Source: a virus. From it: a DNA stretch of 64,000 nt. Shown here in pieces: positions 1-64,000 of the stretch; the first letter of the stretch is position 1; each line of letters opens with the position of its first letter. Under the pieces are notes generated by a model, which worked only from the letters and a program-made list of their open reading frames with translations, ran no database searches and was not told the DNA's origin. The stretch covers positions 1-64,000 of the IMG/VR virus record IMGVR_UViG_3300043540_000321. The stretch is one strand, 5' to 3'. The position numbers were made by a program, and so were the translations under genes.

Positions 1-67
1 CTAAGGTCGTCCCAAGGATCTGGAACTTGAGGTGTGGATGTCATAAGTTTCGAGTTGTAGCGAACTA

Positions 68-99
68 AAGAAAGCAGGGCTCCGGAGCCCTGCTTTCTT
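68..99. terminator. Perfect 32-bp palindrome, probable intrinsic terminator
   Basis: AAGAAAGCAGGGCTCC|GGAGCCCTGCTTTCTT, GC core with A/T-rich arms, downstream of minus-strand genes. Confidence 0.6.
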
Positions 100-198
100 A
101 TTTGGTCATCGTTTCAGGATGGGGGGTCTTTGAGGACTTGGCACAACTAAACCGGGAGTAGCCGGCTGATAGGAGTAGCAAAACCACTACTATCCAAA

Positions 199-927
199 TT
201 AGCCAAACTCTTTTCTTCTTTCCGCCTCTTCTAAAGGGGCGGTTGACCCGACCTTTAGTTTTGATAGTTCTTCGTGAGCTTGTGCGTGTCCACGCGCAGC
301 CCCCGATAGAGTACGAACGTAAATCTCGTTTGCTACTGCCCTCTCTACATCGTCTCCGAGTCCTCGGATGGCCCCCTTGAGTCCAGAATTAGCCTTAAAA
401 AGATTAGACCTCAAAGCTTTCAAATTAGCCTCTAGGACTTCTGCTTCCTCTATGGCTACGATTTCTCGAGTCTCGTCTACAAAACGATGAAGAACAATAG
501 AGGTTCTGGGCTCAACAACTTCAGCCGTAATGACCTCAGTTGACTTTTGAGACTTAATAGCGTCGAGTTCTTGATTCGCTACGCCATGCTTCTTCCAAAC
601 AAGTTCTGCATAGGTTTGGACATCCATTAAAGGAGCCTTGTCACTGCCTAACTTGCCGGTGTAATTAAGGAGTTCTTGCATTTGCTCGAACCCCCATTGA
701 GTGAAGGTGCCGTCAGGATTTTGTATGCGGTCGGGGCACCAGTAAAAAATCTCAACGAGAGTTTTCCTTTGTTGCTTTACCCAACTAGGAGAACGCTGAG
801 GGTTAAGGGAGCTGGCAGTCTTAGAGATAGAGTAAGACCCCATATCACCAGACTCAGGTTCAGAATTAGCCTTCCGCTGCAAAGGGCGATTAATATTTTC
901 TGCATCAGCAGAGGATGACTTAGACAA
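199..927 (-). CDS. Hypothetical protein (coiled-coil, possible DNA-binding)
   Basis: 242-aa ORF with TTG start, co-oriented with parA and its partner; no recognisable catalytic motif. Confidence 0.6.
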   Translation of the reverse strand: MSKSSSADAENINRPLQRKANSEPESGDMGSYSISKTASSLNPQRSPSWVKQQRKTLVEIFYWCPDRIQNPDGTFTQWGFEQMQELLNYTGKLGSDKAPLMDVQTYAELVWKKHGVANQELDAIKSQKSTEVITAEVVEPRTSIVLHRFVDETREIVAIEEAEVLEANLKALRSNLFKANSGLKGAIRGLGDDVERAVANEIYVRTLSGAARGHAQAHEELSKLKVGSTAPLEEAERRKEFG

Positions 928-950
928 TCTAGATTTCTCCTCTCAGATTA

Positions 951-1150
951 GCTACTAGGTCACTGGCTAGGCTACTGGCTAGGTCAGTGACCAGCCAGTC
1001 GAAAAGTAATCGTTTGACTGGTTGTAAACACTTTAGCTTACGCCTTTAATTTTGACAAACTTCACGCAAACCCTCTTTCTATAACGGTTCTAAAAACTTA
1101 TAAGGTCGGTCGTTAAACGACAAGTTGGCTGCCACCTAGCCACTGGCCAG
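951..1150. promoter_or_regulatory. Cluster of ACTGGCTAGG(TCA)-like direct/inverted repeats, operator-like
   Basis: ACTGGCTAGG at 962 and 974, inverted TGACCAGCCAGT near 988 and CACCTAGCCACT near 1133; lies upstream of ORF 199..927. Confidence 0.4.
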
Positions 1151-1170
1151 GTGGTGATCAGGTTACTTAA

Positions 1171-1213
1171 AGAAAAAGAAGAGGGGGAGCGATCGCGATC
1201 GCTCCCCCTCTTC
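1171..1213 (-). terminator. Rho-independent terminator (perfect 36-bp palindrome plus U-tract)
   Basis: GAAGAGGGGGAGCGATCGCGATCGCTCCCCCTCTTC (1178-1213) followed on the minus strand by TTTTTCT, about 20 nt after the stop of 1235..2788. Confidence 0.75.
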
Positions 1214-1234
1214 TATGGATGAGACCTAACTAGC

Positions 1235-2788
1235 TCAGCGTCCGATCAACGTGAACGCTGAGTCCACACCGCACTTTAGAACAGCCTCTCGGACGTAATC
1301 ATGCACCTCGAATTGGGAATTTCTATCGGTAATCAGATGGACGAAGGTGTCCGTTGGATTGATAAACCGCTGTAAGTAGTACTCAATGCTGTTCTCAATG
1401 CCCGCGGGGGACCCGAAGTTCATCCGCATGGCGTCTGCAATCTTAGATTTCTGAGCGGCCGTCGGGTTGTTCAACAGGTCCTCGATAGCCCTATTCATCG
1501 CGTGTTGATACTCTTCCGACTCCAGGTCGAGGCCCTCAATCTTAAAGTCATCAATTAAGCCTCGGATCAGTCTCAGAGGCGGTTTGTAGGACATCGATAG
1601 AAGAACATGACTGGAGGCATGAGTAGCCCGCCCAACTATTCTTGGTGAGTATCCAGGCTGGCGACGAATGGTGTACGTCCAGCCCACATGGAAAGGGTCT
1701 AGCTGAGGACCAACGAACTGAATGTTCTGTTGCCCGCATACAGCCAATAGCACGCCGCCGTCCTTCATCCTTGGGTAGAGTATCTCAGCGAGGACCTTGT
1801 AGTCCACTAGAGACGCTTTCCCTAAGGGCATTTCAGCGAAGCAAAGGTCTACAGAATCCAGGGGCAGGTCAGAGAGCAGTTTAGACCACTTACCAGAGAA
1901 GGTTTCTACCCGCTGGTGGGCTACAGAGACTACTTCTGCTTCGAGGATTTCTTCCTCTTTTCTCCTTCGCTCATCCTCCCTTGGACGATTGAGCGCCTCC
2001 TTCACAGTGAGTCCTTTCAAGAGGTGCGGAGCGACCTCTAGCTGCCGTCTGACAGGGAGTTTCGCTAGTCGGCTGAGTTCTGTTCTATCCTCGGCCAGGT
2101 CCGTGCTGATTAAGAGTTGCTGAACTTCTTTCGGGAGACCCGCCGCCTCCATCTGGTGCTGGCGGTACCTCTCCACAATGTCACCGGCTCGCTTGCGGTC
2201 TACCTTCTCGCCTACCTCAGCCAGGGCCAGTATTTCATGCACGGCTCCGCTTGGAACGTCACCCCTGGAGAGGTTATACAAAGTAGACAGAGGAAGCTTT
2301 TCAAGCTCCTCTGGAGTATACTTCTCAGCCATTTGGGCCACGTTGACCCAGTTGTTCGCCGTATCGTAGCTGATGTGACCCTCAAACTCTTCCTGTACCC
2401 ACTTCATATAGGTTCGATTCGGAAGTTTCTCTCGCACTCGGAGGAACCATCTCCCTATCCGAATAATGCCGACAAGGGTCCGCTTGAATTCCTGTTTGAT
2501 CTCGCGAGCAGCCTCTAATGCAAGGGTCTGCGTTGCTTTATCTTTGATTTCAGAGTAGTTGAACCGTAGGGGTTCGAGCTCAGCGATCGCACTGTCTGGA
2601 GCGACAACCAGGGCGTTCTTGATACTTCTCCGGCGACCACTCGTTGTAGCCGTCTCTTTGCCTGGGGTGCTTGAGGTTACTGCCTTCTTTGTAGTGTTCG
2701 AGGTTGCCGCTTTTGCTGTCGTCTTAGTGCTTGCTTTTGCTGTCGTCTTAGTCTGCTTTTCAGCAGGTCGAGTGCGTCTTGTCGCCAT
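1235..2788 (-). CDS. DUF3102-like DNA-binding protein fused to a degenerate DNA methyltransferase-like domain; probable ParA partner
   Basis: K/T/A-rich N-tail; IIRIGRWFLRVREKL..YMKWVQEEF..ISYDTANNWVNVA (DUF3102-like); SVDLCFAEMPL..MKDGGVLLAVCG resembles a beta-class MTase with EMPL in place of DPPY. Confidence 0.6.
   Translation of the reverse strand: MATRRTRPAEKQTKTTAKASTKTTAKAATSNTTKKAVTSSTPGKETATTSGRRRSIKNALVVAPDSAIAELEPLRFNYSEIKDKATQTLALEAAREIKQEFKRTLVGIIRIGRWFLRVREKLPNRTYMKWVQEEFEGHISYDTANNWVNVAQMAEKYTPEELEKLPLSTLYNLSRGDVPSGAVHEILALAEVGEKVDRKRAGDIVERYRQHQMEAAGLPKEVQQLLISTDLAEDRTELSRLAKLPVRRQLEVAPHLLKGLTVKEALNRPREDERRRKEEEILEAEVVSVAHQRVETFSGKWSKLLSDLPLDSVDLCFAEMPLGKASLVDYKVLAEILYPRMKDGGVLLAVCGQQNIQFVGPQLDPFHVGWTYTIRRQPGYSPRIVGRATHASSHVLLSMSYKPPLRLIRGLIDDFKIEGLDLESEEYQHAMNRAIEDLLNNPTAAQKSKIADAMRMNFGSPAGIENSIEYYLQRFINPTDTFVHLITDRNSQFEVHDYVREAVLKCGVDSAFTLIGR
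2709..2752. repeat. 20-bp direct repeat encoding TKTTAKA twice
   Basis: GCTTTTGCTGTCGTCTTAGT at 2709 and 2733. Confidence 0.7.
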
Positions 2789-2845
2789 ACGGTTACAGAT
2801 TACTTTAATAAAATGTGAGTCACACAGGGCACGTTGCGATAAACC

Positions 2846-3622
2846 TCACCGGTGCAAATTCTCGACCCGATCGAGGTATTCATTGACCAAATTAACATAA
2901 GCGACCGAAACTGGCGCACTTCGGTACCGAAAAATGGACTGTCCACGGGCTGTTGCATTCACCTGACGACGGCTGTAAGGGATGACGGTTTCAAACACCA
3001 GGTCGCCCAGAGCCTCGCGCACATCGGTAATAGATGCCTGTGTAGACGGGCTGTTCGGTCGCTCTACCAAGGTGAGCACAATGCCAAGTACCTGTCCGAT
3101 CGGGTAACTCAACATCTCTCTTAAAGAAGAGAGGCGATCGAGCAATGTGATCACTCCCTCCTCACTGAGGTAGCGCAGTTGGACAGGGACGAGCAGGTTT
3201 TGCGAAGCGACCAGGGCGTTGATGGGTAAGAGAGAAAGAGAAGCTGGAGAGTCGATGAGGATATAGTCGAACTGTTCAAATAAAGGCTCCAAAGCCTGTT
3301 TCAGGACTACTTCCTTGCTTGGATGACCCAGGAGTAGGGCATCGAAGAAGATAAGGTCGGGACTGGCAAAGATAATCGATAGGTTTTCAGTAGGCGTTTG
3401 CTGGACAGCCTCCACGATCGGCATCCCTCGAAACACGTCCATCAGTGTCGGCGTGAGTTGAAGGCGACTGTACCCCATCGCTAACGCCGCGTTCGCCTGA
3501 AAGTCGCAGTCAACAATTAAGGTTCGATAGCCCTTCATTGCTATTCCCTGGCCCAAGGCGATACAGGTAGTAGTCTTACCGACGCCACCTTTAGCGTTGA
3601 CGATCGCAGTTATGTGAGGCAT
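2846..3622 (-). CDS. parA: ParA/Soj-family partition ATPase
   Basis: Deviant Walker A KGGVGKTT, LIVDCDFQAN, YILIDSP; no N-terminal HTH. Confidence 0.95.
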   Translation of the reverse strand: MPHITAIVNAKGGVGKTTTCIALGQGIAMKGYRTLIVDCDFQANAALAMGYSRLQLTPTLMDVFRGMPIVEAVQQTPTENLSIIFASPDLIFFDALLLGHPSKEVVLKQALEPLFEQFDYILIDSPASLSLLPINALVASQNLLVPVQLRYLSEEGVITLLDRLSSLREMLSYPIGQVLGIVLTLVERPNSPSTQASITDVREALGDLVFETVIPYSRRQVNATARGQSIFRYRSAPVSVAYVNLVNEYLDRVENLHR

Positions 3623-3682
3623 ATTGGTTCAGACCAAGCGTAAGGGGCTAGACCCCCTTTGCTGCCTGGGTTTTTGTGATAC

Positions 3683-4120
3683 TGTTAGTGAAATGTTAGT
3701 GGATTTGTTAGTCCACTAACATTCAAATGTTAGTGGACTAACATCTGACCACGATTTACTAACATTTCACAAACACCCGACTAACATCTGACCACGATTT
3801 ACTAACAGTTGAATGTTATCGAACTGATGTACTATGTTAGGCGTTAGTAAATTTGCCAAAAAGCGTTAGTCGTGGAAATGTTAGTACGAACATTTGGATG
3901 TTAGTCCACTAACATTTCCACTAACATCGGCTGAAACCCCTGAAACTTCGTGACTAACATGTTAGTTGGATGTTAGTCCGAGAGCCCAAAATCCACTAAC
4001 ATTTGCCTGAAAGTTCGCACTAACATTTTTACTAACACCCCCAACTAACACGAGAATTGGGCGTTTGAGCCTCCCAGCCTTAAAAATCTAAAGATAAACT
4101 GGGGAAAAGTGGATGTTAGT
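3683..4120. repeat. Array of about 21 ACTAACA/TGTTAGT motifs; candidate centromere (parS-like), iteron or transfer locus
   Basis: Exact 7-mers in both orientations; inverted pairs (A)TGTTAGT-NN-ACTAACA(T) at 3706, 3727 and 3898; 29-bp direct repeat at 3736 and 3779; between divergent parA and the membrane operon. Confidence 0.85.
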
Positions 4121-4204
4121 TCTGCAAAATTCTTTCTTAAGAATAAAAATTACATTGATTAAGTCCATGAGCGAAGGAAAATGTAGAAGTTTTTTCTTTA
4201 TTCA

Positions 4205-4942
4205 ATGAGAGATTTCAAGAGGTCGCTACCTCAGAAAATTTTTATCCTCGTCATTACGGGGTCTACTGCCTTCATATTTACTGCTGCAATCACCGGTCTC
4301 TGGTCGGCGGCAAAAGACGCTGGCGCTATTAAGCCGGGCTTTAGGTTCGGCACCTTCGCCACGATCGTGGGCGTGTCCGGACTTGCCTCTCTGGTGACGT
4401 ATGGCGGTCTGATGCTTGACGAGGAGATGCGTCGGCGGGCAGCGATCGCAGAGGAAGAAGAGGAGCTGGCGAGAGAGCGGGAGAGGATGCGTCAATACTC
4501 TTATCCGCAACCGTATCCTCCGTCCTACCCGCCTCAACCTCCCCTCTACCCTCAGCCTGACCCTGCTCTAGCGGAGGCACTCAACAATTTACAGTTGGCC
4601 GATGTTGATTCCTTGTCTTATACACCGCCTCAGCGTCAGCCTCAGCCTCAGCCCCAACTTCGTCCTCCTTCGAGTAAAGAACCAACGGTGGGTCTCGACC
4701 TTGACTTTAGTCACCTTCGAGAACAACCTCCTTCTAGACCACCTGGGATAAGAAGAACCTCTGGTCTGGTTCCTCCTCGATTTGCAGATGAGGCACCACA
4801 AGTTGAGCCTCCCCAGTCAGGTACAACTTCGGAAACCGAGGAGGATTTTTGGGCAGACTCGCCTCTAGGAGTTCAACCTCAGGAGACAAACCCTCCTAAA
4901 ACCGAATCGAAGGCGAGCTATTTGGATAACTTGGGTCTCTAG
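4205..4942 (+). CDS. Membrane protein with Pro/Gln-rich cytoplasmic tail
   Basis: Two N-terminal hydrophobic segments, then YPQPYPP/QPQP repeats; first gene of a tightly packed operon. Confidence 0.75.
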   Translation: MRDFKRSLPQKIFILVITGSTAFIFTAAITGLWSAAKDAGAIKPGFRFGTFATIVGVSGLASLVTYGGLMLDEEMRRRAAIAEEEEELARERERMRQYSYPQPYPPSYPPQPPLYPQPDPALAEALNNLQLADVDSLSYTPPQRQPQPQPQLRPPSSKEPTVGLDLDFSHLREQPPSRPPGIRRTSGLVPPRFADEAPQVEPPQSGTTSETEEDFWADSPLGVQPQETNPPKTESKASYLDNLGL

Positions 4943-4956
4943 TCAAGGAGGAAACT

Positions 4957-5673
4957 ATGGAGCTGGAATCAGAGTTCCAAAAACCCGGTGGGTACAGAGC
5001 AAAACTAAAGTTCACGGGTAACGTGGACGAGTTTCACGCGGTCTATACCTCAAACAACTACTATATCCACACAACTTCCTTGCCGCCGGTTCAGTTCTTC
5101 CAAACCATGCACCAGCCGATTCAGATTGCTCCGGCAGCTCCGCATACGGTGAACAACAATAACTTGTTGTTGCCGGGACAGGAGTATGCTTACACACTGC
5201 CATCGGCACCACTCCCTGCGTTACCTCCAGCTCCTACCCAGCCTTCCAACTACTGGTCTCAGACAGTAGACACATCGGCGCACACTCTAAACGGTCTACA
5301 GAGAACGTTGCAGGGTATCAACAGTCCCTCTAATCAAGGAGGTGGGTTTTCGAAATTCATTCGGGGACTGTTCAGCAAGAAGGAGAAAGACCCGCTCGCT
5401 CAATACCAGGCGATGTTGGCACAAGTCAATGGCCAGAAGGCAGGAGGGGGTTTTAATCATAAGATGCTGATCTACGCTGTTGACGCACTACTCGTGATAA
5501 TGGCTCTCTATGTTGTGTTCAGTCCTTCGGGACAGAACCAGATTAAAAATTATCTGAGGCCGCTTACTAACCTTGTTAACCCTTCCTCTGTGGAGGGGAG
5601 CAAGTCGCAGGTAAGACCTCAGGTAAAACCTCAGGTAAAACCTGGTCCTATGGAAGATCCCAACAAAGTGTAA
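4957..5673 (+). CDS. Hypothetical membrane protein
   Basis: AGGAGG RBS; single TM segment LIYAVDALLVIMALYVVF; QVKP tandem repeat near the C-terminus. Confidence 0.75.
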   Translation: MELESEFQKPGGYRAKLKFTGNVDEFHAVYTSNNYYIHTTSLPPVQFFQTMHQPIQIAPAAPHTVNNNNLLLPGQEYAYTLPSAPLPALPPAPTQPSNYWSQTVDTSAHTLNGLQRTLQGINSPSNQGGGFSKFIRGLFSKKEKDPLAQYQAMLAQVNGQKAGGGFNHKMLIYAVDALLVIMALYVVFSPSGQNQIKNYLRPLTNLVNPSSVEGSKSQVRPQVKPQVKPGPMEDPNKV

Positions 5674-5677
5674 GTCA

Positions 5678-6334
5678 ATGACTCAATTCGACAGAGAGGA
5701 CTTTGAGTCCCTTCTCCAAAAGACGATTAACGCAACTGTAGTCCATGAGGGTGAAGAAGTGACAACGGGCTATGAGAATTTCCCGCGCCCGCCCCACCCC
5801 TCATCACCTCATAAGGCAGAAGCTGGGAAGTCCGGCTATACTCAATCTCGGCACACTCAGTCTCATCCGTCTTCGCGTCCGACTCCCCAACCAGCCCGAC
5901 CGCAGCCTTCGACATCTCCGAGGGGGTCTCAATCCACTGGTTTTCCAAAACAAGGTGGGTTAGGATTAGAGAATAGCCAGTCTCAACCTGAGAGGAGGGA
6001 CTCTCCATCTGAGAAAACCCCTTTTTGGGGTCGTTTCCAGAGAGGTCAGGGTAGTCCTTCTGAGAAAGGAGAGGCGTCTAAACCCGCATCTGCGAAAAAG
6101 AGCTGGAAAACTTTAATAAAGAAATGGCAGTCTCATTTAGGGGACTTGAGTGTAACCTTCCTGGCTTGTCATTTCATTGCCCACCTATTCCACCTGTTTT
6201 TGAGACCGGGGCCTTACGGCTACCTTCTCGATTTCAGACTCTTGATAGTGGTTGCTGCGATAGGAGGAATTCTTCAGCAAAAACAGGTGGTCACGATAGC
6301 GATCTGCCTCCTACTTAGTTTTCTGATGTTTTAA
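5678..6334 (+). CDS. Membrane protein with disordered N-terminus and C-terminal TM helices
   Basis: 218 aa with about 3 hydrophobic segments at the C-terminus; 4-5 nt gaps to neighbours. Confidence 0.75.
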   Translation: MTQFDREDFESLLQKTINATVVHEGEEVTTGYENFPRPPHPSSPHKAEAGKSGYTQSRHTQSHPSSRPTPQPARPQPSTSPRGSQSTGFPKQGGLGLENSQSQPERRDSPSEKTPFWGRFQRGQGSPSEKGEASKPASAKKSWKTLIKKWQSHLGDLSVTFLACHFIAHLFHLFLRPGPYGYLLDFRLLIVVAAIGGILQQKQVVTIAICLLLSFLMF

Positions 6335-6339
6335 CGAGT

Positions 6340-8511
6340 ATGCAACTAACTGGCCTCCCGAATAAGGAGGTAATCAACCACCAAATTGAGCGAATCAAGA
6401 AGCTCAGCATTAATAACCGGGAGGTGTTGCGCGACCTCGGCACCATAATAATCCCGAATTTTGAGAAGTGGTTACCATTCATCGATGAGATGAAATTAGG
6501 CATATCTGCTCGAGAGGTCAAACAACTTCTGGCTACGCAGTTTTGTCTTCGTGTCTTGATAGACACTCAAGGAAAACCACCCGACGATCCCGCCGTCAAA
6601 GAAGGTCTAAAGCTATGGATAGACTGGGTGAACCACTGGCAAGTTGGGGATTCCAAAGAGCAAATCCTAAGAGACGCGCACACTATTATGCAGGCCGCAG
6701 CACCTACTTCTAACTCGACTTCCTTCGCTAACTCACCTCGAACTGCCCCCACAGCCAGTTCGGGACCGAGCGAGCCGTCAGCATCATCTCAGTTGACTCG
6801 TGCGAATCCGACGGCGGTAGTCCGACGGCCAGTTGAGACTCAAGTTATCAAGACTATCGGTCGGAACACTCTTCTTAAAGGAGAGATGGTCGAGCAGGCC
6901 TACAGTTCGATTGGAAAGATCGAGTTCCTTCCAGAAGACTCATCTGACCGGGGGCTTAGGCATGACCGCCTACGTTTTAAGAAGCCGTTAACGGTCACTT
7001 TTGCCGCCTGTAAAAAGGTGCTGCAGGAGGTGATCAGTCACGCCGGAGTGGACCCTGAAACGGAGATACTCTTCAGGGCGTTGGCGAACAACCAGTTCGA
7101 CCTGCACATTCCCAGGCCGCCGGAGCAGTGGAAGATTCTCAGCTACACGGATTTCTTACACGCAGGATGGGATAAGTCGAAGTCGACTTTGGGCTCCTAT
7201 CTCTCTCGGAGATTTTTTGTTCCGCCGCATGAGCCTCCTCGAGTCCCGGTCGGGGTGAACCTGGATATGGAAGAGGTGGCTATCCGGTTTAGTACGGGTG
7301 TGTTTATCACTGGGAAACCAAACCAGGGTAAATCCGAGCTGGTGAAATCCATCCTGATGACCCTGGCGATCGGATTCCAACCGAACTATCTATGGTGGGT
7401 AGGCGCGGACTGGAAAGACGGGGCCTTACTCGATAAGTTCTCTTGCCTTCCTAGCTGTGTGCAACCGATCGCCAAGTCGGAAAAGGAAGCCCAGGAGCTC
7501 ATGAAGTGGTTGAAGGCTCAGTTCAAAAGGAGGGAGCGACTTCTCGACCCCTATAAGAAATATGGTGTTGAGAACATTTGTCACTACAACAAACTGCCGG
7601 ATGTTGAACCCATGCCCTGGCTGCTCCTCTTCTGGGAAGAGCTGGCTCGAGGTCGTGAAGTCTTAGGAGAGACTCAAGACGAGTTTCTCCGTTCGGTCTG
7701 TCAATACTGGCGGTATATCGGGATTATTCCCGTCGCCACCACCCAGTATCCCTCTCAGAATATATCTGGCTCTGGACCCGGTATGCGTTCTGCCTATGGG
7801 ACAAAGGTTGCCTTCAAAAATGATGAGGGAGCTAAACTCCTATTTGGTGAAAGTAGCATTCACGCTAAGTACGCTCAGGCTCTCAACGGACCTGGGGACT
7901 GTATAGTCGTAGGTGACGATAGCTTCGATCGTTGCCAGACATTCTTTGTCGAGCCAGAAATCTTGCTGCAGATTATCGATGCGATATCTCAGCGTGATGC
8001 TGACTATTCCCTACCAGAGCTCGCTCTGATTGGACCAGAAGAAGAGGAACGAGCGGTGGCTTCGGACCCTTCTTCGCCAGCCTCCTCGGAATCGGAACCG
8101 GATCGGGAGGAAGTGCTGGCTATGAGTACGAGTTACCAGGAAGAGACTATTACGGAAACGGACGAGAGCGATCTCTCGGACCTGCCCAATAATATGCTCG
8201 ACATGGTACGAAGGTTTCAGGATTACAACAGATTGATGCAACTGGATGCCGACCTGAAGAAGGAAGGTAAGCCAGGCGTCACTCAAAACCATAAATTGGC
8301 TATGCTGGTCGGAGACTATCTCTATCCAAAAGGAGACCCCCGGCGTGGAGTGTACCAGGGATGGTTATCTGTTGATGAATTTAAGAACCTTGACAAATCC
8401 GATCCGAGATTAAAGGTGTCTAAGGGAGGTCGTTACTTAGATAACGCGAAGCTCCGCTTGGAGGAGATTATCCAGAAAGTCTCCGGGGTAAACCAGCCTG
8501 TGGCTTGCTAA
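6340..8511 (+). CDS. FtsK/SpoIIIE-family ATPase (DNA translocase-like)
   Basis: Walker A ITGKPNQGKS, ADWKDG, Walker B-like LLLFWEELA, WRYIGIIPVATTQYPS, GPGDCIV. Confidence 0.85.
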   Translation: MQLTGLPNKEVINHQIERIKKLSINNREVLRDLGTIIIPNFEKWLPFIDEMKLGISAREVKQLLATQFCLRVLIDTQGKPPDDPAVKEGLKLWIDWVNHWQVGDSKEQILRDAHTIMQAAAPTSNSTSFANSPRTAPTASSGPSEPSASSQLTRANPTAVVRRPVETQVIKTIGRNTLLKGEMVEQAYSSIGKIEFLPEDSSDRGLRHDRLRFKKPLTVTFAACKKVLQEVISHAGVDPETEILFRALANNQFDLHIPRPPEQWKILSYTDFLHAGWDKSKSTLGSYLSRRFFVPPHEPPRVPVGVNLDMEEVAIRFSTGVFITGKPNQGKSELVKSILMTLAIGFQPNYLWWVGADWKDGALLDKFSCLPSCVQPIAKSEKEAQELMKWLKAQFKRRERLLDPYKKYGVENICHYNKLPDVEPMPWLLLFWEELARGREVLGETQDEFLRSVCQYWRYIGIIPVATTQYPSQNISGSGPGMRSAYGTKVAFKNDEGAKLLFGESSIHAKYAQALNGPGDCIVVGDDSFDRCQTFFVEPEILLQIIDAISQRDADYSLPELALIGPEEEERAVASDPSSPASSESEPDREEVLAMSTSYQEETITETDESDLSDLPNNMLDMVRRFQDYNRLMQLDADLKKEGKPGVTQNHKLAMLVGDYLYPKGDPRRGVYQGWLSVDEFKNLDKSDPRLKVSKGGRYLDNAKLRLEEIIQKVSGVNQPVAC

Positions 8512-8514
8512 CCT

Positions 8515-9384
8515 GTGTTATTTCGACTGCTTGCAGTAGCGATTATCTTATTCTCAGTAAAAGGTCAGTTGATGAAGGTGTTGGTTGGTCTGAGATCTCT
8601 CTCAGCCTCCGCACCTTCAGTTGTATCCATACCCGAAAAGCCGAAGGTGACAGACCCGCGCAAAGTCAGTGTTCAAGTCAGAGTTCAAACCATCACTGAA
8701 GACCGCGCAAGGTATAGTTTCGGGTCTGGAACTTTTATTAAACCCAATATTGTGCTGACCAACGCGCATGTGACCCAACCGTCAGGGGATGGTACGGTGT
8801 CCATCAATTTGGACAGCGATCCAACTGTTCCGCCCCTGGTTGGAAAAATTATTAAACAAGTGAAGTCGCCTGACCAGGAGGAAGGAACAGACCTGGCCCT
8901 GGTCCAGGTAGAAGGAAACCATCCTTACATAGATCTCTGCTCAGAGCTTCCACCTGTCGGTCTAGTGATGAAGATCCTGGGACATCCGAGAGGGTCAAGA
9001 GATGTTGTAGAGACCGCAGCGGTTGCGGCGATCGTCAAGCCCACTTTTCTGGAACTGAATCTGAAGCTCAAACGGTTTTATCCCGTCCAACCGGGCAATA
9101 GTGGAGGACCTCTGCTTCAGGGAGATTCAGATTCTGGTTACTGCCAGGCCGGAGTCGTCAGCCAAGTAGATACACGCCCAGGTTATCCTCGCCCCAATAT
9201 ACAGCGGGTGCGAGCGCAGTCCATCAAACAGATCAAGAAGTTTTTAGATACGTTTTACAGTCGCCCTTTTTCATGGCATGACAAAAAGGCGGCGGAGAAA
9301 GTTCTTAGACCTATAGAAGGACTTCCATCGGAGTTGGTATCAGTAGCCTGTTTGTTCGCATGGAATCAAAGGGATCGGGTGTAG
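8515..9384 (+). CDS. Secreted trypsin-like serine protease
   Basis: N-terminal hydrophobic leader; catalytic triad motifs LTNAHV, TDLALV, PGNSGGP. Confidence 0.9.
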   Translation: MLFRLLAVAIILFSVKGQLMKVLVGLRSLSASAPSVVSIPEKPKVTDPRKVSVQVRVQTITEDRARYSFGSGTFIKPNIVLTNAHVTQPSGDGTVSINLDSDPTVPPLVGKIIKQVKSPDQEEGTDLALVQVEGNHPYIDLCSELPPVGLVMKILGHPRGSRDVVETAAVAAIVKPTFLELNLKLKRFYPVQPGNSGGPLLQGDSDSGYCQAGVVSQVDTRPGYPRPNIQRVRAQSIKQIKKFLDTFYSRPFSWHDKKAAEKVLRPIEGLPSELVSVACLFAWNQRDRV

Positions 9385-9427
9385 TCAATGAAGCGCACCG
9401 TTAAGTGTTCACAAAAGGGAAACTAAG

Positions 9428-10105
9428 ATGTCGAATTTTACTGAAGAGAAAAAGCTTGCCACTACGCTCGAAGAGGCTCGCGAGTGTTGCCGTCGTCTCC
9501 TCTCACTGGGTAGCTTTTATCTGGCTGAGGACAAAGATTTTGACTGTGTTAGCTATCTAGAACCCGGCCGAGTCCAAGACCTAAGTGATGATGAACTGAG
9601 GAGAGTCTGGTTCTCGCCCAATGGATTCGATAAGACGATTGTCGGTCGCAGCAATTCTCGAGTTCTGGAAAAACTTTTCTGGAGCGACATTTACGATAAT
9701 CCTGTTTTGGGAACCTGCTTCCGAGTTTATTTTATGTCGCTTGGGATTATAGAGGTTCTCGAAAGTCTGGCCGATTATCCTCTCCTCGATGAGGATGTAT
9801 ATCATGAGGAGATGGCTGAAGCTCAAGAAGAACTCTGGAATGACTGGCTTAAAAGTGAAGTAGTCTCGGAGATTGAGGACTTTCTTAGAAAGGAGTATGG
9901 AGCGTCCTACGTCGAGGTCGACTATAGATGCGGTGATGAGGAGGAGTTCTTCAAACTATTCTGGGAAAAGCTGAACGAGACCGGTGGCGAGTGGGTTGAA
10001 GAGCAAGATGGACTGTCTTGTCGCGGCTATACTGAGGCAGCTAGAGCCTTCGCACTTAAAGAATTGATGCCGATAGGACTCTCGGTTTTCTTCGAAGGAC
10101 AGTAA
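9428..10105 (+). CDS. Hypothetical acidic protein
   Basis: 225-aa ATG ORF within the operon. Confidence 0.7.
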   Translation: MSNFTEEKKLATTLEEARECCRRLLSLGSFYLAEDKDFDCVSYLEPGRVQDLSDDELRRVWFSPNGFDKTIVGRSNSRVLEKLFWSDIYDNPVLGTCFRVYFMSLGIIEVLESLADYPLLDEDVYHEEMAEAQEELWNDWLKSEVVSEIEDFLRKEYGASYVEVDYRCGDEEEFFKLFWEKLNETGGEWVEEQDGLSCRGYTEAARAFALKELMPIGLSVFFEGQ

Positions 10106-10106
10106 G

Positions 10107-10724
10107 ATGTTGGGCATTCTATTCAGACTGGGGGCTGTGGGTATCATCCTTTTCCTCTGCTGGGGAACGATCCGATCCGCTCTGGCCCCCTTCTTTACGC
10201 AACCTGCAAATATCAGCTCAAAGATTATTGAGATCCGAAAGCGGTCCGAGCTGGCGACGGCATCTACGACCTCTCGCGTGACCGTGCAGGAAGAGCATCA
10301 GTCCACGAATACCGTGGCCAATGCTTTAGACTCCCTGGGTTTTCGCACCGGGCGGTCGCGTATCTCCCTGTCCGTTAACGTAACCGTAAAGGCGGGGGTC
10401 AATCTGGAAAAGGCAGAGGTTCAGGGGAACACGATCGTGCTGCCCTCTCCTCAGATCCTGGATGCGTTCGTCGACACCAAGACGATAAGTGTGGGTTGGG
10501 TCGAGAAAGGTGTGCTGGCGGATGAGACACATAAGCTGACTCTTCCGGCACAAAATGAGGCGCGTGCCCAGGGCATTGTCGATGCTTGCACCAACAATGT
10601 CTTAGGAAAGGCGGAAGAACAAGCTCTATCCACCGTCCGTAGACTCGTACCAGAAGCTGTTGTTAAAGTAGAGAAAGGTCAGAACAGTACTTGCAGAAAA
10701 GTCAATAGTTCTACCGAAGATTAA
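10107..10724 (+). CDS. DUF4230-like membrane-anchored protein
   Basis: N-terminal TM; VTVKAGVNLEK..IVLPSPQILD pattern typical of DUF4230. Confidence 0.65.
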   Translation: MLGILFRLGAVGIILFLCWGTIRSALAPFFTQPANISSKIIEIRKRSELATASTTSRVTVQEEHQSTNTVANALDSLGFRTGRSRISLSVNVTVKAGVNLEKAEVQGNTIVLPSPQILDAFVDTKTISVGWVEKGVLADETHKLTLPAQNEARAQGIVDACTNNVLGKAEEQALSTVRRLVPEAVVKVEKGQNSTCRKVNSSTED

Positions 10725-10748
10725 CTCAGTAGCTAGTTTTTATTAAAA

Positions 10749-11231
10749 ATGATTCAGCTCGAATGGTTGCCGACCGGATGGCGGCAGACTCTTTTCCTCA
10801 CATCGATGCTCACTTTTGGACTGGGGATTACCCTGGTCCTCAACTGGAACCTGGGGTTTATCATCGCGGTCACCACGATTGGGATTCTCACCCACTCATT
10901 AATGACTCACCGGCAGCACCAGTTACTCCTAACGGAGTGTCAGCTCCTCCGCTCTGAGCTGGTGTATGTGCAGGAACAACGAGTGAACTCGAACGGGATA
11001 TTGGAGGAGTGGACAGAGAAAGCGATCGCAAAGGATAAACAGGGGCGAGTCACTTGTCAGTACTGTAACTCGAAGATGCCTTTGCTGGAGTCATATCCTT
11101 TTGATCCGCATCTACACCTCAAGACTAAGGGAATGCCCTGTCTAGTTCCGATCGCCCGGTCTTATTTTTGTCGAATAGACATGGTACCTCCCCACATATG
11201 GGAGCATCACATGGAGAAGAAAAAGGTCTGA
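10749..11231 (+). CDS. Membrane protein with CxxC motif
   Basis: Two TM segments, coiled coil, CQYCNS. Confidence 0.65.
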   Translation: MIQLEWLPTGWRQTLFLTSMLTFGLGITLVLNWNLGFIIAVTTIGILTHSLMTHRQHQLLLTECQLLRSELVYVQEQRVNSNGILEEWTEKAIAKDKQGRVTCQYCNSKMPLLESYPFDPHLHLKTKGMPCLVPIARSYFCRIDMVPPHIWEHHMEKKKV

Positions 11232-11233
11232 AG

Positions 11234-12010
11234 ATGGCGATCGCTCGGAGGGTCAGCCTCCTTCTAATACTCTTCGCAGTCATCTCCGGTGGAGGCGCGG
11301 CGGTTAATAAAAAAGGGAGTAGTAAACCACAACCTCAGTTTGACCTCGCTGCAGCGATCGCCTCTTATATAGATAGGACTTACAAACCGAAAGGTTATCA
11401 GCTCCCCAGAGGAGAGAACCAGTATACAGTGGTGTACGTTGCGGGTATGAATGCCGACGGCACCTTGAACAACAACGAGCCGAATAGGTACAACGATCGG
11501 AGAATTCTGCTAACATTTGCTCAGGGTAAACCTCAAATTGCCGGGAACTGGCAGGCGACAGTCAGCCCAGGCTCAGTCTATGAAAATCCTCGTCTCGCCT
11601 ATACCCAGTTCGGACTTTTCCCCCAAGCCTACCGAATAGGCATACATGGGATGGTGTGTCCTCATGAAGCCTTGGTTCAGGTCAAGCCAATTATTGTGGC
11701 TCGAGGTCCAAACCAGCAAGGTGAGTATACCAACACCCGGATCGGGAAGAGGCGCGACGAAGGGGTGTTCGCTATCAACCAGCATGGTCCCTGTAAGGAC
11801 TCCGACACGGTTGATGGTTCGTCGGAAGGATGCTTAGTCGCTCGAAGAATGTCGGAGCATCGACAATTTATGTCTATGTTAAAGACAGATATTCGATATA
11901 AGACCAGTCCGGTCGGCCCGCCCATTCACTCAGGTGACCCTCCGTATCGTACGTTCGCCTGGGATCTCATAATTATTAGCGGGCAGAAACTTTTGGAGTC
12001 CACGAAGTAG
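11234..12010 (+). CDS. Exported L,D-transpeptidase-like (YkuD-type His/Cys) peptidoglycan enzyme
   Basis: Signal/TM leader from ATG 11234; VVYVAGMNADGTLNNNEPNRYNDRRI; INQHG..SSEGCLV catalytic-like motif. Confidence 0.55.
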   Translation: MAIARRVSLLLILFAVISGGGAAVNKKGSSKPQPQFDLAAAIASYIDRTYKPKGYQLPRGENQYTVVYVAGMNADGTLNNNEPNRYNDRRILLTFAQGKPQIAGNWQATVSPGSVYENPRLAYTQFGLFPQAYRIGIHGMVCPHEALVQVKPIIVARGPNQQGEYTNTRIGKRRDEGVFAINQHGPCKDSDTVDGSSEGCLVARRMSEHRQFMSMLKTDIRYKTSPVGPPIHSGDPPYRTFAWDLIIISGQKLLESTK

Positions 12011-12012
12011 CC

Positions 12013-12534
12013 ATGAAACTTTTTCTAACGATAATCTTAGTCGGGGGTATTGGAGCCGGAATTTATAAAGCGGCGACTCCTTCTTCTGCATCTACTAACC
12101 CCAGCCCAGCCTCAGTTACTCAGTCGAGTCCTGAGTCAACTGCTAACGAGGTCGTCATTCAAGGTGAGGAACCAAAAGTCGCAAGGGTTGAGTATCCATC
12201 GGGCGGGGAGAAGTCTGATAAAGCTCCTTGCCGTGACCTTGGAACCGGTGACACCGTGGTCATTATTGAGACGAGCACTCCTGACCGAGTAAAGTTGGCG
12301 GAGCAAGTTATCGCCGAGCACAACTTGAAAGGAACATACTGTGCCTCTCAAAGAACAGGGCGGACGGTATGGATGTCTGAGCAGGTTGAGGGTGCAACCT
12401 CAATGGATCGAGCTAAGAATTCTGTTCCGATATTCGACTACTTCCGGTCAGTTGGGCTTGTCTCGCCTGTTAACCTATCTAGGGGAGCCAATCAAGCAGA
12501 GCGCCCGACGAACTGGTCAGGAACCCAGCCCTAA
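12013..12534 (+). CDS. Exported hypothetical protein (last codons probably supplied by the IscB element)
   Basis: Hydrophobic leader, S/T/P linker; stop lies inside the IS end hairpin. Confidence 0.7.
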   Translation: MKLFLTIILVGGIGAGIYKAATPSSASTNPSPASVTQSSPESTANEVVIQGEEPKVARVEYPSGGEKSDKAPCRDLGTGDTVVIIETSTPDRVKLAEQVIAEHNLKGTYCASQRTGRTVWMSEQVEGATSMDRAKNSVPIFDYFRSVGLVSPVNLSRGANQAERPTNWSGTQP

Positions 12535-12770
12535 AGGACTGAGCTTGTAGACTCCCCGACGCTTAGGCGCGGGTACAAACCAAGCTATTCTGACCAGCCT
12601 AAGGCTTTCGAGGTCTACGTTTTTTGAGTCACGACACCCTGGAATGCGACGCTAGTTCCTTGCTCTGTCATCTGCAATTAAACAGTCTTAAGGTCACTGA
12701 GACAGTGTTGCAGGTCTAAAAAGCTCTTAAAACATTGGCGAAGCGAACATTACTTTTAGGAACCAACGCA
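12516..12770 (+). ncRNA. IscB omegaRNA scaffold
   Basis: Characteristic blocks TGACCAGCCTAAG, CTACGTT, GACACC..GGAATGC..CTAGTTCC..GCTCT, AAACAG, CAGTGT, AACATTGGCGAAG upstream of iscB. Confidence 0.8.
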
Positions 12771-14044
12771 ACCATGTTGAAACCCAATTTTGTTTTCGTG
12801 CTAGACACCAATCACAAACCGCTCACACCTTGCAAGCCTTCAATGGCGCGTAAGTTGCTGAAGGCTGGAAAAGCGGCGGTGTTTAGACGATTCCTGTTCA
12901 CCATCATCCTTAAAAAGGAGGTAGACGCTACGCCAGAACCGATTGAACTCAAATTAGATCCCGGTTCCAAAGTTACGGGAATCGCTCTCAAGCAAGGCAG
13001 TAAAGTTTTTTTTGGTGCAGAACTCACCCATCGCGGTCAAGCCATCAAAGCGAGTCTAGAATCACGCCGCTCATTGCGACGAGGTAGACGCGCTAGACAG
13101 ACTCGCTATCGTCAAGCCCGGTTTCTCAATCGGACTCGTCCTAAAGGTTGGTTAGCGCCTAGCCTTCAACATCGAGTCGAAACAACCCTAACTTGGGTGA
13201 ACAAATTCATCAAACTTGCACCCATCGGTTCCATCGTTCAAGAATTGGTACGCTTTGATTTACAGCAGGTTGAGAACCCTTGAAATCTCAGGGATTGAAT
13301 ATCAGCAAGGTGAACTCGCGGGGTATGAGGTCAGAGAATATCTGCTCAACAAGTGGGATAGAAAATGCGCTTACTGCGGTGCTGAAAACATTCCGCTTCA
13401 AGTGGAGCATATTCACCCAAAAGTCAAAGGTGGCTCTAACCGCATCTCTAATCTGTGTCTGGCTTGTGATGACTGCAATCAGAAAAAAGGCACTCAGGAC
13501 ATCAAAGCTTTTCTAGCCAAAAAGCCTGATCTTTTGAAACAGATTTTGAGTCAAGCAAAACGCCCTCTCAAAGATGCAGCGGCGGTCAATTCAACCCGAT
13601 GGGCATTGTTCAATCGACTGAAAGAAACAGGTCTACCTGTCAGTACGGGGTCAGGAGGTCTAACCAAGTTCAATCGGACTCGTCTAGAACTGCCTAAAAC
13701 TCACTGGCTAGATGCGGCTTGTGTCGGTCAAGTTAACAAGTTGGAAGTGTTGACTAATCAACCGTTACTGATTAAAGCAACGGGTCACGGGTCGCGTCAA
13801 AGGTGCCGCACTGACAAGTTTGACTTTCCCAGTCGATACGTGCCCCGATTCAAGTTTGTTCAAGGCTTTCAGACAGGCGACATTGTGAAAGCTATTGTCA
13901 CATCTGGCAAGAAAGTTGGTGAATATGTCGGACGGGTTGCGGTTCGTTCTAGCGGCTCGTTCAACATTTCCGACAAGTCGGGATTGGTTCAAGGCATCAG
14001 CTACAAATACTGCAAATCTATTCACAAAAAGGGCGGTTACTCGT
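12516..14044 (+). mobile_element. Non-autonomous IS200/IS605-superfamily IscB element
   Basis: Starts GTCAGGAACCCAGCCCTAAAGGACTGAGCTTG, then omegaRNA-like leader and iscB; no tnpA; boundaries inferred. Confidence 0.75.
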
Positions 14045-14055
14045 ATGGCTTTTGA
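12774..14055 (+). pseudogene. iscB: IscB RNA-guided endonuclease with a +1 frameshift at about 13280
   Basis: PLMP (LTPCKPSMARKLL), RuvC-I LDPGSK, Arg-rich bridge helix, ELVRFD, HNH CAYC..EHIHP..GG.N..NL..AC..CN, RuvC-III HWLDAAC; an extra T breaks ENP|EISG. Confidence 0.9.
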
Positions 14056-14800
14056 TGTAAGTGAGTACGAGCTCGCTCTCGAAAACCTGAAGACTGTTCG
14101 AAAAACAGTCGATGTATTAGTCCAAAGTTGTATTCTGAATAGTATTGCCGACCCTCGCTATACAGGCGTCAGAGAAGTCATTGATCAAATCCTGGCGACC
14201 GTTGTATGGCCTGGAGAACTCCAGCCCAAGATGTGTGTTGGGCTGCATCACTGGTTGATACAGAGAGACCCTGAGATTGCGGCACAATTCGCTAGATTAG
14301 GACAGCTATTAGAGCAATATGAAAACCAGATTAGGACTGTCGAGCTGCCGACTCCATCAGAACGATTGACTTCCCTGGTGCGAGAAAAGTTACAAGCAGA
14401 AATCGCCGTCCGCCAGACCGTAAGAAACTCTTTGGGATTTTTTAACTTTATGTCATCAACAGATGAGAAAGCTCTTGAGCTATTAGATGCTGCCCGTGAG
14501 GTTATCAACGCTCAGTTGAGGATTTGGATTCTGGCTTCTATGGCAGACTCCAGGTATGACGGAGTGGGGCAAATATTAGAGGAAGTCTTAGCGACTATTA
14601 GGTTCCCAGGAGAGGTCCATCCGACGATGTGCGAACGCCTCTACGCCTACTTTCATCAATATGGAATGTACGAGGACGCTAGGAAGGCACACGAGATGGG
14701 GTCCCGCCTGAAGGAAGTTGAGGATGCTGTGACACAGTCCTTTCTTGCTCGACAACAACAAGAAAGACAGAACAGGAAAAAGATATTGGGGATTTTCTAA
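14045..14800 (+). CDS. Hypothetical protein with a duplicated ~90-aa domain
   Basis: ATG at 14045 (ORF track start 13895 overlaps iscB); ILNSIADPRYTGV..ILATVVWPGELQPKMC repeated as ILASMADSRYDGV..VLATIRFPGEVHPTMC. Confidence 0.7.
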   Translation: MAFDVSEYELALENLKTVRKTVDVLVQSCILNSIADPRYTGVREVIDQILATVVWPGELQPKMCVGLHHWLIQRDPEIAAQFARLGQLLEQYENQIRTVELPTPSERLTSLVREKLQAEIAVRQTVRNSLGFFNFMSSTDEKALELLDAAREVINAQLRIWILASMADSRYDGVGQILEEVLATIRFPGEVHPTMCERLYAYFHQYGMYEDARKAHEMGSRLKEVEDAVTQSFLARQQQERQNRKKILGIF

Positions 14801-15357
14801 TGAGTCAGGGTGTTTTCTACTATCAGGACGGGATACTGTTCATCCAAGCGGATAAGCAGGAGTTAGATGATATCCAACTAATCCTGCCTGACGAAGAGCA
14901 GATGTTCACTCGGTTCCACGAGCGGGATACTAAGCCCCTGAAAAGGATTTTCGATCGAGCGCTAGAGCAGTATGTAACTTGTACTGGACAGGAGAAGGAT
15001 GCCAATCCTCTGTGGTTAAAGATTCTCGATCAGGTCAGTCCAAAAGCGGGATTCGTCTTCTGGAATACCGCTCACTATAAGATGAGCGACTACCTCCAGC
15101 GAGCACTGTTTCCGATGCCAACCGAAGTGCTGACCGCTGTTCTCTTTGTGAACTCCAGTCCACAGACCCGAGTCACATTCGAGAGGCAGGAACTCTATTT
15201 GACGGGTGAAGAAGGCTGGCTGGTCGTGGCCCCGACTGGACTAACCCACTATCAGAAGTGGACCTTAGATCAGAAGGAGTCGAAAGCGATCGCCACCTTC
15301 TATCACTCCGATACCATTCCATCTCTATTGGTAGATGATTTATGGACTCGCTCCTAA
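14800..15357 (+). CDS. Hypothetical protein
   Basis: TAATG stop/start overlap with the upstream gene. Confidence 0.7.
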   Translation: MSQGVFYYQDGILFIQADKQELDDIQLILPDEEQMFTRFHERDTKPLKRIFDRALEQYVTCTGQEKDANPLWLKILDQVSPKAGFVFWNTAHYKMSDYLQRALFPMPTEVLTAVLFVNSSPQTRVTFERQELYLTGEEGWLVVAPTGLTHYQKWTLDQKESKAIATFYHSDTIPSLLVDDLWTRS

Positions 15358-15935
15358 AAGCCATTGCTTTGCATAGGGCAAAAGTTATTGAAAGAGAGGC
15401 TGCCGCAGAGAGGGCGTTTGACCTTCTGCGGCAGTTTTGTACGAGTATAGGAGTTCCAACGGACGACAAAACGTTGGAACTCGTTCTTAAAGTTCTGGAG
15501 GCGACTGCCGTCAAAGACATTCCTGTCCTGGCACCCTCCACTGAAACTGTTGAAGTTGAGTACGAGTCTGTCTCAGAACCAGACCCTCTGCCTGGGGTTT
15601 ACCATCGGGCAGACCGGAATACCTGGTCGGTCCGACCTCGCATCGGTAAGAAGCGCGTCCACCTGGCGACCTATCACTCGGTCGAGGAGGCGAATGCCGC
15701 AATGGAGGGATTCTTGATGGCGTATGATTACGCGGCTGAGATCTATGCAGAGACTCAAGAATCTCAACCAAACCCAACGCCAGACCCAACGCCTGTACCA
15801 GCATCTTCAAAAAAGGATAGCTCTCGTAGTAAGAGCAAACCAACCAGCACGCCCACTCTTGACCCCCATACGGGCAAGTGGATGCTGGGTGGTAAAGCGT
15901 ACGATAGCTACCCACTTAACGGGAAGAAAAGTTGA
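15342..15935 (+). CDS. AP2-domain DNA-binding protein
   Basis: PGVYHRADRNTWSVRPRIGKKRVHLATYHSVEEANAA matches the AP2 fold pattern. Confidence 0.75.
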   Translation: MDSLLKAIALHRAKVIEREAAAERAFDLLRQFCTSIGVPTDDKTLELVLKVLEATAVKDIPVLAPSTETVEVEYESVSEPDPLPGVYHRADRNTWSVRPRIGKKRVHLATYHSVEEANAAMEGFLMAYDYAAEIYAETQESQPNPTPDPTPVPASSKKDSSRSKSKPTSTPTLDPHTGKWMLGGKAYDSYPLNGKKS

Positions 15936-15995
15936 CGATCGGGCGCGAAATTAATAAACTTTTTAATAAATCACGACCCGGTTCTGGAGCTAAAG

Positions 15996-16910
15996 ATGAC
16001 CGCTAAAAAGCCATTTATACGATCTGTTAGCGTGGACGAGCCTGTCTGGAGACAATTCGAGGCTCTGTGCAATTCTAGTGGAAAGAGTCGAGCCACAAAT
16101 TTATTAATTTATCTCGTCACATTAGGCTACATCGATATTCAAGAGGGAGGGTCTCGCCTCCAGATCCCAGGGATTGTTGATGTGTTCTACAACGAGGCGA
16201 AGCAAGTCGTTGCAGAGGAGAGCACTTCGGGTGAGTTCGGAGAAACCCAGTCTCAGAGACTACTTCAGCTTATGGAGCAGAACAGAGACCTCTGCGAGGA
16301 ACTTAAAGAGGCTCAAAAACGCATCGAAGAGCTGAATAATCTGCTCTTTGAGTCCGATACGAACTCAAGTTTCCAGGCTGAGACCGAACCCGAAAATGTC
16401 GAACCGTTCAAACAGACTGAACTTTTAGAAACACCGACCGAACGTGCGGATATAGATCCAGAACTCGGTGCCAGCGGTCATGCCGTCATAGCCCAACAAG
16501 CTCGTCTAATTGATGGGTTAAAGAGAGTGATCCTCGCTCAGCAACAACAGCTCGCTGAGGCAAGAGCTCATCGAGTGGAAGTTGCGACTAATGGGCACCG
16601 TCATCCCGAAACAGTGGATGCTTCTACTCCTTCTACTCCTTCTACTAACGAGCCTGAGACATGGGAGCCTGCCGAAGGATTCTCTCTACCTCTACAGCTT
16701 GAAGGAGAGCGTCCTGTTATTCCAGCAAGTGAGGAGTTCATGATTGTTCAGAACCTGGCACAGCTATTGGACCAAATGCCTAATGGAGAAGCGTTTGAAT
16801 CACTCATCCAGCAAGCATTCACCGAGGCTGTTAATGAAGATCCAGTTACGGTCAGCCTTAACCCCCCTCTAGCTGAAGTCAGGGAGCTGGCGACGCCACT
16901 TACGGTTTGA
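15996..16910 (+). CDS. Hypothetical coiled-coil protein, possible N-terminal ribbon-helix-helix
   Basis: RSVSVDEPVWRQFEALC..KSRATNLLIYLV followed by coiled coils. Confidence 0.65.
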   Translation: MTAKKPFIRSVSVDEPVWRQFEALCNSSGKSRATNLLIYLVTLGYIDIQEGGSRLQIPGIVDVFYNEAKQVVAEESTSGEFGETQSQRLLQLMEQNRDLCEELKEAQKRIEELNNLLFESDTNSSFQAETEPENVEPFKQTELLETPTERADIDPELGASGHAVIAQQARLIDGLKRVILAQQQQLAEARAHRVEVATNGHRHPETVDASTPSTPSTNEPETWEPAEGFSLPLQLEGERPVIPASEEFMIVQNLAQLLDQMPNGEAFESLIQQAFTEAVNEDPVTVSLNPPLAEVRELATPLTV

Positions 16911-17116
16911 CCATGAAGAACTACGAAGAAAGACCTAAGGTATTCACTGTCTTTATTCGAGAGGTTGTCATCACCAAGGTGAGAGTGGGTGCCACGTCTC
17001 AGGAGGAAGCCCTTGAGTTAGCCGAGAGGGGTGTGGGACAGCGATCGCCCACTCCAGACTTCACTTACCTCGAGCATCCAATCTATTGGAGAGTGATAGA
17101 GGAAGCTGATATCTAG
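16907..17116 (+). CDS. Small DpnD/PcfM-like protein
   Basis: VFTVFIREVVITKVRVGATSQEEALELAE pattern; 4-nt overlap with the upstream gene. Confidence 0.55.
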   Translation: MTMKNYEERPKVFTVFIREVVITKVRVGATSQEEALELAERGVGQRSPTPDFTYLEHPIYWRVIEEADI

Positions 17117-19245
17117 GTCTTGATGATAAACAACACCCGACCGTGCTTCGGTATGGTGTTGATCGGCGTGCCGGAGCCTGTGTTCTGAAGCAGGATACCT
17201 GTACCGGACGAGTTGATACCCACACCGGTCGTTCCACTGACCACTGAGAGACCTGTGTATCCCAGGTTCACTCCAATGCCTGATGTAGCGGCGTTAGTCG
17301 GATACCGAAGGAAGTTAGGGGCGATCCATGCCGCCGGTCCGTCTACAGCCGGCGGAACTCCTCCTTGAATTACAGTCCCAGAGGTGGAACTGGTATACAC
17401 AGCCCACGAGTCCCACGTATGTTGGTGTCCTGGGTCTGACACGCCATGCACATGTCCTGGGTCAGAAACGTTATGGGTATGCCCGGTGTCCCGAATGGTA
17501 TGAGTATGTCCTGTGTCTGTAACAGCGTGGCTGTGAGCAGGAAGATTTGAGATCGATAGTGTGGTTGTGTTCGAGCCACCTGTAACCCCAACGGCGGCGG
17601 AGCCTGACGACCCAACCAAAGTACTGTCTGCCAGGTTGGGCAAGTTAAAGTTGCCTCCCGACCCGCCCCAGGTTGTTCCGATCGCGGCGTACAAGTTAGG
17701 GTAGGCGGCTGCACTGAGGGACCGTCCGTCACAGGGGAGGTACCCACTGGGCACGTTCGCGGCGACCCCACCGAACGGCAAGATGACTCCGGGAGGGAAT
17801 GTAGCGTTAGCCGCCAGAGCGGAGTTGACGTAGGCTGTGGTGGCTACGTTCTGACTGTTGTCTCCGGTGATTGGAGTCGGAGCTGTCACTGTTCCGACGA
17901 AGGCAGCCCCACTCAAACTTGCCTTCTGCGCCAGGAGGTTATCGACCGAGGTCTTCAAGTAGACAACCGGGTTCGAGGCTGTTTGGTCAATCTTGACCAG
18001 ACCAAACAGAGTGGGAGTTGCGATCGCCAGAGCATTCACGATGTTCTGGTTCACCAACCCCTGCACAAATGCAGTGCTGGCTGCGTTCTGACTGTTGTCG
18101 GTCAAGGCGACAGTCGGCACTGTAATACCTGCTGTGAATGTCGTAGGCCCGCTAACTGTCGCATTATTCGACACAACAAGAGGGCCACTGATGGTGGTGT
18201 TGCCAGCGGCCGCCAGCGGTCCTTGAGTATTCAAGGACCCGTTTGTCTGTACGTTGCCTGTGAAGGTTAGGTTGTTCGGAACAGTAAGAGCATCGTAGAC
18301 GGCAGCAGACATTCCAACTGGGACAGCCGCTGGGTCTACAGTGGCAACGGACGAGAAGTCAGAGTGTAGAACGACACCTGTAAGTTGTCCGTTGTAGATA
18401 ATACTGCTGGAGGACAGGCTACAGTTCGAGCGACCCAACACCTCCAGGAAATTAATAAAACTGGCTCCCGCGCAGGGGCATTGAAGAGGAAGTCCAGTCG
18501 CCCGGGTGGACACTTTAATAATGGATGAGTTATTGCCCTGAATATGGCAGCGCCCGGTTCCTCCAACCGTGTAGCCCTGCAAGATATTCAGGTGAGACTC
18601 ATCCAGAGTGATATGAGAGGTCTGAATCGTGTTATCGGTCGGACCGATCGAGTTGAAAGTTACGTTCCCCAGGTAGATTAACCCGCGCCTCAGAGCTGAG
18701 ACGAACGCTACACCACCTGTGTTGGTGTTCAAGGTGTTGGTCGCGAAGACAATATCATGGAGTTCAACTCGAGCATTGTCTTGAACTCGCAGACAGTACG
18801 GCGAGGTGGCTACATTCAAAGTCCAGGTGACCTGTCCGGACTGACCGGCTGTCCTCTGAAAAACGAAGTGAGCGTACTGCCCACCGTACGACAGGGGCGG
18901 GGTGCCTATAATGACAGAGTCCGTGTACTGACCCGGCGACAGATTAATAATAATCTGCTGGTTAGTGATATTAAAGCTGTAGGCAAGAGTGACTGCCGCA
19001 GCTATAGTTTTAAGAGGATTATTCGAGTTGAGTCCTGACGACGTGTCATTTCCACTCGGAGAGACATAGATATTCAGCGGAGAAGTAACGCGAGGTATGG
19101 CACTTCCAGAGAGAACGGCCATGTTTGCGTTGAACTTTTGGAAACAAGAGCGAAACGGATCGCCTGTGCCGTCATCGGGTGCATTTCCGATGTTGATTTG
19201 CTGAAGACTCTGACTTCCGAAAGGAAGATTAGGTAGGTTAACCAT
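17113..19245 (-). CDS. Phage tail fibre with tail-collar domain
   Basis: QINIGNAPDDGTGDPFR..KFNAN (T4 gp9/gp10-like N-terminus); DNSQN.A(S/T)TA(F/Y)V repeats; collar PPGVILPFGG..GYLPCDG..YPNLYAAIGTTWG..FNLPNL; HxH repeats. Confidence 0.9.
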   Translation of the reverse strand: MVNLPNLPFGSQSLQQINIGNAPDDGTGDPFRSCFQKFNANMAVLSGSAIPRVTSPLNIYVSPSGNDTSSGLNSNNPLKTIAAAVTLAYSFNITNQQIIINLSPGQYTDSVIIGTPPLSYGGQYAHFVFQRTAGQSGQVTWTLNVATSPYCLRVQDNARVELHDIVFATNTLNTNTGGVAFVSALRRGLIYLGNVTFNSIGPTDNTIQTSHITLDESHLNILQGYTVGGTGRCHIQGNNSSIIKVSTRATGLPLQCPCAGASFINFLEVLGRSNCSLSSSSIIYNGQLTGVVLHSDFSSVATVDPAAVPVGMSAAVYDALTVPNNLTFTGNVQTNGSLNTQGPLAAAGNTTISGPLVVSNNATVSGPTTFTAGITVPTVALTDNSQNAASTAFVQGLVNQNIVNALAIATPTLFGLVKIDQTASNPVVYLKTSVDNLLAQKASLSGAAFVGTVTAPTPITGDNSQNVATTAYVNSALAANATFPPGVILPFGGVAANVPSGYLPCDGRSLSAAAYPNLYAAIGTTWGGSGGNFNLPNLADSTLVGSSGSAAVGVTGGSNTTTLSISNLPAHSHAVTDTGHTHTIRDTGHTHNVSDPGHVHGVSDPGHQHTWDSWAVYTSSTSGTVIQGGVPPAVDGPAAWIAPNFLRYPTNAATSGIGVNLGYTGLSVVSGTTGVGINSSGTGILLQNTGSGTPINTIPKHGRVLFIIKT

Positions 19246-19341
19246 GCGGGCAGCAGAACTCTAACTGCCATGCTAGATACGACAGTTGCTACAAAAGTAG
19301 CCACGTTAAAACATTGAACTACTAAGTACCGAGGGATTTTT

Positions 19342-19656
19342 ATGAGCAACATCACTAATCTGAGAGAACTTACCCTGGATCAGTTGCTGGCGAAGCGGCA
19401 AGAGATTATCAGTGAATATCGCGATGCTCTGAGCACGGTTGACATGGCTATCGGCAACAAGCTGGAGCAATTCCAGCTTGACTTGGCTGAAGCGAACCGT
19501 CGAGTGCAAGAGTACCTGGATTTGATTGCCACCCCAGCGGTCCCGGAGGTAGAAGTACCTGAGCTGGGTGATGCAGAAGCGATCGTCAAAGAAGTTTTGG
19601 GAGGAGGGGTCGATGTGTCACGAACCCCACCGCATGGCGGATGGGGCTTGAAATAG
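19342..19656 (+). CDS. Hypothetical coiled-coil protein
   Basis: 104-aa ATG ORF with GAGG RBS. Confidence 0.6.
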   Translation: MSNITNLRELTLDQLLAKRQEIISEYRDALSTVDMAIGNKLEQFQLDLAEANRRVQEYLDLIATPAVPEVEVPELGDAEAIVKEVLGGGVDVSRTPPHGGWGLK

Positions 19657-19737
19657 CCAGATTTCGAGCGTAAGTCTGGCTAGTATCTTGAAATCTCTTA
19701 TCCCTGAGGTGGTGGATTAAACGACAAGGGTAGAAGA

Positions 19738-20895
19738 CTAAACCACAACAATAGGGGCGAAGGTGTTGAATCCATACTTGGAGTCAATCACTAGAAACCC
19801 CTGCTGTGGTCGCTCACTTGAGCAGCCAGTATGAACCGAATAGGCACTCGGACCGATAAGGGAACCATTCGTCAGGTGGTTCCCCCCATAGCCTAAGGTG
19901 TGAAAATGCCCGAGCACATCCAGATTAGCCACTCTCTGGGTGTTGACTCGGGCAATAAATTTATTAAGGGGGATAGTGATTCCTCCGACGCCGCCGCCGA
20001 ATTTCACACGATCGCCGTGATGGAATCTCAATACCTGATCGTAGACGCGCAAGTAGGTGAAGTAGCCCTCGGTGATATGCCATTCAAGCTCTGGAATGTC
20101 CTTCTCCAGAAATCGGTACATCATCCACTCATAAGAGTTCTTCGCTCCGGTGTTAAACCGAATCTTCTTCGTAGTCCGTCCGTGATTGCCGTAGGAGCAG
20201 ACGACTTTGAACGATTCGAAGGACAGGTTGGATTGTAGAAAACGCAGTCCTGACGCTATCAGTTTCTGACAGAACAGCACCTCCTGAACCGGAGACATGG
20301 AGTTGGACTCCTCTAACTCTTCGTGGATATACCCGGTGATCAGGTCTCCGCCCAACCAGAGGACGATGTGCTTGATGGGTATCGCTCGGTCTTCCTTTTT
20401 TATTAAATCTAGAGCGTTCTGAAAATACCGTTCCGATCGTGCCCGAGCGATATCCGGATTGTATTCGTTGAGGTCATTGACAATGTCCGGCTCGACCGTC
20501 TCACCAACGTGCCAATCACTGGCAAGGATGAGAGCAGTAGCTTCCCGTCCATTTGGGTTCGCAGGCGCGATCGTGTTAACATCCAGGATGGTTTCTTCCA
20601 TGTTGGATGTAAACGCACTGCGCTTTTCGTGTAGCTCAAGCTCACTATTCAAGTGCTTGATTAAACGAGTCTGTTCTTGAATCTTGGTCGTCTTCTTGTC
20701 GAGTTGGCGGAGTAACTTAGCCATCTCAGTTAGAGGAGGCTCATTCAGGTACAGCGTGTCGTCTACGACATGAGCACCGACAGACAACGACAGGTCCAGA
20801 ATTGCTCCAGGAGAGATCTCTAGTCTGTCCGACAACTCACCTATAGAGATAGGCCCACTCTCTTGGAGTGACTCTAGGATGATGTCAGTTAGCAT
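19738..20895 (-). CDS. Calcineurin-like metallophosphoesterase with N-terminal HTH/coiled coil
   Basis: ASDWHVG, GGDLITG, YGNHG, FHHGD, GHFH motifs. Confidence 0.85.
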   Translation of the reverse strand: MLTDIILESLQESGPISIGELSDRLEISPGAILDLSLSVGAHVVDDTLYLNEPPLTEMAKLLRQLDKKTTKIQEQTRLIKHLNSELELHEKRSAFTSNMEETILDVNTIAPANPNGREATALILASDWHVGETVEPDIVNDLNEYNPDIARARSERYFQNALDLIKKEDRAIPIKHIVLWLGGDLITGYIHEELEESNSMSPVQEVLFCQKLIASGLRFLQSNLSFESFKVVCSYGNHGRTTKKIRFNTGAKNSYEWMMYRFLEKDIPELEWHITEGYFTYLRVYDQVLRFHHGDRVKFGGGVGGITIPLNKFIARVNTQRVANLDVLGHFHTLGYGGNHLTNGSLIGPSAYSVHTGCSSERPQQGFLVIDSKYGFNTFAPIVVV

Positions 20896-22022
20896 GAAAA
20901 AAGTCTGGTAATGTTCTCGTCGCTACGAGATGCCCTATCTTCAGCTAACTCAACTTTCGTAACGATCAGGTATCCAAAAAAAGGTACGAAGTTCCTATGA
21001 AACTTTCTTCCAAGTCCAGCGGTAAAGCCTTTAAGCCTCGAGCCAAGTCCAGTCTTGATACTCGACAGGCATTCGACCAAGCAATAGCCTTTCAACAAGC
21101 AGGTCAGTTGACGGAAGCCGAGCAGCTCTGTAGACAGATCTTGCGACAAGAGCCTCAAAATATCCACGCATTAAACTTGTTGGGCATTGTTGCTTGTCAG
21201 TTTGGTCGATTCATGGAGGGGATTGACTTTTATCGGCGAGCCTTGGAAGTGAAGCCAGGATTTATCGGTGCAAGAGGTAATCTTGCCCTGGCTTTGGAGA
21301 AATGGGGCGGGCAGATGATGGACGAGGCTGAAGTCATCTTTAATCAGATCATTACTTACGAGCCTCAGGACATTAAATCTTACGAGAACTTGAGTACTCT
21401 CCTGCTGGAGCGAGGTCATCTAAACAAAGCTCTACACTATCTCTACGCTGGATTGCAAGTGCAACCGAACAACCCCACTCTCCTTAACAACATTGGTACG
21501 GTGCTGCATGAGCAAGGTAAGTACGAACAGGCGGCGACCTACCATCGTAGAGCGTTAGAGGTTCAACCTGGTATGGCCAGTGCCATTGTTGGGTTGGCTC
21601 TAAGCTCACAAGTCCAGGGAGAGTTTGAGGAAGCAATCGAACTTTTCAACCAGGCGGTACGTTCCGAACCCCACAATGTCGTAGCTCACTACAACAGGGC
21701 TTTACTGCATCTGATGTTGGGGAACTATAAAGAGGGGTTCGAAGATTACGAGTGGAGGTTCCTAACAAAGGACTTTACACCCTGTCCCTTCGAACAGCCA
21801 ATGTGGGACGGCAGCGACCTGAACGGACGAACTCTGGTTCTGCACGGAGAGCAGGGAATGGGAGACACTATCCAGTTCATTCGCTACGCTGCGATCGCTA
21901 CTCAGAAAGGCGGGCGCGTCATTCTTACCTGCCACGAGCCTTTAATAGGTAGACGGGAAATCCCCGGTCTTCTATAAGCCGGGGATGAGAGGCGCGGCAA
22001 TGAAGCGGAGCGGAGTTGCCAA

Positions 22023-22439
22023 CTAGATTGCCGGGGAGTCCTGATTCTGAATGTACTGCTTCAATACTTCAATCGGAGCCCCGCCAGTAGACGCAACAAA
22101 GTATTGTTCACCCCAAAGTACATTCTTCCAGTAGAACTTGCTCAGTTCTTCGGCAAACTCTTTTCTCAGGATCCGGCTAGAGGCTGACTTGAGGCTACCC
22201 ATCAGGCTTGAGATGTTGTTGTCTGGATGCAGATCAATCAAGAGATGAATATGGTTAGCTTCTGCCCCGCACTCCTCAAGGGTGCATTTTCGCGCTTCCA
22301 GCACTCGCGTAAAGATCTCCTCTAGCCGTTTGACCATTGCCGCATTGAAAACGTGCTTACGGTATTTAGGGACAAAAAAGACGTGCAAGTGAATTGAGAA
22401 AACGCAATGTGAAGCTTTTCTATAGGTAGTCTTAGACAT
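22023..22439 (-). CDS. tnpA: IS200/IS605 Y1 (HUH) transposase
   Basis: HLHVFFVPKYRK, HUH motif NHIHLL, LWGEQYF.S.G, catalytic Y in KQYIQNQ. Confidence 0.95.
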   Translation of the reverse strand: MSKTTYRKASHCVFSIHLHVFFVPKYRKHVFNAAMVKRLEEIFTRVLEARKCTLEECGAEANHIHLLIDLHPDNNISSLMGSLKSASSRILRKEFAEELSKFYWKNVLWGEQYFVASTGGAPIEVLKQYIQNQDSPAI

Positions 22440-22463
22440 GACAACTCAAGCTACAATAACCTC

Positions 22464-23756
22464 ATGATTGTAACCCGCAGAATCACTTTCAGGCTGTATC
22501 CGAAAGTTGCTCAAGAGCGCAAGCTGTATGAGTGGCGACGGTTGCATTGCTATCTCTACAACTCTGCCTTGGCAGACAGGAAGGATAGCTATCAAAAGCT
22601 TGGCAAGTCTGTAGGTTACTTCGAACAACAGAACCGACTGCCTGAGTTCAAAACAGTGTGGACTGAGTTCAAGGCACTTGGTTCGCAGGCGTTGCAAGCC
22701 ACACTCAAACGGGTTGATTTTGCGTTTCAGCGCTTCTTCAAAGGTTTGGGTGGCTATCCTCGGGTTCAGTCGATTCGCAACTATTCAGGCTGGACTTACC
22801 CCGCGACAAGTGGCTGGAAGGCTCACACAACGGGCGACAACGGGTATCTGGAACTGTCTAATCTCGGGCAAATCCAGATGCGCGGCAAAGCGCGAACATG
22901 GGGCACTCCGACTACTTGCACCATCGTTTATCGACACGGCAAGTGGTATGCCTCCATCACGGTCAAGTGTGAGCCGAAGCGAAAGACTGAAGACGGTGCT
23001 GTAGGGCTTGATTTTGGCACGCTGACGGCAATTGCCGTGAGTGATGGTCAGAAGATTGAGAACCCCCGCTATCTGGCTGCTGCTCAGGCAAAGGTTAGGC
23101 AGGCATCAAAGCAAAAACGGCGGAAGCGAGCCCCCAATCGCAAACTCAAAATTAAGGGTTCGCGTCGCTGGAAGAAAGCTCAACAGCGAGTGTCAAAGCT
23201 TGTCCGCAAGGCAGCGAGACAGCGCACAGATTGGGCGCATAAACGCACGGCAGAGATCGTGAGCTACAACAGCCTCGTCGTGACGGAAAAACTCAATATC
23301 AAAGGCATGACCAGCAAAGCCAAAAAAGGGAAGCGCAAACGCCAAAAGACTGGTTTGAACCGCTCCATCCTGGATGTGGGCTGGGGCATGATGCGCGGGA
23401 TGTTGCAATACAAAGAAGCGGAGGCGAACGGGGTTTACCTAGAAGCACCGACGCAGCAACTCAAGCCCTCGCAGCGCTGCCCTGAATGCTGGCAAGTCAA
23501 ACCAAAGACTCTGGGGGAGCGTATTCACGACTGTCCCTGTGGTTGCACAGAGGATCGAGATGTTGCGTCCGCTAGAGTTTGCCTAATTTGGGCAAAGGGG
23601 TTAGGAACTAGCCTCTTGGACGCTGATCAGTCCGGCTCTACCAAAAGCCCCAAACACGCTGGAGGCTTTCGGCAACTGGCTGAAACGAAGCGTCAAAAAC
23701 TCCGCAATCTAGAGGACTCCGGGTTAGAAACCCCGTCCTCCTATGAGGCGGGGTAG
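22464..23756 (+). CDS. tnpB: TnpB RNA-guided endonuclease
   Basis: FRLYP HTH, RuvC GLDFG / VTEKL / DRDVASA, Zn finger CPEC..CPC. Confidence 0.95.
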   Translation: MIVTRRITFRLYPKVAQERKLYEWRRLHCYLYNSALADRKDSYQKLGKSVGYFEQQNRLPEFKTVWTEFKALGSQALQATLKRVDFAFQRFFKGLGGYPRVQSIRNYSGWTYPATSGWKAHTTGDNGYLELSNLGQIQMRGKARTWGTPTTCTIVYRHGKWYASITVKCEPKRKTEDGAVGLDFGTLTAIAVSDGQKIENPRYLAAAQAKVRQASKQKRRKRAPNRKLKIKGSRRWKKAQQRVSKLVRKAARQRTDWAHKRTAEIVSYNSLVVTEKLNIKGMTSKAKKGKRKRQKTGLNRSILDVGWGMMRGMLQYKEAEANGVYLEAPTQQLKPSQRCPECWQVKPKTLGERIHDCPCGCTEDRDVASARVCLIWAKGLGTSLLDADQSGSTKSPKHAGGFRQLAETKRQKLRNLEDSGLETPSSYEAG

Positions 23757-24412
23757 TTCATTAAAACTGCTCTCGACCATCTCAGGTATTGACCAAGTGA
23801 TTCCCTTGAACTACCCGTTGCCCCACTTCGATACCTACGCCCCGCTGATGAGTCTGCCGCGTATTCTGGGGACCACGATAGATACTGTACCCAACCATGT
23901 ACCTTACCTATCGGTTCCAGCGACCGCCTCACTTAAACAGTTAGAAGCTCCAGCACATACTCGACTGAAAGTTGGTATTGTCTGGGCGGGAGGAGTCCTG
24001 TACAAGCACAACGAGAGTCGTTCTTGCTCGCTGAGGCACTTTGAGCCTTTGTTCGAAGTGCCTGGAGTTGCGTTCTACAGCCTGCAAAAGGGAGTTCAGC
24101 GGGATGAGTTAAACTTGCTCGGATGGGAGGGCTGGGTACCTGATCTGGGACAGGACTTTAAGTCCCTGTCCGATACAACCGCCGCGATCGCACAGCTCAA
24201 CCTGCTGATCACCGTGGACACGGTGACTGCCCACCTGGCAGGTGCGATGGGCAAACCTGTATGGACACTGCTCTCTAACCCGGCTGATTGGCGCTGGATA
24301 GTAGGGAGGGAGGATAGCCCCTGGTACCCCACTATGCGTTTATTCAGGCAGCAAGAACCCGGTGATTGGGCAGGCGTGATTCAGCGAGTCAAAGAAGAGC
24401 TGAGGGACTTGG

Positions 24413-25078
24413 TCAAGCTGCCTTTAGAGCCTCCGCCCTACGAAGAATCTCTCGAAGTAAAGGATGTCGCTGGATATCCTCATCCGTGAGATGGATGACG
24501 TCTACGCCCTGAATTCCTTCGAGAAGTCGTGCGGCGTAGAGGATTCCATTACGGCCCTCAACATCCACTTGTTGAGGGTCGCCATTAATAACAACCTTCG
24601 ATCCTGACCCCATTCGAGTCAGGATTGTGATGATCATTTCCTCTGTCATGTTTTGAGATTCTTCGACTAGAATTCCAGTATTGAGGAAGGTTCGCCCTCG
24701 AAGATAGGAGACAGGAAGAGTTTCGATACATTTATTCTCGATGTAATAGCGAAGCTCTGTTCCGGTACACATTTGTGCCAGGTTGTCGACGATCGGACCC
24801 ATAAAGGGGGCCATCTTATCTCGAAATTCCCCAGGCAGAGCGCCGAGATGCTCATCGTTTGTATCAACAGCCAAGCGAACACAGACAATCTTTTCGAGCT
24901 TTCGAGTCTTGAGATGTTCCAACAGCGTTTGTATACTCAAACAGGTTTTTCCTGTTCCGGCTGGACCCGCGACAACTGTTATGGGGTTGTTCCAAATGCT
25001 TGCAACTAAGCGCTTCTGGCCAGGGGTTTTAGGACTGAATCGAGTACTGGTATCTGACAGACTACTCGGTTTGGTCAT
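24413..25078 (-). CDS. phoH: PhoH-family ATPase
   Basis: GPAGTGKT, LGALPG, YLRGRT, EESQN, LTRMG..SKVVINGDPQQVD, RHPL; ATG at 25078 preferred. Confidence 0.92.
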   Translation of the reverse strand: MTKPSSLSDTSTRFSPKTPGQKRLVASIWNNPITVVAGPAGTGKTCLSIQTLLEHLKTRKLEKIVCVRLAVDTNDEHLGALPGEFRDKMAPFMGPIVDNLAQMCTGTELRYYIENKCIETLPVSYLRGRTFLNTGILVEESQNMTEEMIITILTRMGSGSKVVINGDPQQVDVEGRNGILYAARLLEGIQGVDVIHLTDEDIQRHPLLREILRRAEALKAA

Positions 25079-25119
25079 AGTCAACTTCCTGCTAGTTTTG
25101 TCCACTATATTCAGAAAGA

Positions 25120-25821
25120 ATGTCCAATATGTTCCCGACTCCGGTCGAGATTCCAGATAAGATCCAAAATCCTTTGGTCCTCAGGGACTATCTACTTAAA
25201 GCAATTAAGGCTAACCGGCAGACTCTTTTGTATCGTCCTGACCTGGTTACTTCTGTAACCTGGCCTAAAGGGTATAACGGCATCATTAATATCCCGGACC
25301 ACTCTGACGTTCGTTACTCATACGCCCGCACCAGTGAGCTACTTAATAAATTTATTGAGAAACTGACCATCATCAACAGATATGACATTCCTCTGCCCGA
25401 GGGAGTGACGATGTTTACAGCTCTCACCTGGTTCGATCGCTTAGACCAACACGGGCACCCTGGGCACAGAGTTAATCTTGAGGTGGCTCTGGTCGCCTGG
25501 CTATCTTCAGATGAGTTCCGGTGGCATTCACTCTATCCTTTCTGCCCAGAAGACCTATCGTACGGGCTGGTAAGACAGTATTACAGTCCTGTAATAGACA
25601 CCGCTCTATTTTTCATTGGACTTCCCTGGCAAGACATTGACATCAAGAGCTTTTTTCTCTCCGAAGACTTACCCACAGACCTTGAGGAGCTACAAAGTTT
25701 TTATCAAGTTCTTACGGTCAGTAAGAATAAGTGTAATAAGTTTCTTGAAGCGATGGGAACCGAGGAAGTTAATCTGTGTGAAGAAGCTGCCCGTTTAGCG
25801 TTGAGGCGTCTCAGCGCATGA
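25120..25821 (+). CDS. Hypothetical protein
   Basis: 233-aa ATG ORF. Confidence 0.65.
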   Translation: MSNMFPTPVEIPDKIQNPLVLRDYLLKAIKANRQTLLYRPDLVTSVTWPKGYNGIINIPDHSDVRYSYARTSELLNKFIEKLTIINRYDIPLPEGVTMFTALTWFDRLDQHGHPGHRVNLEVALVAWLSSDEFRWHSLYPFCPEDLSYGLVRQYYSPVIDTALFFIGLPWQDIDIKSFFLSEDLPTDLEELQSFYQVLTVSKNKCNKFLEAMGTEEVNLCEEAARLALRRLSA

Positions 25822-25838
25822 TAGGTCTCCTTACGTTC

Positions 25839-26225
25839 TCAAAGTGCTGAGAACGTAAGGGTTACGTGGGTTGGAGTGAGGATTGCATTTGTGGTTTTAA
25901 TCTTCAACTGATCTATATCTAGACCAGACGGGTTCACCCAAAGTAGGTATTGACTGGCTATGCCGATCCATACGTCAACCTGGTTGAAGTTTGTAAAGGA
26001 GACATCAACAGGAGCATTTGCTTTAACACAAATGAGAGCAACCTGTTGTAGGGTAGGCAGAGATACAATGGTTGTCGTTGAGGGGGGAATAACCAGGTTC
26101 GTTTGCTCCTGATTGTTCACGGGGATAGAGACGATAGAGTACTTTGAGACTATCTCATCACCAACTCCAGCTCCGGCTGCGTCGATGGATTGAATTTGCG
26201 AGGAGATTGATAGTAGGTAGGACAT
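25839..26225 (-). CDS. Hypothetical protein (possibly virion-associated)
   Basis: Beta-rich 128-aa ORF from ATG 26225; the longer TTG start overlaps the divergent gene. Confidence 0.55.
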   Translation of the reverse strand: MSYLLSISSQIQSIDAAGAGVGDEIVSKYSIVSIPVNNQEQTNLVIPPSTTTIVSLPTLQQVALICVKANAPVDVSFTNFNQVDVWIGIASQYLLWVNPSGLDIDQLKIKTTNAILTPTHVTLTFSAL

Positions 26226-26358
26226 AGGAGTATAAGGCTCCAGAGTGGCACTACTATCATGCCCTTTGAACCATTTGATAAAGTACGCAAGCAGGTCATC
26301 CACCGGTCTGATACCGCCCGTTAATCTTTGCGTGTTGTACACTAGATGGGCTTGTATA

Positions 26359-26913
26359 ATGGACAACTGTCCGAACGACTTTTATCTCAATTGTAAAAAT
26401 TCAGGGCGCAAGTGCAAGATCTGCGCGGCTGGTTTTAGGAAGAACGGGAGATTATTTTACGACCCCGTAGATGATTTAGGGTTGCATCCAATTCAAAAAC
26501 AACCCGAACTTGACAAGGGCACTGACCAGGCACAGGCAGAGAAAACCGAAAATCAGAAGCAGCAGAGCCGCTATATTAAAGGCGGTTTCCGAAACGAACG
26601 TAAAACTCTTCGGAGAATTCGTCGTAAGGTCTCTCCATCTGTAATCCGTCCGACTCTTCGGTCTGGTGCTGTTCATGGAGACGGTGATTATTATCTTCTC
26701 CAAGGGATTTTGCGAGGGGATGCCAAACGTCGGTTCAAAGCCAAAAGTTTCACCCTGAAATGGGAGGAATACGCCAAGCGCGGAGTGATCAACCACTGGT
26801 ACATCACTATCGAGCGGGATGGAATTGAACATACGGTTGTCGTCCTAACAGAGCGAGCCTTTGTAGACCTACTGAACCTTTTACCGAACGGCCCTCAAGA
26901 AGATTATTTATGA
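26359..26913 (+). CDS. Putative PD-(D/E)XK Holliday-junction resolvase-like nuclease with N-terminal Cys cluster
   Basis: C..CKN..KCKIC; GGFRNERK..SGAVHGDGD..DAKRR pattern; upstream of recA. Confidence 0.5.
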   Translation: MDNCPNDFYLNCKNSGRKCKICAAGFRKNGRLFYDPVDDLGLHPIQKQPELDKGTDQAQAEKTENQKQQSRYIKGGFRNERKTLRRIRRKVSPSVIRPTLRSGAVHGDGDYYLLQGILRGDAKRRFKAKSFTLKWEEYAKRGVINHWYITIERDGIEHTVVVLTERAFVDLLNLLPNGPQEDYL

Positions 26914-27293
26914 ACGAGCAAGAATGGATCGAGAGTTTTAAGCAATTTGGGCTAACCGGGCAGGATACCTCTGCTGAAGACACTCTTCTAAAATTATTTT
27001 CCGATATTGTCGCCATTACCTATAGGGGGTCAGAAGGGTCTAAAGAGCAGGCAATCAACACTGCGCTGAACATTGCGGAGGTTTTGCACGCTGAAGTAGA
27101 CCTGACGATGACTCGCTCATTTTTTGATGGGGTTGCCGAATGGGCGCAACTGCTTCAAGATCGGTTGCCCCAATTGAGCGGAAAACAGTGTACCGAGATT
27201 GTTATGCTACGACTTAGCTTACTACAAGAGCAGGCTCGTTCCCTCCTCTACGAATACTCAACTGACTTAAGAGGCAAAGACATCGATGTCTGA
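26910..27293 (+). CDS. Hypothetical protein
   Basis: Overlapping stop/start with both neighbours. Confidence 0.65.
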   Translation: MNEQEWIESFKQFGLTGQDTSAEDTLLKLFSDIVAITYRGSEGSKEQAINTALNIAEVLHAEVDLTMTRSFFDGVAEWAQLLQDRLPQLSGKQCTEIVMLRLSLLQEQARSLLYEYSTDLRGKDIDV

Positions 27294-28305
27294 AACAATG
27301 GAAGAGCTTCAGTCGAGGCTCAAGGACGAATTCGATATTGAATTCGGCGATTATTCTTATTTAGAAACGTTGCCTACTCGTTTACCGAACTTGGACCGGA
27401 TCATGGGGGGAGGAATCCCTCTCGGACGACAGTTAGAAATATTCGGACCGTCAGGTTCAGGTAAAACCACCCTCGCTTTGTATGTCATGAGCCTGGCGCA
27501 GGAGCGAGGGTGGCCGACGGCTTATTTAGATTATGAACATCGACTCGACCCCAATCGCGATGCAATCAAACGGGCGAAATGTCAGCCTAACTTTTTCTAT
27601 TTCGATAAAGTTAAAGACCGAGACTTCATCACCGCAGAGGATGGAGTCAACTTCTTAAGGGCATTTCTTCCTACTAAGGACGGAACTCCTCGAGTTGCCA
27701 TAATAGACTCTCTCGCCGCATTTAAGCCAAGGTGCTCCTTCGAACGAGACATCGGAGATTCAGAGCAGCCGGGTCTCCAGGCTCGGTTCATGAGTCAGTA
27801 CATGCCGATGATCGGAGGTATCGTCAAATACAACCGCAGTATTTTGATCTGGATCAACCAACTTCGAAACAAGATAGGTGGGTATGGTAACCCAGAGGTG
27901 ACTCCAGGCGGTATGGCCACTCCTTACTATCAGACTCTCCGACTCCGCATCTCCAGAACGGAGATTATTAAAAATGAGGAAGACGGAGGCATCCGTTCCC
28001 GAATAGAGCTCATTAAAAGTTCGACTTCTAGAAGTCACCAGAGCTGTGAGATTAGTATCCGAGACAGTGGCATTGACCTACGCTCTGCTTTGTTCGAGGA
28101 GCTGAAAGTTCGAGAAGTCATTAGGTTGGGTGGAAGTTACTATAACTTCGCTCCTCAATATAGTGAGCTGGCGCAATCTTTGGGACTGGAAGTTGACCCC
28201 AAGAAAGGGATGGCTCGAATCGGGCAGGGAGAGAAGTCCGTCATGAAACTTTTATCCGACTCGGATGTTTTTGATAAGCTGTATGAAACAGTTTTGAACA
28301 CTTAA
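27286..28305 (+). CDS. recA: RecA/UvsX-like recombinase
   Basis: LDRIMGGGIPLGR..EIFGPSGSGKT, IIDSLAA, GLQARFMSQ, WINQLRNKIG..GNPEVTPGG. Confidence 0.92.
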   Translation: MSETMEELQSRLKDEFDIEFGDYSYLETLPTRLPNLDRIMGGGIPLGRQLEIFGPSGSGKTTLALYVMSLAQERGWPTAYLDYEHRLDPNRDAIKRAKCQPNFFYFDKVKDRDFITAEDGVNFLRAFLPTKDGTPRVAIIDSLAAFKPRCSFERDIGDSEQPGLQARFMSQYMPMIGGIVKYNRSILIWINQLRNKIGGYGNPEVTPGGMATPYYQTLRLRISRTEIIKNEEDGGIRSRIELIKSSTSRSHQSCEISIRDSGIDLRSALFEELKVREVIRLGGSYYNFAPQYSELAQSLGLEVDPKKGMARIGQGEKSVMKLLSDSDVFDKLYETVLNT

Positions 28306-28309
28306 AAGT

Positions 28310-28627
28310 ATGGAGCTCAAACAAAGAATCCCTCCTGAAATCGCTCAACTGCCTCTGGAAAAGTTCTACGAACATGTCCTGGCAGCAGAGCGGAGAGCGA
28401 AGGAGGCCGTCGATATGTCTACGGAAATGGTTGAGTCAATCCTCCGCCAGAATCAAGAGGCCACCATGCGCTGGCAGGATGCTATGAAGCTCCGGTTGAT
28501 GGTCGAGGACTATATTACGTTTTTGCAATCACCGGACACCTCCGCTGAGTCTCAGACCACCTATCACTTCTCCTATACCGCCGACTCTACCCAGCAAATT
28601 CCTTACGGAAGTACAAGCGACGAATGA
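28310..28627 (+). CDS. Hypothetical protein
   Basis: 105-aa ORF within the operon. Confidence 0.6.
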   Translation: MELKQRIPPEIAQLPLEKFYEHVLAAERRAKEAVDMSTEMVESILRQNQEATMRWQDAMKLRLMVEDYITFLQSPDTSAESQTTYHFSYTADSTQQIPYGSTSDE

Positions 28628-29994
28628 TTGACTTTGTTTATTTGAAAGAGCCTGAGGAGTATCTTCGGGCTCTTTCTTACTTAGAACCCGAACCTGACCC
28701 AGCATGTGACGTAGAAACTCACGTCCTCCAGAAGTGGAGAGGTCGTGGTGGGTCTGCTCTTGACCCCCACACCGGTCGCATCAGTCTGCTGACTCTAAAG
28801 GGAAGGGGTACAGTGCCCCACATATTTGACATCCTCGAGCTGGAGAGACGGGATTACGATCGCCGTCCCATGTACGAGTACCTGCGGTCGCGGAAGAAAC
28901 TCCTTTTATTTCAGAGTCAATTTGACCTGAAGTTTCTCTTTCGTCACTACGGTGTGTTCCTCCGAAACGCCTGGGACGTTCGTCTCATGGCAAAATTAAT
29001 AGGGAACGCCACCGGTTCCAAATACGCCCGACAGATGGGACATACCCTTGCCGACGTGTCGCGGGATTGGTTGGATGTCCACGTCTTCGGTAAGGGCAGC
29101 GAGCAGGTATCGGACTGGTACCCTCGCCCTCTGACGCAAGAGAAGTTGCAGTACGCCGCCTCCGACGTAATGTACTTACACGACCTGCACGATATGATGC
29201 TCCCGGTCATCATCAATCCCCTCCCAGTCTCTCCTCTGAATCCCAACGGAGCAGACGATAAAAACTATGGGCTGGGGATGGCGAGGACGCTCGACCTGGA
29301 AATGAAAATGTGCTCCGTTGCCGCCGAGATGGAGTACAACGGGCTGCCGGTCTCGGCTGCTCTATTGGAAGACATCCAACGAGCCATAAAAGATGAAGAG
29401 ACCCTCTCTGGACGGCTGTACGAGGTAGCGTCGGAACTCTGTGAGATCTTAGGACTGCCAACCGAACCCTGTCTCTGGACGGAGGATCGGATTCCATCGG
29501 ACGCGGCGTTTAAGACGTTGAACAACCCTGTGAAGCTGAAGATTTTAATAAATCAGCACACCAGGCTGAACCTCGATAGCTCGCAGACTCAATTGCTGAC
29601 TCGACTGTTAGACCTGTTAGCTCAGATAGAAGAGAAGGGTGAACCGGACTTCGTCGATGATGATGAGCAGGCAGTCTACGGAACGATCGCTAACATCGAA
29701 GAGTCCGTGGCACTGGCGATGAGCAAAACCTGCTCGTTAATCGTGGAGTATAAAAAACTCCAGAAGTTATACTCGATGGACTTGCGATCGTATGTAAACC
29801 CTTGCACAGGTTGTATTCATAGCCATCTGGACATGTTGGGGGCGGCTACTGGACGCTCCAGTGGGTCAAACCCAAATCCTCAAAACATTTCCGCCCGGAC
29901 GTATATCGAGATCGAGCGTCCGTTTAATGATCTATTTCCCAGCTCAGCGAATTATGACCAACTCTTACCCGACTGGAACCCCTTCGCAGCCTAG
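28624..29994 (+). CDS. polA: Family A DNA polymerase, N-terminal subunit (3'-5' exonuclease, thumb, motif TGR..NQN)
   Basis: ExoI CDVETH, ExoII QFDLKFL, ExoIII YAASD; ends shortly after TGRSSGSNPNPQNI. Confidence 0.88.
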   Translation: MIDFVYLKEPEEYLRALSYLEPEPDPACDVETHVLQKWRGRGGSALDPHTGRISLLTLKGRGTVPHIFDILELERRDYDRRPMYEYLRSRKKLLLFQSQFDLKFLFRHYGVFLRNAWDVRLMAKLIGNATGSKYARQMGHTLADVSRDWLDVHVFGKGSEQVSDWYPRPLTQEKLQYAASDVMYLHDLHDMMLPVIINPLPVSPLNPNGADDKNYGLGMARTLDLEMKMCSVAAEMEYNGLPVSAALLEDIQRAIKDEETLSGRLYEVASELCEILGLPTEPCLWTEDRIPSDAAFKTLNNPVKLKILINQHTRLNLDSSQTQLLTRLLDLLAQIEEKGEPDFVDDDEQAVYGTIANIEESVALAMSKTCSLIVEYKKLQKLYSMDLRSYVNPCTGCIHSHLDMLGAATGRSSGSNPNPQNISARTYIEIERPFNDLFPSSANYDQLLPDWNPFAA

Positions 29995-30133
29995 CGACAT
30001 CGTCTGCGACCTGGGAGACCTAAAGTTACATCTCATGGACAAGATTCAACTTCTGACCCTAAAACGAGCATTAGCTCACCTGATTGAGAAAATCGACGCG
30101 GAGTTAGATAAACATGACACACCACATTCTTAA
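29954..30133 (+). CDS. Small hypothetical protein
   Basis: ATG at 29954, helical C-terminus; overlaps the next gene. Confidence 0.45.
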   Translation: MTNSYPTGTPSQPSDIVCDLGDLKLHLMDKIQLLTLKRALAHLIEKIDAELDKHDTPHS

Positions 30134-30422
30134 GACGCATCCCGAACCCTTTGAAGCCTTATGGAGCCGGGTGAAACCCTTTGAGTTCAGAAGAAACGAC
30201 AGAGATTTTCAGGTTGGCGACTCCTTTGTCTTGAAGGAGTTTGTGCCGGACCTGGTTCCAGATGAAATCGGCGGGTGCTTTACCGGACGGTCTATCTTTG
30301 GAACCATCCCTTATGTTCTGAAGGAAGGGTATGGAATCCCAGAGGGATACTGCATATTCACCGTCAAAGAAGTCGGTAGAACGCTTAGAGAACCACTTGG
30401 AGTCGATGAAACCTTTAATTAA
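30114..30422 (+). CDS. ASCH/DUF3850-like protein
   Basis: HILKTHPEPF..KPFEFRRNDRDFQVGD..LKEF. Confidence 0.8.
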   Translation: MTHHILKTHPEPFEALWSRVKPFEFRRNDRDFQVGDSFVLKEFVPDLVPDEIGGCFTGRSIFGTIPYVLKEGYGIPEGYCIFTVKEVGRTLREPLGVDETFN

Positions 30423-31194
30423 ATCAGCCGGCGGCAAAAGCTGGTTGGCTCCCAAAATTAAGCAGATTTATCTTGAACGGTTCGATGGATATCGAGTCGT
30501 CGAACCGTTCGCGGGTGGTGCGGCGGTGACGTTTGAGATACTGCCTAAACACGCTTTATTAAATGACGTCAACCAGGCAATTATTAATCTCTATACCTGG
30601 GTCTCTACAGGAATTCCCTTTAACCCAGAGTACTTTGTCTGTGAGAAAGACCATTTCTATAGGATGCGGCAGGAATTTAACAAGGGATTTATCAAGGGAG
30701 ACCCCTGGTCGCACAGGTCAGCTCAACTCTTCTACTTTTTGAATAAAACCTGCTTCAACGGCCTGACCCGGTTCAATGCTAAGGGAGAGTTTAACGTTCC
30801 TTTTGGCAAGTACAAGTCTGTGAACTATCGTCTGGACGAGCTGCCGTACTATGCCGGAGTGATGGGACGGTGGAGCTTCACCCAAATGCACTTTGCAGAT
30901 CTCCTGCTGGCAAACGGGCGTGAAGACGACTTCACTTACTGCGACCCACCTTACGACGATGGGTTTGTGCAGTACTCGAAAGACGGGTTCTCCTGGGAAG
31001 AGCAGGTTGAACTGGTCGAAAGGCTGAAGGTTCTACCCGGTCCAGTTATCGCATCAAACAAAGCCACCGATCGGATTCTCGACCTCTACGCCAATGCAGG
31101 GTTCGAGATTGAGTTGTTGGATGCTCCAAGAGCGATCAGTTGCAAGGGCGATCGCACGCCGGTGAGGGAAATGTTTGCCACGAGGAACCTGTGA
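30406..31194 (+). CDS. dam: Dam-like DNA adenine methyltransferase (D12 class)
   Basis: KSAGGKSWL, EPFAGGAAV, NDVN, NKTCFNGL.RFN..G.FNVPFG, YCDPPY. Confidence 0.92.
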   Translation: MKPLIKSAGGKSWLAPKIKQIYLERFDGYRVVEPFAGGAAVTFEILPKHALLNDVNQAIINLYTWVSTGIPFNPEYFVCEKDHFYRMRQEFNKGFIKGDPWSHRSAQLFYFLNKTCFNGLTRFNAKGEFNVPFGKYKSVNYRLDELPYYAGVMGRWSFTQMHFADLLLANGREDDFTYCDPPYDDGFVQYSKDGFSWEEQVELVERLKVLPGPVIASNKATDRILDLYANAGFEIELLDAPRAISCKGDRTPVREMFATRNL

Positions 31195-31433
31195 GTAAAA
31201 CCTTAGAAGACTTGTTAGTCAAAAAAAGTATGCCGGAGATTCTGGTTCTCTTTAGAGAGGCAGAGACTTATCGGGAGTCCGGCGGGTTGCCGGAGGATTC
31301 TAAGATCCGAGAGCTGGCGCACCAGATTTTCTATCCAGTTAACGCTCTTCAACTAACGGCTGTCTGCAATGAGATCTATCGACAACTGGCGATCGAGGCA
31401 GTCACCTACTTCAAGCGACAGTCCCAGGTATGA
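31191..31433 (+). CDS. Hypothetical protein
   Basis: GTGA overlap with the dam stop. Confidence 0.55.
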   Translation: MSKTLEDLLVKKSMPEILVLFREAETYRESGGLPEDSKIRELAHQIFYPVNALQLTAVCNEIYRQLAIEAVTYFKRQSQV

Positions 31434-31675
31434 GTAGAGGGTTCTCTAAACCGACCAAGTTTGAAATTATCCTCCTCGTAGCATTTGAGGAGGGAATCCT
31501 TCTTCTGCCGTACCACGCGGTCAGGAATTTTATGACTTCCAGCCAGACTCGCACGACTCTGGAGTCCTTAGAGAAAAGGGGCTGGGTTGTTAACGCATCT
31601 CCGTATCGCTTGACAGATAGAGGGAAGGAGGCTCGGAGTCGGTATGTCAACTCCAACAATAGACGCCGTCGTTAA
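31430..31675 (+). CDS. Small hypothetical protein, possible winged helix
   Basis: TLESLEKRGWV..YRLTDRGKE wing-like pattern. Confidence 0.5.
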   Translation: MSRGFSKPTKFEIILLVAFEEGILLLPYHAVRNFMTSSQTRTTLESLEKRGWVVNASPYRLTDRGKEARSRYVNSNNRRRR

Positions 31676-32651
31676 GATCGGTCTTCGGTCTCACGACGGC
31701 AAACCAAAGCCAGGTATTACTATGCGTCAGGCGTTTGTGGCTCCTGACGACTGGGCAGTATTAAGTTGCGACTACGGTAACCAAGAACTATACATTGCTG
31801 CCTTCGAGTCGAAAGATACGGCGATGTTGAAGGCGTTCAGTGACTCGAAGACTCTGCCTCTTCTAGATGCCTCTGGACAACCTATGTTCAAAGACGGCCA
31901 GCAGATCTTCTACCCAAACCCGCACGCGGATTTGCACTGTCTGACTGCCGTGTTTTGCTGTTTCCCGCGACTGTTTGAGGGAAGACCCGAGTATGAGTGG
32001 GTTCGCATCTCCAAAGATGAGACCCTGATCGTTCAGAAAGGGTGTGCCCGGGATTACGGGAAAAAGACAAACTTCGGAATCGCGTACATGCAGACCGCCC
32101 AAGCAATGGCGCAACTGAACTATGTGCGTGAGGAAGAGTGTGCTCAGTGGATTAAGGCTCACCAATCGCTCTATCCTGAATTTCATGCCTGGGCTCAGGA
32201 AAAGGCTGGGTTCTCGAATGCGAGAGGCTGGGTCGAGAACTCCCTGGGTCGAATCCGCTGGACGGCGGAAGATAACGCGAAGAAGGCTGGAGCATCCCCG
32301 GCCCGATCGGGTGTAAACCACTGCATCCAATCGATGGCAGCGGAGCAAGCTAAGCTCGCGCTGTGGAAAATCTCTGAGCGTCTTGAAAAAGAACCTCTGG
32401 CATTCCGACCCAAATTATCCATGCTCGTTCATGATGAGATCATCGTGATCGTTCCAGGAAAACTCATCTTGGATGAGACGAAGTGCATGTACGACGGTGT
32501 GACCTTTGTACCTGTCTATCGTCCAGACGAAGATGTTAAATACTGGGCTAAAGAACTCCAGACGTTAATGGAGGAGGCTCAAGCTGAGACCTTCAACTGG
32601 GAATTGCCGGGTAAAGCGGACCCTTCTACCTCCAGATTCTGGGCGCATTAG
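31644..32651 (+). CDS. polA: Family A DNA polymerase, C-terminal catalytic subunit
   Basis: MRQAFVAPDDWAVLSCDYGNQEL (motif A), RDYGKKTNFGIAY (motif B), LVHDEI (motif C). Confidence 0.9.
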   Translation: MSTPTIDAVVKIGLRSHDGKPKPGITMRQAFVAPDDWAVLSCDYGNQELYIAAFESKDTAMLKAFSDSKTLPLLDASGQPMFKDGQQIFYPNPHADLHCLTAVFCCFPRLFEGRPEYEWVRISKDETLIVQKGCARDYGKKTNFGIAYMQTAQAMAQLNYVREEECAQWIKAHQSLYPEFHAWAQEKAGFSNARGWVENSLGRIRWTAEDNAKKAGASPARSGVNHCIQSMAAEQAKLALWKISERLEKEPLAFRPKLSMLVHDEIIVIVPGKLILDETKCMYDGVTFVPVYRPDEDVKYWAKELQTLMEEAQAETFNWELPGKADPSTSRFWAH

Positions 32652-32730
32652 CCGTTTCTCCGTCCTTTCAAATGAGTACTTGAGGCTCTCCTTTAGTCGC
32701 AATACTGGAGGGAGAGCCTACTTCCTTTTT

Positions 32731-33570
32731 ATGTCTCCATCCACTTCTACTCCACAAAGTCCGCCAGCAGAGTCTGGAGTTAAACCTGTCCAAACCACCC
32801 AGGCTCAAAATCTAACAACCACTCAGGCACATCCGGAGAACAAAGTTACGACTGATATTAAAGAGACGTTGTCTTCGATCGAAGGCTACCTCATTCTTAT
32901 CGGTCTGTTGATTATTGCTGGGGCAATTCAGAGGTTTCTGATACCTTTGCTCCAAAGATGGCTAAGTCAACCGCTGCATCCGTTTAAGCACGACATGAAG
33001 ATAGCTCAGATGCTGAGCTTCCTCCTGGGACGGGCGGGTGAAGATGCCATTCGTATCGTCATGTACGAGTTCCACAACGGAGATATTACAGGGTCTGGTC
33101 GGCACTATAATCGAATCTCCATCACGAATGAAGAAGGGGTGCCTAAGGCTGCGCCTTTCTTCAAGGAGTACCAGAGTGCTCCAGTTGGGATTTTTAATAA
33201 ATCGATCGAGTCCTGTTTTAATAATGACCTGTTCAGGAACGAGGCCAATGTTCAGGACCTTGGAGAGCACGGAAAGATGCTTCAGGTCTATGGTGTAGTT
33301 CAGGTGGCTCAGTATCTCATCTACCAAGACCCTGTATACTACGGAATCCTGGAGATTCATTATGAGTCTGATGAATCTATTCCAGTATCCTTAAAGGAAG
33401 ATATGGAAGAGGTGGCGCTGCGGATCAGACATACCATGCAGACGGCAAACGCAAGTCTGTGGAATGCTATCTTTCAGCAATTCCGAAACACGTCTCTGCA
33501 ACAACAAGCCTCTTCTCTATCTAACGTTAACAACAGCAATATACCTCCACCTTCGTTCCCTCAGAAATGA
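32731..33570 (+). CDS. Single-TM protein with a GAF-like domain (possibly T4 holin T-like)
   Basis: One TM segment, then IVMYEFHNG..SITNE..GILEIHY GAF-like pattern. Confidence 0.45.
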   Translation: MSPSTSTPQSPPAESGVKPVQTTQAQNLTTTQAHPENKVTTDIKETLSSIEGYLILIGLLIIAGAIQRFLIPLLQRWLSQPLHPFKHDMKIAQMLSFLLGRAGEDAIRIVMYEFHNGDITGSGRHYNRISITNEEGVPKAAPFFKEYQSAPVGIFNKSIESCFNNDLFRNEANVQDLGEHGKMLQVYGVVQVAQYLIYQDPVYYGILEIHYESDESIPVSLKEDMEEVALRIRHTMQTANASLWNAIFQQFRNTSLQQQASSLSNVNNSNIPPPSFPQK

Positions 33571-34166
33571 TCGAAAAGTCGTTTGGTCGCCTATTCACTA
33601 TCCGGAAATGGGTTCGAGACCCTCAATGGATTCTCGACCATCATCCCCAGGTCTATCTTTCAAGTCAGATTGGAAAGATAGAGACCGCCCTGTACCTGTC
33701 CGAAGAGCAGACTGTTACCCTACAGGTATCCTCACACCGGGACTTGTTATTCGTGCTGGACTGCAACAGAGGTAATTACAGCCTGCGGATTCCAATCGGG
33801 AACCTCGTTTATTCAAACGAGACCTCGTCTGGGTTCCTCTATGGGATTTTCTCGGACATCGATCGCATTAACTACAATGCGAAAAGAGGGAAGGTAGCAA
33901 TAGCACCTAACTCTTTAGGGCCGGGACTACTCATCGTCTATGTTGTCGAACTGAACCTGTGGCAAAGGTCTCGAAAGAGTGCCTTTACTCGGCTGATGGA
34001 CAACTTACGGTATGAGGTCAACATGATCCTGAACCCGAAGCTGGCGGAAATCTTTCAGGAAAGGGATAGTTATCAGACGATGCTTTCCGAATTCAATCTA
34101 GGAGAGATTGAAAAGTTACCTCCGTTACATGACGACGGAGAGGACGACCTAAACTCACTTGCTTGA
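33567..34166 (+). CDS. Hypothetical protein
   Basis: ATGA overlap with the upstream gene; 199 aa. Confidence 0.65.
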   Translation: MIEKSFGRLFTIRKWVRDPQWILDHHPQVYLSSQIGKIETALYLSEEQTVTLQVSSHRDLLFVLDCNRGNYSLRIPIGNLVYSNETSSGFLYGIFSDIDRINYNAKRGKVAIAPNSLGPGLLIVYVVELNLWQRSRKSAFTRLMDNLRYEVNMILNPKLAEIFQERDSYQTMLSEFNLGEIEKLPPLHDDGEDDLNSLA

Positions 34167-34174
34167 TATGTTCG

Positions 34175-35500
34175 ATGACTATACGTTTCGCGCAAGCACT
34201 CAACCTTAAAGGCCTGTTGGCAAAGGTCTATAGTTATTCTCCAGATGAGATTTTGACCGCAACGAGTTGTGTGCTTTTAAGACAACTCGCATTTAATAAA
34301 ACCCAACTGACCTCTATAGAGCCTCGCCGAGCTATTTTTCGACGAGAGTTCATCCACCAAGGCGCAGATGAGGGAGGCATGGAAGGGATCGAGCTCCTGA
34401 TTGACCAGAAGGAGTTGAAAGAGCGTCTAGACAGATTGGTTGCTGGAAACACTGGGAGCTTAACACTCAAGACCGAGCGGGGTCGGCTGGTTCTAAAGGC
34501 TGACTATTACGTGTCGGCAAGCGGAGCTGAGCGCCAGCGGGCGAGCAGTACCATCCGTCAGTACCCTGGACCGACATCCGACTTTGGACCCCTGATTGAT
34601 TTTGAGGGAGACTCTATTGTTTCGGTGTCTGCAGACGAATTTAACCAGGCTGTCTTCCTCTTAGATTCCTTCGCAGGTCTTTCTAATGAGAAACCTTTCG
34701 AAGGGGATGCGGCAAACACCTTGGCCCTAGTCGAAATCGATCGCGACCGCCTGACGTTGTCTGCATCCTTCAAGTCCGCCTACTTAGCATACGCTCAACT
34801 ATCCATCCCTGTCTGCGCCAATAACTTGACCGCCCCTATGAAGTTCGCGATCGAGGGCCGGCAGCTCAAACGTCTGTCCGGACTGGGCGGCTCTAAAGAT
34901 TTGGTCGATGTCTACATCACAAAGGATGGAGACGATGAAGAGGCCGGAGAAGAGTGGGTCACTTTTGCAGGTCCAGCGGGGTCGACCAGTCTCAGAATGT
35001 ACCCATTGAATGTTCGTTTGCGACAGGATACCGTCTTGTTTAACGACCATCCGGACCTGAGCAGTTATGCTACCCGACTTCCTTCTATTGACGAGATGGT
35101 CTCGGCTGTGATTATTCAACAGCCTTCTAATTCCGACCCTCAGCAGGACCTACTCCTTATGGAGAAGTCTGGGCAGATGGTCGTTCTTCAATCTGGGAAA
35201 GTCGGTGACTTTGACCAGGCGGTCGCCCCTTTCGACCCAGTTAACTCTGAGGGTAGTTGGGCACCGGTACTGATCAACAGTAAGACGCTTCTGTCGTCTC
35301 TGAAACTGGTTAAGACCTACTTGGGCCGATTAAAAATTCAGTCCGCTAATGCCGTAATGAACCAGAAGATCTTAACCTTTAAGAAGGGAGGAAAGTCCTG
35401 GGTTCTCTACGTCAAGCCAGCGATGATGGATGGAATCGAACTCAATTTCCTTCTGCAATGTTCCCTAGCCACACCTGACCAAATCAACACAGACGAATAA
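34175..35500 (+). CDS. Putative beta sliding clamp (DnaN-like)
   Basis: N-terminus MTIRF..LKGLLAKV..CVLL..QLTS, later LLIDQKELKERL..LTL..RLVLKA..SDFGPL..VSADEFNQAV follows the DnaN pattern; about 440 aa. Confidence 0.55.
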   Translation: MTIRFAQALNLKGLLAKVYSYSPDEILTATSCVLLRQLAFNKTQLTSIEPRRAIFRREFIHQGADEGGMEGIELLIDQKELKERLDRLVAGNTGSLTLKTERGRLVLKADYYVSASGAERQRASSTIRQYPGPTSDFGPLIDFEGDSIVSVSADEFNQAVFLLDSFAGLSNEKPFEGDAANTLALVEIDRDRLTLSASFKSAYLAYAQLSIPVCANNLTAPMKFAIEGRQLKRLSGLGGSKDLVDVYITKDGDDEEAGEEWVTFAGPAGSTSLRMYPLNVRLRQDTVLFNDHPDLSSYATRLPSIDEMVSAVIIQQPSNSDPQQDLLLMEKSGQMVVLQSGKVGDFDQAVAPFDPVNSEGSWAPVLINSKTLLSSLKLVKTYLGRLKIQSANAVMNQKILTFKKGGKSWVLYVKPAMMDGIELNFLLQCSLATPDQINTDE

Positions 35501-35766
35501 TGCCACTCATCCATAAAGGACTCGTAAAACTTTTAGAGGAAGCAGGCGAGCTTCAGCAGATTGTTGCGAAGAAGATTAGCTACATGGACACGGATATCCA
35601 TCCCGACGGGAAGGGAAGCTTAAAGGAAAGGATGGAAGACGAGATCGCCGATCTCCTAGCCGCGACTGAGTACGTCACGCATCAGTTTAACCTTGACCAG
35701 TTCAGGATTGAAAGTCGAAAGAGAGACAAACTACGAGTCTTCAAGATTTATGCGGGAGAACCCTGA
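35500..35766 (+). CDS. mazG: MazG-like NTP pyrophosphohydrolase
   Basis: KLLEEAGELQQ..EDEIADL (EExxE..E..D). Confidence 0.8.
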   Translation: MPLIHKGLVKLLEEAGELQQIVAKKISYMDTDIHPDGKGSLKERMEDEIADLLAATEYVTHQFNLDQFRIESRKRDKLRVFKIYAGEP

Positions 35767-35962
35767 AAAGTATAAAATTCGGTACCCGTCTTATCTCCCC
35801 TGGAGTAGTCAACAATGGTTGGTCGCCCAGGGGGACGTTCTTTTAAGTGACGAGGACGGGACTCATTACTTAGTCACCCGGGTGTACAAGTCTCCAGTAC
35901 CCGGCGAGAAACCTGTAATCTACGCAAGGGAAATCGAAAGTGACCTGCACGACATACAGTGA
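35750..35962 (+). CDS. Small hypothetical protein
   Basis: ATG at 35750, overlaps both neighbours. Confidence 0.45.
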   Translation: MRENPEKYKIRYPSYLPWSSQQWLVAQGDVLLSDEDGTHYLVTRVYKSPVPGEKPVIYAREIESDLHDIQ

Positions 35963-36686
35963 TGGTAGCGATCGCCACCCACTTATTCAGTTCAATCGCG
36001 AATGTAGCGGTTGCAGTTTTAGAAAAGGAAAGGCTGTTGGTGGGGCAGGGCCAGATGACCTGTCTCAGGTGAGACTCATTCTGATATCGGACTACCCCGG
36101 ACACTATGAGTCCGAGGACAACATCCCGTTTGTCTCTAATGATGTCAAGCGTCAGCCTCAGGTTAGTAGAGGAAAGGTCTCCCTTCTGGGGTTCCGCAAT
36201 GCGGGCAGTGCCATCCGATATTATTTGGAGGAGCTGAGGCTGGACACCTTCACAGAGGTCTGGATGACCAACGCGGTCCGATGTGACCCCGAAGGAAAGT
36301 CCATACCGGACAAGCATCTGAAGGCCTGTGTCTCCTCCTGGTTGAGCAACGACTTGCGCGTGCTTGACCAGTATGTTCCTGATGTTCCTATTCTGATAGC
36401 CGGCAGTGTCGCGTTTCGGGCACTTCAGCTCTTGGATGCCCGGTTCAAAAAACTGAAGTTAAGAAACTGCAGGCGGACGAATAACTACAGGCTGGGATTA
36501 CATCCGCTGGTCTTTACATACAATCCGGTTGCAGTTGGGCGATCGGAGATGAGAGTAGAGTCGGACATCGAGCTCGATGCTTACAATCAGTACAAAGTTC
36601 GAGAGGTAAGGACTTTACCTGAGTTGCCAGGCTCTCCAGTCTGGCAGTTCAGACGAGACCTGGGTTATCTGAAGGATCTGCTTTAG
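35940..36686 (+). CDS. Uracil-DNA glycosylase family 4-like protein with altered motifs
   Basis: CSGCSF, ILISDYPG, WMTNAVRC, C..WL..DL, ILIAGSVA, TYNP. Confidence 0.75.
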   Translation: MTCTTYSDGSDRHPLIQFNRECSGCSFRKGKAVGGAGPDDLSQVRLILISDYPGHYESEDNIPFVSNDVKRQPQVSRGKVSLLGFRNAGSAIRYYLEELRLDTFTEVWMTNAVRCDPEGKSIPDKHLKACVSSWLSNDLRVLDQYVPDVPILIAGSVAFRALQLLDARFKKLKLRNCRRTNNYRLGLHPLVFTYNPVAVGRSEMRVESDIELDAYNQYKVREVRTLPELPGSPVWQFRRDLGYLKDLL

Positions 36687-36936
36687 GGTCTTGGGGGGGG
36701 GGGGGGGGGAAGTTACTACATTCAAGTCGGATGGTACCTGCCGCTGAGTTGTTATCGAGTGTCAGGTCTATTGGAATATGCCCGGGGTTTTCTTTCATCA
36801 TTTGAACAAAGTAGCCAATGACGCAGTAGATCCCAGTCATATTGCCATAAAGCTCAATTTTTAAGACGCATGAGTTTCCCCCACGCGGTCTAGCTCTGTC
36901 CAAGTCATTCAATTCGCCCACTACTATGACCTCCAT
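36649..36936 (-). CDS. Small hypothetical protein containing the C17 tract
   Basis: 95-aa ATG ORF; the poly-Pro run comes from the homopolymer. Confidence 0.35.
   Translation of the reverse strand: MEVIVVGELNDLDRARPRGGNSCVLKIELYGNMTGIYCVIGYFVQMMKENPGHIPIDLTLDNNSAAGTIRLECSNFPPPPPQDPKADPSDNPGLV
36693..36709. repeat. G17 homopolymer
   Basis: 17 consecutive G just after the UDG-like stop. Confidence 0.9.
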
Positions 36937-38653
36937 TATTTACAGCGAGTCATCCGAAAGAGTTTTAGACGAGGAATTTCTAAAGAATGACACTTGTTTA
37001 TGGATTCCCCGTCCTATATCAGACCTAAATACGGCTGACTTAACAAACGGTCTCAATAGTTTAGACCTTGAGAGGAAAACGCGAGCGTTATACGAGCAGA
37101 CTCTTAAGGAGAATCCCTTCCTTAAAAAGAGACCTTACCAGTTTGAATACGCAGCTCTATACGCAAGTCGCAGAAAAAATATCTGCGCGGGAGCCCCAGG
37201 GATTGGAAAAACCTTGATTGCTGGTCTGACCATCGCATCGGTCTATCCAGACATCAAAAAATCCAGACCTGGTAGAGTTCATGTCATTGTTCCTTCCGTT
37301 GCTTCGGCTAGAGTTCGATGGGCTGTTGACCTTGAACGAATTCCTGCATTAGCGGGGCTCATTCAAGTGATTGACTCAGAAAAAGCAGTCATAGAATCAA
37401 CAGCGCCCGTCTGGGTATATCACATGGACTTGATGAAAAGGCAGTCCAAGTTATTAAAAACAACTCGTAGGTCATTCAGCCGGTTGGCGTTCAAGTTACA
37501 CCGTTTACCTTCGTTCCTGATTGTAGATGAAATTCATAACTTCAAGAAAGGGTCGAAGAGGACACAACATCTCAATTTCATACGAAGACACGCTAAAAGG
37601 GTTCTAGCCCTGTCTGGTACATTATCGGACGGAGACCTACAAGATGTTTCTGACCTGTGCCAGTTAGTATACGGAAACATATGGAATTACTCGTCTAAAG
37701 ACTTTGTCAGAGAGTTCGGGACCAAGACTCAAGTCCAAACGAACTACATGCTCGGAGAGGTAGACCTGGATGATGATGTACCAAAACGCTATCTCGCGCA
37801 TCTATCTGTGGGTAGGCTTCGCCCTTACTACGATGCTGTTTCTCCTTTTATCCACAGAGCGACGTTAGACGACCCCAATATCCGGTGGTGCGTCGACCTT
37901 CCAAAGCTTCTCCCAATAGAAGTCCATGCAGTTCAGATGGACCCAGAGCACGCCGAAGTCTACAGACGAGCTCTTCATCAACACTTCGACGAGATGGAGA
38001 GACTATTACAGTATCCAGATGGGCAGGGCGTTCGAGCGAAAGCGTTCTCTCTTATCCATCGATTAATGAAGGTCTCAAACGCCAAGGACTCCGCGAAGGC
38101 TCGCGAGTGCCTCAATATTGTTCGGGAGGTTATTCGGCGTGGGGAGAAGGCCGTCGTCTTCACTGAATTTATAGACCCAGGTCGACACTTAAAAGAGCTA
38201 TTCAAGAGAGAACTGGGACAGGCTGTCGTGAGGATATATGCCGAAGACGACCTGGAAGAACCCAGACGTTTAAGCGGAGAGGAGAGGGTCGATCGGATTG
38301 ACCGTTTCATGTATGATCCATCCTGCACGGCCGGAATATTCTCCCGCCGTCTGACTGGTGAAAGTATCGATCTGACATCTGCGTCTACATCGGTCTTCCA
38401 CGACTTACCGTGGGAGGCCAAGCGATTTAACCAGGCCGTATCGAGGGTTTACCGCCCGGGTTCAGTAGCTAACGAAGTGCATACTCATGTGACCTGTCAT
38501 GCAGGTACGGTGGATGTTCATGTATGGTCTCTGCTACTGGAGAAGATCCGCTCGTCTCGTCTTCTTCTTGATTATGATGTAGAACAAGGATTGGAAGTCG
38601 GACAAATCGACCCCTTGCAAGTTCTAGCCCGTATTGTGCATCAGGAAAGATAA
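36926..38653 (+). CDS. SNF2-like SF2 helicase/ATPase
   Basis: GAPGIGKT, IVDEIH, ALSGT, VVFTEF, GESIDLT, QAVSRVYRPG. Confidence 0.88.
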   Translation: MTSIIYSESSERVLDEEFLKNDTCLWIPRPISDLNTADLTNGLNSLDLERKTRALYEQTLKENPFLKKRPYQFEYAALYASRRKNICAGAPGIGKTLIAGLTIASVYPDIKKSRPGRVHVIVPSVASARVRWAVDLERIPALAGLIQVIDSEKAVIESTAPVWVYHMDLMKRQSKLLKTTRRSFSRLAFKLHRLPSFLIVDEIHNFKKGSKRTQHLNFIRRHAKRVLALSGTLSDGDLQDVSDLCQLVYGNIWNYSSKDFVREFGTKTQVQTNYMLGEVDLDDDVPKRYLAHLSVGRLRPYYDAVSPFIHRATLDDPNIRWCVDLPKLLPIEVHAVQMDPEHAEVYRRALHQHFDEMERLLQYPDGQGVRAKAFSLIHRLMKVSNAKDSAKARECLNIVREVIRRGEKAVVFTEFIDPGRHLKELFKRELGQAVVRIYAEDDLEEPRRLSGEERVDRIDRFMYDPSCTAGIFSRRLTGESIDLTSASTSVFHDLPWEAKRFNQAVSRVYRPGSVANEVHTHVTCHAGTVDVHVWSLLLEKIRSSRLLLDYDVEQGLEVGQIDPLQVLARIVHQER

Positions 38654-39762
38654 TGTCCAATCTTGCATTGCAACTCGACCCTCAATATTGGAGGGATTTT
38701 AAGTTTCACAGTAGAGAAGCCAAACGCCTCCGCCATTTCTTAGAGGGAAACCCCTCAGATTTCCCCCCGGCGATCACGGTATCTGGATTTACAGGTACAG
38801 GAAAGGGTGCAGCCGTCCGCTTATTTCTTCGTGCTGCCCTGTGTCCCAACAGGAAGACCGGAGAGAGCGAATTATGTGGAGAGTGCGAGGTCTGCCGGTC
38901 AGACCCGAGAACCAGCAACCCCACCGGGAATTGGTTCTGGGTTCAACGAGGTCAAGATGCCACGCTGGCTGAGCAGTTTAAGAAAGTGATCGCGGAGGCA
39001 TTCCGTCCTCCTAACGGTTTCGCGGCTGATCATCTGAACCGTAAGTTCGTTGTTTTTGACGAGCTGCAAAGTGTACCTCGCGATCGCCTTCAGGACTTAT
39101 TGTTCTACCCTGAGCTCCCCTGCGTGATAGAGCGAACGAAAGTTACCTTCATCTTTATAACGATGGAGGAGGAGAGAGTCGATCCAACGACGCTGAAAGC
39201 TCTTGTCGATAGGACGTTTTATATGCGGTTCCGCCAGCTCCAGGACCACGAGATTGCCTCTTATATCCAGGAGAAATTTCCAAGTATGCCGGACGAGTCC
39301 GTCGAGTTAATAACGAAGCGGGCCGGAGGAAGTATTCGCAGCGCCCTGGCGGCGATCGACTCCTGCAAGATAGACGACCCCTATTTCCATCCAGTCAGCG
39401 TGGCGGAAACACTCTACTATGCCACTCGAGTCGAGAGACTGAAGCTGTATGAGATGCTCAGGATGTGTCGTTTCAATGCGAACTACTACCGAGAAATTAA
39501 TGAGTGGTGGAAACAGAATAGCGGCAGCATTGACCCCCACCAGTTAATTCAGCAGATCTTCTCCGATATCGATAAGGCTATGTGCAACCATCCTCATCAG
39601 GATCACCTGTTTGCAAAGGATATCCTCTATCGATATCTCACATCGACCGCTCCGTTGCGACCCCTCGATGTGTTGAAAATGCTGGCAGGCAAAGACCTCG
39701 CCGAGCCAGATGACCTTTCCCCGGAGACACCGAATGGTTATCAGCGAGTCTTCTCTCAATAG
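38653..39762 (+). CDS. dnaX: Clamp-loader subunit (DnaX gamma/tau- or delta'-like AAA+)
   Basis: GFTGTGKG, Zn motif C..ELCGECEVC, FVVFDELQ, FIFIT, RFRQL, GGSIRSAL. Confidence 0.8.
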   Translation: MSNLALQLDPQYWRDFKFHSREAKRLRHFLEGNPSDFPPAITVSGFTGTGKGAAVRLFLRAALCPNRKTGESELCGECEVCRSDPRTSNPTGNWFWVQRGQDATLAEQFKKVIAEAFRPPNGFAADHLNRKFVVFDELQSVPRDRLQDLLFYPELPCVIERTKVTFIFITMEEERVDPTTLKALVDRTFYMRFRQLQDHEIASYIQEKFPSMPDESVELITKRAGGSIRSALAAIDSCKIDDPYFHPVSVAETLYYATRVERLKLYEMLRMCRFNANYYREINEWWKQNSGSIDPHQLIQQIFSDIDKAMCNHPHQDHLFAKDILYRYLTSTAPLRPLDVLKMLAGKDLAEPDDLSPETPNGYQRVFSQ

Positions 39763-40615
39763 CCTTTTGTCTCAAGTTGAGACAGGTAAGACTTATGTTG
39801 TGAAAGGAGCTCCACATCGACTGTACTGGATGCTCCGAAACGAGCCAAAGGTAGAGTTTCTGTGGAAGGTGAGTTTTCAAACGATGAAGGAGCATGTAGA
39901 GGGAGGGTTCTTCCCAGAGCCTAAGACCTACATTGCAATTCCTAACGAGCCTTTTCCAAAGGGGTTCAAGATGAACCCACGGCCCGAGTATCGCGTCTTT
40001 ATTCTGTGCAGCCCCTTTGATACTTTGGAGGGACCCCAGGAGAAGTTATATAAATGCGGGCTTCCTCAGATCGACTTGACTAAAGTCGACTGGGATAAAG
40101 AAAAGGGGAGTTTAATAAAAGATGCGCGGTGGCAACGGCTGGCGATCGACTTCGATGACTTATTCAGGCTGGAGTTTCAAGTGAAACTCCCAGACCCATT
40201 GGATTACAATGTGTATGACGATGTCGGAGAGAAGACTGCCGTTGAGTTAGTAGAGGCTCTCCATCGCCCAGATGCCGTTAAGGTCTGGTCATCCATACCC
40301 AGACGGTTAATTTACCCCCTTTTTCTTCCACACGAGCCAGAGAAGTCGATCCTGTACGCCACTTTGGTGACCGGGTCGAAGAAGTATAATACCTACGCGA
40401 TGTGCCCGCCGCTGTGGGTTTATTTAGAGGCTTTCCTCGGTCGCTACTCCACCTTAGAAGCCACAGCTTCCATGTTTGCGACCTGGGTTAGAGCGGCAAG
40501 TACCATACTTGCGACCGAAAGATGCCCTGGGTTTTATCCCAAGATTTATAAAGGGAAGACCTATTGGTCGTTTACCCCTTCGAACGAAGCTCATCAATTC
40601 GCAATCAACTACTGA
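39734..40615 (+). CDS. Hypothetical protein, possible clamp-loader delta (HolA-like) subunit
   Basis: About 290 aa directly after the dnaX-like gene; KTYVVKG resembles the HolA N-terminus; weak. Confidence 0.4.
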   Translation: MVISESSLNSLLSQVETGKTYVVKGAPHRLYWMLRNEPKVEFLWKVSFQTMKEHVEGGFFPEPKTYIAIPNEPFPKGFKMNPRPEYRVFILCSPFDTLEGPQEKLYKCGLPQIDLTKVDWDKEKGSLIKDARWQRLAIDFDDLFRLEFQVKLPDPLDYNVYDDVGEKTAVELVEALHRPDAVKVWSSIPRRLIYPLFLPHEPEKSILYATLVTGSKKYNTYAMCPPLWVYLEAFLGRYSTLEATASMFATWVRAASTILATERCPGFYPKIYKGKTYWSFTPSNEAHQFAINY

Positions 40616-40620
40616 CTGAA

Positions 40621-41976
40621 ATGACCAAGAAAAACAACGACTCCAACACTTTACCGGAATCTACCGACCTGACCCAAGCAAAACCCTCGGCTCTGAGTGC
40701 CTTCAGAGGTGTGTCAGGGTTGGGAGTAGAAGTCCAACCGCTAGTCGCGGACGAAGCTCCTAGTGAGCTTCAGTCTCTCGTCCAGAAGATCATTCCGGGT
40801 CAAAACCCGTTCGCCAAGTTTCGCAACTCTCGGGTAGCTCAAGACACCGATATTGCCTGGTGGGCTCCTGGTACCGAGCTGGTTGAGCTCAAGGACGTAC
40901 TGGCGATTCGAGGGATTATCCTTCGCTCGGCCTCTGGTCTCAAGCATTACCTCAATGGACCTAACCCCAAAGAGGACCGGAAGTTGCTCTGTCAGACCAT
41001 TTCGATGCACCCCTCTGGCTGGAGTGATCCAGTTCACTCTAACGTTCCGTTCCCACGTCCGATTTATGGGGCTCAGGAGTACAACAAGCCCTATGTCCCA
41101 AGTCGAGAGATTCTGGTCTATAACCCCTCGGGGTACCGGGGTCCTTGTGAGGAATGCGTACGCAATGGAACCTACGTTGCGAAGCATCCAGAGGCAAAAG
41201 AGTCTTCAACCTGCGGCGGAGAGACGACTGTTCTATTCCTGGCGTTGGAATTTGGGATTGGCGATATTGACCTGAGTGTGAAGCGGAAAATCGTGCGGCA
41301 GTGGGTTCCGTTCAACGAACTGAAACACTACGACCAGAAAACGCCTCTCTATCCAAAGCCACCCATTATTAATCTGAGTCTGTCGACTTCAGTCGCCAAC
41401 AAAACGACGGCGAAGATTTTAACGGAGCCGAACAGCCCTGTTCCTAAAGAGGCGAAGGTCTGTAAAGCTTTCATCGACTACCTTTACAACAACGGCATCG
41501 TTCAGTCTGTCAAGGGCGAGTTGTACTATCCAGCTATCGTTGAAGTCTGGGCAGCTCAGGCTCCTAAAGAGGAGCAGGTAGCCACCATCAAGTGTATCCC
41601 GGCCTTTAACTTGGTGGAAGTCCTCGACTTGGGCGACCCAGCGTATGCCGAGATGATCGCCTACTACAAGAGTGAGTTTGTAGCCAACGGGGGAGAACTC
41701 GATGAAGAGGGTCGCATCCGAGAGCCCAGACCCTACATCGCGGAGGTGCCCAATATCGAAGGGATTGTTTACGGTCCAGAAGTCGCCGCTGCTGAGAAGT
41801 CAACGGTCGTTGCTACTCCATCGTTCAATCCGTTTACGAATGGAGCTCCTATTCCAGTAACGGCGACTCCTGTACCAGACGAGATGCCGGCTGTAACCGC
41901 TCGGACGCCCCGAGCTAATAACGGTTCGACCAACGGAGACAGTGTTTCCAACGAACCCAACTTGTTCGAAGAGTAA
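40621..41976 (+). CDS. Hypothetical protein, possible phage ssDNA-binding protein
   Basis: GPCEEC..STC Cys cluster, acidic/disordered tail ending NLFEE; located in the replication block. Confidence 0.45.
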   Translation: MTKKNNDSNTLPESTDLTQAKPSALSAFRGVSGLGVEVQPLVADEAPSELQSLVQKIIPGQNPFAKFRNSRVAQDTDIAWWAPGTELVELKDVLAIRGIILRSASGLKHYLNGPNPKEDRKLLCQTISMHPSGWSDPVHSNVPFPRPIYGAQEYNKPYVPSREILVYNPSGYRGPCEECVRNGTYVAKHPEAKESSTCGGETTVLFLALEFGIGDIDLSVKRKIVRQWVPFNELKHYDQKTPLYPKPPIINLSLSTSVANKTTAKILTEPNSPVPKEAKVCKAFIDYLYNNGIVQSVKGELYYPAIVEVWAAQAPKEEQVATIKCIPAFNLVEVLDLGDPAYAEMIAYYKSEFVANGGELDEEGRIREPRPYIAEVPNIEGIVYGPEVAAAEKSTVVATPSFNPFTNGAPIPVTATPVPDEMPAVTARTPRANNGSTNGDSVSNEPNLFEE

Positions 41977-41991
41977 ACGTTAATTGCAATG

Positions 41992-42030
41992 ACGAACGGT
42001 TCAAAATCTTGAACCGTTCGTATTTTTTTT
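41992..42030 (+). terminator. Rho-independent terminator
   Basis: ACGAACGGTTCAA-AATC-TTGAACCGTTCGT then ATTTTTTTT. Confidence 0.85.
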
Positions 42031-42039
42031 CAAAGAAAG

Positions 42040-43548
42040 ATGGTCACTATTGAATTTGACGCCTGCCAGGCAATTATTAAAGGGGAGATTCTCGATCCGG
42101 ACACGTCATCAGCCCTCCTCGAAAAATTTACTTATGTCGATAGGTCAGACCTCTTTGCGAAAAAGTATAAGAACCCGAATATTCAACCGAAAGAGACCCG
42201 ATTTTTCAAACCTGGGTCTCCCTTCGCGGGTCATGGTGGGTCACTTCCAACTGGCATCCTCCCATTGGTAGCGGATATCCTCTCAGACAGAGGAATCGGG
42301 TTTCAAATTGTCAATAATGCCCCTCAGATCTTTCCCTCCAGCCCTGATGCTTTCTTAGCCAGGGTGCAAGCTATGGGTAAGTCTCCTCGCCCCTACCAGC
42401 ATGAAGCGACTCAGGCTGCTCTGACCTGGCTGCGAGGAGTTATTAAAATTCCTACGGGTGACGGGAAGACTCTGGTGATGGCCTACTTTATCAGCCATTT
42501 TCCAGAGGCTAAGATAGTTGTCACAGCCGATAGCGTCAACCTGGTGAATCAACTTGTGCGCGAGCTGTCTAACTATCTGGACGAAAATGTTGGGATCTTT
42601 GGGGACGGCAAGAAAATTATTAAAAGAGTCACTGTGATGACGAATGCGTCAGCCTGCAGTAGACATGAGGTCTTGGCGGATGCTGACATTCTTATCTGCG
42701 ATGAGGCTCACCGAGTAGGCCCTAAGCTCTCAAGCACCATCAACAAGTACGCGAAGAAAACAGCAGCCCGAATTGGATTCACAGCAACCGCGCTAAAGGA
42801 CAAAGAAGGACTGTTTCAAACAGCGGCACTGGGGCCTATTATTTATTGGCGAGACGAGACAGAGAGCATCGAAACTGGAACTATGCTCACTCCAGAGTTC
42901 TACGTTATTAGAGTGCCCGACCCAAAGTTGATCTATCCCGATGCTCAAGTGGATAGAAATACAAATGCTGTCTGGTATCCGACTCCAACAGGTAAGCCAG
43001 ATCCTTCTGGCGTTTATGACCTGGCGTTGCATCGGAACCGCGATCGCAACGAGATCATTCTCGATCTCGCCGAGGCATTCTACCGAAGTGATTGGACTTT
43101 TCCGGGTCTAATTATGGTAGAACGAATAGACGCAGGGAACTTCTTCACCTCTGAGCTGGCAAAACGAGGGATTCATGCTCCTTACCTGTACAGCAAGACT
43201 GAAAAGGAGGAACGGGACGTTATCCTCGCGGGCCTCGAGAACTGCACCTTAAAGTTGGCCGTGGGCGGGAGAACCTTTGTCACGGGTTTGGACCTTCCTC
43301 TATCTTTCTGTATTCTTGCGTGTGGAGGTACCAGTTGGGTATCTTACAAGCAGCGGAACGGAAGGTTTCTCCGCTCAAACCGACCAGGTAAGACGAGAGC
43401 GATACTGGTTGACTTCCATGACGAGGAAGAGTTTTATCTAGAGACGGCTTCTGTAAAACGGCAGAAGTTCATGTCAGATTTCTACGGGGTTAACCCAGTA
43501 GAGTTAAAAGTCGAAGTGTTACTTGAACTGCTTCGAAATTTACGGTAG
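42040..43548 (+). CDS. SF2 DEAH helicase (UvsW/XPB-like)
   Basis: PRPYQHEA, IPTGDGKT, ICDEAH, GFTATA, TGLDLP, QRNGRFLR. Confidence 0.9.
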   Translation: MVTIEFDACQAIIKGEILDPDTSSALLEKFTYVDRSDLFAKKYKNPNIQPKETRFFKPGSPFAGHGGSLPTGILPLVADILSDRGIGFQIVNNAPQIFPSSPDAFLARVQAMGKSPRPYQHEATQAALTWLRGVIKIPTGDGKTLVMAYFISHFPEAKIVVTADSVNLVNQLVRELSNYLDENVGIFGDGKKIIKRVTVMTNASACSRHEVLADADILICDEAHRVGPKLSSTINKYAKKTAARIGFTATALKDKEGLFQTAALGPIIYWRDETESIETGTMLTPEFYVIRVPDPKLIYPDAQVDRNTNAVWYPTPTGKPDPSGVYDLALHRNRDRNEIILDLAEAFYRSDWTFPGLIMVERIDAGNFFTSELAKRGIHAPYLYSKTEKEERDVILAGLENCTLKLAVGGRTFVTGLDLPLSFCILACGGTSWVSYKQRNGRFLRSNRPGKTRAILVDFHDEEEFYLETASVKRQKFMSDFYGVNPVELKVEVLLELLRNLR

Positions 43549-43608
43549 CTTTTGCACACCGGACTTCGAGTTAACTAGAAACAGAAAACCCGCTCAGGAG
43601 TAACGCTA

Positions 43609-44109
43609 ATGCAGAGTTTGCCTGTCGCGCCTGCGACAGTCAGGTTCTTTATCAGAGAGACCTATATTTCTCTTCTCTACACGCGCTTCCAGAATACTGG
43701 TGCAATTTACTGCCTTTACAGCGATTTTAATAAAGTACTCGAAACAGTCAGCCAACAACTCGAAATCAACTCGGTAGCCCACGTCCTGGACGAATTGAAT
43801 TGGGCAGAAGAAGACACCGAAGATGTTATCAAAGACGTTCTTGAGTCTTTAGAGTATTTACTGCGTACTCAGCTACAGCCACCGCGCAGCAAAGTTGAAT
43901 ATCTGGAACGCTTGAAACGATTCCACTTCAAGTTATTCCAAATTTATGGAGAGAGTATTCCAGACTCCCTCGTTGTTCTAAATCGCCAGTCTTTGGGACT
44001 AGGAGAAAAAATCTCTCAAAGTCTTCGGGTTTCAAAGTCGGATGTTCAACGAGCTATCGAAGAAGCTAAATTGAAAGCCCAATACCCGCAGGAATCTTTA
44101 TGTCTCTAA
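43609..44109 (+). CDS. Hypothetical protein, possible C-terminal HTH
   Basis: EKISQSLRVSKSDVQRAI. Confidence 0.6.
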   Translation: MQSLPVAPATVRFFIRETYISLLYTRFQNTGAIYCLYSDFNKVLETVSQQLEINSVAHVLDELNWAEEDTEDVIKDVLESLEYLLRTQLQPPRSKVEYLERLKRFHFKLFQIYGESIPDSLVVLNRQSLGLGEKISQSLRVSKSDVQRAIEEAKLKAQYPQESLCL

Positions 44110-45278
44110 GTTCTCTCAATGAATCTGCCCGCCAGGCACTCAATTTAACGTTCAAAGAAGGTCGTCAATCCTGTCCATTCTGTGGGGGCAGCGACGACTT
44201 TCGTATTAAGGAAGGTCGATATCACTGTTTTAAGCCGGAGTGTCTTCGATCCGGTCGGTTGGAATATCTCATCTATGACATCCAGGTTGTGCGGGGAGAA
44301 GTCCCTCCCAGAGAGAAAGTCTCTCACCTGGACAAGTTCAAATGGCGGCAGCACATCCAGATTATGGAGAGGGCGATGAACCTCTATGCAGCAGCCGTTG
44401 ATGATACAGCGATCGAGATTCTGAATGAGAGAGGACTGGTCAACGTTCTCGAGCGAGTCACCTTTGGTTATGCTCCGCATGACCATTATCTGAGAGACAA
44501 TGGCATGTCTCTCAAGGAGTTAGAGACTACCAACCTCATTAATGACTACGGGAAAGAGGTATTCAGCGGAAGGATTGTCTTCCCGATCAGTCGCAATGGA
44601 GCCATCGTGCATATGCAGGGGAGAGCGATCGACCCAGAGGCACAAGTCCGGTGGCTATCTATGCGGACACCCGACTCCATCTCTCCGATCAATCGCTACC
44701 TCTATGGGGAAGACTTCTTCTTGAAGCGTAGCTCGATTGAAACGTTGGTTGTCTCGGAGGGGATTTCGGACACGCTCTCTGTGCGAGAGATCCGAGTGCC
44801 CGCTGTTGGAACGTTCGGAGTTGACATTGACTTCTCGACTTTCGGAATATTCGAGCGGGTAGAAACAGCCATTTTCATGTTTGATAATGACGTGTTCCCT
44901 TTAGGAAGTCCTCTCGGAGGTTTATATAAGAGTTGGTCTGCAGCATTTAGAGGGTTACTCGCGTTGCGGAAAAAGTATCCGGCAATGAACATCCTCTGCT
45001 GTCCGCCGCCTCGATCGTATGGAAAGGACAGCAACGACTGGTTGCGGTCTGGCGAGCTGACTCAGGAGTCTTTCCAACAGTGGGTTTACGCGACGAAGCG
45101 CCCTTTAGAAAAGTTCATGATTGAAGAGTTTGGGCATCGGTTAGACTTCCAAACTCTTCTCTTAAAACTTGTTGGAGTAAACGAGCGGGAAGAGGACGTG
45201 TCACTATTAAGGGAGAAGGCTCTAAACATAGAGCCTGACCCTATCCGCTATGCGATGAGACTGATATGTCAATCGTGA
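44100..45278 (+). CDS. dnaG: DnaG-like DNA primase
   Basis: Zn finger CPFC..YHCF..C; FSGRIVFPI..MQGRAI; TOPRIM VSEGISD and FDND. Confidence 0.88.
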   Translation: MSLSSLNESARQALNLTFKEGRQSCPFCGGSDDFRIKEGRYHCFKPECLRSGRLEYLIYDIQVVRGEVPPREKVSHLDKFKWRQHIQIMERAMNLYAAAVDDTAIEILNERGLVNVLERVTFGYAPHDHYLRDNGMSLKELETTNLINDYGKEVFSGRIVFPISRNGAIVHMQGRAIDPEAQVRWLSMRTPDSISPINRYLYGEDFFLKRSSIETLVVSEGISDTLSVREIRVPAVGTFGVDIDFSTFGIFERVETAIFMFDNDVFPLGSPLGGLYKSWSAAFRGLLALRKKYPAMNILCCPPPRSYGKDSNDWLRSGELTQESFQQWVYATKRPLEKFMIEEFGHRLDFQTLLLKLVGVNEREEDVSLLREKALNIEPDPIRYAMRLICQS

Positions 45279-46159
45279 TCGCAAGTGCTGGGTCTAAAGC
45301 GTTGGCTGGACCCGTCATCTTGCTTGCTATTCACTTCCTCGAACCTATACCCGACCTGCCAGGTATCGTCTGCCGAAGAGAGGGGAAACGATACCTGGCA
45401 AAGGCTCGTCATGCTGCTCTCTATCCCCAGATTGCATCGATAAATAGGATAGAGTCCGTCCAGTCCTTCGAGCCAGACGAAGTGGACGAGGTGGGTTGTC
45501 TCCAACTCTATTCAGACCACATGGAGCGGCTGTGCTACTACGTTGCTGCAGAGGCTGGTATTCCAACATCAGATATTGTGGCCTGTCTGACGGACAACGA
45601 ACTCCCAGGGTCGACTTTTATTAAGTCCTACCGAGACACTTCTTCAAATGAGGCGATCGTCGCTGGCATGATCGCCTTTGAGTATTTTCGTAAGAGGGTT
45701 CATATCTATGCAGAGAGATACCCTCAGTACGGTTGGGCGTCGAACTCCGGAATGCCATCCCGCGAGCACATGCTTGCCATTATGAAGGATGGCTTGGTGC
45801 CGGGTATTCACAGGTTATCCACTCGAAAAACGTTGGCGAGCTGGTTGCTGAAACAGCTCTGTGACCAGAAAGAAGACTGCAAGGATTACTACCGCTATTT
45901 CCGCAAGGACCCGAAATGGTGGAAGAGACTTTTTGGGAGCAACCCTGGGTTTAACTTTACGTCTCATCTCCCCGCTCGGGAGAGACAGATTTTGGACGTG
46001 ATGACCGTATTTCTAAATCCTAACCACCAAATCTCGTCCTACCCCGACGAGTTCCTCTACACTTGGTTGGAGATGGCTCCAGAGGGAGTACTGAGTGCCG
46101 AGGGTGAACAGAAGTTGAAGGAGCTGCGAGAAAGGTATGGAGGCGAAGGAAAGACTTGA
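45266..46159 (+). CDS. RNase HII-like protein lacking canonical acidic catalytic residues
   Basis: IASAGSKALAGPVI (cf. GxDEAGRGxLAGPV); AIVAGMIA; YPQYGW.SNSG..H..I..G..HR. Confidence 0.7.
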   Translation: MSIVIASAGSKALAGPVILLAIHFLEPIPDLPGIVCRREGKRYLAKARHAALYPQIASINRIESVQSFEPDEVDEVGCLQLYSDHMERLCYYVAAEAGIPTSDIVACLTDNELPGSTFIKSYRDTSSNEAIVAGMIAFEYFRKRVHIYAERYPQYGWASNSGMPSREHMLAIMKDGLVPGIHRLSTRKTLASWLLKQLCDQKEDCKDYYRYFRKDPKWWKRLFGSNPGFNFTSHLPARERQILDVMTVFLNPNHQISSYPDEFLYTWLEMAPEGVLSAEGEQKLKELRERYGGEGKT

Positions 46160-46580
46160 GTTCTTACTGTCAAACGAGCCTGCTCATCTAGATTATTTAC
46201 ATAAGATTCTTCGAATAGACGCACTGGTCTGTCGACTTACTACGAATCAAATTAAAAGAGGAGAGACAGATATCTCCGGGTTCTATACCCTCATGAATTT
46301 AATAACAAATGAATACCGAGCGGTTTCCTTTAGAGAAGGGGCTAGAAAGTTCATTCTTCTGCTGCAAGAGACTAAAGTGTCTTTCAATGACTCAGATGAC
46401 GCTAAGTTGATCTCGCTCGAAAGTGCCCTGGCGATAGCTCATCTGTCGCCGTGGATATTCTTTGATGATGACGCTCGTGTAAGTAAAATTCTGATTGTTT
46501 ACCTCTCAGTTCTTCGTCCAGCCGTGCGTAGTTTGGCCGAGGAATGCCTTAACATAAACACCGACGAAATTCCGTTCTAG
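46137..46580 (+). CDS. Hypothetical protein
   Basis: 147-aa ORF overlapping the upstream gene. Confidence 0.6.
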   Translation: MEAKERLEFLLSNEPAHLDYLHKILRIDALVCRLTTNQIKRGETDISGFYTLMNLITNEYRAVSFREGARKFILLLQETKVSFNDSDDAKLISLESALAIAHLSPWIFFDDDARVSKILIVYLSVLRPAVRSLAEECLNINTDEIPF

Positions 46581-46720
46581 CTCTATAGCGAAGTTCTCTA
46601 AAACCGAATCAAATTGTAGGTGCGACAACGTGCCCAAGAGATAGGAACGAAGTGATTTATATCACCTAAGAGGTATACAGATAAGCTAACGTAGATGTAT
46701 GCGTATACTTCTGGTGCCTT

Positions 46721-47770
46721 GTGAAAACAAGCTTTAGCAAACTAGAGACTTACAGCAAATGCCCCAGGCTATTTGCTAATAAGCATATTCACAAATTGGA
46801 CGTAAAGATTCCTCAGGCGGTTCCTCTGTTAAAAGGTATCTACGTTCATGAAGTCTTAGCGGAAGTATTAAGTCCGACAACCGATAGTACCTGTCCTCAA
46901 ACTGTCTTTGCAACTCTTTTACCAGCGTGGCTGAATACTCAGCACTTAGAGCTAGAGGTAGAACAACTCCTCTTATTCGTGAGAAAGTTCGGAGACTTGA
47001 TTCACCGAACTTTACTTCTTTATAGAGGGCCAGACGCAATCCGCAATAAAGACGGCAGTCCTCCAGAGAAGTTGCAGGACTTTCCACCCGCTCAATGGAA
47101 GACGGCCTTTAAGGAAAGTGGGCTGGCTGAGTTCAAGTATCAACTTGACAGCCAGGCTGCGAGTCAAAACCCAGAATACATTCACATCTCTCTATCTTTC
47201 TTGTTAGGAGAGATCTGGGCGATGACGGCATACTATAGTAAGCCGAAATGGTTGAAAGAAGTCATCGGCGTAGAGATGCCTATCTCTACGGATGAGAGTA
47301 ACGAAGTCATCCTGATCGAGAATGGCGACGATGAAGACGTGATGCTAAGGGCATATATTGACCTGGTTGGCATTACGAAAGACGACCAGACGGTCATCCT
47401 CGACCACAAGACTTCTAAGAAAAAACCTCTTCCTGAAGAGGTTTTGTATCACCCACAGCTCAACTTGTACGCTTGGATTCGGCGGGAGTTGTATGGGAAG
47501 TGGGATGACCTGATTGGAATTTACCACGCCCTATCCGGTGAGTATGTCTTGGCTCAAGTTGACGAAGAAGTTGTGATGGAGAACCTTCATCACTTCAAAC
47601 AACTAGAGAAAATGGCTGAGCTAGGAGACTATCCCCGTAGGCATCCTCTAGAATTTGCCACGCCCTGTATGTACCGCGATTACAAGACTAGACGCATTAA
47701 ATCAACCTGTCCTTATCTCCATGTGTGCTGGCCTCTGTTCTACGAGAGTATCCAGTCTGAGATTCAATAA
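46721..47770 (+). CDS. PD-(D/E)XK (RecB/Cas4-like) exonuclease
   Basis: SFSKLETYSKCPR, RAYIDLV, ILDHKTS, QLNLYA, C-terminal C..CP..C. Confidence 0.88.
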   Translation: MKTSFSKLETYSKCPRLFANKHIHKLDVKIPQAVPLLKGIYVHEVLAEVLSPTTDSTCPQTVFATLLPAWLNTQHLELEVEQLLLFVRKFGDLIHRTLLLYRGPDAIRNKDGSPPEKLQDFPPAQWKTAFKESGLAEFKYQLDSQAASQNPEYIHISLSFLLGEIWAMTAYYSKPKWLKEVIGVEMPISTDESNEVILIENGDDEDVMLRAYIDLVGITKDDQTVILDHKTSKKKPLPEEVLYHPQLNLYAWIRRELYGKWDDLIGIYHALSGEYVLAQVDEEVVMENLHHFKQLEKMAELGDYPRRHPLEFATPCMYRDYKTRRIKSTCPYLHVCWPLFYESIQSEIQ

Positions 47771-47827
47771 GCGGTTTCGTATTGGTTTCGTTCCACCTTA
47801 TTTCAGTACCTTATTCCAGTAAAAGTC

Positions 47828-48613
47828 ATGGGTTCCAAAAAGATTCAGTTGATGAGCGCGAGCCAGGAGGATTTCATTTATGGGATAGTCCATCAGGAAG
47901 GACTTTCCGAGAGTCAAGCTCGGAAAGTTATCCAGCTCCTGATCTCGCAAATAGAACTGGCACTCTATGCGGGCGCAACTGTACAGCTCCCAAGGTTAGG
48001 TAAGTTGTACGTGCGGTACATCCCTGAGCGAAAAGGAATCCACCCCCGGTATCGAAACGACATCCTCATTAAGTCATCCCTGCGCGTATGTTTTGAACAG
48101 GCGCAATCTCTTAAGAGCGAGTTGGAGAAGAAGATCGAACTCTTCGAGGAGATCTTGGAGGAACCCGCTGGCGGAAAGGGTAAGGAGAAAAGTAAGAGAA
48201 AATTCCAGTCGCTATTTCAGGCCCAGTACGGTCAGCCCGTTACTAAGAATAAGGCGGATAGAGAGCGAGCTGAGAACGCCCCTAACATTGTTAGAAGCTC
48301 CTTCCTGCAGTACCTAAGGACTCACTTTGTTTATGGTCTGCCTTGGAAGCATCCAGTTACCGGCACGGAGTTTGACAAAGACCAGGTCGTTCAGAGGTTG
48401 AAAGAGTATTCATCTCTGGACCCTTCCGGATACAAAGTTTTGTGGTATATCTGGACGACTCAGAAGTCCCGAGTGTTTATCGCAGATGCTCTGTCCCTCA
48501 GCACATCTACGGTAAAGAGACGGCAGAACAAGGCCGCGGACACAGTTCTACTCATGCTCTTGCTGCCGGAGCTAAAGCCGGAAAACTTTGAACTGTTCAA
48601 ACAAAGTCTTTGA
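47828..48613 (+). CDS. HU/IHF-like DNA-binding domain fused to a C-terminal HTH domain
   Basis: LSESQARKVI..I..AL..G..VQLPRLGKL....RKGIHP; C-terminal IADALSLSTSTVKRR. Confidence 0.78.
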   Translation: MGSKKIQLMSASQEDFIYGIVHQEGLSESQARKVIQLLISQIELALYAGATVQLPRLGKLYVRYIPERKGIHPRYRNDILIKSSLRVCFEQAQSLKSELEKKIELFEEILEEPAGGKGKEKSKRKFQSLFQAQYGQPVTKNKADRERAENAPNIVRSSFLQYLRTHFVYGLPWKHPVTGTEFDKDQVVQRLKEYSSLDPSGYKVLWYIWTTQKSRVFIADALSLSTSTVKRRQNKAADTVLLMLLLPELKPENFELFKQSL

Positions 48614-48616
48614 CCT

Positions 48617-49348
48617 ATGGTTACTCCTATTGACCCGACCGAGGTATACGGAGCGCTCGCTCTGATCGAACAGTTTGAAGAGCTCCTCCGCAACCTCGAT
48701 GCCTTTGCAAAGAACCTCCCGCCTGATAAGGCGGAGGAGTTCAAAGTTCATCTGGAGCGGTTCAGGTCTCTGACCGCTCTCATGGATAGCGATGAGGGAG
48801 TTGTCTTCTATTCTGGTAAGCTGAGCGGCAACATGGGCTATCAGTCCACCGTAGAACGCCTCGGTATTGCCTCTGCCATGTTAAGAGAGCGGCAGGCTGG
48901 CAGGACTATTCAAGAGATTGCCAAGATGTTTGGCGTGAATAGAGACACCGCATCTCGATTCTTCAATCTCTACGACAAGGCCAAACCGAAGGAGAAGTTA
49001 CGGATGAACCGTACTTCTATATTCGACACAGCGGCACAGATGGAGGAATTAGCGGTCGCCATTCAGCGTAACATGTCCCGACTGGAGGGTATGAATGACG
49101 ACGTTAACGTGAAGTTCTATGCTGAGCAACGGCAGTTGATCGAGGCAGCCGCCAAGTTCGCCAAAGCGATGGCGGACTATCAGAAATACCAGGAGCTCAT
49201 TCAAGTGGTCAGAGACATTCTGATGGCTGAGATTCCAGAACGTCGAGTCCACATCCTGAAAGTATTCCAGGAGCATGGGTTTATGCCAGCCAGTGGAAGT
49301 AGTTATACCCCACCTAACCTTATAGAAGCGCAGGTTTCAGAATTATGA
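48617..49348 (+). CDS. HTH-containing protein (regulator or terminase small subunit-like)
   Basis: RQAGRTIQEIAKMFGVNRDTASRF followed by a helical region. Confidence 0.6.
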   Translation: MVTPIDPTEVYGALALIEQFEELLRNLDAFAKNLPPDKAEEFKVHLERFRSLTALMDSDEGVVFYSGKLSGNMGYQSTVERLGIASAMLRERQAGRTIQEIAKMFGVNRDTASRFFNLYDKAKPKEKLRMNRTSIFDTAAQMEELAVAIQRNMSRLEGMNDDVNVKFYAEQRQLIEAAAKFAKAMADYQKYQELIQVVRDILMAEIPERRVHILKVFQEHGFMPASGSSYTPPNLIEAQVSEL

Positions 49349-49656
49349 GTGTAGATAGATTTCTGTGCCTCCTGACCGCGTCTGAAAAGTTGGAGGCAGA
49401 CGAGTACGCTCGTCGTAGCTATGGTGATGACTGGTTTCACTCGCCCAACGTTGAGTGGGTGTTTGATTTCGGAGACTCCAGAGACAAAGTTACTTATGAA
49501 GAATTAGATAGACTAACCTCCTTAGACTTGGACGATGTCTTGCAAAGATTAATCTATCTGCTAGAGCTGAGCTCCGCCTTTTCTAAAGAGGAGACTGCTC
49601 AAAAGTTATTAAATTTGAGAGGAAAGGGCTATAAAGTCTTTTTCTATGCCATCTGA
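49345..49656 (+). CDS. Hypothetical protein
   Basis: Overlaps the upstream stop; 103 aa. Confidence 0.55.
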   Translation: MSVDRFLCLLTASEKLEADEYARRSYGDDWFHSPNVEWVFDFGDSRDKVTYEELDRLTSLDLDDVLQRLIYLLELSSAFSKEETAQKLLNLRGKGYKVFFYAI

Positions 49657-49658
49657 AC

Positions 49659-50063
49659 TCAAAGTTCAAACTGAGTCGGGTCTAGACCATGCTCCTGGAG
49701 GACAGTCTTGATCTGAGTGATGTCACTATCTGTAAACGTCACGTTATTTGCAGCCAGAGCGGTCTTAACCGTTGTCCAACCAAACTGAAGGGAGGCTGGG
49801 TTTTTGTCTGTAGTTAACGCCACAATGACCAGCAATAATCCCTTCAAAACATCAAGGCTAGTGCTGGCCCCAACCCAAATCTTCTTGAATGCAGACGTGC
49901 TAAAGAATTTATCCCAGGCCGGGGCGGGTTTAGGCGCTTCTTGTTGAACAAGAGAGTCGAACTCTTCGTTAGTTAGTTCGATCTCTGTGTATCCAGGAAG
50001 GTCTTGTTGAATATTAAAGACACCGTAGGACTGCCCGTCTGGAGTCAAGTACCGATAAGGCAT
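49659..50063 (-). CDS. Putative tail-fibre assembly/accessory protein
   Basis: Directly downstream of a tail-fibre-like gene; typical size. Confidence 0.5.
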   Translation of the reverse strand: MPYRYLTPDGQSYGVFNIQQDLPGYTEIELTNEEFDSLVQQEAPKPAPAWDKFFSTSAFKKIWVGASTSLDVLKGLLLVIVALTTDKNPASLQFGWTTVKTALAANNVTFTDSDITQIKTVLQEHGLDPTQFEL

Positions 50064-50065
50064 GA

Positions 50066-51058
50066 CTACACTCCGCTATATAAAAGAAAATCACGCCAGC
50101 CGATCGTTTGAAGAACGCTGTAACAAGACGAGCCAAAGTATCCGCCTGCTCGAATCATCCCAATCTGAGCGGAGCTGTTCGTCGCCAGAGTTACCGGAGA
50201 GATAGTTGAAAATCCCCAAGAACCTGGGTAGTAAGACCCAACTGTACCTCGGAAGTTACTGGCATAGGGTATTCCTCCGGGAGTGATTGGGCTGGTGCCG
50301 GGGGTATAAACCGTGATGGCTTGACCGGAACCGCCAGACACATCTAGACCCGGCTCGAAAATCCCTCTGTACTCAACGGTAATGCCCGAAGGAACGCTTA
50401 CAGTGTAAAGGGTCTGAGTCGTCGGAACAGCGACCCCAGCCATATCAACAATGTAAGTGTTGTATTGGAATACATCTCCAAACTGCTTAAAGGGAGTGAT
50501 CGACCCAGCCGCCCGAAGGAAAGAACCGATCCGACGGAAGCTCCAGCCAGTTGGTATATTCGCACCGATAGCAGAGCTATCGAACATCACGTCGACGACA
50601 CCCGTGGTGTCGTTTTGCACCAGAAAGGTGTGCCAGGTCCCGTTGCTAACCGTCCCGACGATGTTTCCTCCGTTTCCGGTTCCAGCAACCCACGCCTGGT
50701 CTAGCCGTTTTGTCATTACCGAGGAGAGGCGAGTCACCCGACGGTAGGTAGCAGTCTGGGTGAGTAGAGCGTAACCGGGCTGAATGTCGATCGCATACGT
50801 TGGGTTCGTCGCATTGTTTCCAAGGGTCAGCCCCTCAGGTAAAGTCGCCTGTAGGTTGTTGCCTAAATTATTCGCAAGTAGATTCCCTTGCAAGACCCAG
50901 GCAGTTCCATTCCAGATCTTTAGGTTAGCCGCCCCTGCCACAGAAGTATCGACCCAGATCAAATTGGGCACTGTGGGCGTGGGCGTCCAGGGGCCAATAA
51001 GTACCGTGGGCTGAAATGGAACGTAAGGGCCGACTGGTCCTGGAAATCTTCCACTCAT
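50066..51058 (-). CDS. Phage tail fibre/structural protein
   Basis: LIWVDTS..LKIWNGTAWV; G/T/S-rich beta region TKRLD..W.AGTGNGG..WH.F..D.MFD. Confidence 0.7.
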   Translation of the reverse strand: MSGRFPGPVGPYVPFQPTVLIGPWTPTPTVPNLIWVDTSVAGAANLKIWNGTAWVLQGNLLANNLGNNLQATLPEGLTLGNNATNPTYAIDIQPGYALLTQTATYRRVTRLSSVMTKRLDQAWVAGTGNGGNIVGTVSNGTWHTFLVQNDTTGVVDVMFDSSAIGANIPTGWSFRRIGSFLRAAGSITPFKQFGDVFQYNTYIVDMAGVAVPTTQTLYTVSVPSGITVEYRGIFEPGLDVSGGSGQAITVYTPGTSPITPGGIPYASNFRGTVGSYYPGSWGFSTISPVTLATNSSAQIGMIRAGGYFGSSCYSVLQTIGWRDFLLYSGV

Positions 51059-51079
51059 AAAACTAAAACAACAGCAGGG

Positions 51080-51448
51080 TCAAGATGAGGATCTCTGGTA
51101 GACGTAGCCTGAGACATACACGACGTTGGCGATAGATGCCATAACATGAAGCTCTCTCTGTCCGGTCATAAGAACACCGGGCTCAACGAGGATCTTGCCC
51201 TCATTTGGATGCAGCAATCTCATTGAGGATATGGGGGTCGAACTAGACGTAGCCGTGCCCGCCGGGGTGATGAAGGTTGTGATGAGGACATCCTGGTTTG
51301 TAGTATTGACGGCCCACAAAGTCACAAACTGCAGAAGAGAGGCAGAAGACTGGTGAAGCAACTGCGTTGGGTGTGCTGTGGATGTGACTAGAACAGGGTC
51401 TGCGTTTGGGGTCGTAGACCATGCCAAGGGCAAATGGATGACCGTCAT
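51080..51448 (-). CDS. Small virion-associated protein (putative)
   Basis: Beta-rich 122-aa ORF between the giant protein and the tail gene. Confidence 0.55.
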   Translation of the reverse strand: MTVIHLPLAWSTTPNADPVLVTSTAHPTQLLHQSSASLLQFVTLWAVNTTNQDVLITTFITPAGTATSSSTPISSMRLLHPNEGKILVEPGVLMTGQRELHVMASIANVVYVSGYVYQRSSS

Positions 51449-51511
51449 GGCGAGCCTTATTAAAAGTTCAACTAAAGTCTAACTACCCCTTCTGTCTCAA
51501 AAGTGATCGAC

Positions 51512-54500
51512 TCAACCTACAGCAGTGATATAGTCACTTTGTTTCGGGAGCCCAGTCGCCGACTCCCACGATTTCAAATACGAGGTTTCGGTAGCCACTC
51601 GAATGACTGTCTTGTTGTCTCGCTGTTCGACTGTGGCGCGGACCTTCGCCTCTTTAATAATTCCATCCTGGGTCTTGTATTGATACTGAGTGTTGGGTCG
51701 AATAGCCACCGCTTGCCGCTTTAACTCATTCAGCCGTTGCTGAGCCGCCTTCACTTTATCTCGAGTGAACTGGACCACTTTTGCGGCGGTTGCGACCGGC
51801 GGGACTGTTGGGTTGGCGGCCAGGGCCAGCAGATGTCGGTCTACTGTTTGTGCCGCTGCCTTAAGTCGAGTCGTCTTCTCCGGCCGCTTCGGTTGATTCT
51901 CATTCGCTTTCTGGGCCGCCTGCCCTAAAGAGGGCTGTGTCGGTTTAGCATAACGAGAGAAGGCTCTCCAGTAGTACTGCAGAAGTTCGGATGCCCGACG
52001 AGTCGGCTGCCCGTAAGGAGCGTCGGGGAAGCTCGCCCAGACCGAGCGAAGCTTTCTCATCGCCACATTAATACGCCCAGCGTCGATGTCCGCCAAAGCT
52101 CCTTGCTGTTGAATCAGCCAGAGCGCGGCCTTATCCTGGCTCGCTGGAGAGAAGTCTTTCAGCCCCAAAGCTTTACGAGCATCATCCCAGGTGAACGACA
52201 TGAACTGATATCGTCCGGCCGCATCTGACCGGATACCACCGCCGCTCATTACAGTACGGGGATGGTCGGCGAAGTTCGAGAACCGACGCCCCGTGAACAT
52301 CACGTTGTAGTCCGCGCCTTCCGAGTAGCCAATCATATCGAGGAAGGCCCGGCGAGCCGCGCTGATGTTTGTCGCTCCCACGTTCCCCTTTCGACTTCCG
52401 AAGTCTCCCGAGACGAGAGCCTTCATGTATCGTTGCAGCAACGCTTCTGAAGTCTCCAGGTGAACGTGGACAGCCGTAGAGGTCTCGCCCGTACTCCCTT
52501 GGATACCCAATCGTTGCCCAAACCTGACCGTCTGTCCGGCCTTCACTTCAATGGTTTTGTTGTGCAGAACTCGAGTGACCGCGCCGGAGGCATCCTGGAT
52601 TTTAATCATGCCGAGTTCCCCTACGAACCCAGCGAAAATGACCTTACCTTCTACCGGAGAGGGTACTGGGACGTTAGTGCTACTCCCCCTGTTCAATTGG
52701 ATGTCGACGACTCGCTGCCCGTTATCGAGATAAGATTTCAGCTTCCCGTGGTCCATCCGATAGCGGACGTATCCCCCCGTCCCCTCCCAGTGAGGACGTA
52801 ATTCTTCGGCACTGCGGGCGATACCTTCTCCATACCGGCGACCTCCGAGAGACCAAACGGTGTAAGGAGTCAAACGCCCCACTCCGTCGACCGAGTCGGT
52901 GAAGGCGGAAGACACTTGGTCTTTAAGGTCAACGAGAGCATTCGAGAGACCTTCTCTCACCTTCGCGGTTGTGTTCATCAATCCTTTCGCTACATTATTG
53001 AGCTTGGTGAGAGCGTCTCGGGCGAACTTCTCGGCGTTCCACCACAGGTTCTTAAACCCATCTCCGACCGATCGCAGCAGCCCCATCAATCCAGTGGATG
53101 CCGGAGGTTCTTTCTTCCGGATCCAGCTATCCCGAGAGGGTTGTGCCCGAATGATTTTCTGTATCTCAGGGTTGGTCAAACCCATGCTTGCCTCATGGAC
53201 GGGCATATAGGATAGACCCTCGCGCTTGGTGTGCCGGAGGTCTTTGGTTCCAAGGAAACTACTGAAGGAACCAGCCAGGCTACCAATTAATAAACCAGCA
53301 CCAATTCCAACGCCAGCCAGCAGCAGGATCGGAGCGGAGACAATACCGGCGGCAACCAACCCGGCAGCAGCAAGACCTCCCAGGACGGCACCTCCGATTC
53401 CACCTAATAGCTGGTTACGGACAACGGTTTTGGCCCCGACTCGGCGGGCGAACGCCTCTGAGCCGAGCTTTTCTCCTATCTTCGAGAAGGTGTAGTCACC
53501 GATGAGGCTACCAGCAATGGCTGCGATCGGACCCGCAAGAGAACCTCCGATGATGCCCCCTCCGAGTGACCCAATACCACCGGTGGTTCTTCGCAGAGCG
53601 ACCTTGTACTCAACCTCACTCCTCGCTGTCTGTGCTTTTTGAACCCCGCTACCAATCCGCCAGATATCGATGATCGGTCCGGCAAATCGCAGAACGTGTC
53701 CGGCCCCTCGAGCTAAAAACCCAGCCGGTTTGGCGAACTTCGCGGCGAGTTCTCCAACCTCAGGTGCAGACTTTCCAAAAACTCTCAGGAAGCGGGCTTG
53801 TGCGGCCTCGCTTGCTCTTGTCAAAGCTCCGGCGTACGTTCGAGAAGCAGAAGTCGCTATTCGGTCCATCAAGGAAGCTGAACCCGATAGCACTCGAACG
53901 TTTGCCGCCGCAAGGTAGCGCTCAGTCAAAGTAGAGACTCGAAATCCAATAGCCTGCCCAGCCTCCTTCGCCAGAGCCGCCTGCTTCAAACCCGGTTCGA
54001 GAATATCCTCAAGGATTGGAACAGCTCCGTAGTCCTTCGCCTCATATCTCATGCGGGCGACTCGTACGGCCTCTTCGGCTCCGCCGACCTGACCGAGGAT
54101 AGATCCGGAGATGTCCCCCAGAACGCCTCCAGAGAAGACCCCCAAAATAGACCCGACCAGGGAACCTTTAGCTCCACCCATCTGGGCGTACGCTTCTTCT
54201 ACATCTGTCAGACTCGAAGTTTTGTTCAGTCGAAGTGCTTTAAGAGCTCCTCCTCCTAAAGTAGTCAGGTCAACGACGGGGGCGATCGCACTGAGAATCC
54301 CCTCTCGGTAGCCGTGTGTCAGGACATACTCGGACATCTTCGGAGCCAGCCGACTCATACGGAGCACAACCTGATCAAGACCTTTCTCCACAGCCTGTCC
54401 AATGAAATGGTTCGCTCGGGTTAGAACTCGTTTCAGCCACCCGAATCCTTTTATTAAATGACTGGGTAGGAGACGAAACTTTTGAGCAATCCCTTCCATG

Positions 54501-57500
54501 TGGTCCAGCGCCCAAGTTGAGACTCGACCGGGGATTGTCTTTGCCGTCTCATAGGCTCCTCGGATCTGATCGAGTGCTTCCTGGCGAAACTTAATGTTCC
54601 AACTGAACCCTTCGAATAGACTTCGCCCAAAGTCCCGAGCCATGCTAAAAGTCTGCCGAATCTGGTCGATAGCCTCCTGTCTGAACTTAATGTTCCAACT
54701 AAATCCATCAAAGAGCCGTCGAGTTAATCCAAGTAGGCCTGTTGGACGGTTCAAAAATTGGAAGGCGCGACGAATCTGGTCGACGGCTTCCGACCGGAAC
54801 TTAATGTTCCAGCTAAACCCGTCAAATAGATGGCGACTTACGTTGAGCATACTTCCAGCCCAATCGCTCGCCCCACTCAACAGCCCTCCTATGAATCGCT
54901 GCGACACGTTAAAAGCTCTTCGGATCTGACTAACAGCTCCTGAGCGAAACTTGATAGACCAGTCCCACCCTTCAAATAAACCTTTGACAAATTGACCCGA
55001 TGCTCGGAAACCTCGACCAATCTGGTCAATCGCATCCTGTCGGAAACGGACTTTCCAGTCCCATCCCTCGAACAGACTGCCCACAAAACTTCGAGAGGTC
55101 TGGAAGGCTCGCCCAATCTGGTTCAGCGCCTCCTGACGAAACTGAACGTTCCAACTGAACCCTTCAAATAATTTTTTAATAAAACCAGTCCCGCCCTGAA
55201 ACAGGTGGAGGTTACTGACCCAACTCCAACTCTCGCTGAGGTACTGAGCCCCTCTCTGCAACATCAACCTAGATGTCTGATACGCCTGTCTCATCTGACG
55301 TATCGCCTCAGGTCGAAGACGAATGTTCCAGTCCCATCCCTGAAATAGACCATGCGCGAAGCGACGAGTCGCATCAAAGGCCCGATGAACTTGTGCAACA
55401 GCATCCGGTCGAAGGCGGATGTTCCAGTCCCATCCTTTTAATAAAAATTGAGTCCCTGAAGCAATAGCCGAGAGTCCAGAGGAGATAACACCCGTCAGGA
55501 CTGGAAGGGCAGAGGCTGCGATCGCCGTCAGTTGACTAACCACTCGTGTTATCTTCGGGCCCGCCTCTGCCAGGTAGCGGAGGGTCTTACTGACTAATGG
55601 GCGGAGAGCCTGCCTAACCCTCCCTGTCAGGAATTGACCGACTGTAGCCTCCTTCTCAAACGATCGGTTCAAGCGAATGTACACAGAGGAAGACTGCATC
55701 GGGTTGTAGACATAATTTCCGTTGTCCAGATCTTTCAGGTCTTGCGCGGAGATCCAGGAGCTCAACCCAAAGAACCCAAACCTCGAGAGTACGCCGACAG
55801 TCAGCCCCGCTGCTAGTCCAGTCCACCAGCGCCCAGAGAAGAACGCGGCAAAATTACCTGCGATCGAGCCAAACATTACACCCATCTGCTCGTCTCTTGC
55901 TTCAGCTAACTCCCGCTGAGCTTGCAGCCGGTTAAACGATCCTCGAATTTTGGCCTGCTGGATAGTCTGAACAGTAGTCTCGAATTTATGAACCGAGTGG
56001 ATGCCCAGCATGAAGTCCAGAGCGACGAAAGCATTCTCTGCGATCGAACCCAGTGACCGGAATCTCTGCTGTTCAGTCAGCAGTCCTCTAAGAGTCTCAC
56101 CCGACCGAGTTTGGATGTCTTCTATCATTCCTCCAATCAGAGGGCGTCCTCTATATCGAACAGGCGGACGAAGACCCTCTTGTGGAGGAAGTGTCTCCAT
56201 CAAAATGCTGTACCGATGAGCAATATCATCTATCCTCGTCTCTCTATCCAACGTGTTGGTCAGACCTTCAAACTGGTCTCGATGAGTCGCTGAGAATGCG
56301 CCCAGAGCGCGGACGTTAGCCGAGATCTCATCCCTCAGCATCTCCTGAAGAATGTCCTGCCCAAACTTAAATTCGTCGAGCGTTCGCATCGCCGAGGACT
56401 TACTGACTCGTTCAACGATGTCCTGCAGCCGGTTGGTCTCAGTTCCCGTTTCATAAGCGATGACCTGCAAGTCATCAATGTTCAGTTTAGGTAGCGTCCT
56501 TTGAAACTCGATCGCGTGGGACATCTCATGGAACGCATCGAAGATAGCTCGGGTCACAGCACTGGGGCGAACGAACTTACCCGCTCTCATCCGACCCAGA
56601 ACACTCTCGGATGCCTTAGACAGGGTTACTGAACCTTCCTGCAGGTTGTACATACCTTCTATCTGGAACGGAGACCCGTCAAAAGATACGGGCGTGCCCG
56701 ACAATGCCGTTCGATTCAATCCCAGGCCCGTTTGAAACTCTTCTTTCAGAGAGACAACGGACTCACGAGCGGCCTGCGATATCGTTGAGCTGACTCGTCC
56801 CCTAAATAGAAGGGAGAAGAGGTCAGGTAACGCTTGGAAGAAACTGAGAGTCTTTTTAACTGAGCTACGGATCATCCGCTGGTTCCGTTGCACCCAATCA
56901 TAAGAGTCCATTGTCATGCCGGTCAGAGAGAGCTGCGTCGTTGGACCGGTGAACAACCCAAATGCCGAACTCAACGCAAAGTTAGCGGCTCCACGCATAG
57001 CTGCGGCGCGAAGACCCTGAGCCCGAGCGATAGATAGTAATTTTGGGAGTTGGGTCAGCGTAGAAAGACTACCGACCAGAGCGGACTGCTTCAGATAGTT
57101 CAGGACTGGGTTCTTGTCTTTACGGCGGTAGTCTCCGAGGGCTAAGTTCTCACCCGCCCAGCCTCCTACAAAACTCCCCAAAGCAGAAGCAATTAAAGCA
57201 GGAAGTGGGCGTTCGACCAAAGACAGAGCAGCAGCTCCGGCGGTGTATCCACCCAACGACATGCCCACCTCCCGGTAGGTCTCTCGATACTCTTTGTAAC
57301 TGCTTCCTCGTCCGAGAGAAGAAAGTCGATAGTCCGTCTGTTGAGCTATCAAGAGCTCCAGACGACTTAAGAGGATCGGCCCGATCGGAACTTTGGGAAG
57401 TGAGGTCATTAGAGTCCCTATGCCTCGGTCTAACCCTCGCCGCATTCCAAATGAGAGAACCTTTTTCAGAGGTTCCATCATCTCTTGGGAAAGACCTATT

Positions 57501-60500
57501 AGGCGACGCAGATATCGATCTAGATTGTCCATCGGGTAATCAGCGCGGGCCGGAATATTATTAATAAATCTAAGAACTGGGTCTGCTTTTGCCCTCGCAG
57601 TCCCGACAGACTCAGAGACGGGTCTGGCAAAAGAGAGGATGCCGGACAGCCAAGAGGCTGCGCGAGTAACCCCACCTACGATGCGGGGTGCGATCGCCTG
57701 GCGTAGACGTGAGGCTGCTCCACGTCCCAATTGAAGGAGAGAAGACATACCTTCCAACCCCCACAGACCCAGGTCGAGAGCGCGGTCAGTTAATGAGTGA
57801 GGGATGGAGAAGGCAGGTAGGTTAATTCTGAACCCTTTAAGCTTCTCCAGAAACGCCAGCTCAGGCAAACTCGGTAGTGGTATGGACCGACTCAGCCTTC
57901 TTCCAGCTCGAAGAGTTGCTGCCAGCAGATTTCGACGAAGTTGTTGGAGAGGGACTGCTAGACGACTGACGGCTCCAGAGAAGGGTTGGATTCTTGCATT
58001 AATAAAACGAGTGGCGTCGTCATGCCAGTCTCCAATAGTATTTCGAACAGTGGAGATGTCCTTCTGTAACTCTTCAAAGGGATTGAGATTTGAGACCGAT
58101 CTGTAGGCTCGAAGAGTTGCCGCCCCGCCGTAAATATGACTCAGGAGGGACAGGTCTACCGGGGGTGGTTGGCGAGCGATCGCCTGTGTCGTCACCAAAA
58201 CGTTGAAAAGAGCCTGCCGACGTTCAAGAGCCATCATCAGCGTACGACTAACGCGAGTTCTATGCAGCGCGAAGTCAGACCAGACTCGCCCACCTGTGCC
58301 GTGGAAATACTTCTTGTAGGCGAGCTTCTCAGATTCGCTGTCCTCAAATCCGATATAGTCTCCGTAGACCAGTTGTTTCTCAATCATCGGGTTGATCCGC
58401 ATGGCGGACTGAAGCGCTTCGACCTGTCGCTTCTTCATCACCATCGTGATGTTGCCCGACATAAAAGGAGACTGCCCGCCGAGAGAAGACTCCGTTCCTT
58501 CGTTAAAACTGAAGTTGCTATAAACGCTCTGAGGCAAGAAGAAACCCTTGACCATTTGAATCGGAATCGGGTCTCTCACCATGCCGAAGGTCTGGTCTTG
58601 AATCAGCGGCCCTGAGATATTTTCAGTAAAGGCTCTCACCGGAGCCGTCAGTATCCGCCCCAGAAAACTGAAGGGGGCCGCCAGGAGATTACCGAGCTGA
58701 CGAACTGGACGCTCAAGTCCCAGCGGTCTGAACACAGAGGCAACTGTCTTAACCGGGAATGCCAGTAGATTCCCCAATCCCTCGACAAGGTTTGTTTCGA
58801 CGGAACGGATAGACCCGGACTTTTGCTTCAGAGCATCAAATGCGACCAGTCCTCCAACAGCCGCCGCCATCGCTAACAAAGGACTGGCCCCAATTCCCAT
58901 TGCTACCTCGGCCAACCCGACGGCAGTCGCCCAGGAAAAACTACTCGATACAAACTGTTCGCCCGCCTTCTGCCTCAGATAAGTCGACTGGGTAGCTCCA
59001 CCCATCATCACACCGGCTGCTTCGATCACCTCATAGGCTGAGCGACCGTTGGCTGTCCACCAGGCGACTCCCGATGCTAACCCTTTGCCAGCCTTTAATG
59101 TCGTCGTGACAGCACCTTCACTCCAGGGACGCTGAACATAGTCGCCCATCTGTCTCCGGACCTCGGACGAGAGCCCCACTTCTGCTCTTGGAGTCCGTTT
59201 GACCGCTCGGATGGTATTTTCAGTGTCTAACCGAGCAATTCGTCCGTAGGCAGACCGCTCTGCTCTCAGGTCATACGTCCCAACGATCGGGCGTTGCAGT
59301 TTGAGAAGAAGGTGTTGAAAGGCTTCGTTCTGCTCCAACGCGACGTTCAATTTCAACGTCGTCTTGAAGGAGTCTATGCCAACAGCCGCCTCTTCATCCA
59401 ATCGTGTCAGCACATCTGTAATGGCTGACTGAGAGAACCCTTCCATCTCTTGTGTGAACAGGTCGATAGCCTGGTTAAGATGCTGGTCACCCGCCCCGAT
59501 GATCGATTGGAAAAGGGTAGTGCCTGGGACAACTTCAACTCGCATCGACTTGTCGATGTGCTTCTGAATGTCCTCAACAAATTGTTGCTTGAACAACTCC
59601 TTCTGGACCTCATCAAGCGGACCCTCGGAGGCTAACTTCACGAGGGAGGCTAACCGCTTGGAGTAGTTCTCTGTGAAAATCTGGTTCAGACCGCTGTGTA
59701 AGCTTCGGTAAGCTTCCGTAATACCGACCGTGATACTCAGCGGAGTTGCTCCGGTGCGGGTAGCTGTCTCCTCAATATCCAAAGGCAACCGGTATAAACC
59801 ACCCAGCGGGTTGAGCTGATCGACCTGGAATGCTGCGGGTCGCCCACTGGGTAGTCTACCTGAAGTGAAAGCGTACCGGGTCAGAGGAGAAACGGGTCTG
59901 CCTCGATTGAGTCGACTCTTGTGAGTCAGCTCCTTCAATTCGTTGTAGGTCTGGGACGCGGCCAGTCCTCCGATCACGCCCACTCCGGCGTAGGCTGCCG
60001 ACGCCAACAGGACAAGTTGGATCGGTATCGTGAGGTACGAGTACCCTTTCAGGGAACTAATGTCGTACCCAATCCGGAGGGCACTGAACCCTTGATTAAC
60101 CGCCCGATGCTTCCACTCCGTTGTGCCGTACCAGGACATGATACTCAGCTCTGGGTCAAGAGCTTTCATTGCTCCTGACTCTAGGTTGTTCTGCTGAATG
60201 GTGAACGTGACATTTTTCAAGAAGCCCATCGGGCGGTATCCGGTGGGAGGTAGTCTGTACCCGGGTATTGCCGAATGTCCCATCAGCCCGAAAGTCATAC
60301 CCTCTTTCATCAGGTCAAACATCAGTTCAGAAGGACGCTGGGCGGCCAGATGTTGCATCAGGAAGTGCCGATACTTAACCGCCCGGATCAGTCCAGTCGA
60401 CTGGCGAGCGGCTTCCAGGTCGTAGCCGGTCAAGTCTCGAATCTCCATGTGCTTCTGCCGAGGCGTAGCTCCACGAACGAGGGCGAGAGCTTCGGCTACA

Positions 60501-63500
60501 GACTGGGGTCTCCGATTAGCGAAGACGTCGATAGTGCGTTTTAATAAATCTTCTGAGACGCGCCCGGCAAGCATGTCATAGCCAGACGCGCTAATGTCAG
60601 TGAAGGCTGAAGCGTATTGAATATATGTGCTGGTGCGCTTGGGTTTGAAGCTCGCTCCAAAAGGGCCGATGGAATTAATAAAGGGGTCTTCCGGGTTGGT
60701 ATAGAAACCCAACGCCTTTGAAAGGTCAATCGTCCCGAAACTCAGAGTTTTAACAAAGCGATTGACTAGACCAATTAGACCGCGAGGGGCGTCTGCCTGC
60801 CGAACTCCGTGCTCCGTCGGTTCGAGTTTGTCTTTCTCGGGCTCAACCCCAGCCAGGAGTCGAATAGTAGGACCAACGAGCGGCACTTTATAGAGAGCCC
60901 GCAATCTATCACTGGAGAATGAGTTAGCGATCGTGAACGCAGCCGCCTTGACGCCGAAAAGAACGGTTCCGGCGATCGCAATACGCGCACTCATCGAACG
61001 GAACTTACCGCCGGGCAGTCTCGCCATTTCCTCTGTCATGTAAAGAGGAGCCTTCTCTTCAAGTCCGCGATACTCTGGACGGGCGTATCTCTCGACAGCC
61101 TCCTGCCATAGAGTCTCGCCGGATGCCTGCGCCAAAAGTCGGCGCGAAGGAACCCACAATTGTCGAGACCCCTCAGCAGAGATTCTCTCCATCCTTTCCA
61201 GGACAGCTCTGATTTCCTGTTCGGCGTGCTCGTTCCTGGCGACTGCCTTGGGAATCCAGCCTTGCACGAGAGATTGTGTATCCACTCCTTTAACTCGGTG
61301 GAACTCAGCCGCCAGGTCCTTAGAACTGGCAAAGACACCTGTTTTATCTAAGAGGAACCCAGTGAGTAGACCGGCTCCTAAAGTTGCTTGGACCTGAACA
61401 AGCGGGTCTTCAAAGTCCTTACCGACATAGTCCCCCTGCGGGTCTGACATCAACCTCGACATCATCAACGCCAAGTAGTACGGCGCGAGCTTTCTAACAA
61501 ACCTGGGTGTTTTGATTTCGGGTATTTTCTCCGTCGCCTCTGTCTTGAATACTGAAAGGGCGCTGGTGACGGTGGAGTGAACCACCGAAGGAGCCAGGCT
61601 GTAAACAGACCGGATCGCCTGGTTAGAGAGCATAGCCGCTCCTCCAATCACAGCTCTTAGAGCTCGTGTGTTCTCCTCTAGGTCAGTGAGGTGCCGGACA
61701 ATAGCTGAGCTGGATTCGTGGGTTCGAAGTAACCTTTGATAGCCCCGAGCGAACCGTTCGGCCCCCATGCTTAGAAGTGTCGTGAGGCCGACGAACTCCA
61801 TACCTTTTTCCATCATGGAGTCTTTGTCGTAGACCAGACCGCTACCAAAAGTGAGGGTGGAGATTCCTCCTCGGATCACACTCATCAACAACTGTCGCCC
61901 CCCGTACTTCCGCTGGAAGTAATAGGGATCGTTGTCGTCAGTCTTCCGGAGTTGAATGGCAAATGGAAGGATAGGCGTAAAACCCAGCCCCAGAGCGTGC
62001 ATGGACTGAAGTCCAATAGAGAGCTGAGCTTTCTTTTTCTGAGTGTCAAAACGAACAACTGCTGGTATCTGAAAGAAGGGAGTGGTAATTTGGGAAACGA
62101 CTGAATAGACTCGATGCCCGCTGCTATCTGGACGAAGATACTGGCGAGCCAAGAACAAACCCATTGCAGAGTTCACATAGTCTCCCATCGATCGAGCCCG
62201 CTCTAGACCTCGAACGGAGAGATACTCGAAGCGAGAGGACAGCATCGCGTCAGTGCTGCCCACTTGAAAACTGCTTTCCCGGTTGTAGGCCAGGTTCAAC
62301 AGATAGGCGGTGCCCATTGCAACGCCTTTGGCGGCAATACCGGCTACGAATGCTCCAACGAGAGCAGCCTGCATATTAAACCGGAGAGCTGTGCGACGCA
62401 TCATCGTCGAAGAGAAGCTCTCCTGCAATGTGCGATAAACCGCCCGGATCTGAGAAGACTTCTCTCGACTGGTAATCACCCGGGTGCTTTCAAGGATGGG
62501 TCCCTCAGCGGCATCTGCAATCTCGCGCTGCCGAGCGGTCAGGTCTTTCTGAAACCCTCTTAGGCTATCCAGCCGATCGATGAACCCACCGGGGCGGTCG
62601 CCCACGTCCACAAAAGAAGGAAGCAGTAACCCGGTGGTCAGTCCAGCCCCCAGTTGAACACCGGCTGTCATCCAGCGGGGCAACACTCCGCTGAACTGAA
62701 ACTTAGCGACCGTTCCATCATCGGTATCGAGAGCTTGCCGCGCTCTGATCTGAGTGATCAGGTTGGCTCCCAGTGGTTTTAATAAAAGGTCGTCCAGAAA
62801 CTGGTCCGCGACGATGATCATCCCAACCGTCGTCAGAGTCCGTCGTACCTGACCGACTCTTCGACCCGCCGGAGTGTCAACCGTTTTATAGGGATTCTCA
62901 GAGGCCGCAAAGGTTACATCGAGAGCGTGAAACGGGCTCTGTTCTAAGAGCTGTCGCTGTTCAACAAGGGTATTTCGATACTCGTGAAAGCGAGAGTCCT
63001 GGAGCAGACCCTCGATCTCAGCCGTCCGACTTTGATACGTTTGGGCGGAGTGCTCGTAGAGTTGAACTAGAGACTCCTCAGCGGTACTGGCCAGAGGAGG
63101 GACTGAGGCCACTGGGGTTTGAACCATCCCTTGAAGCAGACTTCGCTCTATCCGAGCGATCTGCTGTTCATTGCGCCAGGCCTTGACCACCTTCTTGACG
63201 TTCTCAGCCGGACTGGATATGAACTTACCCACGCGCTGATAGAAGTACTCAGTCCATTTGACCGCATCTTCAAAAGACATCATGTCTCGGACGGTCATGT
63301 GGTGCCTGGGGTCAAAGTCTTCCAGACCTAAGACTCTTCGGAGAGGAGGTGTCCAATAGGCGATGTTCGCGGGCAGGAGCGCAGCGACCTCATCGTAACT
63401 GCGTGCGATCTGCCGAACCCTCTCCGTACCCACATTTCTGAAAACAGGAGTGTAAACATTTGGGTTGTCCGGTCGCTGTTGAAACTCGATAAGAGGCATG

Positions 63501-64000
63501 AGACCAACGGTCTCTTCCACCCGCCTGACAGCAGCCTGATACATCCGATGGTGAGAGACCCCGACATCGTAAGGATTGAACAGCTCTAGGAACTGACTGG
63601 TCAGAGACCCAAAGCGGGCAGTGTCGAACCGCCGCATCTGTGTCATCCAGGAAAAGAGCCCTTCTTCAGATAGCTTGATGCTGGTCAGACGACCTTCGTG
63701 CGTCTTAGCTACCCGTGATAGGTCGATCTTGCGAACGTCGTTCTCAATGATGGCCGCATAGAGTTTATCAGCGAAGTTATCGTGGCGAATTTCTGGGTCT
63801 TTGATTACCTCCGAGATAGCTCCGCCGATCGCGTCTCCAAAAGTCAACGATTGAAGACGAGGTAGAGCCTTGGTCAGCTCTGACCCCATCCAATTTCGAG
63901 CGGTAATATCTTGGGGCAGGGTGATCAGTAGATTGAAGTAGTCCGCCTCGAACGCCGCCTTAAGGTACTGTACTGGAAGGTTCACCCCGACATAGAAGGC
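51512..64000 (-). CDS. Giant (>4157 aa, 5' end outside window) tape-measure/ejection-like protein with zincin, M23 peptidase and lysozyme domains
   Basis: Frame stays open to base 64000; G/A-rich amphipathic segments; FHEMSH; M23-like VPSPVEGKV..LH..V..GQ..G..G.TG.ST.VHVHLE; muramidase AFLDMIGYSEG..AAGRYQF..TW..DFSPASQD. Confidence 0.88.
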   Translation of the reverse strand, partial: AFYVGVNLPVQYLKAAFEADYFNLLITLPQDITARNWMGSELTKALPRLQSLTFGDAIGGAISEVIKDPEIRHDNFADKLYAAIIENDVRKIDLSRVAKTHEGRLTSIKLSEEGLFSWMTQMRRFDTARFGSLTSQFLELFNPYDVGVSHHRMYQAAVRRVEETVGLMPLIEFQQRPDNPNVYTPVFRNVGTERVRQIARSYDEVAALLPANIAYWTPPLRRVLGLEDFDPRHHMTVRDMMSFEDAVKWTEYFYQRVGKFISSPAENVKKVVKAWRNEQQIARIERSLLQGMVQTPVASVPPLASTAEESLVQLYEHSAQTYQSRTAEIEGLLQDSRFHEYRNTLVEQRQLLEQSPFHALDVTFAASENPYKTVDTPAGRRVGQVRRTLTTVGMIIVADQFLDDLLLKPLGANLITQIRARQALDTDDGTVAKFQFSGVLPRWMTAGVQLGAGLTTGLLLPSFVDVGDRPGGFIDRLDSLRGFQKDLTARQREIADAAEGPILESTRVITSREKSSQIRAVYRTLQESFSSTMMRRTALRFNMQAALVGAFVAGIAAKGVAMGTAYLLNLAYNRESSFQVGSTDAMLSSRFEYLSVRGLERARSMGDYVNSAMGLFLARQYLRPDSSGHRVYSVVSQITTPFFQIPAVVRFDTQKKKAQLSIGLQSMHALGLGFTPILPFAIQLRKTDDNDPYYFQRKYGGRQLLMSVIRGGISTLTFGSGLVYDKDSMMEKGMEFVGLTTLLSMGAERFARGYQRLLRTHESSSAIVRHLTDLEENTRALRAVIGGAAMLSNQAIRSVYSLAPSVVHSTVTSALSVFKTEATEKIPEIKTPRFVRKLAPYYLALMMSRLMSDPQGDYVGKDFEDPLVQVQATLGAGLLTGFLLDKTGVFASSKDLAAEFHRVKGVDTQSLVQGWIPKAVARNEHAEQEIRAVLERMERISAEGSRQLWVPSRRLLAQASGETLWQEAVERYARPEYRGLEEKAPLYMTEEMARLPGGKFRSMSARIAIAGTVLFGVKAAAFTIANSFSSDRLRALYKVPLVGPTIRLLAGVEPEKDKLEPTEHGVRQADAPRGLIGLVNRFVKTLSFGTIDLSKALGFYTNPEDPFINSIGPFGASFKPKRTSTYIQYASAFTDISASGYDMLAGRVSEDLLKRTIDVFANRRPQSVAEALALVRGATPRQKHMEIRDLTGYDLEAARQSTGLIRAVKYRHFLMQHLAAQRPSELMFDLMKEGMTFGLMGHSAIPGYRLPPTGYRPMGFLKNVTFTIQQNNLESGAMKALDPELSIMSWYGTTEWKHRAVNQGFSALRIGYDISSLKGYSYLTIPIQLVLLASAAYAGVGVIGGLAASQTYNELKELTHKSRLNRGRPVSPLTRYAFTSGRLPSGRPAAFQVDQLNPLGGLYRLPLDIEETATRTGATPLSITVGITEAYRSLHSGLNQIFTENYSKRLASLVKLASEGPLDEVQKELFKQQFVEDIQKHIDKSMRVEVVPGTTLFQSIIGAGDQHLNQAIDLFTQEMEGFSQSAITDVLTRLDEEAAVGIDSFKTTLKLNVALEQNEAFQHLLLKLQRPIVGTYDLRAERSAYGRIARLDTENTIRAVKRTPRAEVGLSSEVRRQMGDYVQRPWSEGAVTTTLKAGKGLASGVAWWTANGRSAYEVIEAAGVMMGGATQSTYLRQKAGEQFVSSSFSWATAVGLAEVAMGIGASPLLAMAAAVGGLVAFDALKQKSGSIRSVETNLVEGLGNLLAFPVKTVASVFRPLGLERPVRQLGNLLAAPFSFLGRILTAPVRAFTENISGPLIQDQTFGMVRDPIPIQMVKGFFLPQSVYSNFSFNEGTESSLGGQSPFMSGNITMVMKKRQVEALQSAMRINPMIEKQLVYGDYIGFEDSESEKLAYKKYFHGTGGRVWSDFALHRTRVSRTLMMALERRQALFNVLVTTQAIARQPPPVDLSLLSHIYGGAATLRAYRSVSNLNPFEELQKDISTVRNTIGDWHDDATRFINARIQPFSGAVSRLAVPLQQLRRNLLAATLRAGRRLSRSIPLPSLPELAFLEKLKGFRINLPAFSIPHSLTDRALDLGLWGLEGMSSLLQLGRGAASRLRQAIAPRIVGGVTRAASWLSGILSFARPVSESVGTARAKADPVLRFINNIPARADYPMDNLDRYLRRLIGLSQEMMEPLKKVLSFGMRRGLDRGIGTLMTSLPKVPIGPILLSRLELLIAQQTDYRLSSLGRGSSYKEYRETYREVGMSLGGYTAGAAALSLVERPLPALIASALGSFVGGWAGENLALGDYRRKDKNPVLNYLKQSALVGSLSTLTQLPKLLSIARAQGLRAAAMRGAANFALSSAFGLFTGPTTQLSLTGMTMDSYDWVQRNQRMIRSSVKKTLSFFQALPDLFSLLFRGRVSSTISQAARESVVSLKEEFQTGLGLNRTALSGTPVSFDGSPFQIEGMYNLQEGSVTLSKASESVLGRMRAGKFVRPSAVTRAIFDAFHEMSHAIEFQRTLPKLNIDDLQVIAYETGTETNRLQDIVERVSKSSAMRTLDEFKFGQDILQEMLRDEISANVRALGAFSATHRDQFEGLTNTLDRETRIDDIAHRYSILMETLPPQEGLRPPVRYRGRPLIGGMIEDIQTRSGETLRGLLTEQQRFRSLGSIAENAFVALDFMLGIHSVHKFETTVQTIQQAKIRGSFNRLQAQRELAEARDEQMGVMFGSIAGNFAAFFSGRWWTGLAAGLTVGVLSRFGFFGLSSWISAQDLKDLDNGNYVYNPMQSSSVYIRLNRSFEKEATVGQFLTGRVRQALRPLVSKTLRYLAEAGPKITRVVSQLTAIAASALPVLTGVISSGLSAIASGTQFLLKGWDWNIRLRPDAVAQVHRAFDATRRFAHGLFQGWDWNIRLRPEAIRQMRQAYQTSRLMLQRGAQYLSESWSWVSNLHLFQGGTGFIKKLFEGFSWNVQFRQEALNQIGRAFQTSRSFVGSLFEGWDWKVRFRQDAIDQIGRGFRASGQFVKGLFEGWDWSIKFRSGAVSQIRRAFNVSQRFIGGLLSGASDWAGSMLNVSRHLFDGFSWNIKFRSEAVDQIRRAFQFLNRPTGLLGLTRRLFDGFSWNIKFRQEAIDQIRQTFSMARDFGRSLFEGFSWNIKFRQEALDQIRGAYETAKTIPGRVSTWALDHMEGIAQKFRLLPSHLIKGFGWLKRVLTRANHFIGQAVEKGLDQVVLRMSRLAPKMSEYVLTHGYREGILSAIAPVVDLTTLGGGALKALRLNKTSSLTDVEEAYAQMGGAKGSLVGSILGVFSGGVLGDISGSILGQVGGAEEAVRVARMRYEAKDYGAVPILEDILEPGLKQAALAKEAGQAIGFRVSTLTERYLAAANVRVLSGSASLMDRIATSASRTYAGALTRASEAAQARFLRVFGKSAPEVGELAAKFAKPAGFLARGAGHVLRFAGPIIDIWRIGSGVQKAQTARSEVEYKVALRRTTGGIGSLGGGIIGGSLAGPIAAIAGSLIGDYTFSKIGEKLGSEAFARRVGAKTVVRNQLLGGIGGAVLGGLAAAGLVAAGIVSAPILLLAGVGIGAGLLIGSLAGSFSSFLGTKDLRHTKREGLSYMPVHEASMGLTNPEIQKIIRAQPSRDSWIRKKEPPASTGLMGLLRSVGDGFKNLWWNAEKFARDALTKLNNVAKGLMNTTAKVREGLSNALVDLKDQVSSAFTDSVDGVGRLTPYTVWSLGGRRYGEGIARSAEELRPHWEGTGGYVRYRMDHGKLKSYLDNGQRVVDIQLNRGSSTNVPVPSPVEGKVIFAGFVGELGMIKIQDASGAVTRVLHNKTIEVKAGQTVRFGQRLGIQGSTGETSTAVHVHLETSEALLQRYMKALVSGDFGSRKGNVGATNISAARRAFLDMIGYSEGADYNVMFTGRRFSNFADHPRTVMSGGGIRSDAAGRYQFMSFTWDDARKALGLKDFSPASQDKAALWLIQQQGALADIDAGRINVAMRKLRSVWASFPDAPYGQPTRRASELLQYYWRAFSRYAKPTQPSLGQAAQKANENQPKRPEKTTRLKAAAQTVDRHLLALAANPTVPPVATAAKVVQFTRDKVKAAQQRLNELKRQAVAIRPNTQYQYKTQDGIIKEAKVRATVEQRDNKTVIRVATETSYLKSWESATGLPKQSDYITAVG
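54551..55435 (-). repeat. Eight copies of a W-rich peptide repeat in the giant protein
   Basis: G(W/F)(D/S)W(N/K/S)(I/V)(R/K/Q)(L/F)R..A..Q...(F/Y) eight times, also visible at DNA level. Confidence 0.85.

Follow-up and report, generated by a model that had tools for sequence, protein, structure and literature searches.

Large cyanophages of the Ma-LMM01 type have mostly been treated as lytic agents of bloom control, and Ma-LMM01 itself is reportedly lytic. These phages and Microcoleus phage My-WqHQDG are, like the one described here, contractile-tailed cyanophages of 160-240 kb, and protein comparison suggests that ours is distantly related to them. Homologues of its capsid, sheath, terminase, portal, PolA, primase, RecA and giant virion proteins occur in that group, but at identities of only 22-40% (30-34% for the capsid protein against the Ma-LMM01 group), and 27 proteins are common to our contig and My-WqHQDG. 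The latter phage and My-ElHQDG have been predicted to be lytic and to lack plasmid signatures (bioRxiv 10.1101/2023.04.12.536658), and the partial My-WqHQDG record yielded no ParA, ParA partner or FtsK-like gene.

Plasmid-like persistence has already been proposed for a cyanophage. Mic1, a 92.6-kb Microcystis siphovirus, carries ParA, ParB and a parS-like palindrome, and a plasmid-like prophage was suggested for it (PMC7156551), so that our first-pass annotation, which knew of no such combination in cyanobacteria, had overstated its novelty. Mic1 resembles our contig as a cyanophage with ParA, but it is a siphovirus with a canonical ParB and without an FtsK module, whereas the partner protein encoded here has no ParB_N domain. 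The phage-plasmids P1 and N15 are likewise tailed phages with a ParA-type partition cassette, and our contig, too, has no integrase; unlike them, however, it has no RepA-type initiator, plasmid origin, protelomerase or Cre-lox-type resolution that we could identify, its partner protein is neither ParB nor SopB, and its relatives integrate. As cited in PMC3583192, the Streptomyces phage-plasmid pZL12 carries an FtsK-like transfer gene, and passages of that paper and the references in it describe TraB-type conjugation as needing only the motor and a clt locus of 7-9-bp repeats. The contig is similar in that it unites phage and plasmid functions with an FtsK-like translocase, its FtsK-motor fold lying beside an array of 7-8-bp motifs; it differs in host phylum and in the lack of membrane helices in the FtsK-like protein, and the likeness is one of fold and not of close sequence.

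In the present study we analyzed a window of 64,000 bp, namely bases 1-64000 (about one third) of a single 195,211-bp IMG/VR virus contig, together with the rest of that contig and two relatives: L041, a 137-kb metagenomic contig with a 67% identical capsid protein, and a prophage of about 206.5 kb in the chromosome of Leptolyngbyaceae cyanobacterium JSC-12 (CM001633.1, 607.3-813.9 kb), of which a literature search found no published description. We hold with high confidence that the window belongs to a contractile-tailed cyanophage of about 195 kb, from a temperate lineage, in which one replicon carries a conserved block of ParA, partner and FtsK-like genes. The whole explanation, with the partition mechanism proposed below, is offered more tentatively, with slightly more doubt than confidence.

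Phage genes and ends of the contig

The contig (227 ORFs, GC 50%) contains 78 sites of the HIP1 motif (GCGATCGC) against about 3 expected, and its remainder holds a complete virion and packaging set at 66-100 kb, including large terminase, baseplate wedge, sheath, major head protein, prohead protease and a Mu-type portal. The proposal of a large cyanobacterial phage is therefore supported, and the terminase, portal and capsid genes that the first-pass annotation had suggested looking for all lie outside the window. The large terminase gene (66237-68051) comes after a giant minus-strand ORF of the virion region (51512-64000 in the window, continuing to 65614); its product of 4,700 aa has an M23 peptidase domain near the C-terminus and is 37% identical over 3,200 aa to its counterpart in the JSC-12 prophage.

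Gene calls in the window are Pfam and PHROGs matches. A plus-strand replication and recombination module (27286-49348), syntenic with both My-WqHQDG and the JSC-12 prophage, encodes RecA (27286-28305, plus), a PolA split into two plus-strand genes (exonuclease/N-terminal part, 28624-29994; C-terminal part, 31644-32651) and a DnaG-like primase (44100-45278, plus), along with DUF3850, a Dam methylase, UDG, an SNF2-type helicase, a clamp-loader-like protein, a second helicase, a PD-(D/E)XK nuclease, an HU-domain protein and an HTH protein. With PhoH on the minus strand at 24413-25105 (PF02562, E 3.8e-59), most of the replication genes read earlier from the sequence were thus recovered; mazG was not, as PF03819 had no match in the whole contig and the small ORFs near RecA had no MazG family match in PHROGs. 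The expected tail fibre is a tail-collar protein on the minus strand (17113-19245; PF07484, E 2e-16), 38% identical over its full length to those of L041 and JSC-12. Between it and phoH lie an IS200/IS605 element (22023-23756; TnpA 22023-22439, minus; TnpB 22464-23756, plus) and a minus-strand ORF (19738-20895) that encodes not a recombinase but an Mre11/SbcD-type exonuclease (phrog_284, E 1.4e-39) with readable metallophosphoesterase motifs.

As had been noted, the 64-kb window has no integrase or rRNA gene, and no tRNA gene was found there either. Across the full 195 kb, family searches detected no recombinase of the tyrosine or serine type, tblastn with the integrases of the two relatives gave no match, and no xis remnant was found. 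Pfam and PHROGs searches gave no plasmid Rep family for the window ORFs that they covered, and no plasmid-type origin was identified. The closure check recommended earlier returned no terminal direct or inverted repeat, and both contig ends interrupt genes, leaving the contig unclosed, although CheckV rates the record as 100% complete. At the left (1-198), a minus-strand ORF read from the sequence starts near base 43 and runs off the contig, so that this is not a genome end; at the right lies the start of an ORF that, judged from no more than its first 22 residues, looks transposase-like.

ParA, its partner and the heptamer array

The ParA gene lies on the minus strand at 2846-3622 and encodes a Soj-type deviant Walker A ATPase of 258 aa (AAA_31, E 6.5e-43; CbiA, E 1e-17), with KGGVGKTT at residues 11-18 and 35-38% identity to plasmid and chromosomal ParA. 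The protein is conserved in L041 and JSC-12, and the Walker A lysines are kept in both aligned proteins. Its small size, deviant Walker A motif and lack of an N-terminal HTH domain are the traits of a type Ib ParA. The partner, encoded downstream on the same strand (1235-2788), is a protein of 517 aa. Its N-terminal tail (about aa 1-82) is basic and disordered; a helical domain weakly matching DUF3102 follows, and then a C-terminal domain in which the DPPY motif reads AEMPL and whose resemblance to N6/N4-methyltransferases is a lead from an Atlas search only. No ParB_N domain (PF02195), the hallmark of type Ia ParABS systems, was matched anywhere in the contig, and the partner was accordingly rejected as a ParB; nor, at 517 aa and with helical and methyltransferase-like domains, is it a small ribbon-helix-helix protein such as those of type Ib systems (ParF-ParG, delta-omega). 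It falls in no known centromere-binding family, and its AF2 model is poor (pLDDT 43). Full-length homologues follow ParA in L041 (34-37% identity) and in the JSC-12 prophage (38%). A 242-aa minus-strand ORF downstream of the partner (199-927) has no family match.

The repeat array reported beside parA proved to rank first among the heptamer clusters of the contig, in which it is unique. Within the 582-bp gap at 3623-4204, between the divergent parA and FtsK operons, positions 3683-4120 hold about 21 exact copies, and degenerate ones as well, of a 7-8-bp motif, ACTAACA(T), in either orientation; 21 of the 30 contig-wide copies of ACTAACA/TGTTAGT fall here. Spacings of 9-13 or 21-22 bp make them roughly helically phased. 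The array is a candidate centromere or operator; no comparable array was found beside parA in L041 or JSC-12. Since the partner is not a ParB and its model is poor, we only infer that it would bind the array.

The FtsK-like operon

The membrane operon that the first-pass annotation had centred on FtsK was borne out as a co-oriented plus-strand run (4205-12534), downstream of the 7-8-bp repeats, in which single-pass membrane or exported proteins surround an FtsK_SpoIIIE protein. It opens with three Pro/Gln-rich proteins of 245, 238 and 218 aa (4205-6334), without Pfam or PHROG match, for which a hydropathy scan predicts one, one and, in the third, two membrane helices. The FtsK/SpoIIIE-like protein (6340-8511; 723 aa; PF01580, E 9.8e-9; phrog_1358, E 8e-23) has a single motor domain. 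In its AF2 model (pLDDT 76), the best PDB fold found by Foldseek is the FtsK motor, alpha plus beta (6t8o, 2ius; E 4e-19 over about 415 columns; TM by target 0.73-0.78), followed by TcpA (E 1e-13) and then EccC/EssC (EccC, 5e-13). The fold is thus common to the coupling protein TcpA of Clostridium perfringens pCW3 and to the type VII secretion ATPases EssC/EccC, but FtsK is the better structural match, its alpha subdomain being included in the alignment. The type VII architecture, three tandem FtsK-like ATPase domains with an FHA or transmembrane N-terminus, is absent, the protein having one ATPase domain and no membrane helix. No hydrophobic segment in the 723 aa reached the threshold of the hydropathy scan, so that an N-terminal membrane anchor is lacking, and in the model the N-terminus forms a bundle of helices of soluble type. 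Residues 580-723 are modelled as helical at pLDDT below 65, and a C-terminal winged-helix domain of the kind that reads 8-bp repeats (KOPS or clt) could not be shown. Walker A and the catalytic Glu are fixed in 24 homologues (G325, G330, K331 and E434 invariant); the close homologues form a family of single-domain proteins of 520-630 aa. From sequence and model, we predict a soluble DNA-motor ATPase of the hexameric type. Among the Pfam and PHROGs hits for the window ORFs searched, we recognized no relaxase or VirB4, nor any other family of type IV secretion.

Downstream follow a trypsin-like serine protease (8515-9384, plus; Trypsin_2, E 2.5e-12) whose N-terminal part includes a hydrophobic segment and, at 9428-12534 on the same strand, an acidic 225-aa protein, a DUF4230 protein (10107-10724), a 160-aa two-helix membrane protein and exported proteins of 280 and 173 aa. 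A homologue of this trypsin adjoins FtsK in L041, whose own trypsin has a homologue adjoining FtsK in the JSC-12 prophage; on a Kovacikia plasmid, a homologue of the window trypsin lies about 15 kb from the FtsK-like gene. On Kovacikia plasmid pA, a neighbour of the FtsK-like gene encodes a protein 44% identical to the 280-aa one (phrog_3000); the counterpart on a Calothrix plasmid shows 32% identity.

Relatives, lysogeny and rival readings

The JSC-12 prophage shares its order of virion, replication and RNA-polymerase genes with our contig, 75 of whose 227 ORFs match there with mean identity of 40% and order kept. It has a GC content of 41%, as against 47% in its flanks and 50% in our contig, and interrupts a metal ABC-transporter operon, whose binding-protein gene flanks it on one side and whose ATPase and permease genes flank it on the other; the collar fibre is its last gene. 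It likewise has the ParA-partner pair (614517-615269 and 612925-614520) and the FtsK-like module (FtsK, 621914-623695). Unlike our contig, it is chromosomally integrated, encodes an XisA/C-like tyrosine recombinase (607368-608507) 4.4 kb downstream of the partner, lacks the ACTAACA array, and has ParA and partner downstream of the FtsK module and co-oriented with it, not divergent. In L041 the order is FtsK-trypsin-M23-DUF4230-Thy1-ParA-partner, followed by five small ORFs; next come a tyrosine recombinase, which is also XisA/C-like and lies 2.8 kb past the partner, then the collar fibre, then PhoH. Recombinase and attachment site thus occur in both relatives and not in our contig, which breaks off within a gene, 1.2 kb past the partner. 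In the window, the stretch between FtsK module and tail fibre, where the relatives hold ParA, partner and integrase, is occupied by an IscB-type OMEGA element (12516-14055, plus; HEARO RNA RF02033, 153.8 bits, 12516-12753), with IscB ORFs in two frames (RRXRR, 12735-13283, E 5e-69; HNH, 13216-14055, E 2.5e-11).

Because a relative with the same genes sits in a chromosome, the lineage is temperate and able to integrate; and because relatives with the same cassette carry an integrase, one of them being integrated, ParA cannot serve here as a plasmid marker. Of the phage-plasmid proposed in the first-pass annotation there remains a phage with a partition-type cassette and no integrase in its contig; a plasmid lifestyle does not follow. 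On comparative grounds, the ParA-partner-FtsK block appears to mark a temperate phage lineage without proving such a lifestyle. In the relatives it lies beside the integrase and attachment site, a position typical of lysogeny-expressed genes, and we infer that the block may be expressed in lysogeny. We propose that the partner would bind the ACTAACA array and stimulate ParA through its basic N-terminal tail, and that ParA would spread non-integrated copies of the phage genome over the host nucleoids, such that daughter cells keep the phage genome; in the window phage, the ParA cassette would have moved beside the dense repeat array. Because of this apparent move and the lack of an integrase in the assembled 195 kb, episomal lysogeny is a real possibility for the window phage, although we do not rate it as probable and consider integration just as possible. 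The three Pro-rich membrane proteins encoded upstream probably bring the FtsK-like protein to the membrane, and it may cooperate with the exported proteases and wall-acting proteins. By analogy with TraB/Spd-type spreading in Streptomyces mycelium, the motor, membrane proteins and exported enzymes might even pump the phage genome through filament septa, ParA spreading it within each cell, but this we consider very unlikely.

The nearest competing reading, somewhat doubtful but by no means negligible, is that the window phage is an integrating prophage like its relatives, in which ParA, partner, perhaps xis, integrase and attP moved as a unit, the integrase lying just past the left contig end. 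The contig, ending 1.2 kb past the partner, stops short of the 2.8 and 4.4 kb at which the relatives carry theirs, the JSC-12 prophage shows that the lineage integrates, and the transposase-like ORF at the right end would suggest an assembly break at a repeat; the contig may even derive from an integrated copy with unassembled flanks. Such a reading sits uneasily with the CheckV rating and the lack of any integrase or xis remnant, and the relatives' integrase site, from module to collar fibre, is assembled here and holds the IscB element. We regard it as unlikely that the phage is obligately lytic, with ParA and the FtsK module acting during infection and no prophage state; the two might then place replicating genomes or the sites of assembly, handle host DNA, or reshape the envelope as the phage enters or leaves the cell. 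Its own replisome and class II ribonucleotide reductase, the missing integrase, the absence of CI-/Cro-type repressor families among the window ORFs searched (Pfam, PHROGs), the PHROGs category of FtsK-like genes ('host takeover') and the lytic or predicted lytic habit of the described relatives would all agree with this, but the block adjoins integrase and attachment site in both L041 and an integrated prophage, which points to a role tied to lysogeny, and a purely lytic role would hardly account for a dense, centromere-like array next to parA.

That the contig is a chimera of phage and plasmid fragments, a misassembly of the kind the first-pass annotation had itself named as a refutation, might be suspected because the genes for ParA and FtsK lie no more than 12.5 kb from one end of the contig and because homologues of the FtsK module occur on the Kovacikia and Calothrix plasmids. 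It is effectively refuted: GC is even across the junction, and two diverged relatives, assembled independently, show the block joined to the same phage genes, one of them in a chromosome-level genome record free of N-run gaps across the region examined. The partition-type cassette and FtsK module belong to the phage, and the single replicon proposed at the outset stands.

For viral metagenomics, these results are a warning that ParA and an apparent absence of integrase in an unclosed contig are weak evidence of a phage-plasmid. For the cyanophages, they indicate that a sister lineage of contractile-tailed phages of about 200 kb is temperate, with one member intact in the chromosome of the cultured strain JSC-12, and that next to the integrase these phages maintain both an FtsK-type DNA motor operon and a partition-type ATPase whose partner is not a ParB. 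The persistence of very large prophages in polyploid, filamentous cyanobacteria thereby becomes testable in a culturable host, as do the possible service of the ParA cassette in an episomal phase and the cargo of the FtsK-like cassette that recurs in cyanobacterial phages and plasmids. Were septal pumping true, a temperate cyanophage could colonize a whole filament without virions.

Virion and replication genes

The contig encodes a complete tailed phage. Pfam and PHROGs scans, which took in essentially all ORFs of the window, and a family search over the whole contig matched the tail fibre, giant protein, phoH, recA, primase and polymerase listed in the first-pass annotation; its mazG, in contrast, had no match either in the family search of the contig or in PHROGs. 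The tail-collar fibre lies at 17113-19245 (Pfam/PHROGs or family search) and PhoH at 24413-25105 (contig family search), and according to Pfam/PHROGs the window also encodes RecA, UDG, two helicases, a clamp-loader-like protein, a DnaG-like primase, a PD-(D/E)XK nuclease and an HU-domain protein. The giant ORF (4,700 aa, with an M23 peptidase domain) runs past the window to base 65614. The terminase, portal and capsid genes proposed for a search were all located, within contig 66-100 kb: large terminase (66237-68051), Mu-type portal (98866-100431) and major head protein (94215-95612), together with prohead protease (95656-97512), baseplate wedge (74713-75816) and tail sheath (84384-87185). The contig further encodes another giant protein (3,395 aa) and a class II ribonucleotide reductase (157103-160549) split by an intein with a LAGLIDADG homing-endonuclease domain.

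Integrase and rRNA genes had been reported as missing from the window, and none was found there; the window is also free of tRNA genes. The sole tRNA of the contig (142075-142148, minus strand) is of suppressor type, its anticodon TTA reading UAA. The ORF at 19738-20895 was rejected as an XisA-like recombinase, being an Mre11/SbcD-type exonuclease by PHROGs; a PDB sequence search with this 385-aa protein returned nothing usable. PolA is encoded in two genes (28624-32651), with DUF3850, a Dam methylase and small ORFs between them. The PolA parts are about 1 kb apart in a prophage of Leptolyngbyaceae cyanobacterium JSC-12 as well (chromosome 802138-805100), and the polymerase of Microcoleus phage My-WqHQDG is annotated as one gene.

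The window makes up the first 64,000 bases of a single 195,211-bp contig (GC 50%), an IMG/VR virus record classed as 'linear', with a CheckV completeness estimate of 100%. HIP1 (GCGATCGC) occurs at 78 sites against about 3 expected, which indicates a cyanobacterial host and bears out the origin proposed earlier. Megablast of 24 kb of the window against phage and plasmid collections gave no near-identical match. Terminal repeats were looked for at the contig ends and none was found, and exact 33-36-mers from both ends had no extending match in viral and metagenome contigs. Both ends cut ORFs (1-60 and 195140-195211): the left-end, minus-strand ORF starts at about base 43, and the right-end ORF begins MNTQDKIIQNKLGVLNLAKMLG. 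Judged by no more than its first 22 residues, the latter resembles the beginning of a transposase; if it is one, an assembly break at a repeat is probable.

The ParA locus and the FtsK module

A ParA-partner pair, located upstream of the FtsK operon and oriented divergently, adjoins a dense heptamer array. The parA gene reported at first reading was recovered by Pfam at 2846-3622 (minus strand) and encodes a Soj-type ATPase of 258 aa that carries the deviant Walker A KGGVGKTT, lacks an N-terminal DNA-binding domain and is 35-38% identical to plasmid and chromosomal ParAs. Its 517-aa partner, encoded directly after it (1235-2788, minus strand), is neither a ParB nor a small ribbon-helix-helix protein, and ParB_N had no match anywhere in the contig. 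The Lys/Thr/Arg-rich N-terminal tail of the partner, probably disordered, is followed by a helical region with a weak DUF3102 match; the C-terminal part is highly conserved, and in it AEMPL takes the place of the methyltransferase DPPY motif in both of the aligned homologues. Atlas searches suggest, as a lead only, that the protein may stand near phage 'ParB_N + N6_N4 methyltransferase' and 'MT-A70 + DUF3102' proteins. Its AF2 model was poor (pLDDT 43) and unfit for fold search, and a PDB sequence search gave nothing usable.

The repeat array noted beside parA holds 21 of the contig's 30 copies of ACTAACA/TGTTAGT, at 3683-4120, in both orientations and spaced 9-13 or 21-22 bp apart. No other heptamer cluster in the contig is as strong. 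The array fills part of the 582 bp that separate the divergent operons of parA and FtsK; a promoter and terminator scan of 3400-4400 stayed at chance level. From the gene order, conserved in three genomes, and the basic tail, we infer that the partner may bind the array and activate ParA.

The FtsK-centred membrane operon was likewise confirmed. The FtsK_SpoIIIE protein (6340-8511) lies inside a tight co-oriented run (4205-12534), the remaining proteins of which, including a trypsin-like protease and a DUF4230 protein, are exported or have one or two membrane helices. The FtsK-like protein itself (723 aa) has no membrane helix and few sequence relatives: a word-based search returned its own record and one weak JGI FtsK/SpoIIIE ATPase (E 3.5e-5, 25% query coverage), and a full HMMER scan returned first an FtsK-like family, whose members have a single domain, 520-630 aa and 30-35% identity, and after it EssC-like proteins with several domains. 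Across the 24-sequence alignment used for its AF2 model (pLDDT 76), the Walker A and catalytic glutamate are invariant, and the best fold match of the model is the FtsK motor domain (E 4e-19, about 415 aligned columns, TM 0.73-0.78 by target), followed by the TcpA coupling protein and EccC/EssC. In a sample of 400 cyanobacterial species genomes the FtsK-like query had no more than weak matches, and the ORFs concerned, at about 680-940 aa, are of the length expected for cellular FtsK; on short metagenomic contigs, homologues are preceded by small ORFs and followed by an M23 peptidase or an ORF 115524 homologue. PDB sequence searches with the 280-aa and 231-aa module proteins and a 1,245-aa Calothrix neighbour yielded nothing usable, and neither relaxase nor VirB4 families were recognised among the Pfam/PHROGs hits of the window. 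Most likely, the FtsK-like protein is an ATPase that serves as a DNA motor, is brought to the membrane by the Pro-rich membrane proteins and works alongside enzymes that modify the envelope.

Related FtsK cassettes, with the 280-aa exported protein in common, occur on the plasmids Kovacikia minuta pA and Calothrix PCC 7716 p1, and the former additionally has the trypsin-like protease and other genes of the phage; both cassettes lack capsid genes. At 730-762 kb, Kovacikia pA (NZ_CP083583.1) has seven proteins in common with the phage at 28-44% identity, namely the FtsK-like protein, ORF 115524, ORF 11168, the trypsin-like protease, a 1,704-aa FG-GAP protein and the products of two genes that adjoin the tail sheath in the phage (87673-88563 and 88581-89660).

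Relatives of the phage, one of them integrated

The capsid protein shares 30-34% identity with its counterparts in the Microcystis Ma-LMM01 group and My-WqHQDG. The latter has 27 proteins in common with the contig, in conserved modules, a set that does not include ParA, the partner or the FtsK-like protein; the Microcoleus phages, including My-WqHQDG, have been described as jumbo phages that are predicted to be lytic and show no plasmid signatures (bioRxiv 10.1101/2023.04.12.536658). Over 100 relatives, at identities of 41-67%, came from the capsid search; many lie on 180-220-kb contigs, and one lies within the 5.53-Mb chromosome of JSC-12. Among the 400 sampled genomes, the capsid query matched JSC-12 alone, and the partner query matched JSC-12 with three weak partial matches in addition; a related-locus search among viral contigs with the capsid and FtsK-like proteins returned nothing.

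With the partner as query, a single full-length homologue (34% identity) came up, encoded by a metagenomic contig of 137 kb (L041) whose capsid protein is 67% identical to that of the studied phage. The order there is small ORFs, FtsK_SpoIIIE, trypsin, a homologue of ORF 115524-116219, a small ORF, M23, a small ORF, DUF4230, Thy1, ParA, partner, five small ORFs, a 390-aa XisA/C-type protein ending in a motif typical of tyrosine recombinases, collar fibre, PhoH and RecA. When 280 kb of the JSC-12 chromosome were compared with all 227 contig ORFs, 75 matched at a mean identity of 40%, in one syntenic block at about 607-814 kb. This intact-looking prophage of about 206 kb (607.3-813.9 kb) contains no assembly gaps and has a GC content of 41% against 47% in its flanks. 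A metal ABC-transporter binding-protein gene lies on one side and the transporter's ATPase and permease genes on the other, so the element is inserted in a chromosomal operon. Its left end reads XisA/C-like recombinase (51% identical to that of L041), a small Xis-like gene, several ORFs, ParA partner, ParA, Thy1, DUF4230, M23, trypsin and FtsK-like, and its right end is the collar fibre. The prophage is poor in HIP1, with 0-4 sites per 10 kb against 8-17 in the host flanks; the studied contig has its 78 in 195 kb.

The same linkage of the ParA/partner/FtsK block with phage genes in L041 and JSC-12 shows a conserved association, which rules out misassembly and upholds the claim that both sets belong to one replicon. 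Furthermore, the integrated JSC-12 relative and the L041 recombinase indicate that the lineage is temperate and integrating. No centromere-like array was found beside parA in either relative. A 'GATGCAA' cluster in JSC-12 was rejected as such, being a coding 12-nt tandem repeat, and a long 12-nt tandem repeat lies within a 508-aa ORF at 646000-646490. Nine non-coding CCCACTCTT units at 676560-676680, in the early region of the prophage, form a 9-bp array with no evident tie to ParA.

Between the FtsK module and the collar fibre, where the relatives carry ParA-partner and integrase, the studied phage has an IscB-type OMEGA element (12516-14055), with a HEARO RNA at 12516-12753 (RF02033, 153.8 bits), which we take to be the omega-RNA of IscB systems, directly followed by RRXRR and HNH ORFs in different frames; the element is possibly frameshifted. 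Four ORFs without assignment follow (13895-16910). The N-terminus of a 304-aa protein at 15996-16910 may, judged from the sequence alone, resemble a ribbon-helix-helix (CopG/ParG-like) DNA-binding motif, a likeness to which family searches lent no support; the protein is weakly similar (35% over 52 aa) to an ORF that in L041 follows downstream of the partner gene. With an IS200/IS605 TnpA and TnpB pair (22023-23756) and a second, longer TnpB of 571 aa (contig 185317-187032), three OMEGA-type mobile elements reside in this one genome.

Possible lysogeny and spread

The first-pass annotation regarded the element as a large cyanobacterial phage-plasmid. A large cyanophage with partition-type and FtsK-type modules on one replicon stands; the plasmid part has to be set against the temperate, integrating lineage to which the phage belongs. 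Since the block adjoins the integrase and attachment site in these relatives, its presence is no sign of a plasmid lifestyle. A plasmid state is possible for the studied phage. Published systems with features in common are cyanophage Mic1, with ParA/ParB and a proposed plasmid prophage (PMC7156551), ParA/ParB-bearing phages with or without integrase in cryoconite viromes (PMC4490671), and the Streptomyces phage-plasmid pZL12, whose transfer gene is FtsK-like (cited in PMC3583192).

Searches of the whole 195 kb turned up neither a recombinase of the tyrosine or serine type nor an integrase or xis remnant, which fits a switch to episomal lysogeny, a reading that we hold tentatively, at somewhat less than an even chance. 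Alternatively, the ParA-partner-int block may have moved together, with the integrase lying just beyond the assembled left end. Only 1.2 kb separate the partner from that end, against 2.8-4.4 kb from the partner downstream to the integrase in the relatives, and both contig ends cut genes; such integration, as simple an explanation as the switch, seems to us only slightly less likely. A purely lytic role is unlikely. As for virion-independent spread, TraB/clt-type transfer in Streptomyces requires only such a motor and a locus of 7-9-bp repeats (PMC3583192), which makes the idea legitimate; for this phage, on our assessment, it would be quite improbable.

The literature searched gave no description of the intact JSC-12 prophage of about 206 kb. 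What appears to be new is the link of the phage to an intact integrated prophage of this size in a cultured strain and, in addition, a non-ParB, methyltransferase-like partner conserved beside ParA.

Follow-up and report, generated by a model that had tools for sequence, protein, structure and literature searches.

The window analyzed here is a stretch of 64,000 nucleotides (IMGVR_UViG_3300043540_000321:1-64000) from the 195-kb genome of a virus of the contractile-tailed phage type, kin of Ma-LMM01. A preliminary description had placed the replicon in a cyanobacterium; it is a tailed phage instead. Ten co-oriented open reading frames (ORFs) lie on the plus strand at 4205-12534, as tightly packed as first described, with gaps of 14, 4, 5, 3, 43, 1, 24, 2, and 2 bp when the ninth gene is taken from the ATG at 11234. 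The first three encode Pro-rich membrane proteins, each with transmembrane (TM) candidates, which agrees with the initial reading. ORF1 (4205..4942, +) has an N-terminal TM segment (candidate 12-30) and a long, acidic, Pro-rich tail (13.9% Pro), and family searches with it gave no match. ORF2 (4957..5673, +; 10.1% Pro) consists of a soluble N-terminal part, a Pro-rich linker, and a TM segment near the C-terminus (candidate 170-188), and ORF3 (5678..6334, +; 9.2% Pro) has a disordered, Pro/Ser-rich N-terminal part and two or three C-terminal TM segments (candidates 157-216).

The fourth gene (6340..8511, +) encodes an FtsK-type motor of 723 amino acids (PF01580, E 1e-8). It had been described as a TM-less, single-domain FtsK/SpoIIIE ATPase, and it does have zero TM candidates and one FtsK_SpoIIIE domain; in family scans of the operon ORFs, it is the single ATPase-family match. 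A helical N-terminal domain (residues 9-120) is followed by a Pro-rich linker (123-174), an alpha domain (177-290), a RecA-like beta domain (300-555), an acidic linker, and a helical C-terminal region without a recognized fold. The AF2 model has a pLDDT above 90 over most of 180-560. Its best structural match is dsDNA-bound FtsK 6t8b (VIA Z 37.4, rmsd 2.7 Å, 355 residues aligned), and the alignment pairs residues 172-566 of the model with FtsK 331-721, so both the alpha and the beta domain are covered. EccC reaches Z 29.5 over 283 residues, in an alignment that begins at residue 264, and TcpA reaches Z 25-26 over ~330 residues at an rmsd of 4.5-7.5 Å. As modeled, the motor is a complete FtsK alpha+beta dsDNA-translocase fold.

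Among 23 family members, Walker A (G325-S332, with G325, G330, K331, and S332), E434, Q469 (in TQYPS), and R483 are invariant or nearly so. The motor thus has what defines the FtsK/SpoIIIE type: a P-loop beta domain with Walker A, Walker B, sensor Gln, and Arg finger, and an alpha domain ahead of it. TQYPS stands where FtsK has TQRPS. A C-terminal winged helix at 630-723 could not be confirmed, as that part of the model is all-helical at a pLDDT below 65. Residues 580-723 as a whole are likewise all-helical, at a pLDDT of 33-67; a PDB sequence search with the C-terminal region gave no match, and Pfam gave PF01580 only. This domain is poorly modeled, so DNA recognition by the motor is putative. 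In sequence searches with the motor, the top PDB match by summed profile score is EccC (8e-52, spread over three domains), and the best NCBIfam matches, EssC and EccCa, are weak and far below the cut-off.

The motor belongs to a TM-less family of ~30 clusters that is set apart from chromosomal FtsK, EssC/EccC, and pIJ101 Tra. In a motor-domain tree, its members make up a clade by themselves (SH-aLRT 97 for 31 rows), distinct from the E. coli FtsK clade (SH-aLRT 97). Three to six TM segments precede the motor in the FtsK-proper clade, which includes E. coli FtsK, whereas they are absent from the family, with marginal hydrophobic stretches in three members only. The only TraB-type reference in the tree, pIJ101 Tra, sits on a long, unplaced branch and scores 41.6 bits against the motor-family profile, compared to 118-150 bits for FtsK-type proteins. 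In this tree, a check that had been proposed at the outset, the ATPase falls outside the EssC D1/D2 clades of type VII secretion and does not group with pIJ101 Tra. A CPxC...CxxC zinc-ribbon ends eight family members and other members have different tails, a variety that would fit exchangeable DNA-recognition modules.

Three gene contexts were read, namely this phage, the Kovacikia megaplasmid pA, and a provirus from IMG/VR (IMGVR_UViG_3300034132_000016); the two relative loci are labeled L002 and L006. The genes behind the motor bear out what had first been said of them. A membrane-anchored or secreted, trypsin-like serine protease (8515..9384, +; Trypsin_2, E 2.5e-12) has an N-terminal hydrophobic anchor, and its catalytic motifs (TNAHV, TDLALV, and GNSGGP) are readable in the sequence; it is absent from both L002 and L006. 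Next comes an acidic cytoplasmic protein (9428..10105, +; 50 D+E vs 23 K+R) with a weak phrog_3906 match and no usable match in an Atlas search. The DUF4230 protein (10107..10724, +; PF14014, E 5e-12) carries an N-terminal anchor, ILFRLGAVGIILF, almost identical to that of the protease, MLFRLLAVAIILF. A 2-TM protein (10749..11231, +; two TM candidates) has a CxxC...H...C motif that is kept in the two relatives. Its homologue is L002 14840-15319 (E 8e-6 to 3e-5), which is homologous in turn to L006 10031-10540 (E 8e-25).

The ninth gene (11234..12010, +; phrog_3000) encodes an anchored peptidoglycan enzyme of the YkuD (L,D-transpeptidase) fold, assigned by motif and fold. The motif NQH(W)G...S(A/E)GCLV is conserved, with H196 and C212 of S-A/E-G-C-L-V 16 residues apart, and the enzyme is 44% identical to L002 15294-16061. 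The top 20 of 48,161 PDB chains in a structure search are all of the YkuD fold, at a Z of only 6.2-3.3. Since a Pfam scan gave no YkuD match, the enzyme is a remote member of that family; its cyanobacterial relatives are fused to PG_binding_1. The last of the ten genes (12013..12534, +) encodes an exported or anchored protein of 173 amino acids with an N-terminal hydrophobic segment and has homologues in L002 5435-6031(-) and L006 56-586(-) (E 1e-8 to 1e-9).

Directly upstream of the operon is an array of ACTAACA(T)/(A)TGTTAGT repeats (3683..4120), present in both orientations at spacings near 11 bp and multiples thereof. Of 30 copies of the 7-mer in the genome, 21 fall within the array, as do all 16 copies of the 8-mer. 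From composition, ~12 copies of the 7-mer per strand would be expected across 195 kb, and outside the array it is rarer than expected (9 copies vs ~24). The array had been noted as adjacent to the operon, and this position is kept in all three elements, with ~11-bp phasing in each and a repeat sequence that differs per element. On its other side lies a divergent gene for a ParA-type partition ATPase (2846..3622, -; PF13614 AAA_31, E 6.5e-43; CbiA, E 1e-17). Downstream of parA, a 517-aa gene (1235..2788, -) encodes a putative ParA partner, with a weak DUF3102 match (E 0.008, below the cut-off) and no PHROG match. A ParA ATPase with a phased, iteron-type array directly upstream is the make-up of a type I partition locus, and in this phage the array, which adjoins parA, has the look of a standard iteron-type centromere or operator. 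No ParA-sized gene was seen beside the array among the minority of flanking ORFs scanned in the two relatives.

The provirus and the Kovacikia megaplasmid share a core layout with the phage, which runs from the array to a trio of membrane proteins with matching architectures, the motor, the CxxC 2-TM protein, and a cell-wall hydrolase; the synteny as read also lists an HTH protein and then a helical protein between the array and the trio. The small HTH protein at the operon start is a feature of the relatives. The hydrolase is YkuD-like at two loci and an M23 peptidase at the third, which looks like non-orthologous replacement. The synteny check thus upholds the operon in part: its core is shared with two other mobile elements, but the protease, the acidic protein, and the DUF4230 gene fall outside the core and are specific to this phage among the three contexts. 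ORF2 shares its layout with its positional counterparts in L002 and L006, and a BLAST search with ORF3 gives its positional counterparts as the best, though weak, matches (E 0.24 and 0.28). By hhalign, the homology of ORF1-3 to their counterparts is not significant (probability ~1%).

The operon had been described as lacking a relaxase and VirB4. In the whole 195-kb record, neither the VirB4 family PF03135 (a Caulobacter control matched) nor the relaxase PF03432 had a match. Pfam scans of the larger ORFs in the window found no MOBF, H, V, T, or C relaxases. No integrase was found in the 195 kb, and a search for defense systems gave zero matches.

The reading that we tentatively favor, and one that is quite possibly correct, is that the operon is a membrane-tethered “split FtsK” dsDNA pump acting on the element’s own DNA. 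The motor, itself without a membrane domain, is expected to assemble into a hexameric ring. ORF1-3, with their long Pro/Gln-rich tails, most likely hold it at the cytoplasmic membrane and would stand in for the N-terminal TM domain and Pro/Gln-rich linker of cellular FtsK. As for the 8-mer array, which is unique and helically phased, it would be the cis site at which a DNA-binding protein marks the DNA of the element itself, with a probable second role in regulating the operon. In the relatives, the small HTH protein would be this binder; in this phage, it would be the C-terminal region of the motor or the ParA partner. The CxxC 2-TM protein, together with the cell-wall enzyme encoded next, would open or remodel peptidoglycan at the site, perhaps aided in this phage by the protease, the DUF4230 protein, and the exported protein. 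In this way, the element’s dsDNA would be moved at or through the septum or envelope. The purpose could be to spread to a neighboring filament cell, in the manner of TraB/Spd, or, together with ParA, to clear and segregate a phage genome that behaves like a plasmid when the cell divides. Septal segregation with the adjacent ParA is as economical an explanation as DNA transfer.

The FtsK fold, the separate TM-less clade, the conserved motifs, the synteny, the phased arrays, and the absence of matches to VirB4 and the PF03432 relaxase all back the split pump. It is weakened by the lack of significant similarity between ORF1-3 and their counterparts, by the phage-specific protease, acidic, and DUF4230 genes, by the position of the array beside parA, by the small number of gene contexts (three), by the poorly modeled C-terminal domain of the motor, and by the place of EccC at the top of the PDB sequence list by summed score. 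The setting counts against it too, since a tailed phage already moves DNA between cells. In its boldest form, the proposal is that a tailed cyanophage, probably capable of persisting as a ParA-partitioned plasmid, also spreads without virions: the pump, loaded at the ACTAACAT array and tethered by the three membrane proteins, would push the double-stranded genome through the septum into neighboring filament cells. We consider this form unlikely. If true, cyanobacteria would have an independent counterpart of the TraB/Spd spreading of Streptomyces, common to plasmids and proviruses of filamentous cyanobacteria.

Several known systems resemble the proposed pump. In cellular FtsK, as here, the same alpha and beta domains occur with Pro/Gln-rich linkers. 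Here, however, separate polypeptides carry the membrane and linker parts, in place of the N-terminal multi-pass membrane domain; no gamma domain was detected in the motor; and the gene is on mobile elements with their own clustered array, in contrast to dispersed KOPS-type sites. SftA of Bacillus subtilis, a TM-less FtsK/SpoIIIE paralogue, shows that a soluble FtsK-type translocase is able to act at the septum with the help of protein partners. Streptomyces TraB binds 8-bp repeats in clt, and the membrane Spd proteins with which it works are diverse and bind peptidoglycan (PMC4447253). The phage operon resembles TraB/clt/Spd of pSVH1 and pIJ101 (PMC4447253) in several ways. In both, an FtsK-type motor is the only ATPase; VirB4 and relaxase are absent from the Streptomyces system, and neither VirB4 nor the PF03432 relaxase had a match in the phage. 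Both operons encode an assortment of small membrane proteins whose codons touch or overlap, as well as proteins directed at peptidoglycan, and both systems have repeats of 7-8 bp in an array of their own. An HTH regulator begins the operon (here, in the relatives), and hosts that grow as filaments occur among the relatives (Kovacikia, with YkuD-like homologues from Stenomitos and Coleofasciculaceae). What differs here is a motor without TM segments, repeats in both orientations, the location of the module on a tailed phage, and a host that would be of the Gram-negative type with an outer membrane. Of the TraB-like dsDNA transfer system first suggested, then, the motor fold, the searches for VirB4 and the PF03432 relaxase, and the array position hold. 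The one TraB-type reference gives no sign of specific kinship, so that the operon may be called TraB/Spd-like by architecture only, and DNA transfer itself is purely an inference.

TcpA of pCW3 (PDB 6o1w-6o1z) and TraD of pELF2 are also single-domain, FtsK-type ATPases from operons with small membrane proteins and wall hydrolases. TraD is TM-less, as is the motor here, and its proposed anchors are membrane proteins that partner it (PMC13492992). Those systems also need a VirB4-type second ATPase (TcpF, TraC), a family without a match in the 195 kb, and the rmsd of TcpA to the motor is high.

A role in the infection cycle is one alternative to the split pump. Once first-step entry is over, the tethered motor could draw in what remains of the 195-kb genome, or it could block or expel superinfecting DNA, with the periplasmic enzymes serving in wall remodeling or lysis timing. 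The replicon is a relative of a lytic-type tailed phage, a 2-TM protein followed by a cell-wall enzyme is a holin/endolysin-like layout, and many phages have FtsK-like accessory genes. However, the same core is found on a 1.2-Mb cyanobacterial megaplasmid without a G000-type capsid gene and with its sole sheath-like match ~300 kb away, and it is absent from Ma-LMM01 and My-WqHQDG, the closest known relatives of the phage, which makes such a role improbable.

The genes may also not form one machine at all, with an FtsK-like accessory gene and some membrane genes lying beside unrelated envelope genes and a ParA centromere, and the array acting as parS or operator only. Phage genomes are mosaic, the relatives lack conserved counterparts for half of the ten genes, and the array adjoins parA here. 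We regard this as doubtful given gaps of 1-43 bp and the joint recurrence of the array, the membrane trio, the motor, the CxxC protein, and the hydrolase in three elements, between which motor identity is only 27-41%.

In ESX systems, an FtsK-type ATPase occurs together with membrane proteins and a membrane-anchored serine protease, a component set that the operon content resembles. Type VII-like secretion, in which the ATPase would drive protein export through membrane partners beside a MycP-like protease, is nevertheless very unlikely despite the EssC and EccC sequence matches, a shared superfamily, and RecA-like domains at Z 25-29.5: EssC/EccC have three tandem domains behind TM segments compared to one domain with no TM or FHA region here, the alpha domain aligns with FtsK and not with EccC D1, the tree places the family elsewhere, several members end in zinc-ribbons, the protease is not kept in the relatives, and casual, unsystematic inspection noticed no WXG100-like small protein.

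Downstream of the ten genes, an IscB-like insertion (12735..14055, +; RRXRR, PF14239, E 5e-69; HNH, E 2.5e-11) breaks up the operon and is outside the system. The operon probably continues beyond it, possibly with the four co-oriented genes at 14045..16910 (+), which have no TM segments and in which the sole informative family signal is a weak HNH/AP2 match in 15342-15935.

The ten genes on the plus strand between 4205 and 12534 are tightly packed and co-oriented, as the preliminary description had it, with intergenic gaps of 1-43 bp when the ATG at 11234 is taken as the start of the ninth gene. The first three encode Pro-rich membrane proteins. In ORF1, an N-terminal transmembrane (TM) segment precedes a tail that is acidic and rich in Pro; in ORF2, a Pro-rich linker separates a soluble head from a TM segment near the C-terminus; and ORF3 is disordered in its N-terminal part and carries two to three TM segments at the C-terminus. 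The fourth gene (6340-8511) encodes a 723-aa protein that had been called a TM-less, single-domain FtsK/SpoIIIE ATPase, and rightly so, with one FtsK_SpoIIIE domain and zero hydrophobic segments. It is followed by a membrane-anchored trypsin-like protease with intact catalytic motifs (starting at 8515), an acidic protein for which an Atlas search returned no match, a DUF4230 protein (starting at 10107), a 2-TM protein with a CxxC...H...C motif, an anchored wall enzyme (11234-12010) that matches phrog_3000, and an exported protein of 173 aa. The N-terminal anchors of the protease (MLFRLLAVAIILF, 8515-8560) and the DUF4230 protein (ILFRLGAVGIILF, 10107-10150) are near-identical, the remainder of the two proteins being unrelated, and may represent a common signal for sorting or partner binding. 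Upstream and divergent from the operon are parA (2846-3622, minus strand; E 6.5e-43) and a 517-aa gene.

Word-based searches gave no useful homologues of the ATPase. An exhaustive HMMER search recovered about 30 clusters (at 50% identity) of single-domain proteins of 520-730 aa, which align over ATPase residues of about 130-550; the next-ranked matches are multi-domain EssC/EccC-like proteins. In the family alignment, a variable helical N-domain is followed by a Pro-rich linker, a conserved domain of ~110 residues, a RecA-like domain (invariant Walker A, Walker B Glu, a TQYPS motif, and a conserved Arg), and a variable C-terminal tail, which in eight members is a CPxC...CxxC zinc ribbon. TM segments ahead of the motor are essentially absent in the family, whereas they are present in the FtsK-proper clade. 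The AlphaFold2 model built on this alignment has a pLDDT above 90 across most of residues 180-560. Its alpha and beta domains (model residues 172-566) match the FtsK motor on dsDNA (6t8b) with a Z of 37.4 and an rmsd of 2.7 Å over 355 residues. The match to EccC (Z 29.5, 2.9 Å, 283 residues) begins only at residue 264, while TcpA gives a Z of 25-26 (4.5-7.5 Å over about 330 residues) and HerA and VirB4 a Z of 15-19. Residues 630-723, raised earlier as a possible winged helix, are modeled as a helical region of low confidence, which does not confirm it, and the N- and C-terminal regions have no sequence relatives in the PDB.

In a profile sequence search, EccC comes first by summed score over its three domains, and FtsK has the best single-domain score, at 125 bits. 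A maximum-likelihood tree of 114 motor domains, with pIJ101 Tra included, separates the family from the clades of E. coli FtsK, EssC D1, and EssC D2. The preliminary description would have been refuted by a grouping of the ATPase with protein-secretion ATPases, and the ATPase lies outside both EssC clades. The family forms a clade of its own (SH-aLRT 97 for 31 rows), and pIJ101 Tra is left unplaced, on a long branch. Alongside these placements, a type VII-like protein export system, in which the motor would move proteins, is a less likely reading of the operon. The weak sister of the family is a group of Calothrix-plasmid FtsK proteins. Two of the plasmids, from Calothrix sp. NIES-4105 and PCC 7716, are both typed as MOBV mobilizable and carry co-oriented operons of ~20 mostly hypothetical genes (loci L010 and L011), including an M23B peptidase and a 722-aa FtsK/SpoIIIE protein of this sister group. 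The protein library used for the motor search also holds giant proteins of 2,300-3,100 aa (P0010, P0012, P0019-P0021, and P0028) in which six to eight FtsK-type ATPase domains stand in tandem, alternating between two types placed in the EssC-like D1 and D2 clades.

Synteny was compared between the window and two more loci, one on the 1.2-Mb plasmid pA of Kovacikia minuta CCNUW1 (locus L002) and one in IMGVR_UViG_3300034132_000016 (locus L006). The latter is a provirus by its record's classification, and ten of its large ORFs have no Pfam match. The motors of these two loci are 27%-28% identical to that of the window and 40%-41% identical to each other. The two loci share a common order of a repeat array, a small HTH protein (102 aa in Kovacikia), a helical protein, three membrane-type proteins, the motor, a few variable genes, a CxxC 2-TM protein, and a cell-wall hydrolase. 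Their first membrane protein has an N-proximal TM segment and an acidic Pro-rich tail; the second is Pro/Gln-rich in its middle, with a hydrophobic segment near the C-terminus that exceeds the TM threshold in the plasmid only; and the third has C-terminal TM segments. The membrane trios of the three loci are alike in architecture only, with an hhalign probability of about 1%, and for ORF2 and ORF3, homology with the proteins in the same position was rejected as not significant. Conservation of the cluster, on which the preliminary description depended, holds for the position of the array, the architecture of the membrane trio, the motor, the CxxC protein, and the slot of the hydrolase but not for the protease, the acidic protein, and the DUF4230 gene, which among the three loci are specific to the phage. 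The 173-aa exported protein is kept in both other loci, there on the opposite strand. A chance neighborhood of unrelated genes is a less likely account of such an arrangement. Another exported protein, encoded right after the motor in the plasmid (13689-14447) and the provirus (7219-7929), has a homologue in the phage at 115524-116219, beyond the window and about 110 kb from the motor.

The cell-wall position shows how the module varies. Relatives of the 11234-12010 enzyme are mostly cyanobacterial and fused to PG_binding_1, and their alignment has an invariant His with an S-A/E-G-C-L-V motif 16 residues downstream. An unbiased structural scan across 48,161 chains ranked YkuD-fold enzymes in all of the first 20 places, with a Z of only 6.2-3.3; among them are L,D-transpeptidases, the three L,D-carboxypeptidases Csd6, Pgp2, and Bd1075, and also DpaA and Tlde1a. 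The label "L,D-transpeptidase-like" can thus be kept for a remote YkuD-fold member. The plasmid carries the same YkuD-like enzyme (15294-16061; 44% identity), and in the provirus the slot after the CxxC 2-TM gene (10571-11263) is filled by an M23 peptidase, as judged from its metallopeptidase motifs. This looks like a non-orthologous replacement, and such a swap ties the CxxC protein to the wall enzyme.

The repeat array lies at 3683-4120, between parA and ORF1. Of the 30 genomic copies of ACTAACA/TGTTAGT, 21 fall within it, as does every one of the 16 8-mer copies; elsewhere in the genome, the 7-mer is less frequent than expected. Spacings in the array group around 11 bp and multiples thereof. 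Arrays of other repeat sequences occupy the same position in the other two loci: TGTCCA x12 at an exact 11-bp period on the Kovacikia plasmid (six and four tandem copies plus two inverted) and CCTGTTAC in the provirus (three and three tandem copies plus one inverted). No ParA-sized gene adjoins these two arrays, although few flanking ORFs were compared with family libraries, which suggests that the array moves together with the FtsK-type operon rather than with parA alone. The form of the array, helically phased iterons on either side of a central stretch, is typical of a centromere or operator bound by a small adaptor protein and would equally fit a loading site like clt.

The replicon is a large tailed cyanophage, and the preliminary description, which had placed the system in a cyanobacterium, must be corrected on this point. 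The record is 195,211 bp long with a CheckV completeness of 100%, and the window is its first 64 kb, within which lies a complete replication module. It carries a tail-sheath C-domain protein, a Mu-like prohead protease, and an E-type major capsid protein that is 30%-34% identical to those of Microcoleus phage My-WqHQDG and Microcystis phages Ma-LMM01 and MaMV-DC. The module is absent from Ma-LMM01 and My-WqHQDG. A tblastn search of plasmids with other family members found Kovacikia pA again and no other. Because Kovacikia pA has no capsid gene of this phage's type and its sole sheath-like match is about 300 kb away, the module is not tied to this phage lineage. The claimed lack of VirB4 extends to the whole 195 kb, in which PF03135 had no match; the relaxase family PF03432 and the tyrosine integrase family PF00589 likewise had none there, and the positive controls worked. 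A known defense system was ruled out, PADLOC giving generic domain matches only. A capsid-packaging ATPase is unlikely, since the virion genes are those of a tailed phage and FtsK, rather than A32/PRD1-type packaging ATPases, gives the best fold matches. A role of the operon in the infection cycle is also less likely.

In mycelial actinomycetes, FtsK-driven transfer of dsDNA that is independent of a relaxase and T4SS is firmly established. The operon is best read as encoding a dsDNA pump that is tethered to the membrane and built from separate parts. The pump would be driven by a soluble FtsK alpha+beta motor, the Pro/Gln-rich-tailed membrane proteins ORF1-3 would replace the membrane domain and linker of FtsK itself, and a private phased repeat array and periplasmic wall-remodeling proteins would belong to it. 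In Streptomyces, the motor TraB binds 8-bp repeats at clt, and the Spd proteins form a diverse set of membrane-bound proteins that bind peptidoglycan and whose genes lie in tightly coupled operons (PMC4447253); the likeness to the operon is one of architecture, and membership of the motor in the TraB family is not shown. The TraD of pELF2 is a TM-less FtsK-type protein for which anchoring through partner proteins is a stated principle, matching that proposed for the motor and ORF1-3, and minimal FtsK-type motor units are cited for several other bacterial groups too (PMC13492992). The module described here pairs a separate family of TM-less FtsK motors with membrane partners, cell-wall enzymes, and phased repeat arrays of its own and is carried by a phage, a megaplasmid, and a provirus of cyanobacteria, the identified relatives being filamentous.

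Two uses of such a pump appear about equally probable. One is cell-to-cell spread in filaments, which would give multicellular cyanobacteria a new route for gene flow and for the persistence of phages. The other is septal clearance and segregation, together with ParA, of a plasmid-like phage genome, which the missing integrase fits; the module would then be a mobile-element-encoded FtsK substitute. For either use, the cassette is defined and testable, and Kovacikia minuta CCNUW1 is a cultured strain.

Past the tenth gene, the operon is split from the next co-oriented gene by an IscB-like element at 12735-14055 (RRXRR, E 5e-69, plus HNH), after which four more co-oriented genes without TM segments run to 16910. 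Directly beyond these, the opposite strand codes at 17113-19245 for a 710-aa protein containing a phage tail-collar domain, distant from the main block of virion genes (about 65-102 kb). Further on, at 22023-23756, is an IS200/IS605-type pair of a Y1 transposase and a TnpB/Cas12f-like OrfB.

Follow-up and report, generated by a model that had tools for sequence, protein, structure and literature searches.

Split replicases and interrupted genes in phages

The gp43A and gp43B proteins of T4-like phages are the two polypeptides of a split family B replicase and form a stable complex. The nrdA-a/mobE/nrdA-b locus of Aeh1 is an example of what are called 'genes in pieces'. The related term 'fractured genes' covers cases in which split inteins occur together with a free-standing homing endonuclease (Dassa et al. 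2009, PMC2677866). In PhiKZ, another split family B polymerase, DNAP-N and DNAP-C were found by cryoEM to associate in a stable two-chain complex (PMC13648687). A family A replicase (PolA) is made from two genes and assembled without splicing in T7-like cyanophages (S-SBP1 / S-TIP37, clade B) and in LUZ24-like phages, where the products are named 'DNA polymerase part I / part II' and about 2 kb with ten small ORFs lie between them (PMC10201439, PMC12695635, PMC3890496). The 2023 reclassification of PolA called this exo/pol cut the first in the family.

The locus described here belongs to a 195-kb cyanophage whose only recognisable DNA polymerase is encoded by two genes, the interruption falling within the catalytic domain. 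The window, that is the stretch of 64,000 nucleotides that was analysed, differs from the S-SBP1- and LUZ24-like cases in that the break does not fall at the exonuclease-polymerase boundary, but lies between motif 2 and motif A, some 230 residues beyond that boundary. Cuts of PolA other than exo/pol were not found in the literature searched. Since it is the polymerase domain that is cut, two chains would contribute to one catalytic domain, the thumb and motif 2 being set apart from the catalytic carboxylates and the fingers. The locus may offer a natural system for studying how two chains come together in a Klenow-type active site. PhiKZ and gp43A/gp43B differ from it in polymerase family, fold topology and break points. 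As in fractured genes and genes in pieces, a phage replication gene is cut and foreign gene(s) lie between the parts. However, unlike the fractured genes, the window has neither intein halves nor an endonuclease gene in the gap.

Anatomy of the two halves

The two polymerase ORFs (456 and 335 aa; Table 1) are separated by 1,649 bp. A first-pass annotation of this DNA had placed PolA in two genes 1.65 kb apart, and the ORFs are exactly as it described them. It had also stated that the two segments are nearly adjacent in an intact PolA, and the profile positions agree with this. A Pfam search of the proteins assigns both halves to PF00476, the N-half at positions 29-136. In a six-frame search of the genome, PF00476 matches the N-half over positions 28-137 and the C-half over positions 138-183 and 206-344. 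The halves are contiguous, because the first match runs straight on to the second. The corresponding positions in PHROG 17 are 674-990 and 989-1232, and in an alignment with the Klentaq chain the N-half ends one residue before the C-half starts. The order of the family A motifs, spread over the two ORFs, is canonical: TGR/motif 2, motif A (DYxxxE), motif B (RxxxKxxxFxxxY) and motif C (HDE).

Table 1. Genes of the split polymerase locus (window coordinates).
Feature	Position	Strand	Remarks
RecA/UvsX-like recombinase	27286..28305	+	PF00154 E 1.5e-40, phrog_97; conserved upstream neighbour
105-aa ORF	28310..28627	+	stop overlaps N-half start (ATGA)
PolA N-half	28624..29994	+	PF01612 and PF00476 positions 28-137; Klentaq end residue 298
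32-aa ORF	30035..30133	+	read from sequence; stop overlaps ASCH gene start
DUF3850/ASCH-like gene, cassette part	30114..30422	+	PF12961 E 1.5e-19, phrog_986
Dam-type N6-adenine DNA methyltransferase, cassette part	30406..31194	+	PF02086 E 1.9e-41, phrog_56
Small ORF, 67-80 aa	31191..31433	+	start GTG 31191 or ATG 31230
81-aa predicted winged-helix protein	31430..31675	+	overlaps C-half start by 32 nt; conserved companion gene
PolA C-half	31644..32651	+	PF00476 positions 138-344; Klentaq start residue 299

Exo I-III, the thumb and the palm as far as TGR..PNPQNI-SART all lie in the N-half, which ends in a 30-aa tail. The exonuclease domain of the N-half (PF01612, E 1.2e-14) ends near residue 195 and the break is at residue 456; beyond the exonuclease it carries about 230 residues of polymerase domain, including the thumb and motifs 1 and 2. 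Exo I (DxE), Exo II and Exo III (YxxxD) are all present, and D29, E31, Y177 and D181 are invariant in 18 N-halves. An ORF holding Exo I-III and stopping about 35 aa past the motif had been noted earlier; the stop is 34 aa past ..PNPQNI.

The C-half contains motif A (D43, E48), the fingers with motif B (R136, K140, F144, Y148), motif 6 (Q229) and motif C (H263, D264, E265). D43, E48, R136, K140, Q229, H263 and D264 are invariant in 35 stand-alone split C-halves. It starts 27 aa ahead of RQAF (about 26 in the earlier description, which likewise gave it motifs A, B and C). The start codon is uncertain, either ATG 31644, which is preceded by AGGAGG 12 nt upstream, or the alternative ATG 31724 (M27).

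Neither PolB, Pol III alpha nor a second PolA was found in the CheckV-complete 195-kb genome. Given invariant catalytic residues and a genome in which no other polymerase could be recognised, a working two-chain PolA is the best reading of the locus. Judged from sequence, a naturally split, two-chain family A DNA polymerase is very probably the replicase of this phage. Chain 1 would supply the exonuclease for proofreading together with the thumb, and its share of the palm would reach as far as motif 2. The palm would be completed by chain 2, which brings in every catalytic carboxylate (in motifs A and C) as well as the fingers with motif B. The two chains would be translated separately and then assemble post-translationally into an active polymerase with the ordinary PolA fold, RNA or protein splicing playing no part. 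All genes from the N-half through the C-half lie on one strand with overlapping stops and starts. A scan of this region for terminators returned sites at or below the shuffled-sequence level, none of them after a gene end.

Conservation of the cut

The same cut is found in Microcystis phage Ma-LMM01 and in nine independent uncultured viral contigs of 98-217 kb. A HMMER search of 1.84 billion representatives gave 45 matches at E<1e-30, most of which are stand-alone C-halves (290-350 aa) with the same start point, and about 50 N-half homologues (446-507 aa) share the same end point. Both halves co-occur in every genome examined and the catalytic residues are invariant across ~25-50% sequence identity. 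The distance between the halves varies from about 0.3 kb (L011, L012) through 1.65 kb (the window) and 1.9 kb (L010) to 47 kb (G006), and the break is at the same residue whatever the gap holds. A spacing that ranges from 0.3 kb to 47 kb excludes cis-splicing. It appears that the split itself is old and that the 1.65-kb distance in the window phage is secondary. A survey of homologues for the same split with a variable gap had been suggested in the first-pass annotation, and it bears out both: the cut is shared, while spacing and gap content vary. The two-subunit PolA proposed there is supported by the retention of the cut as far as Ma-LMM01 at ~25% identity, the invariant catalytic residues of the 35 C-halves, the lack of another polymerase and the 47-kb separation in one relative. 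A scan of genome contigs with single proteins gave no relative, and consequently no host genome or prophage copy was identified.

In Ma-LMM01 the halves are gp180 ('3'-5' exonuclease', 427 aa) and gp178 ('DNA polymerase', 320 aa), each ~25% identical to its counterpart in the window. The break is at the same residues and a small ORF lies between the halves in the same gene order. In contrast to the window, the halves are only ~120 bp apart, the Dam/ASCH cassette is absent, and the intervening gp179 (51 aa) is unrelated to the winged-helix gene of the window. Ma-LMM01, the MaMV phages and the window phage are all cyanophages of ~160-195 kb. Ma-LMM01 is a cultured lytic phage, and its two polymerase genes are both expressed as members of the middle class (PMC5780444). 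In the literature searched, gp180 and gp178 were treated as an exonuclease and a polymerase, and no description of them as one split polymerase was found. The standing annotation is corrected here: gp180 is not just an exonuclease. The split was already present, unrecognised, in published genomes, a point that had been overlooked. The cut is stable across a wide clade of cyanophages that includes a laboratory model, Ma-LMM01.

The break loop

The break lies in a clade-specific loop that is ~20 residues longer than in Pol I. Some relatives have a fused gene, with a linker of 27-45 residues at this place; among the HMMER representatives, 8 are fused and 44 split. The two forms are intermingled on the tree, and the clade therefore lends itself to the study of repeated fission or fusion of a gene at a single loop. 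The AlphaFold2 model of one fused relative, P0067, is a normal PolA (pLDDT 89.9; TM 0.81 to Klenow, normalised by the Klenow chain). In this model, strands 425-429 and 444-448 flank the loop where the window protein is cut, their pairing being taken from the secondary-structure summary only and not from coordinates. The break would then sit in a surface loop, with the flanking strands supplied by different chains and probably paired across the interface. Split PolAs might also be engineered at this loop, a candidate permissive site.

It had been suggested that the terminal extensions of the halves form the interface. This holds in part: the residues next to the break correspond to the two adjacent strands flanking the loop in the fused model, and the tail of the N-half is coding sequence that the closest relatives conserve. 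However, the N-terminal head of the C-half is poorly conserved, and a dedicated docking extension on that side is for this reason unsupported.

Alternative explanations

Phage polymerase genes are classic hosts of introns, and relatives of this very gene are rich in group I introns. The gap could accordingly be an intron, or the halves could be joined by RNA trans-splicing, to give one full-length PolA. However, no Rfam intron was found at E<=1 in 27500-33500, in agreement with the earlier remark that an intron signature is lacking, while a similar search used as positive control detected group I introns in four relatives (RF00028 at 25-82 bits in L006, L009 and L013). Those introns lie at motif A, at motif B and after motif C of the PolA gene. 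Moreover, the gap consists of five co-oriented, tightly packed genes, among them an ordinary Dam and an ASCH gene, the tail of the N-half is conserved coding sequence, the halves of G006 are 47 kb apart, and the break residue stays constant whatever lies between. Splicing at the RNA level is extremely improbable in view of these features. A split intein, or a dead remnant of one serving as a clasp, might instead ligate or clip the halves together, and N-half homologues with mini-inteins (PF14890/PF07591) only ~15 residues upstream of the break seem to favour such a view. Yet these inteins are contiguous, inserted between TGR(L)S and xxPNLQ, and the proteins that carry them still end at the usual break. 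Neither half of the window has a Pfam match to Hint/intein families, although PF14890 is on record for the intein-bearing homologues, and their termini, read directly, have no Cys/Ser-1 and no HN plus nucleophile. The tail and head together amount to ~60 residues and the linker of fused relatives to 27-45, which is too short for a Hint fold. Among the gap genes, no match to Hint/intein families or to HNH, GIY-YIG, LAGLIDADG or VSR families was found in Pfam or PHROG. The earlier statement that intein ends and a homing endonuclease are missing is thus upheld, and protein splicing or clasping is highly improbable. A split intein at the break was rejected as a candidate, the Hint domains of the longer N-half homologues being contiguous mini-inteins in the TGR motif. 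It had escaped notice before that in relatives this gene is interrupted by inteins and group I introns, though at other sites.

A further view takes the two products to be independent, the N-half acting as a free exonuclease in proofreading or repair and the C-half serving as a minimal polymerase alongside some other partner. The GenBank label of gp180, '3'-5' exonuclease', and the exo/pol splits known in T7-like cyanophages (PMC10201439) speak for it. Against it stand the ~230 residues of polymerase domain, with thumb and motifs 1 and 2, that follow the exonuclease in the N-half, and the co-occurrence of the halves in all genomes examined. The C-half has no thumb, and from what is established about PolA structure a fragment of this kind cannot hold primer-template DNA alone. 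Independence of the products is very unlikely. Since interrupted genes in metagenomic contigs are often artefacts, one might also suspect a misassembly or a decaying pseudogene in a phage relying on the host polymerase. This is scarcely conceivable here: ten independent assemblies share the architecture with sequenced isolates (Ma-LMM01 and MaMV phages), the catalytic residues are invariant over ~25-50% identity, both ORFs are intact, and Ma-LMM01 expresses both halves (PMC5780444).

Gap genes and neighbours

The gap had been said to hold an ASCH-like gene, dam and three small ORFs, and this is what was found (DUF3850, Dam and three small ORFs). That all five are unrelated to the polymerase does not hold for the 81-aa ORF, which encodes a predicted winged-helix protein and accompanies the C-half as a conserved neighbour. 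A lineage-specific insertion accounts for only three or four of the genes (DUF3850/ASCH, Dam and small ORFs). This cassette would have been inserted between the N-half and the conserved winged-helix gene. A search for flanking repeats, promoters and terminators around it gave nothing above chance. The Dam protein, whose start at 30406 (M26 of the listed ORF) is a reading, is 37-39% identical to Dam/Dmt of Synechococcus phages and P1; no Dam was found at the PolA locus of any relative. The DUF3850/ASCH gene gave no match in five related genomes, in a search run without a positive control. The small ORF at 31191-31433 has no Pfam or PHROG match and no counterpart was found in relatives, and the 32-aa ORF is not significantly similar to the small ORF that occupies the equivalent position in L006.

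Winged-helix homologues lie between the halves in eight related loci, and in most relatives the gene abuts or overlaps the start of the C-half. In G006 it is directly upstream of the C-half despite the 47-kb separation of the halves. The AlphaFold2 model of the 81-aa protein (pLDDT 74.7) has the fold expected of a winged helix, a three-helix bundle with a beta-hairpin wing, and matches MarR/PadR/SarZ folds; in Foldseek, TM values to SarZ, PadR and ST1710 are 0.6-0.68, with a best E of 0.03. Sub-threshold matches to wHTH families of Pfam (PF24409, PF14947) recur in 8/9 members, while tblastn against isolated phages gave no match. A relationship to gp179 of Ma-LMM01 was considered and rejected, as none was found. 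The winged-helix gene is probably translationally coupled to the C-half. It is tempting, if rather doubtful, to see in its product a dedicated third subunit of the split polymerase, with a role for example in assembly, DNA tethering or autoregulation, and in the break loop a recurrent hot spot of fission and fusion, at which one chain and two chains have been exchanged at least four times.

On the upstream side, tblastn places a RecA homologue at most 8 kb before the N-half in 8/9 related loci, the exception being L015, where no match was obtained. The same neighbour is present in Microcoleus phage My-WqHQDG. Relatives also have a small ORF at the position equivalent to that of the 105-aa ORF.

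Division of the polymerase

The polymerase of the window is very probably a phage replicase made as two chains, and its break point, inside a domain, is unusual. The ORFs are exactly those that the first-pass annotation described, and the Pfam matches confirm their anatomy (Table). The N-half contains Exo I-III, the thumb and the beginning of the palm; the C-half contains motif A (D43, E48) and motif B (R136, K140, F144, Y148), as well as motifs 6 and C (H263-D264-E265). In a six-frame profile search of the genome, the N-half covers positions 28-137 of PF00476 and the C-half 138-183 and 206-344; the corresponding ranges for PHROG 17 are 674-990 and 989-1232, and in a Klentaq alignment the N-half stops at chain residue 298 and the C-half takes over at 299. 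Motif 2 (..PNxQN-I-x-x-RT) is therefore the last motif before the break, and the strand ..IRxAF, which runs on to the motif A aspartate, comes after it. Residues D43, E48, R136, K140, Q229, H263 and D264 are invariant across 35 stand-alone C-halves, as are the exonuclease residues across 18 N-halves. The source IMG/VR record, which has 195,211 bp and opens with the 64 kb of the window, is rated complete by CheckV, and no family B polymerase, Pol III alpha or second PolA was found in this complete genome. A two-subunit PolA, as first proposed from the sequence, is supported by the invariant catalytic residues, by the failure to find another polymerase and by the same cut in relatives, and we regard it as very probable.

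Features of the polymerase locus and of related loci (positions without a prefix are those of the window; L006-L018 are loci in related uncultured viral contigs, of which G006 is one)
Feature	Position	Size	Remark
RecA	27286-28305		uninterrupted
N-half	28624-29994	456 aa	PF01612 (3'-5' exonuclease) and first part of PF00476
Gap gene	30035-30133	32 aa	
Gap gene, DUF3850/ASCH	30114-30422		PF12961, E 1.5e-19
Gap gene, Dam methylase	30406-31194		PF02086, E 1.9e-41
Gap gene	end 31433	67-80 aa	
Gap gene	31430-31675	81 aa	
C-half	31644-32651	335 aa	remainder of PF00476
ORF downstream	34163-35500	445 aa	
Giant ORF	51512-63985	>4,150 aa	minus strand
RecA/UvsX homologue	L006:5534-7606	690 aa	single ORF
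N-half ORF, longer intein	L013:7968-10376	802 aa	
C-half ORF, motif B intein	L013:11236-13080	614 aa	
C-half of L018	G006:C1:39777-43406		minus strand
Group I introns	L006:10157-10401; L009:9928-10678, 11638-11831; L013:11011-11248, 13019-13307		RF00028, 28-82 bits
Winged-helix gene to C-half	L010:9574-11131	~1.5 kb	
Spacing of halves	L011, L012, L006	~0.3-0.4 kb	
Spacing of halves	L016	~0.6 kb	
Spacing of halves	window	1.65 kb	
Spacing of halves	L010	~1.9 kb	
Spacing of halves	G006 (contig of L014)	~47 kb	same strand

Eight fused homologues, of 698-1,028 aa, lie inside the same clade. In the seven in which both motifs could be located, 45-55 residues separate N.QQ from the motif A aspartate, versus a distance that we take to be about 30 residues in Taq, which indicates a clade insertion of about 20 residues exactly at the break site. 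The model of the fused relative P0067 (pLDDT 89.9, pTM 0.91; built on 114 aligned sequences, fused, split and canonical) matches the Klenow fragment with a TM-score of 0.81, normalised to the Klenow chain, and represents the insertion as a strand (425-429, VRVWL), a loop (430-443) and a second strand (444-448). Since the window N-tail (RT-YIEIE-RPF..) aligns with the first strand, and GKPKPGITM-RQAF with the second strand and the residues following it, the break lies in the connecting loop. Judging from the secondary-structure summary of the model, the two strands would pair as a hairpin, and in the split enzyme would do so across the subunit interface. At their new termini the window proteins carry roughly 29 additional residues. 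The earlier suggestion that these extensions form the interface fits the N-tail, which shares the motif LFPSSANY..L.PDW.P with the closest relatives, but not the head of the C-half, which is not conserved.

The same break in relatives

Among isolated phages, N-half matches are confined to cyanophages (12 records, tblastn), the best being to the Ma-LMM01 and MaMV phages of Microcystis. The Ma-LMM01 counterparts are two genes on either side of gp179 (51 aa): gp180 encodes 427 aa under the label "3'-5' exonuclease", and gp178 encodes 320 aa under the label "DNA polymerase". Because gp180 ends about 17 residues past NAQQIS, and gp178 starts 8 residues ahead of RFAL, which aligns with RQAF of the window, the break is the same as that of the window. 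The split is already present in published genomes, where it is mis-described. Ma-LMM01 is a cultured lytic phage that expresses gp178 and gp180 in the same middle-gene class (PMC5780444).

A word-index search yielded some 50 homologues of the N-half (446-507 aa), every one of which has this same end point. When the C-half was searched with HMMER against 1.84 billion cluster representatives, 45 matched at E<1e-30, and most of these stand alone, with 290-350 aa and a start no more than a few tens of residues ahead of RQAF. The halves are encoded separately in all nine related viral contigs (98-217 kb). The first-pass annotation had proposed a survey of homologues for the same split with variable gap content; both occur in the nine contigs and Ma-LMM01. 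This variation in spacing and gap content excludes splicing.

Genes between the halves

In the 1,649-bp gap of the window, five genes run in the same direction, with stops and starts that overlap or almost touch. None of the five matches homing endonuclease or Hint families, and positions 27500-33500 contain no match at E<=1 to Rfam families, including group I and II introns. No flanking repeats were found around the gap cassette, and shuffled sequence yields promoter- and terminator-like sites at least as often. The Dam protein is 37-39% identical to methylases of Synechococcus phages and P1. Neither ASCH nor Dam has a match at the PolA locus of relatives. In five related genomes ASCH gave no match, in a search run without a positive control, and Dam gave one partial match only, in one genome and away from the locus. 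The cassette at 30114-31433, perhaps together with the 32-aa ORF, is therefore an insertion specific to this lineage.

The initial description of five unrelated intervening genes holds for the ASCH/Dam cassette but not for the 81-aa ORF, homologues of which sit between the halves in eight loci. Directly upstream of the C-half of G006, with the N-half 47 kb off, lies a homologue that overlaps the start of the C-half. Sub-threshold winged-helix Pfam matches recur across the family, and the AlphaFold2 model of the 81-aa protein (pLDDT 74.7) resembles MarR/PadR/SarZ folds with TM 0.6-0.68, the best Foldseek E being only 0.03. No relationship was found between this ORF and Ma-LMM01 gp179. The interval between the winged-helix gene and the C-half in L010 contains short ORFs only, with no Rfam match.

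Inteins and introns

The statement that the locus lacks an intein or intron stands for the window phage, where there is no Hint or Rfam match, but not for the family, since relatives carry both; their detection in relatives is the positive control for the searches that gave nothing in the window. Contiguous mini-inteins of about 150 aa lie within the TGR(L)S/xxPNLQ motif of the N-half homologues P0017, P0025, P0033, P0035, P0039, P0040 and P0043-P0045, and L013 has a longer one. Interpretation of the mini-inteins as split inteins was rejected because the N-halves that bear them still end at the usual break. Group I introns interrupt the C-half in motif A (DYAG/QEL; L013, L015 and G006), in motif B (after NFG; L006 and L009) and downstream of VHD in motif C, and several carry endonuclease-like ORFs; none was found in the C-half of the window. 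The L013 C-half also carries an in-frame intein at motif B (..ARKSAK/C..) that includes a LAGLIDADG-like segment. In L018 the C-half, preceded by the winged-helix gene, is divided into three exons, and each of the two intervening sequences holds one LAGLIDADG-type ORF. In the RecA/UvsX homologue of the closest relative, L006, similarity to RecA falls into two blocks about 350 codons apart, which suggests an intein.

Fused and split forms

In a maximum-likelihood tree of the C-half region, of a quick kind (44 split, 8 fused and 10 canonical rows), the clade stands apart from the canonical PolAs (SH-aLRT 96). Fused forms are scattered within it, and well-supported branches force at least four changes between the fused and split states; for instance, split P0177 is sister to fused P0186 (support 99). 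A tree with all split forms together was rejected by the AU test (p = 0.0007, for a quick tree and a group named after seeing it). These changes may be repeated fissions, re-fusions or allele exchange by recombination.

Comparison with known systems

Family A polymerases split between exonuclease and polymerase domains have been described in T7-like cyanophages (PMC10201439, PMC12695635, bioRxiv 10.1101/325100), where the split was called the first seen in PolAs (PMC10201439). In LUZ24-like phages, parts I and II are separated by about 2 kb with ten ORFs (PMC3890496). Both are cut between the two domains, whereas the window enzyme is cut between motif 2 and motif A; no description of such a PolA split was found in the open-access literature. 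Splits within the catalytic domain are known in family B, including a cryoEM structure from PhiKZ (PMC13648687). Kazlauskas and Venclovas list Ma-LMM01 with PolA, a polIII-beta homologue and a clamp loader, with no split mentioned in the passages searched (PMC3201878).

Downstream of the C-half, the ORF at 34163-35500 has no Pfam or PHROG match, but L006 has a conserved counterpart (37% identity). Ma-LMM01 has gp176 at the corresponding position, a polIII-beta homologue according to Kazlauskas and Venclovas (PMC3201878). The giant ORF on the minus strand runs past the window end.
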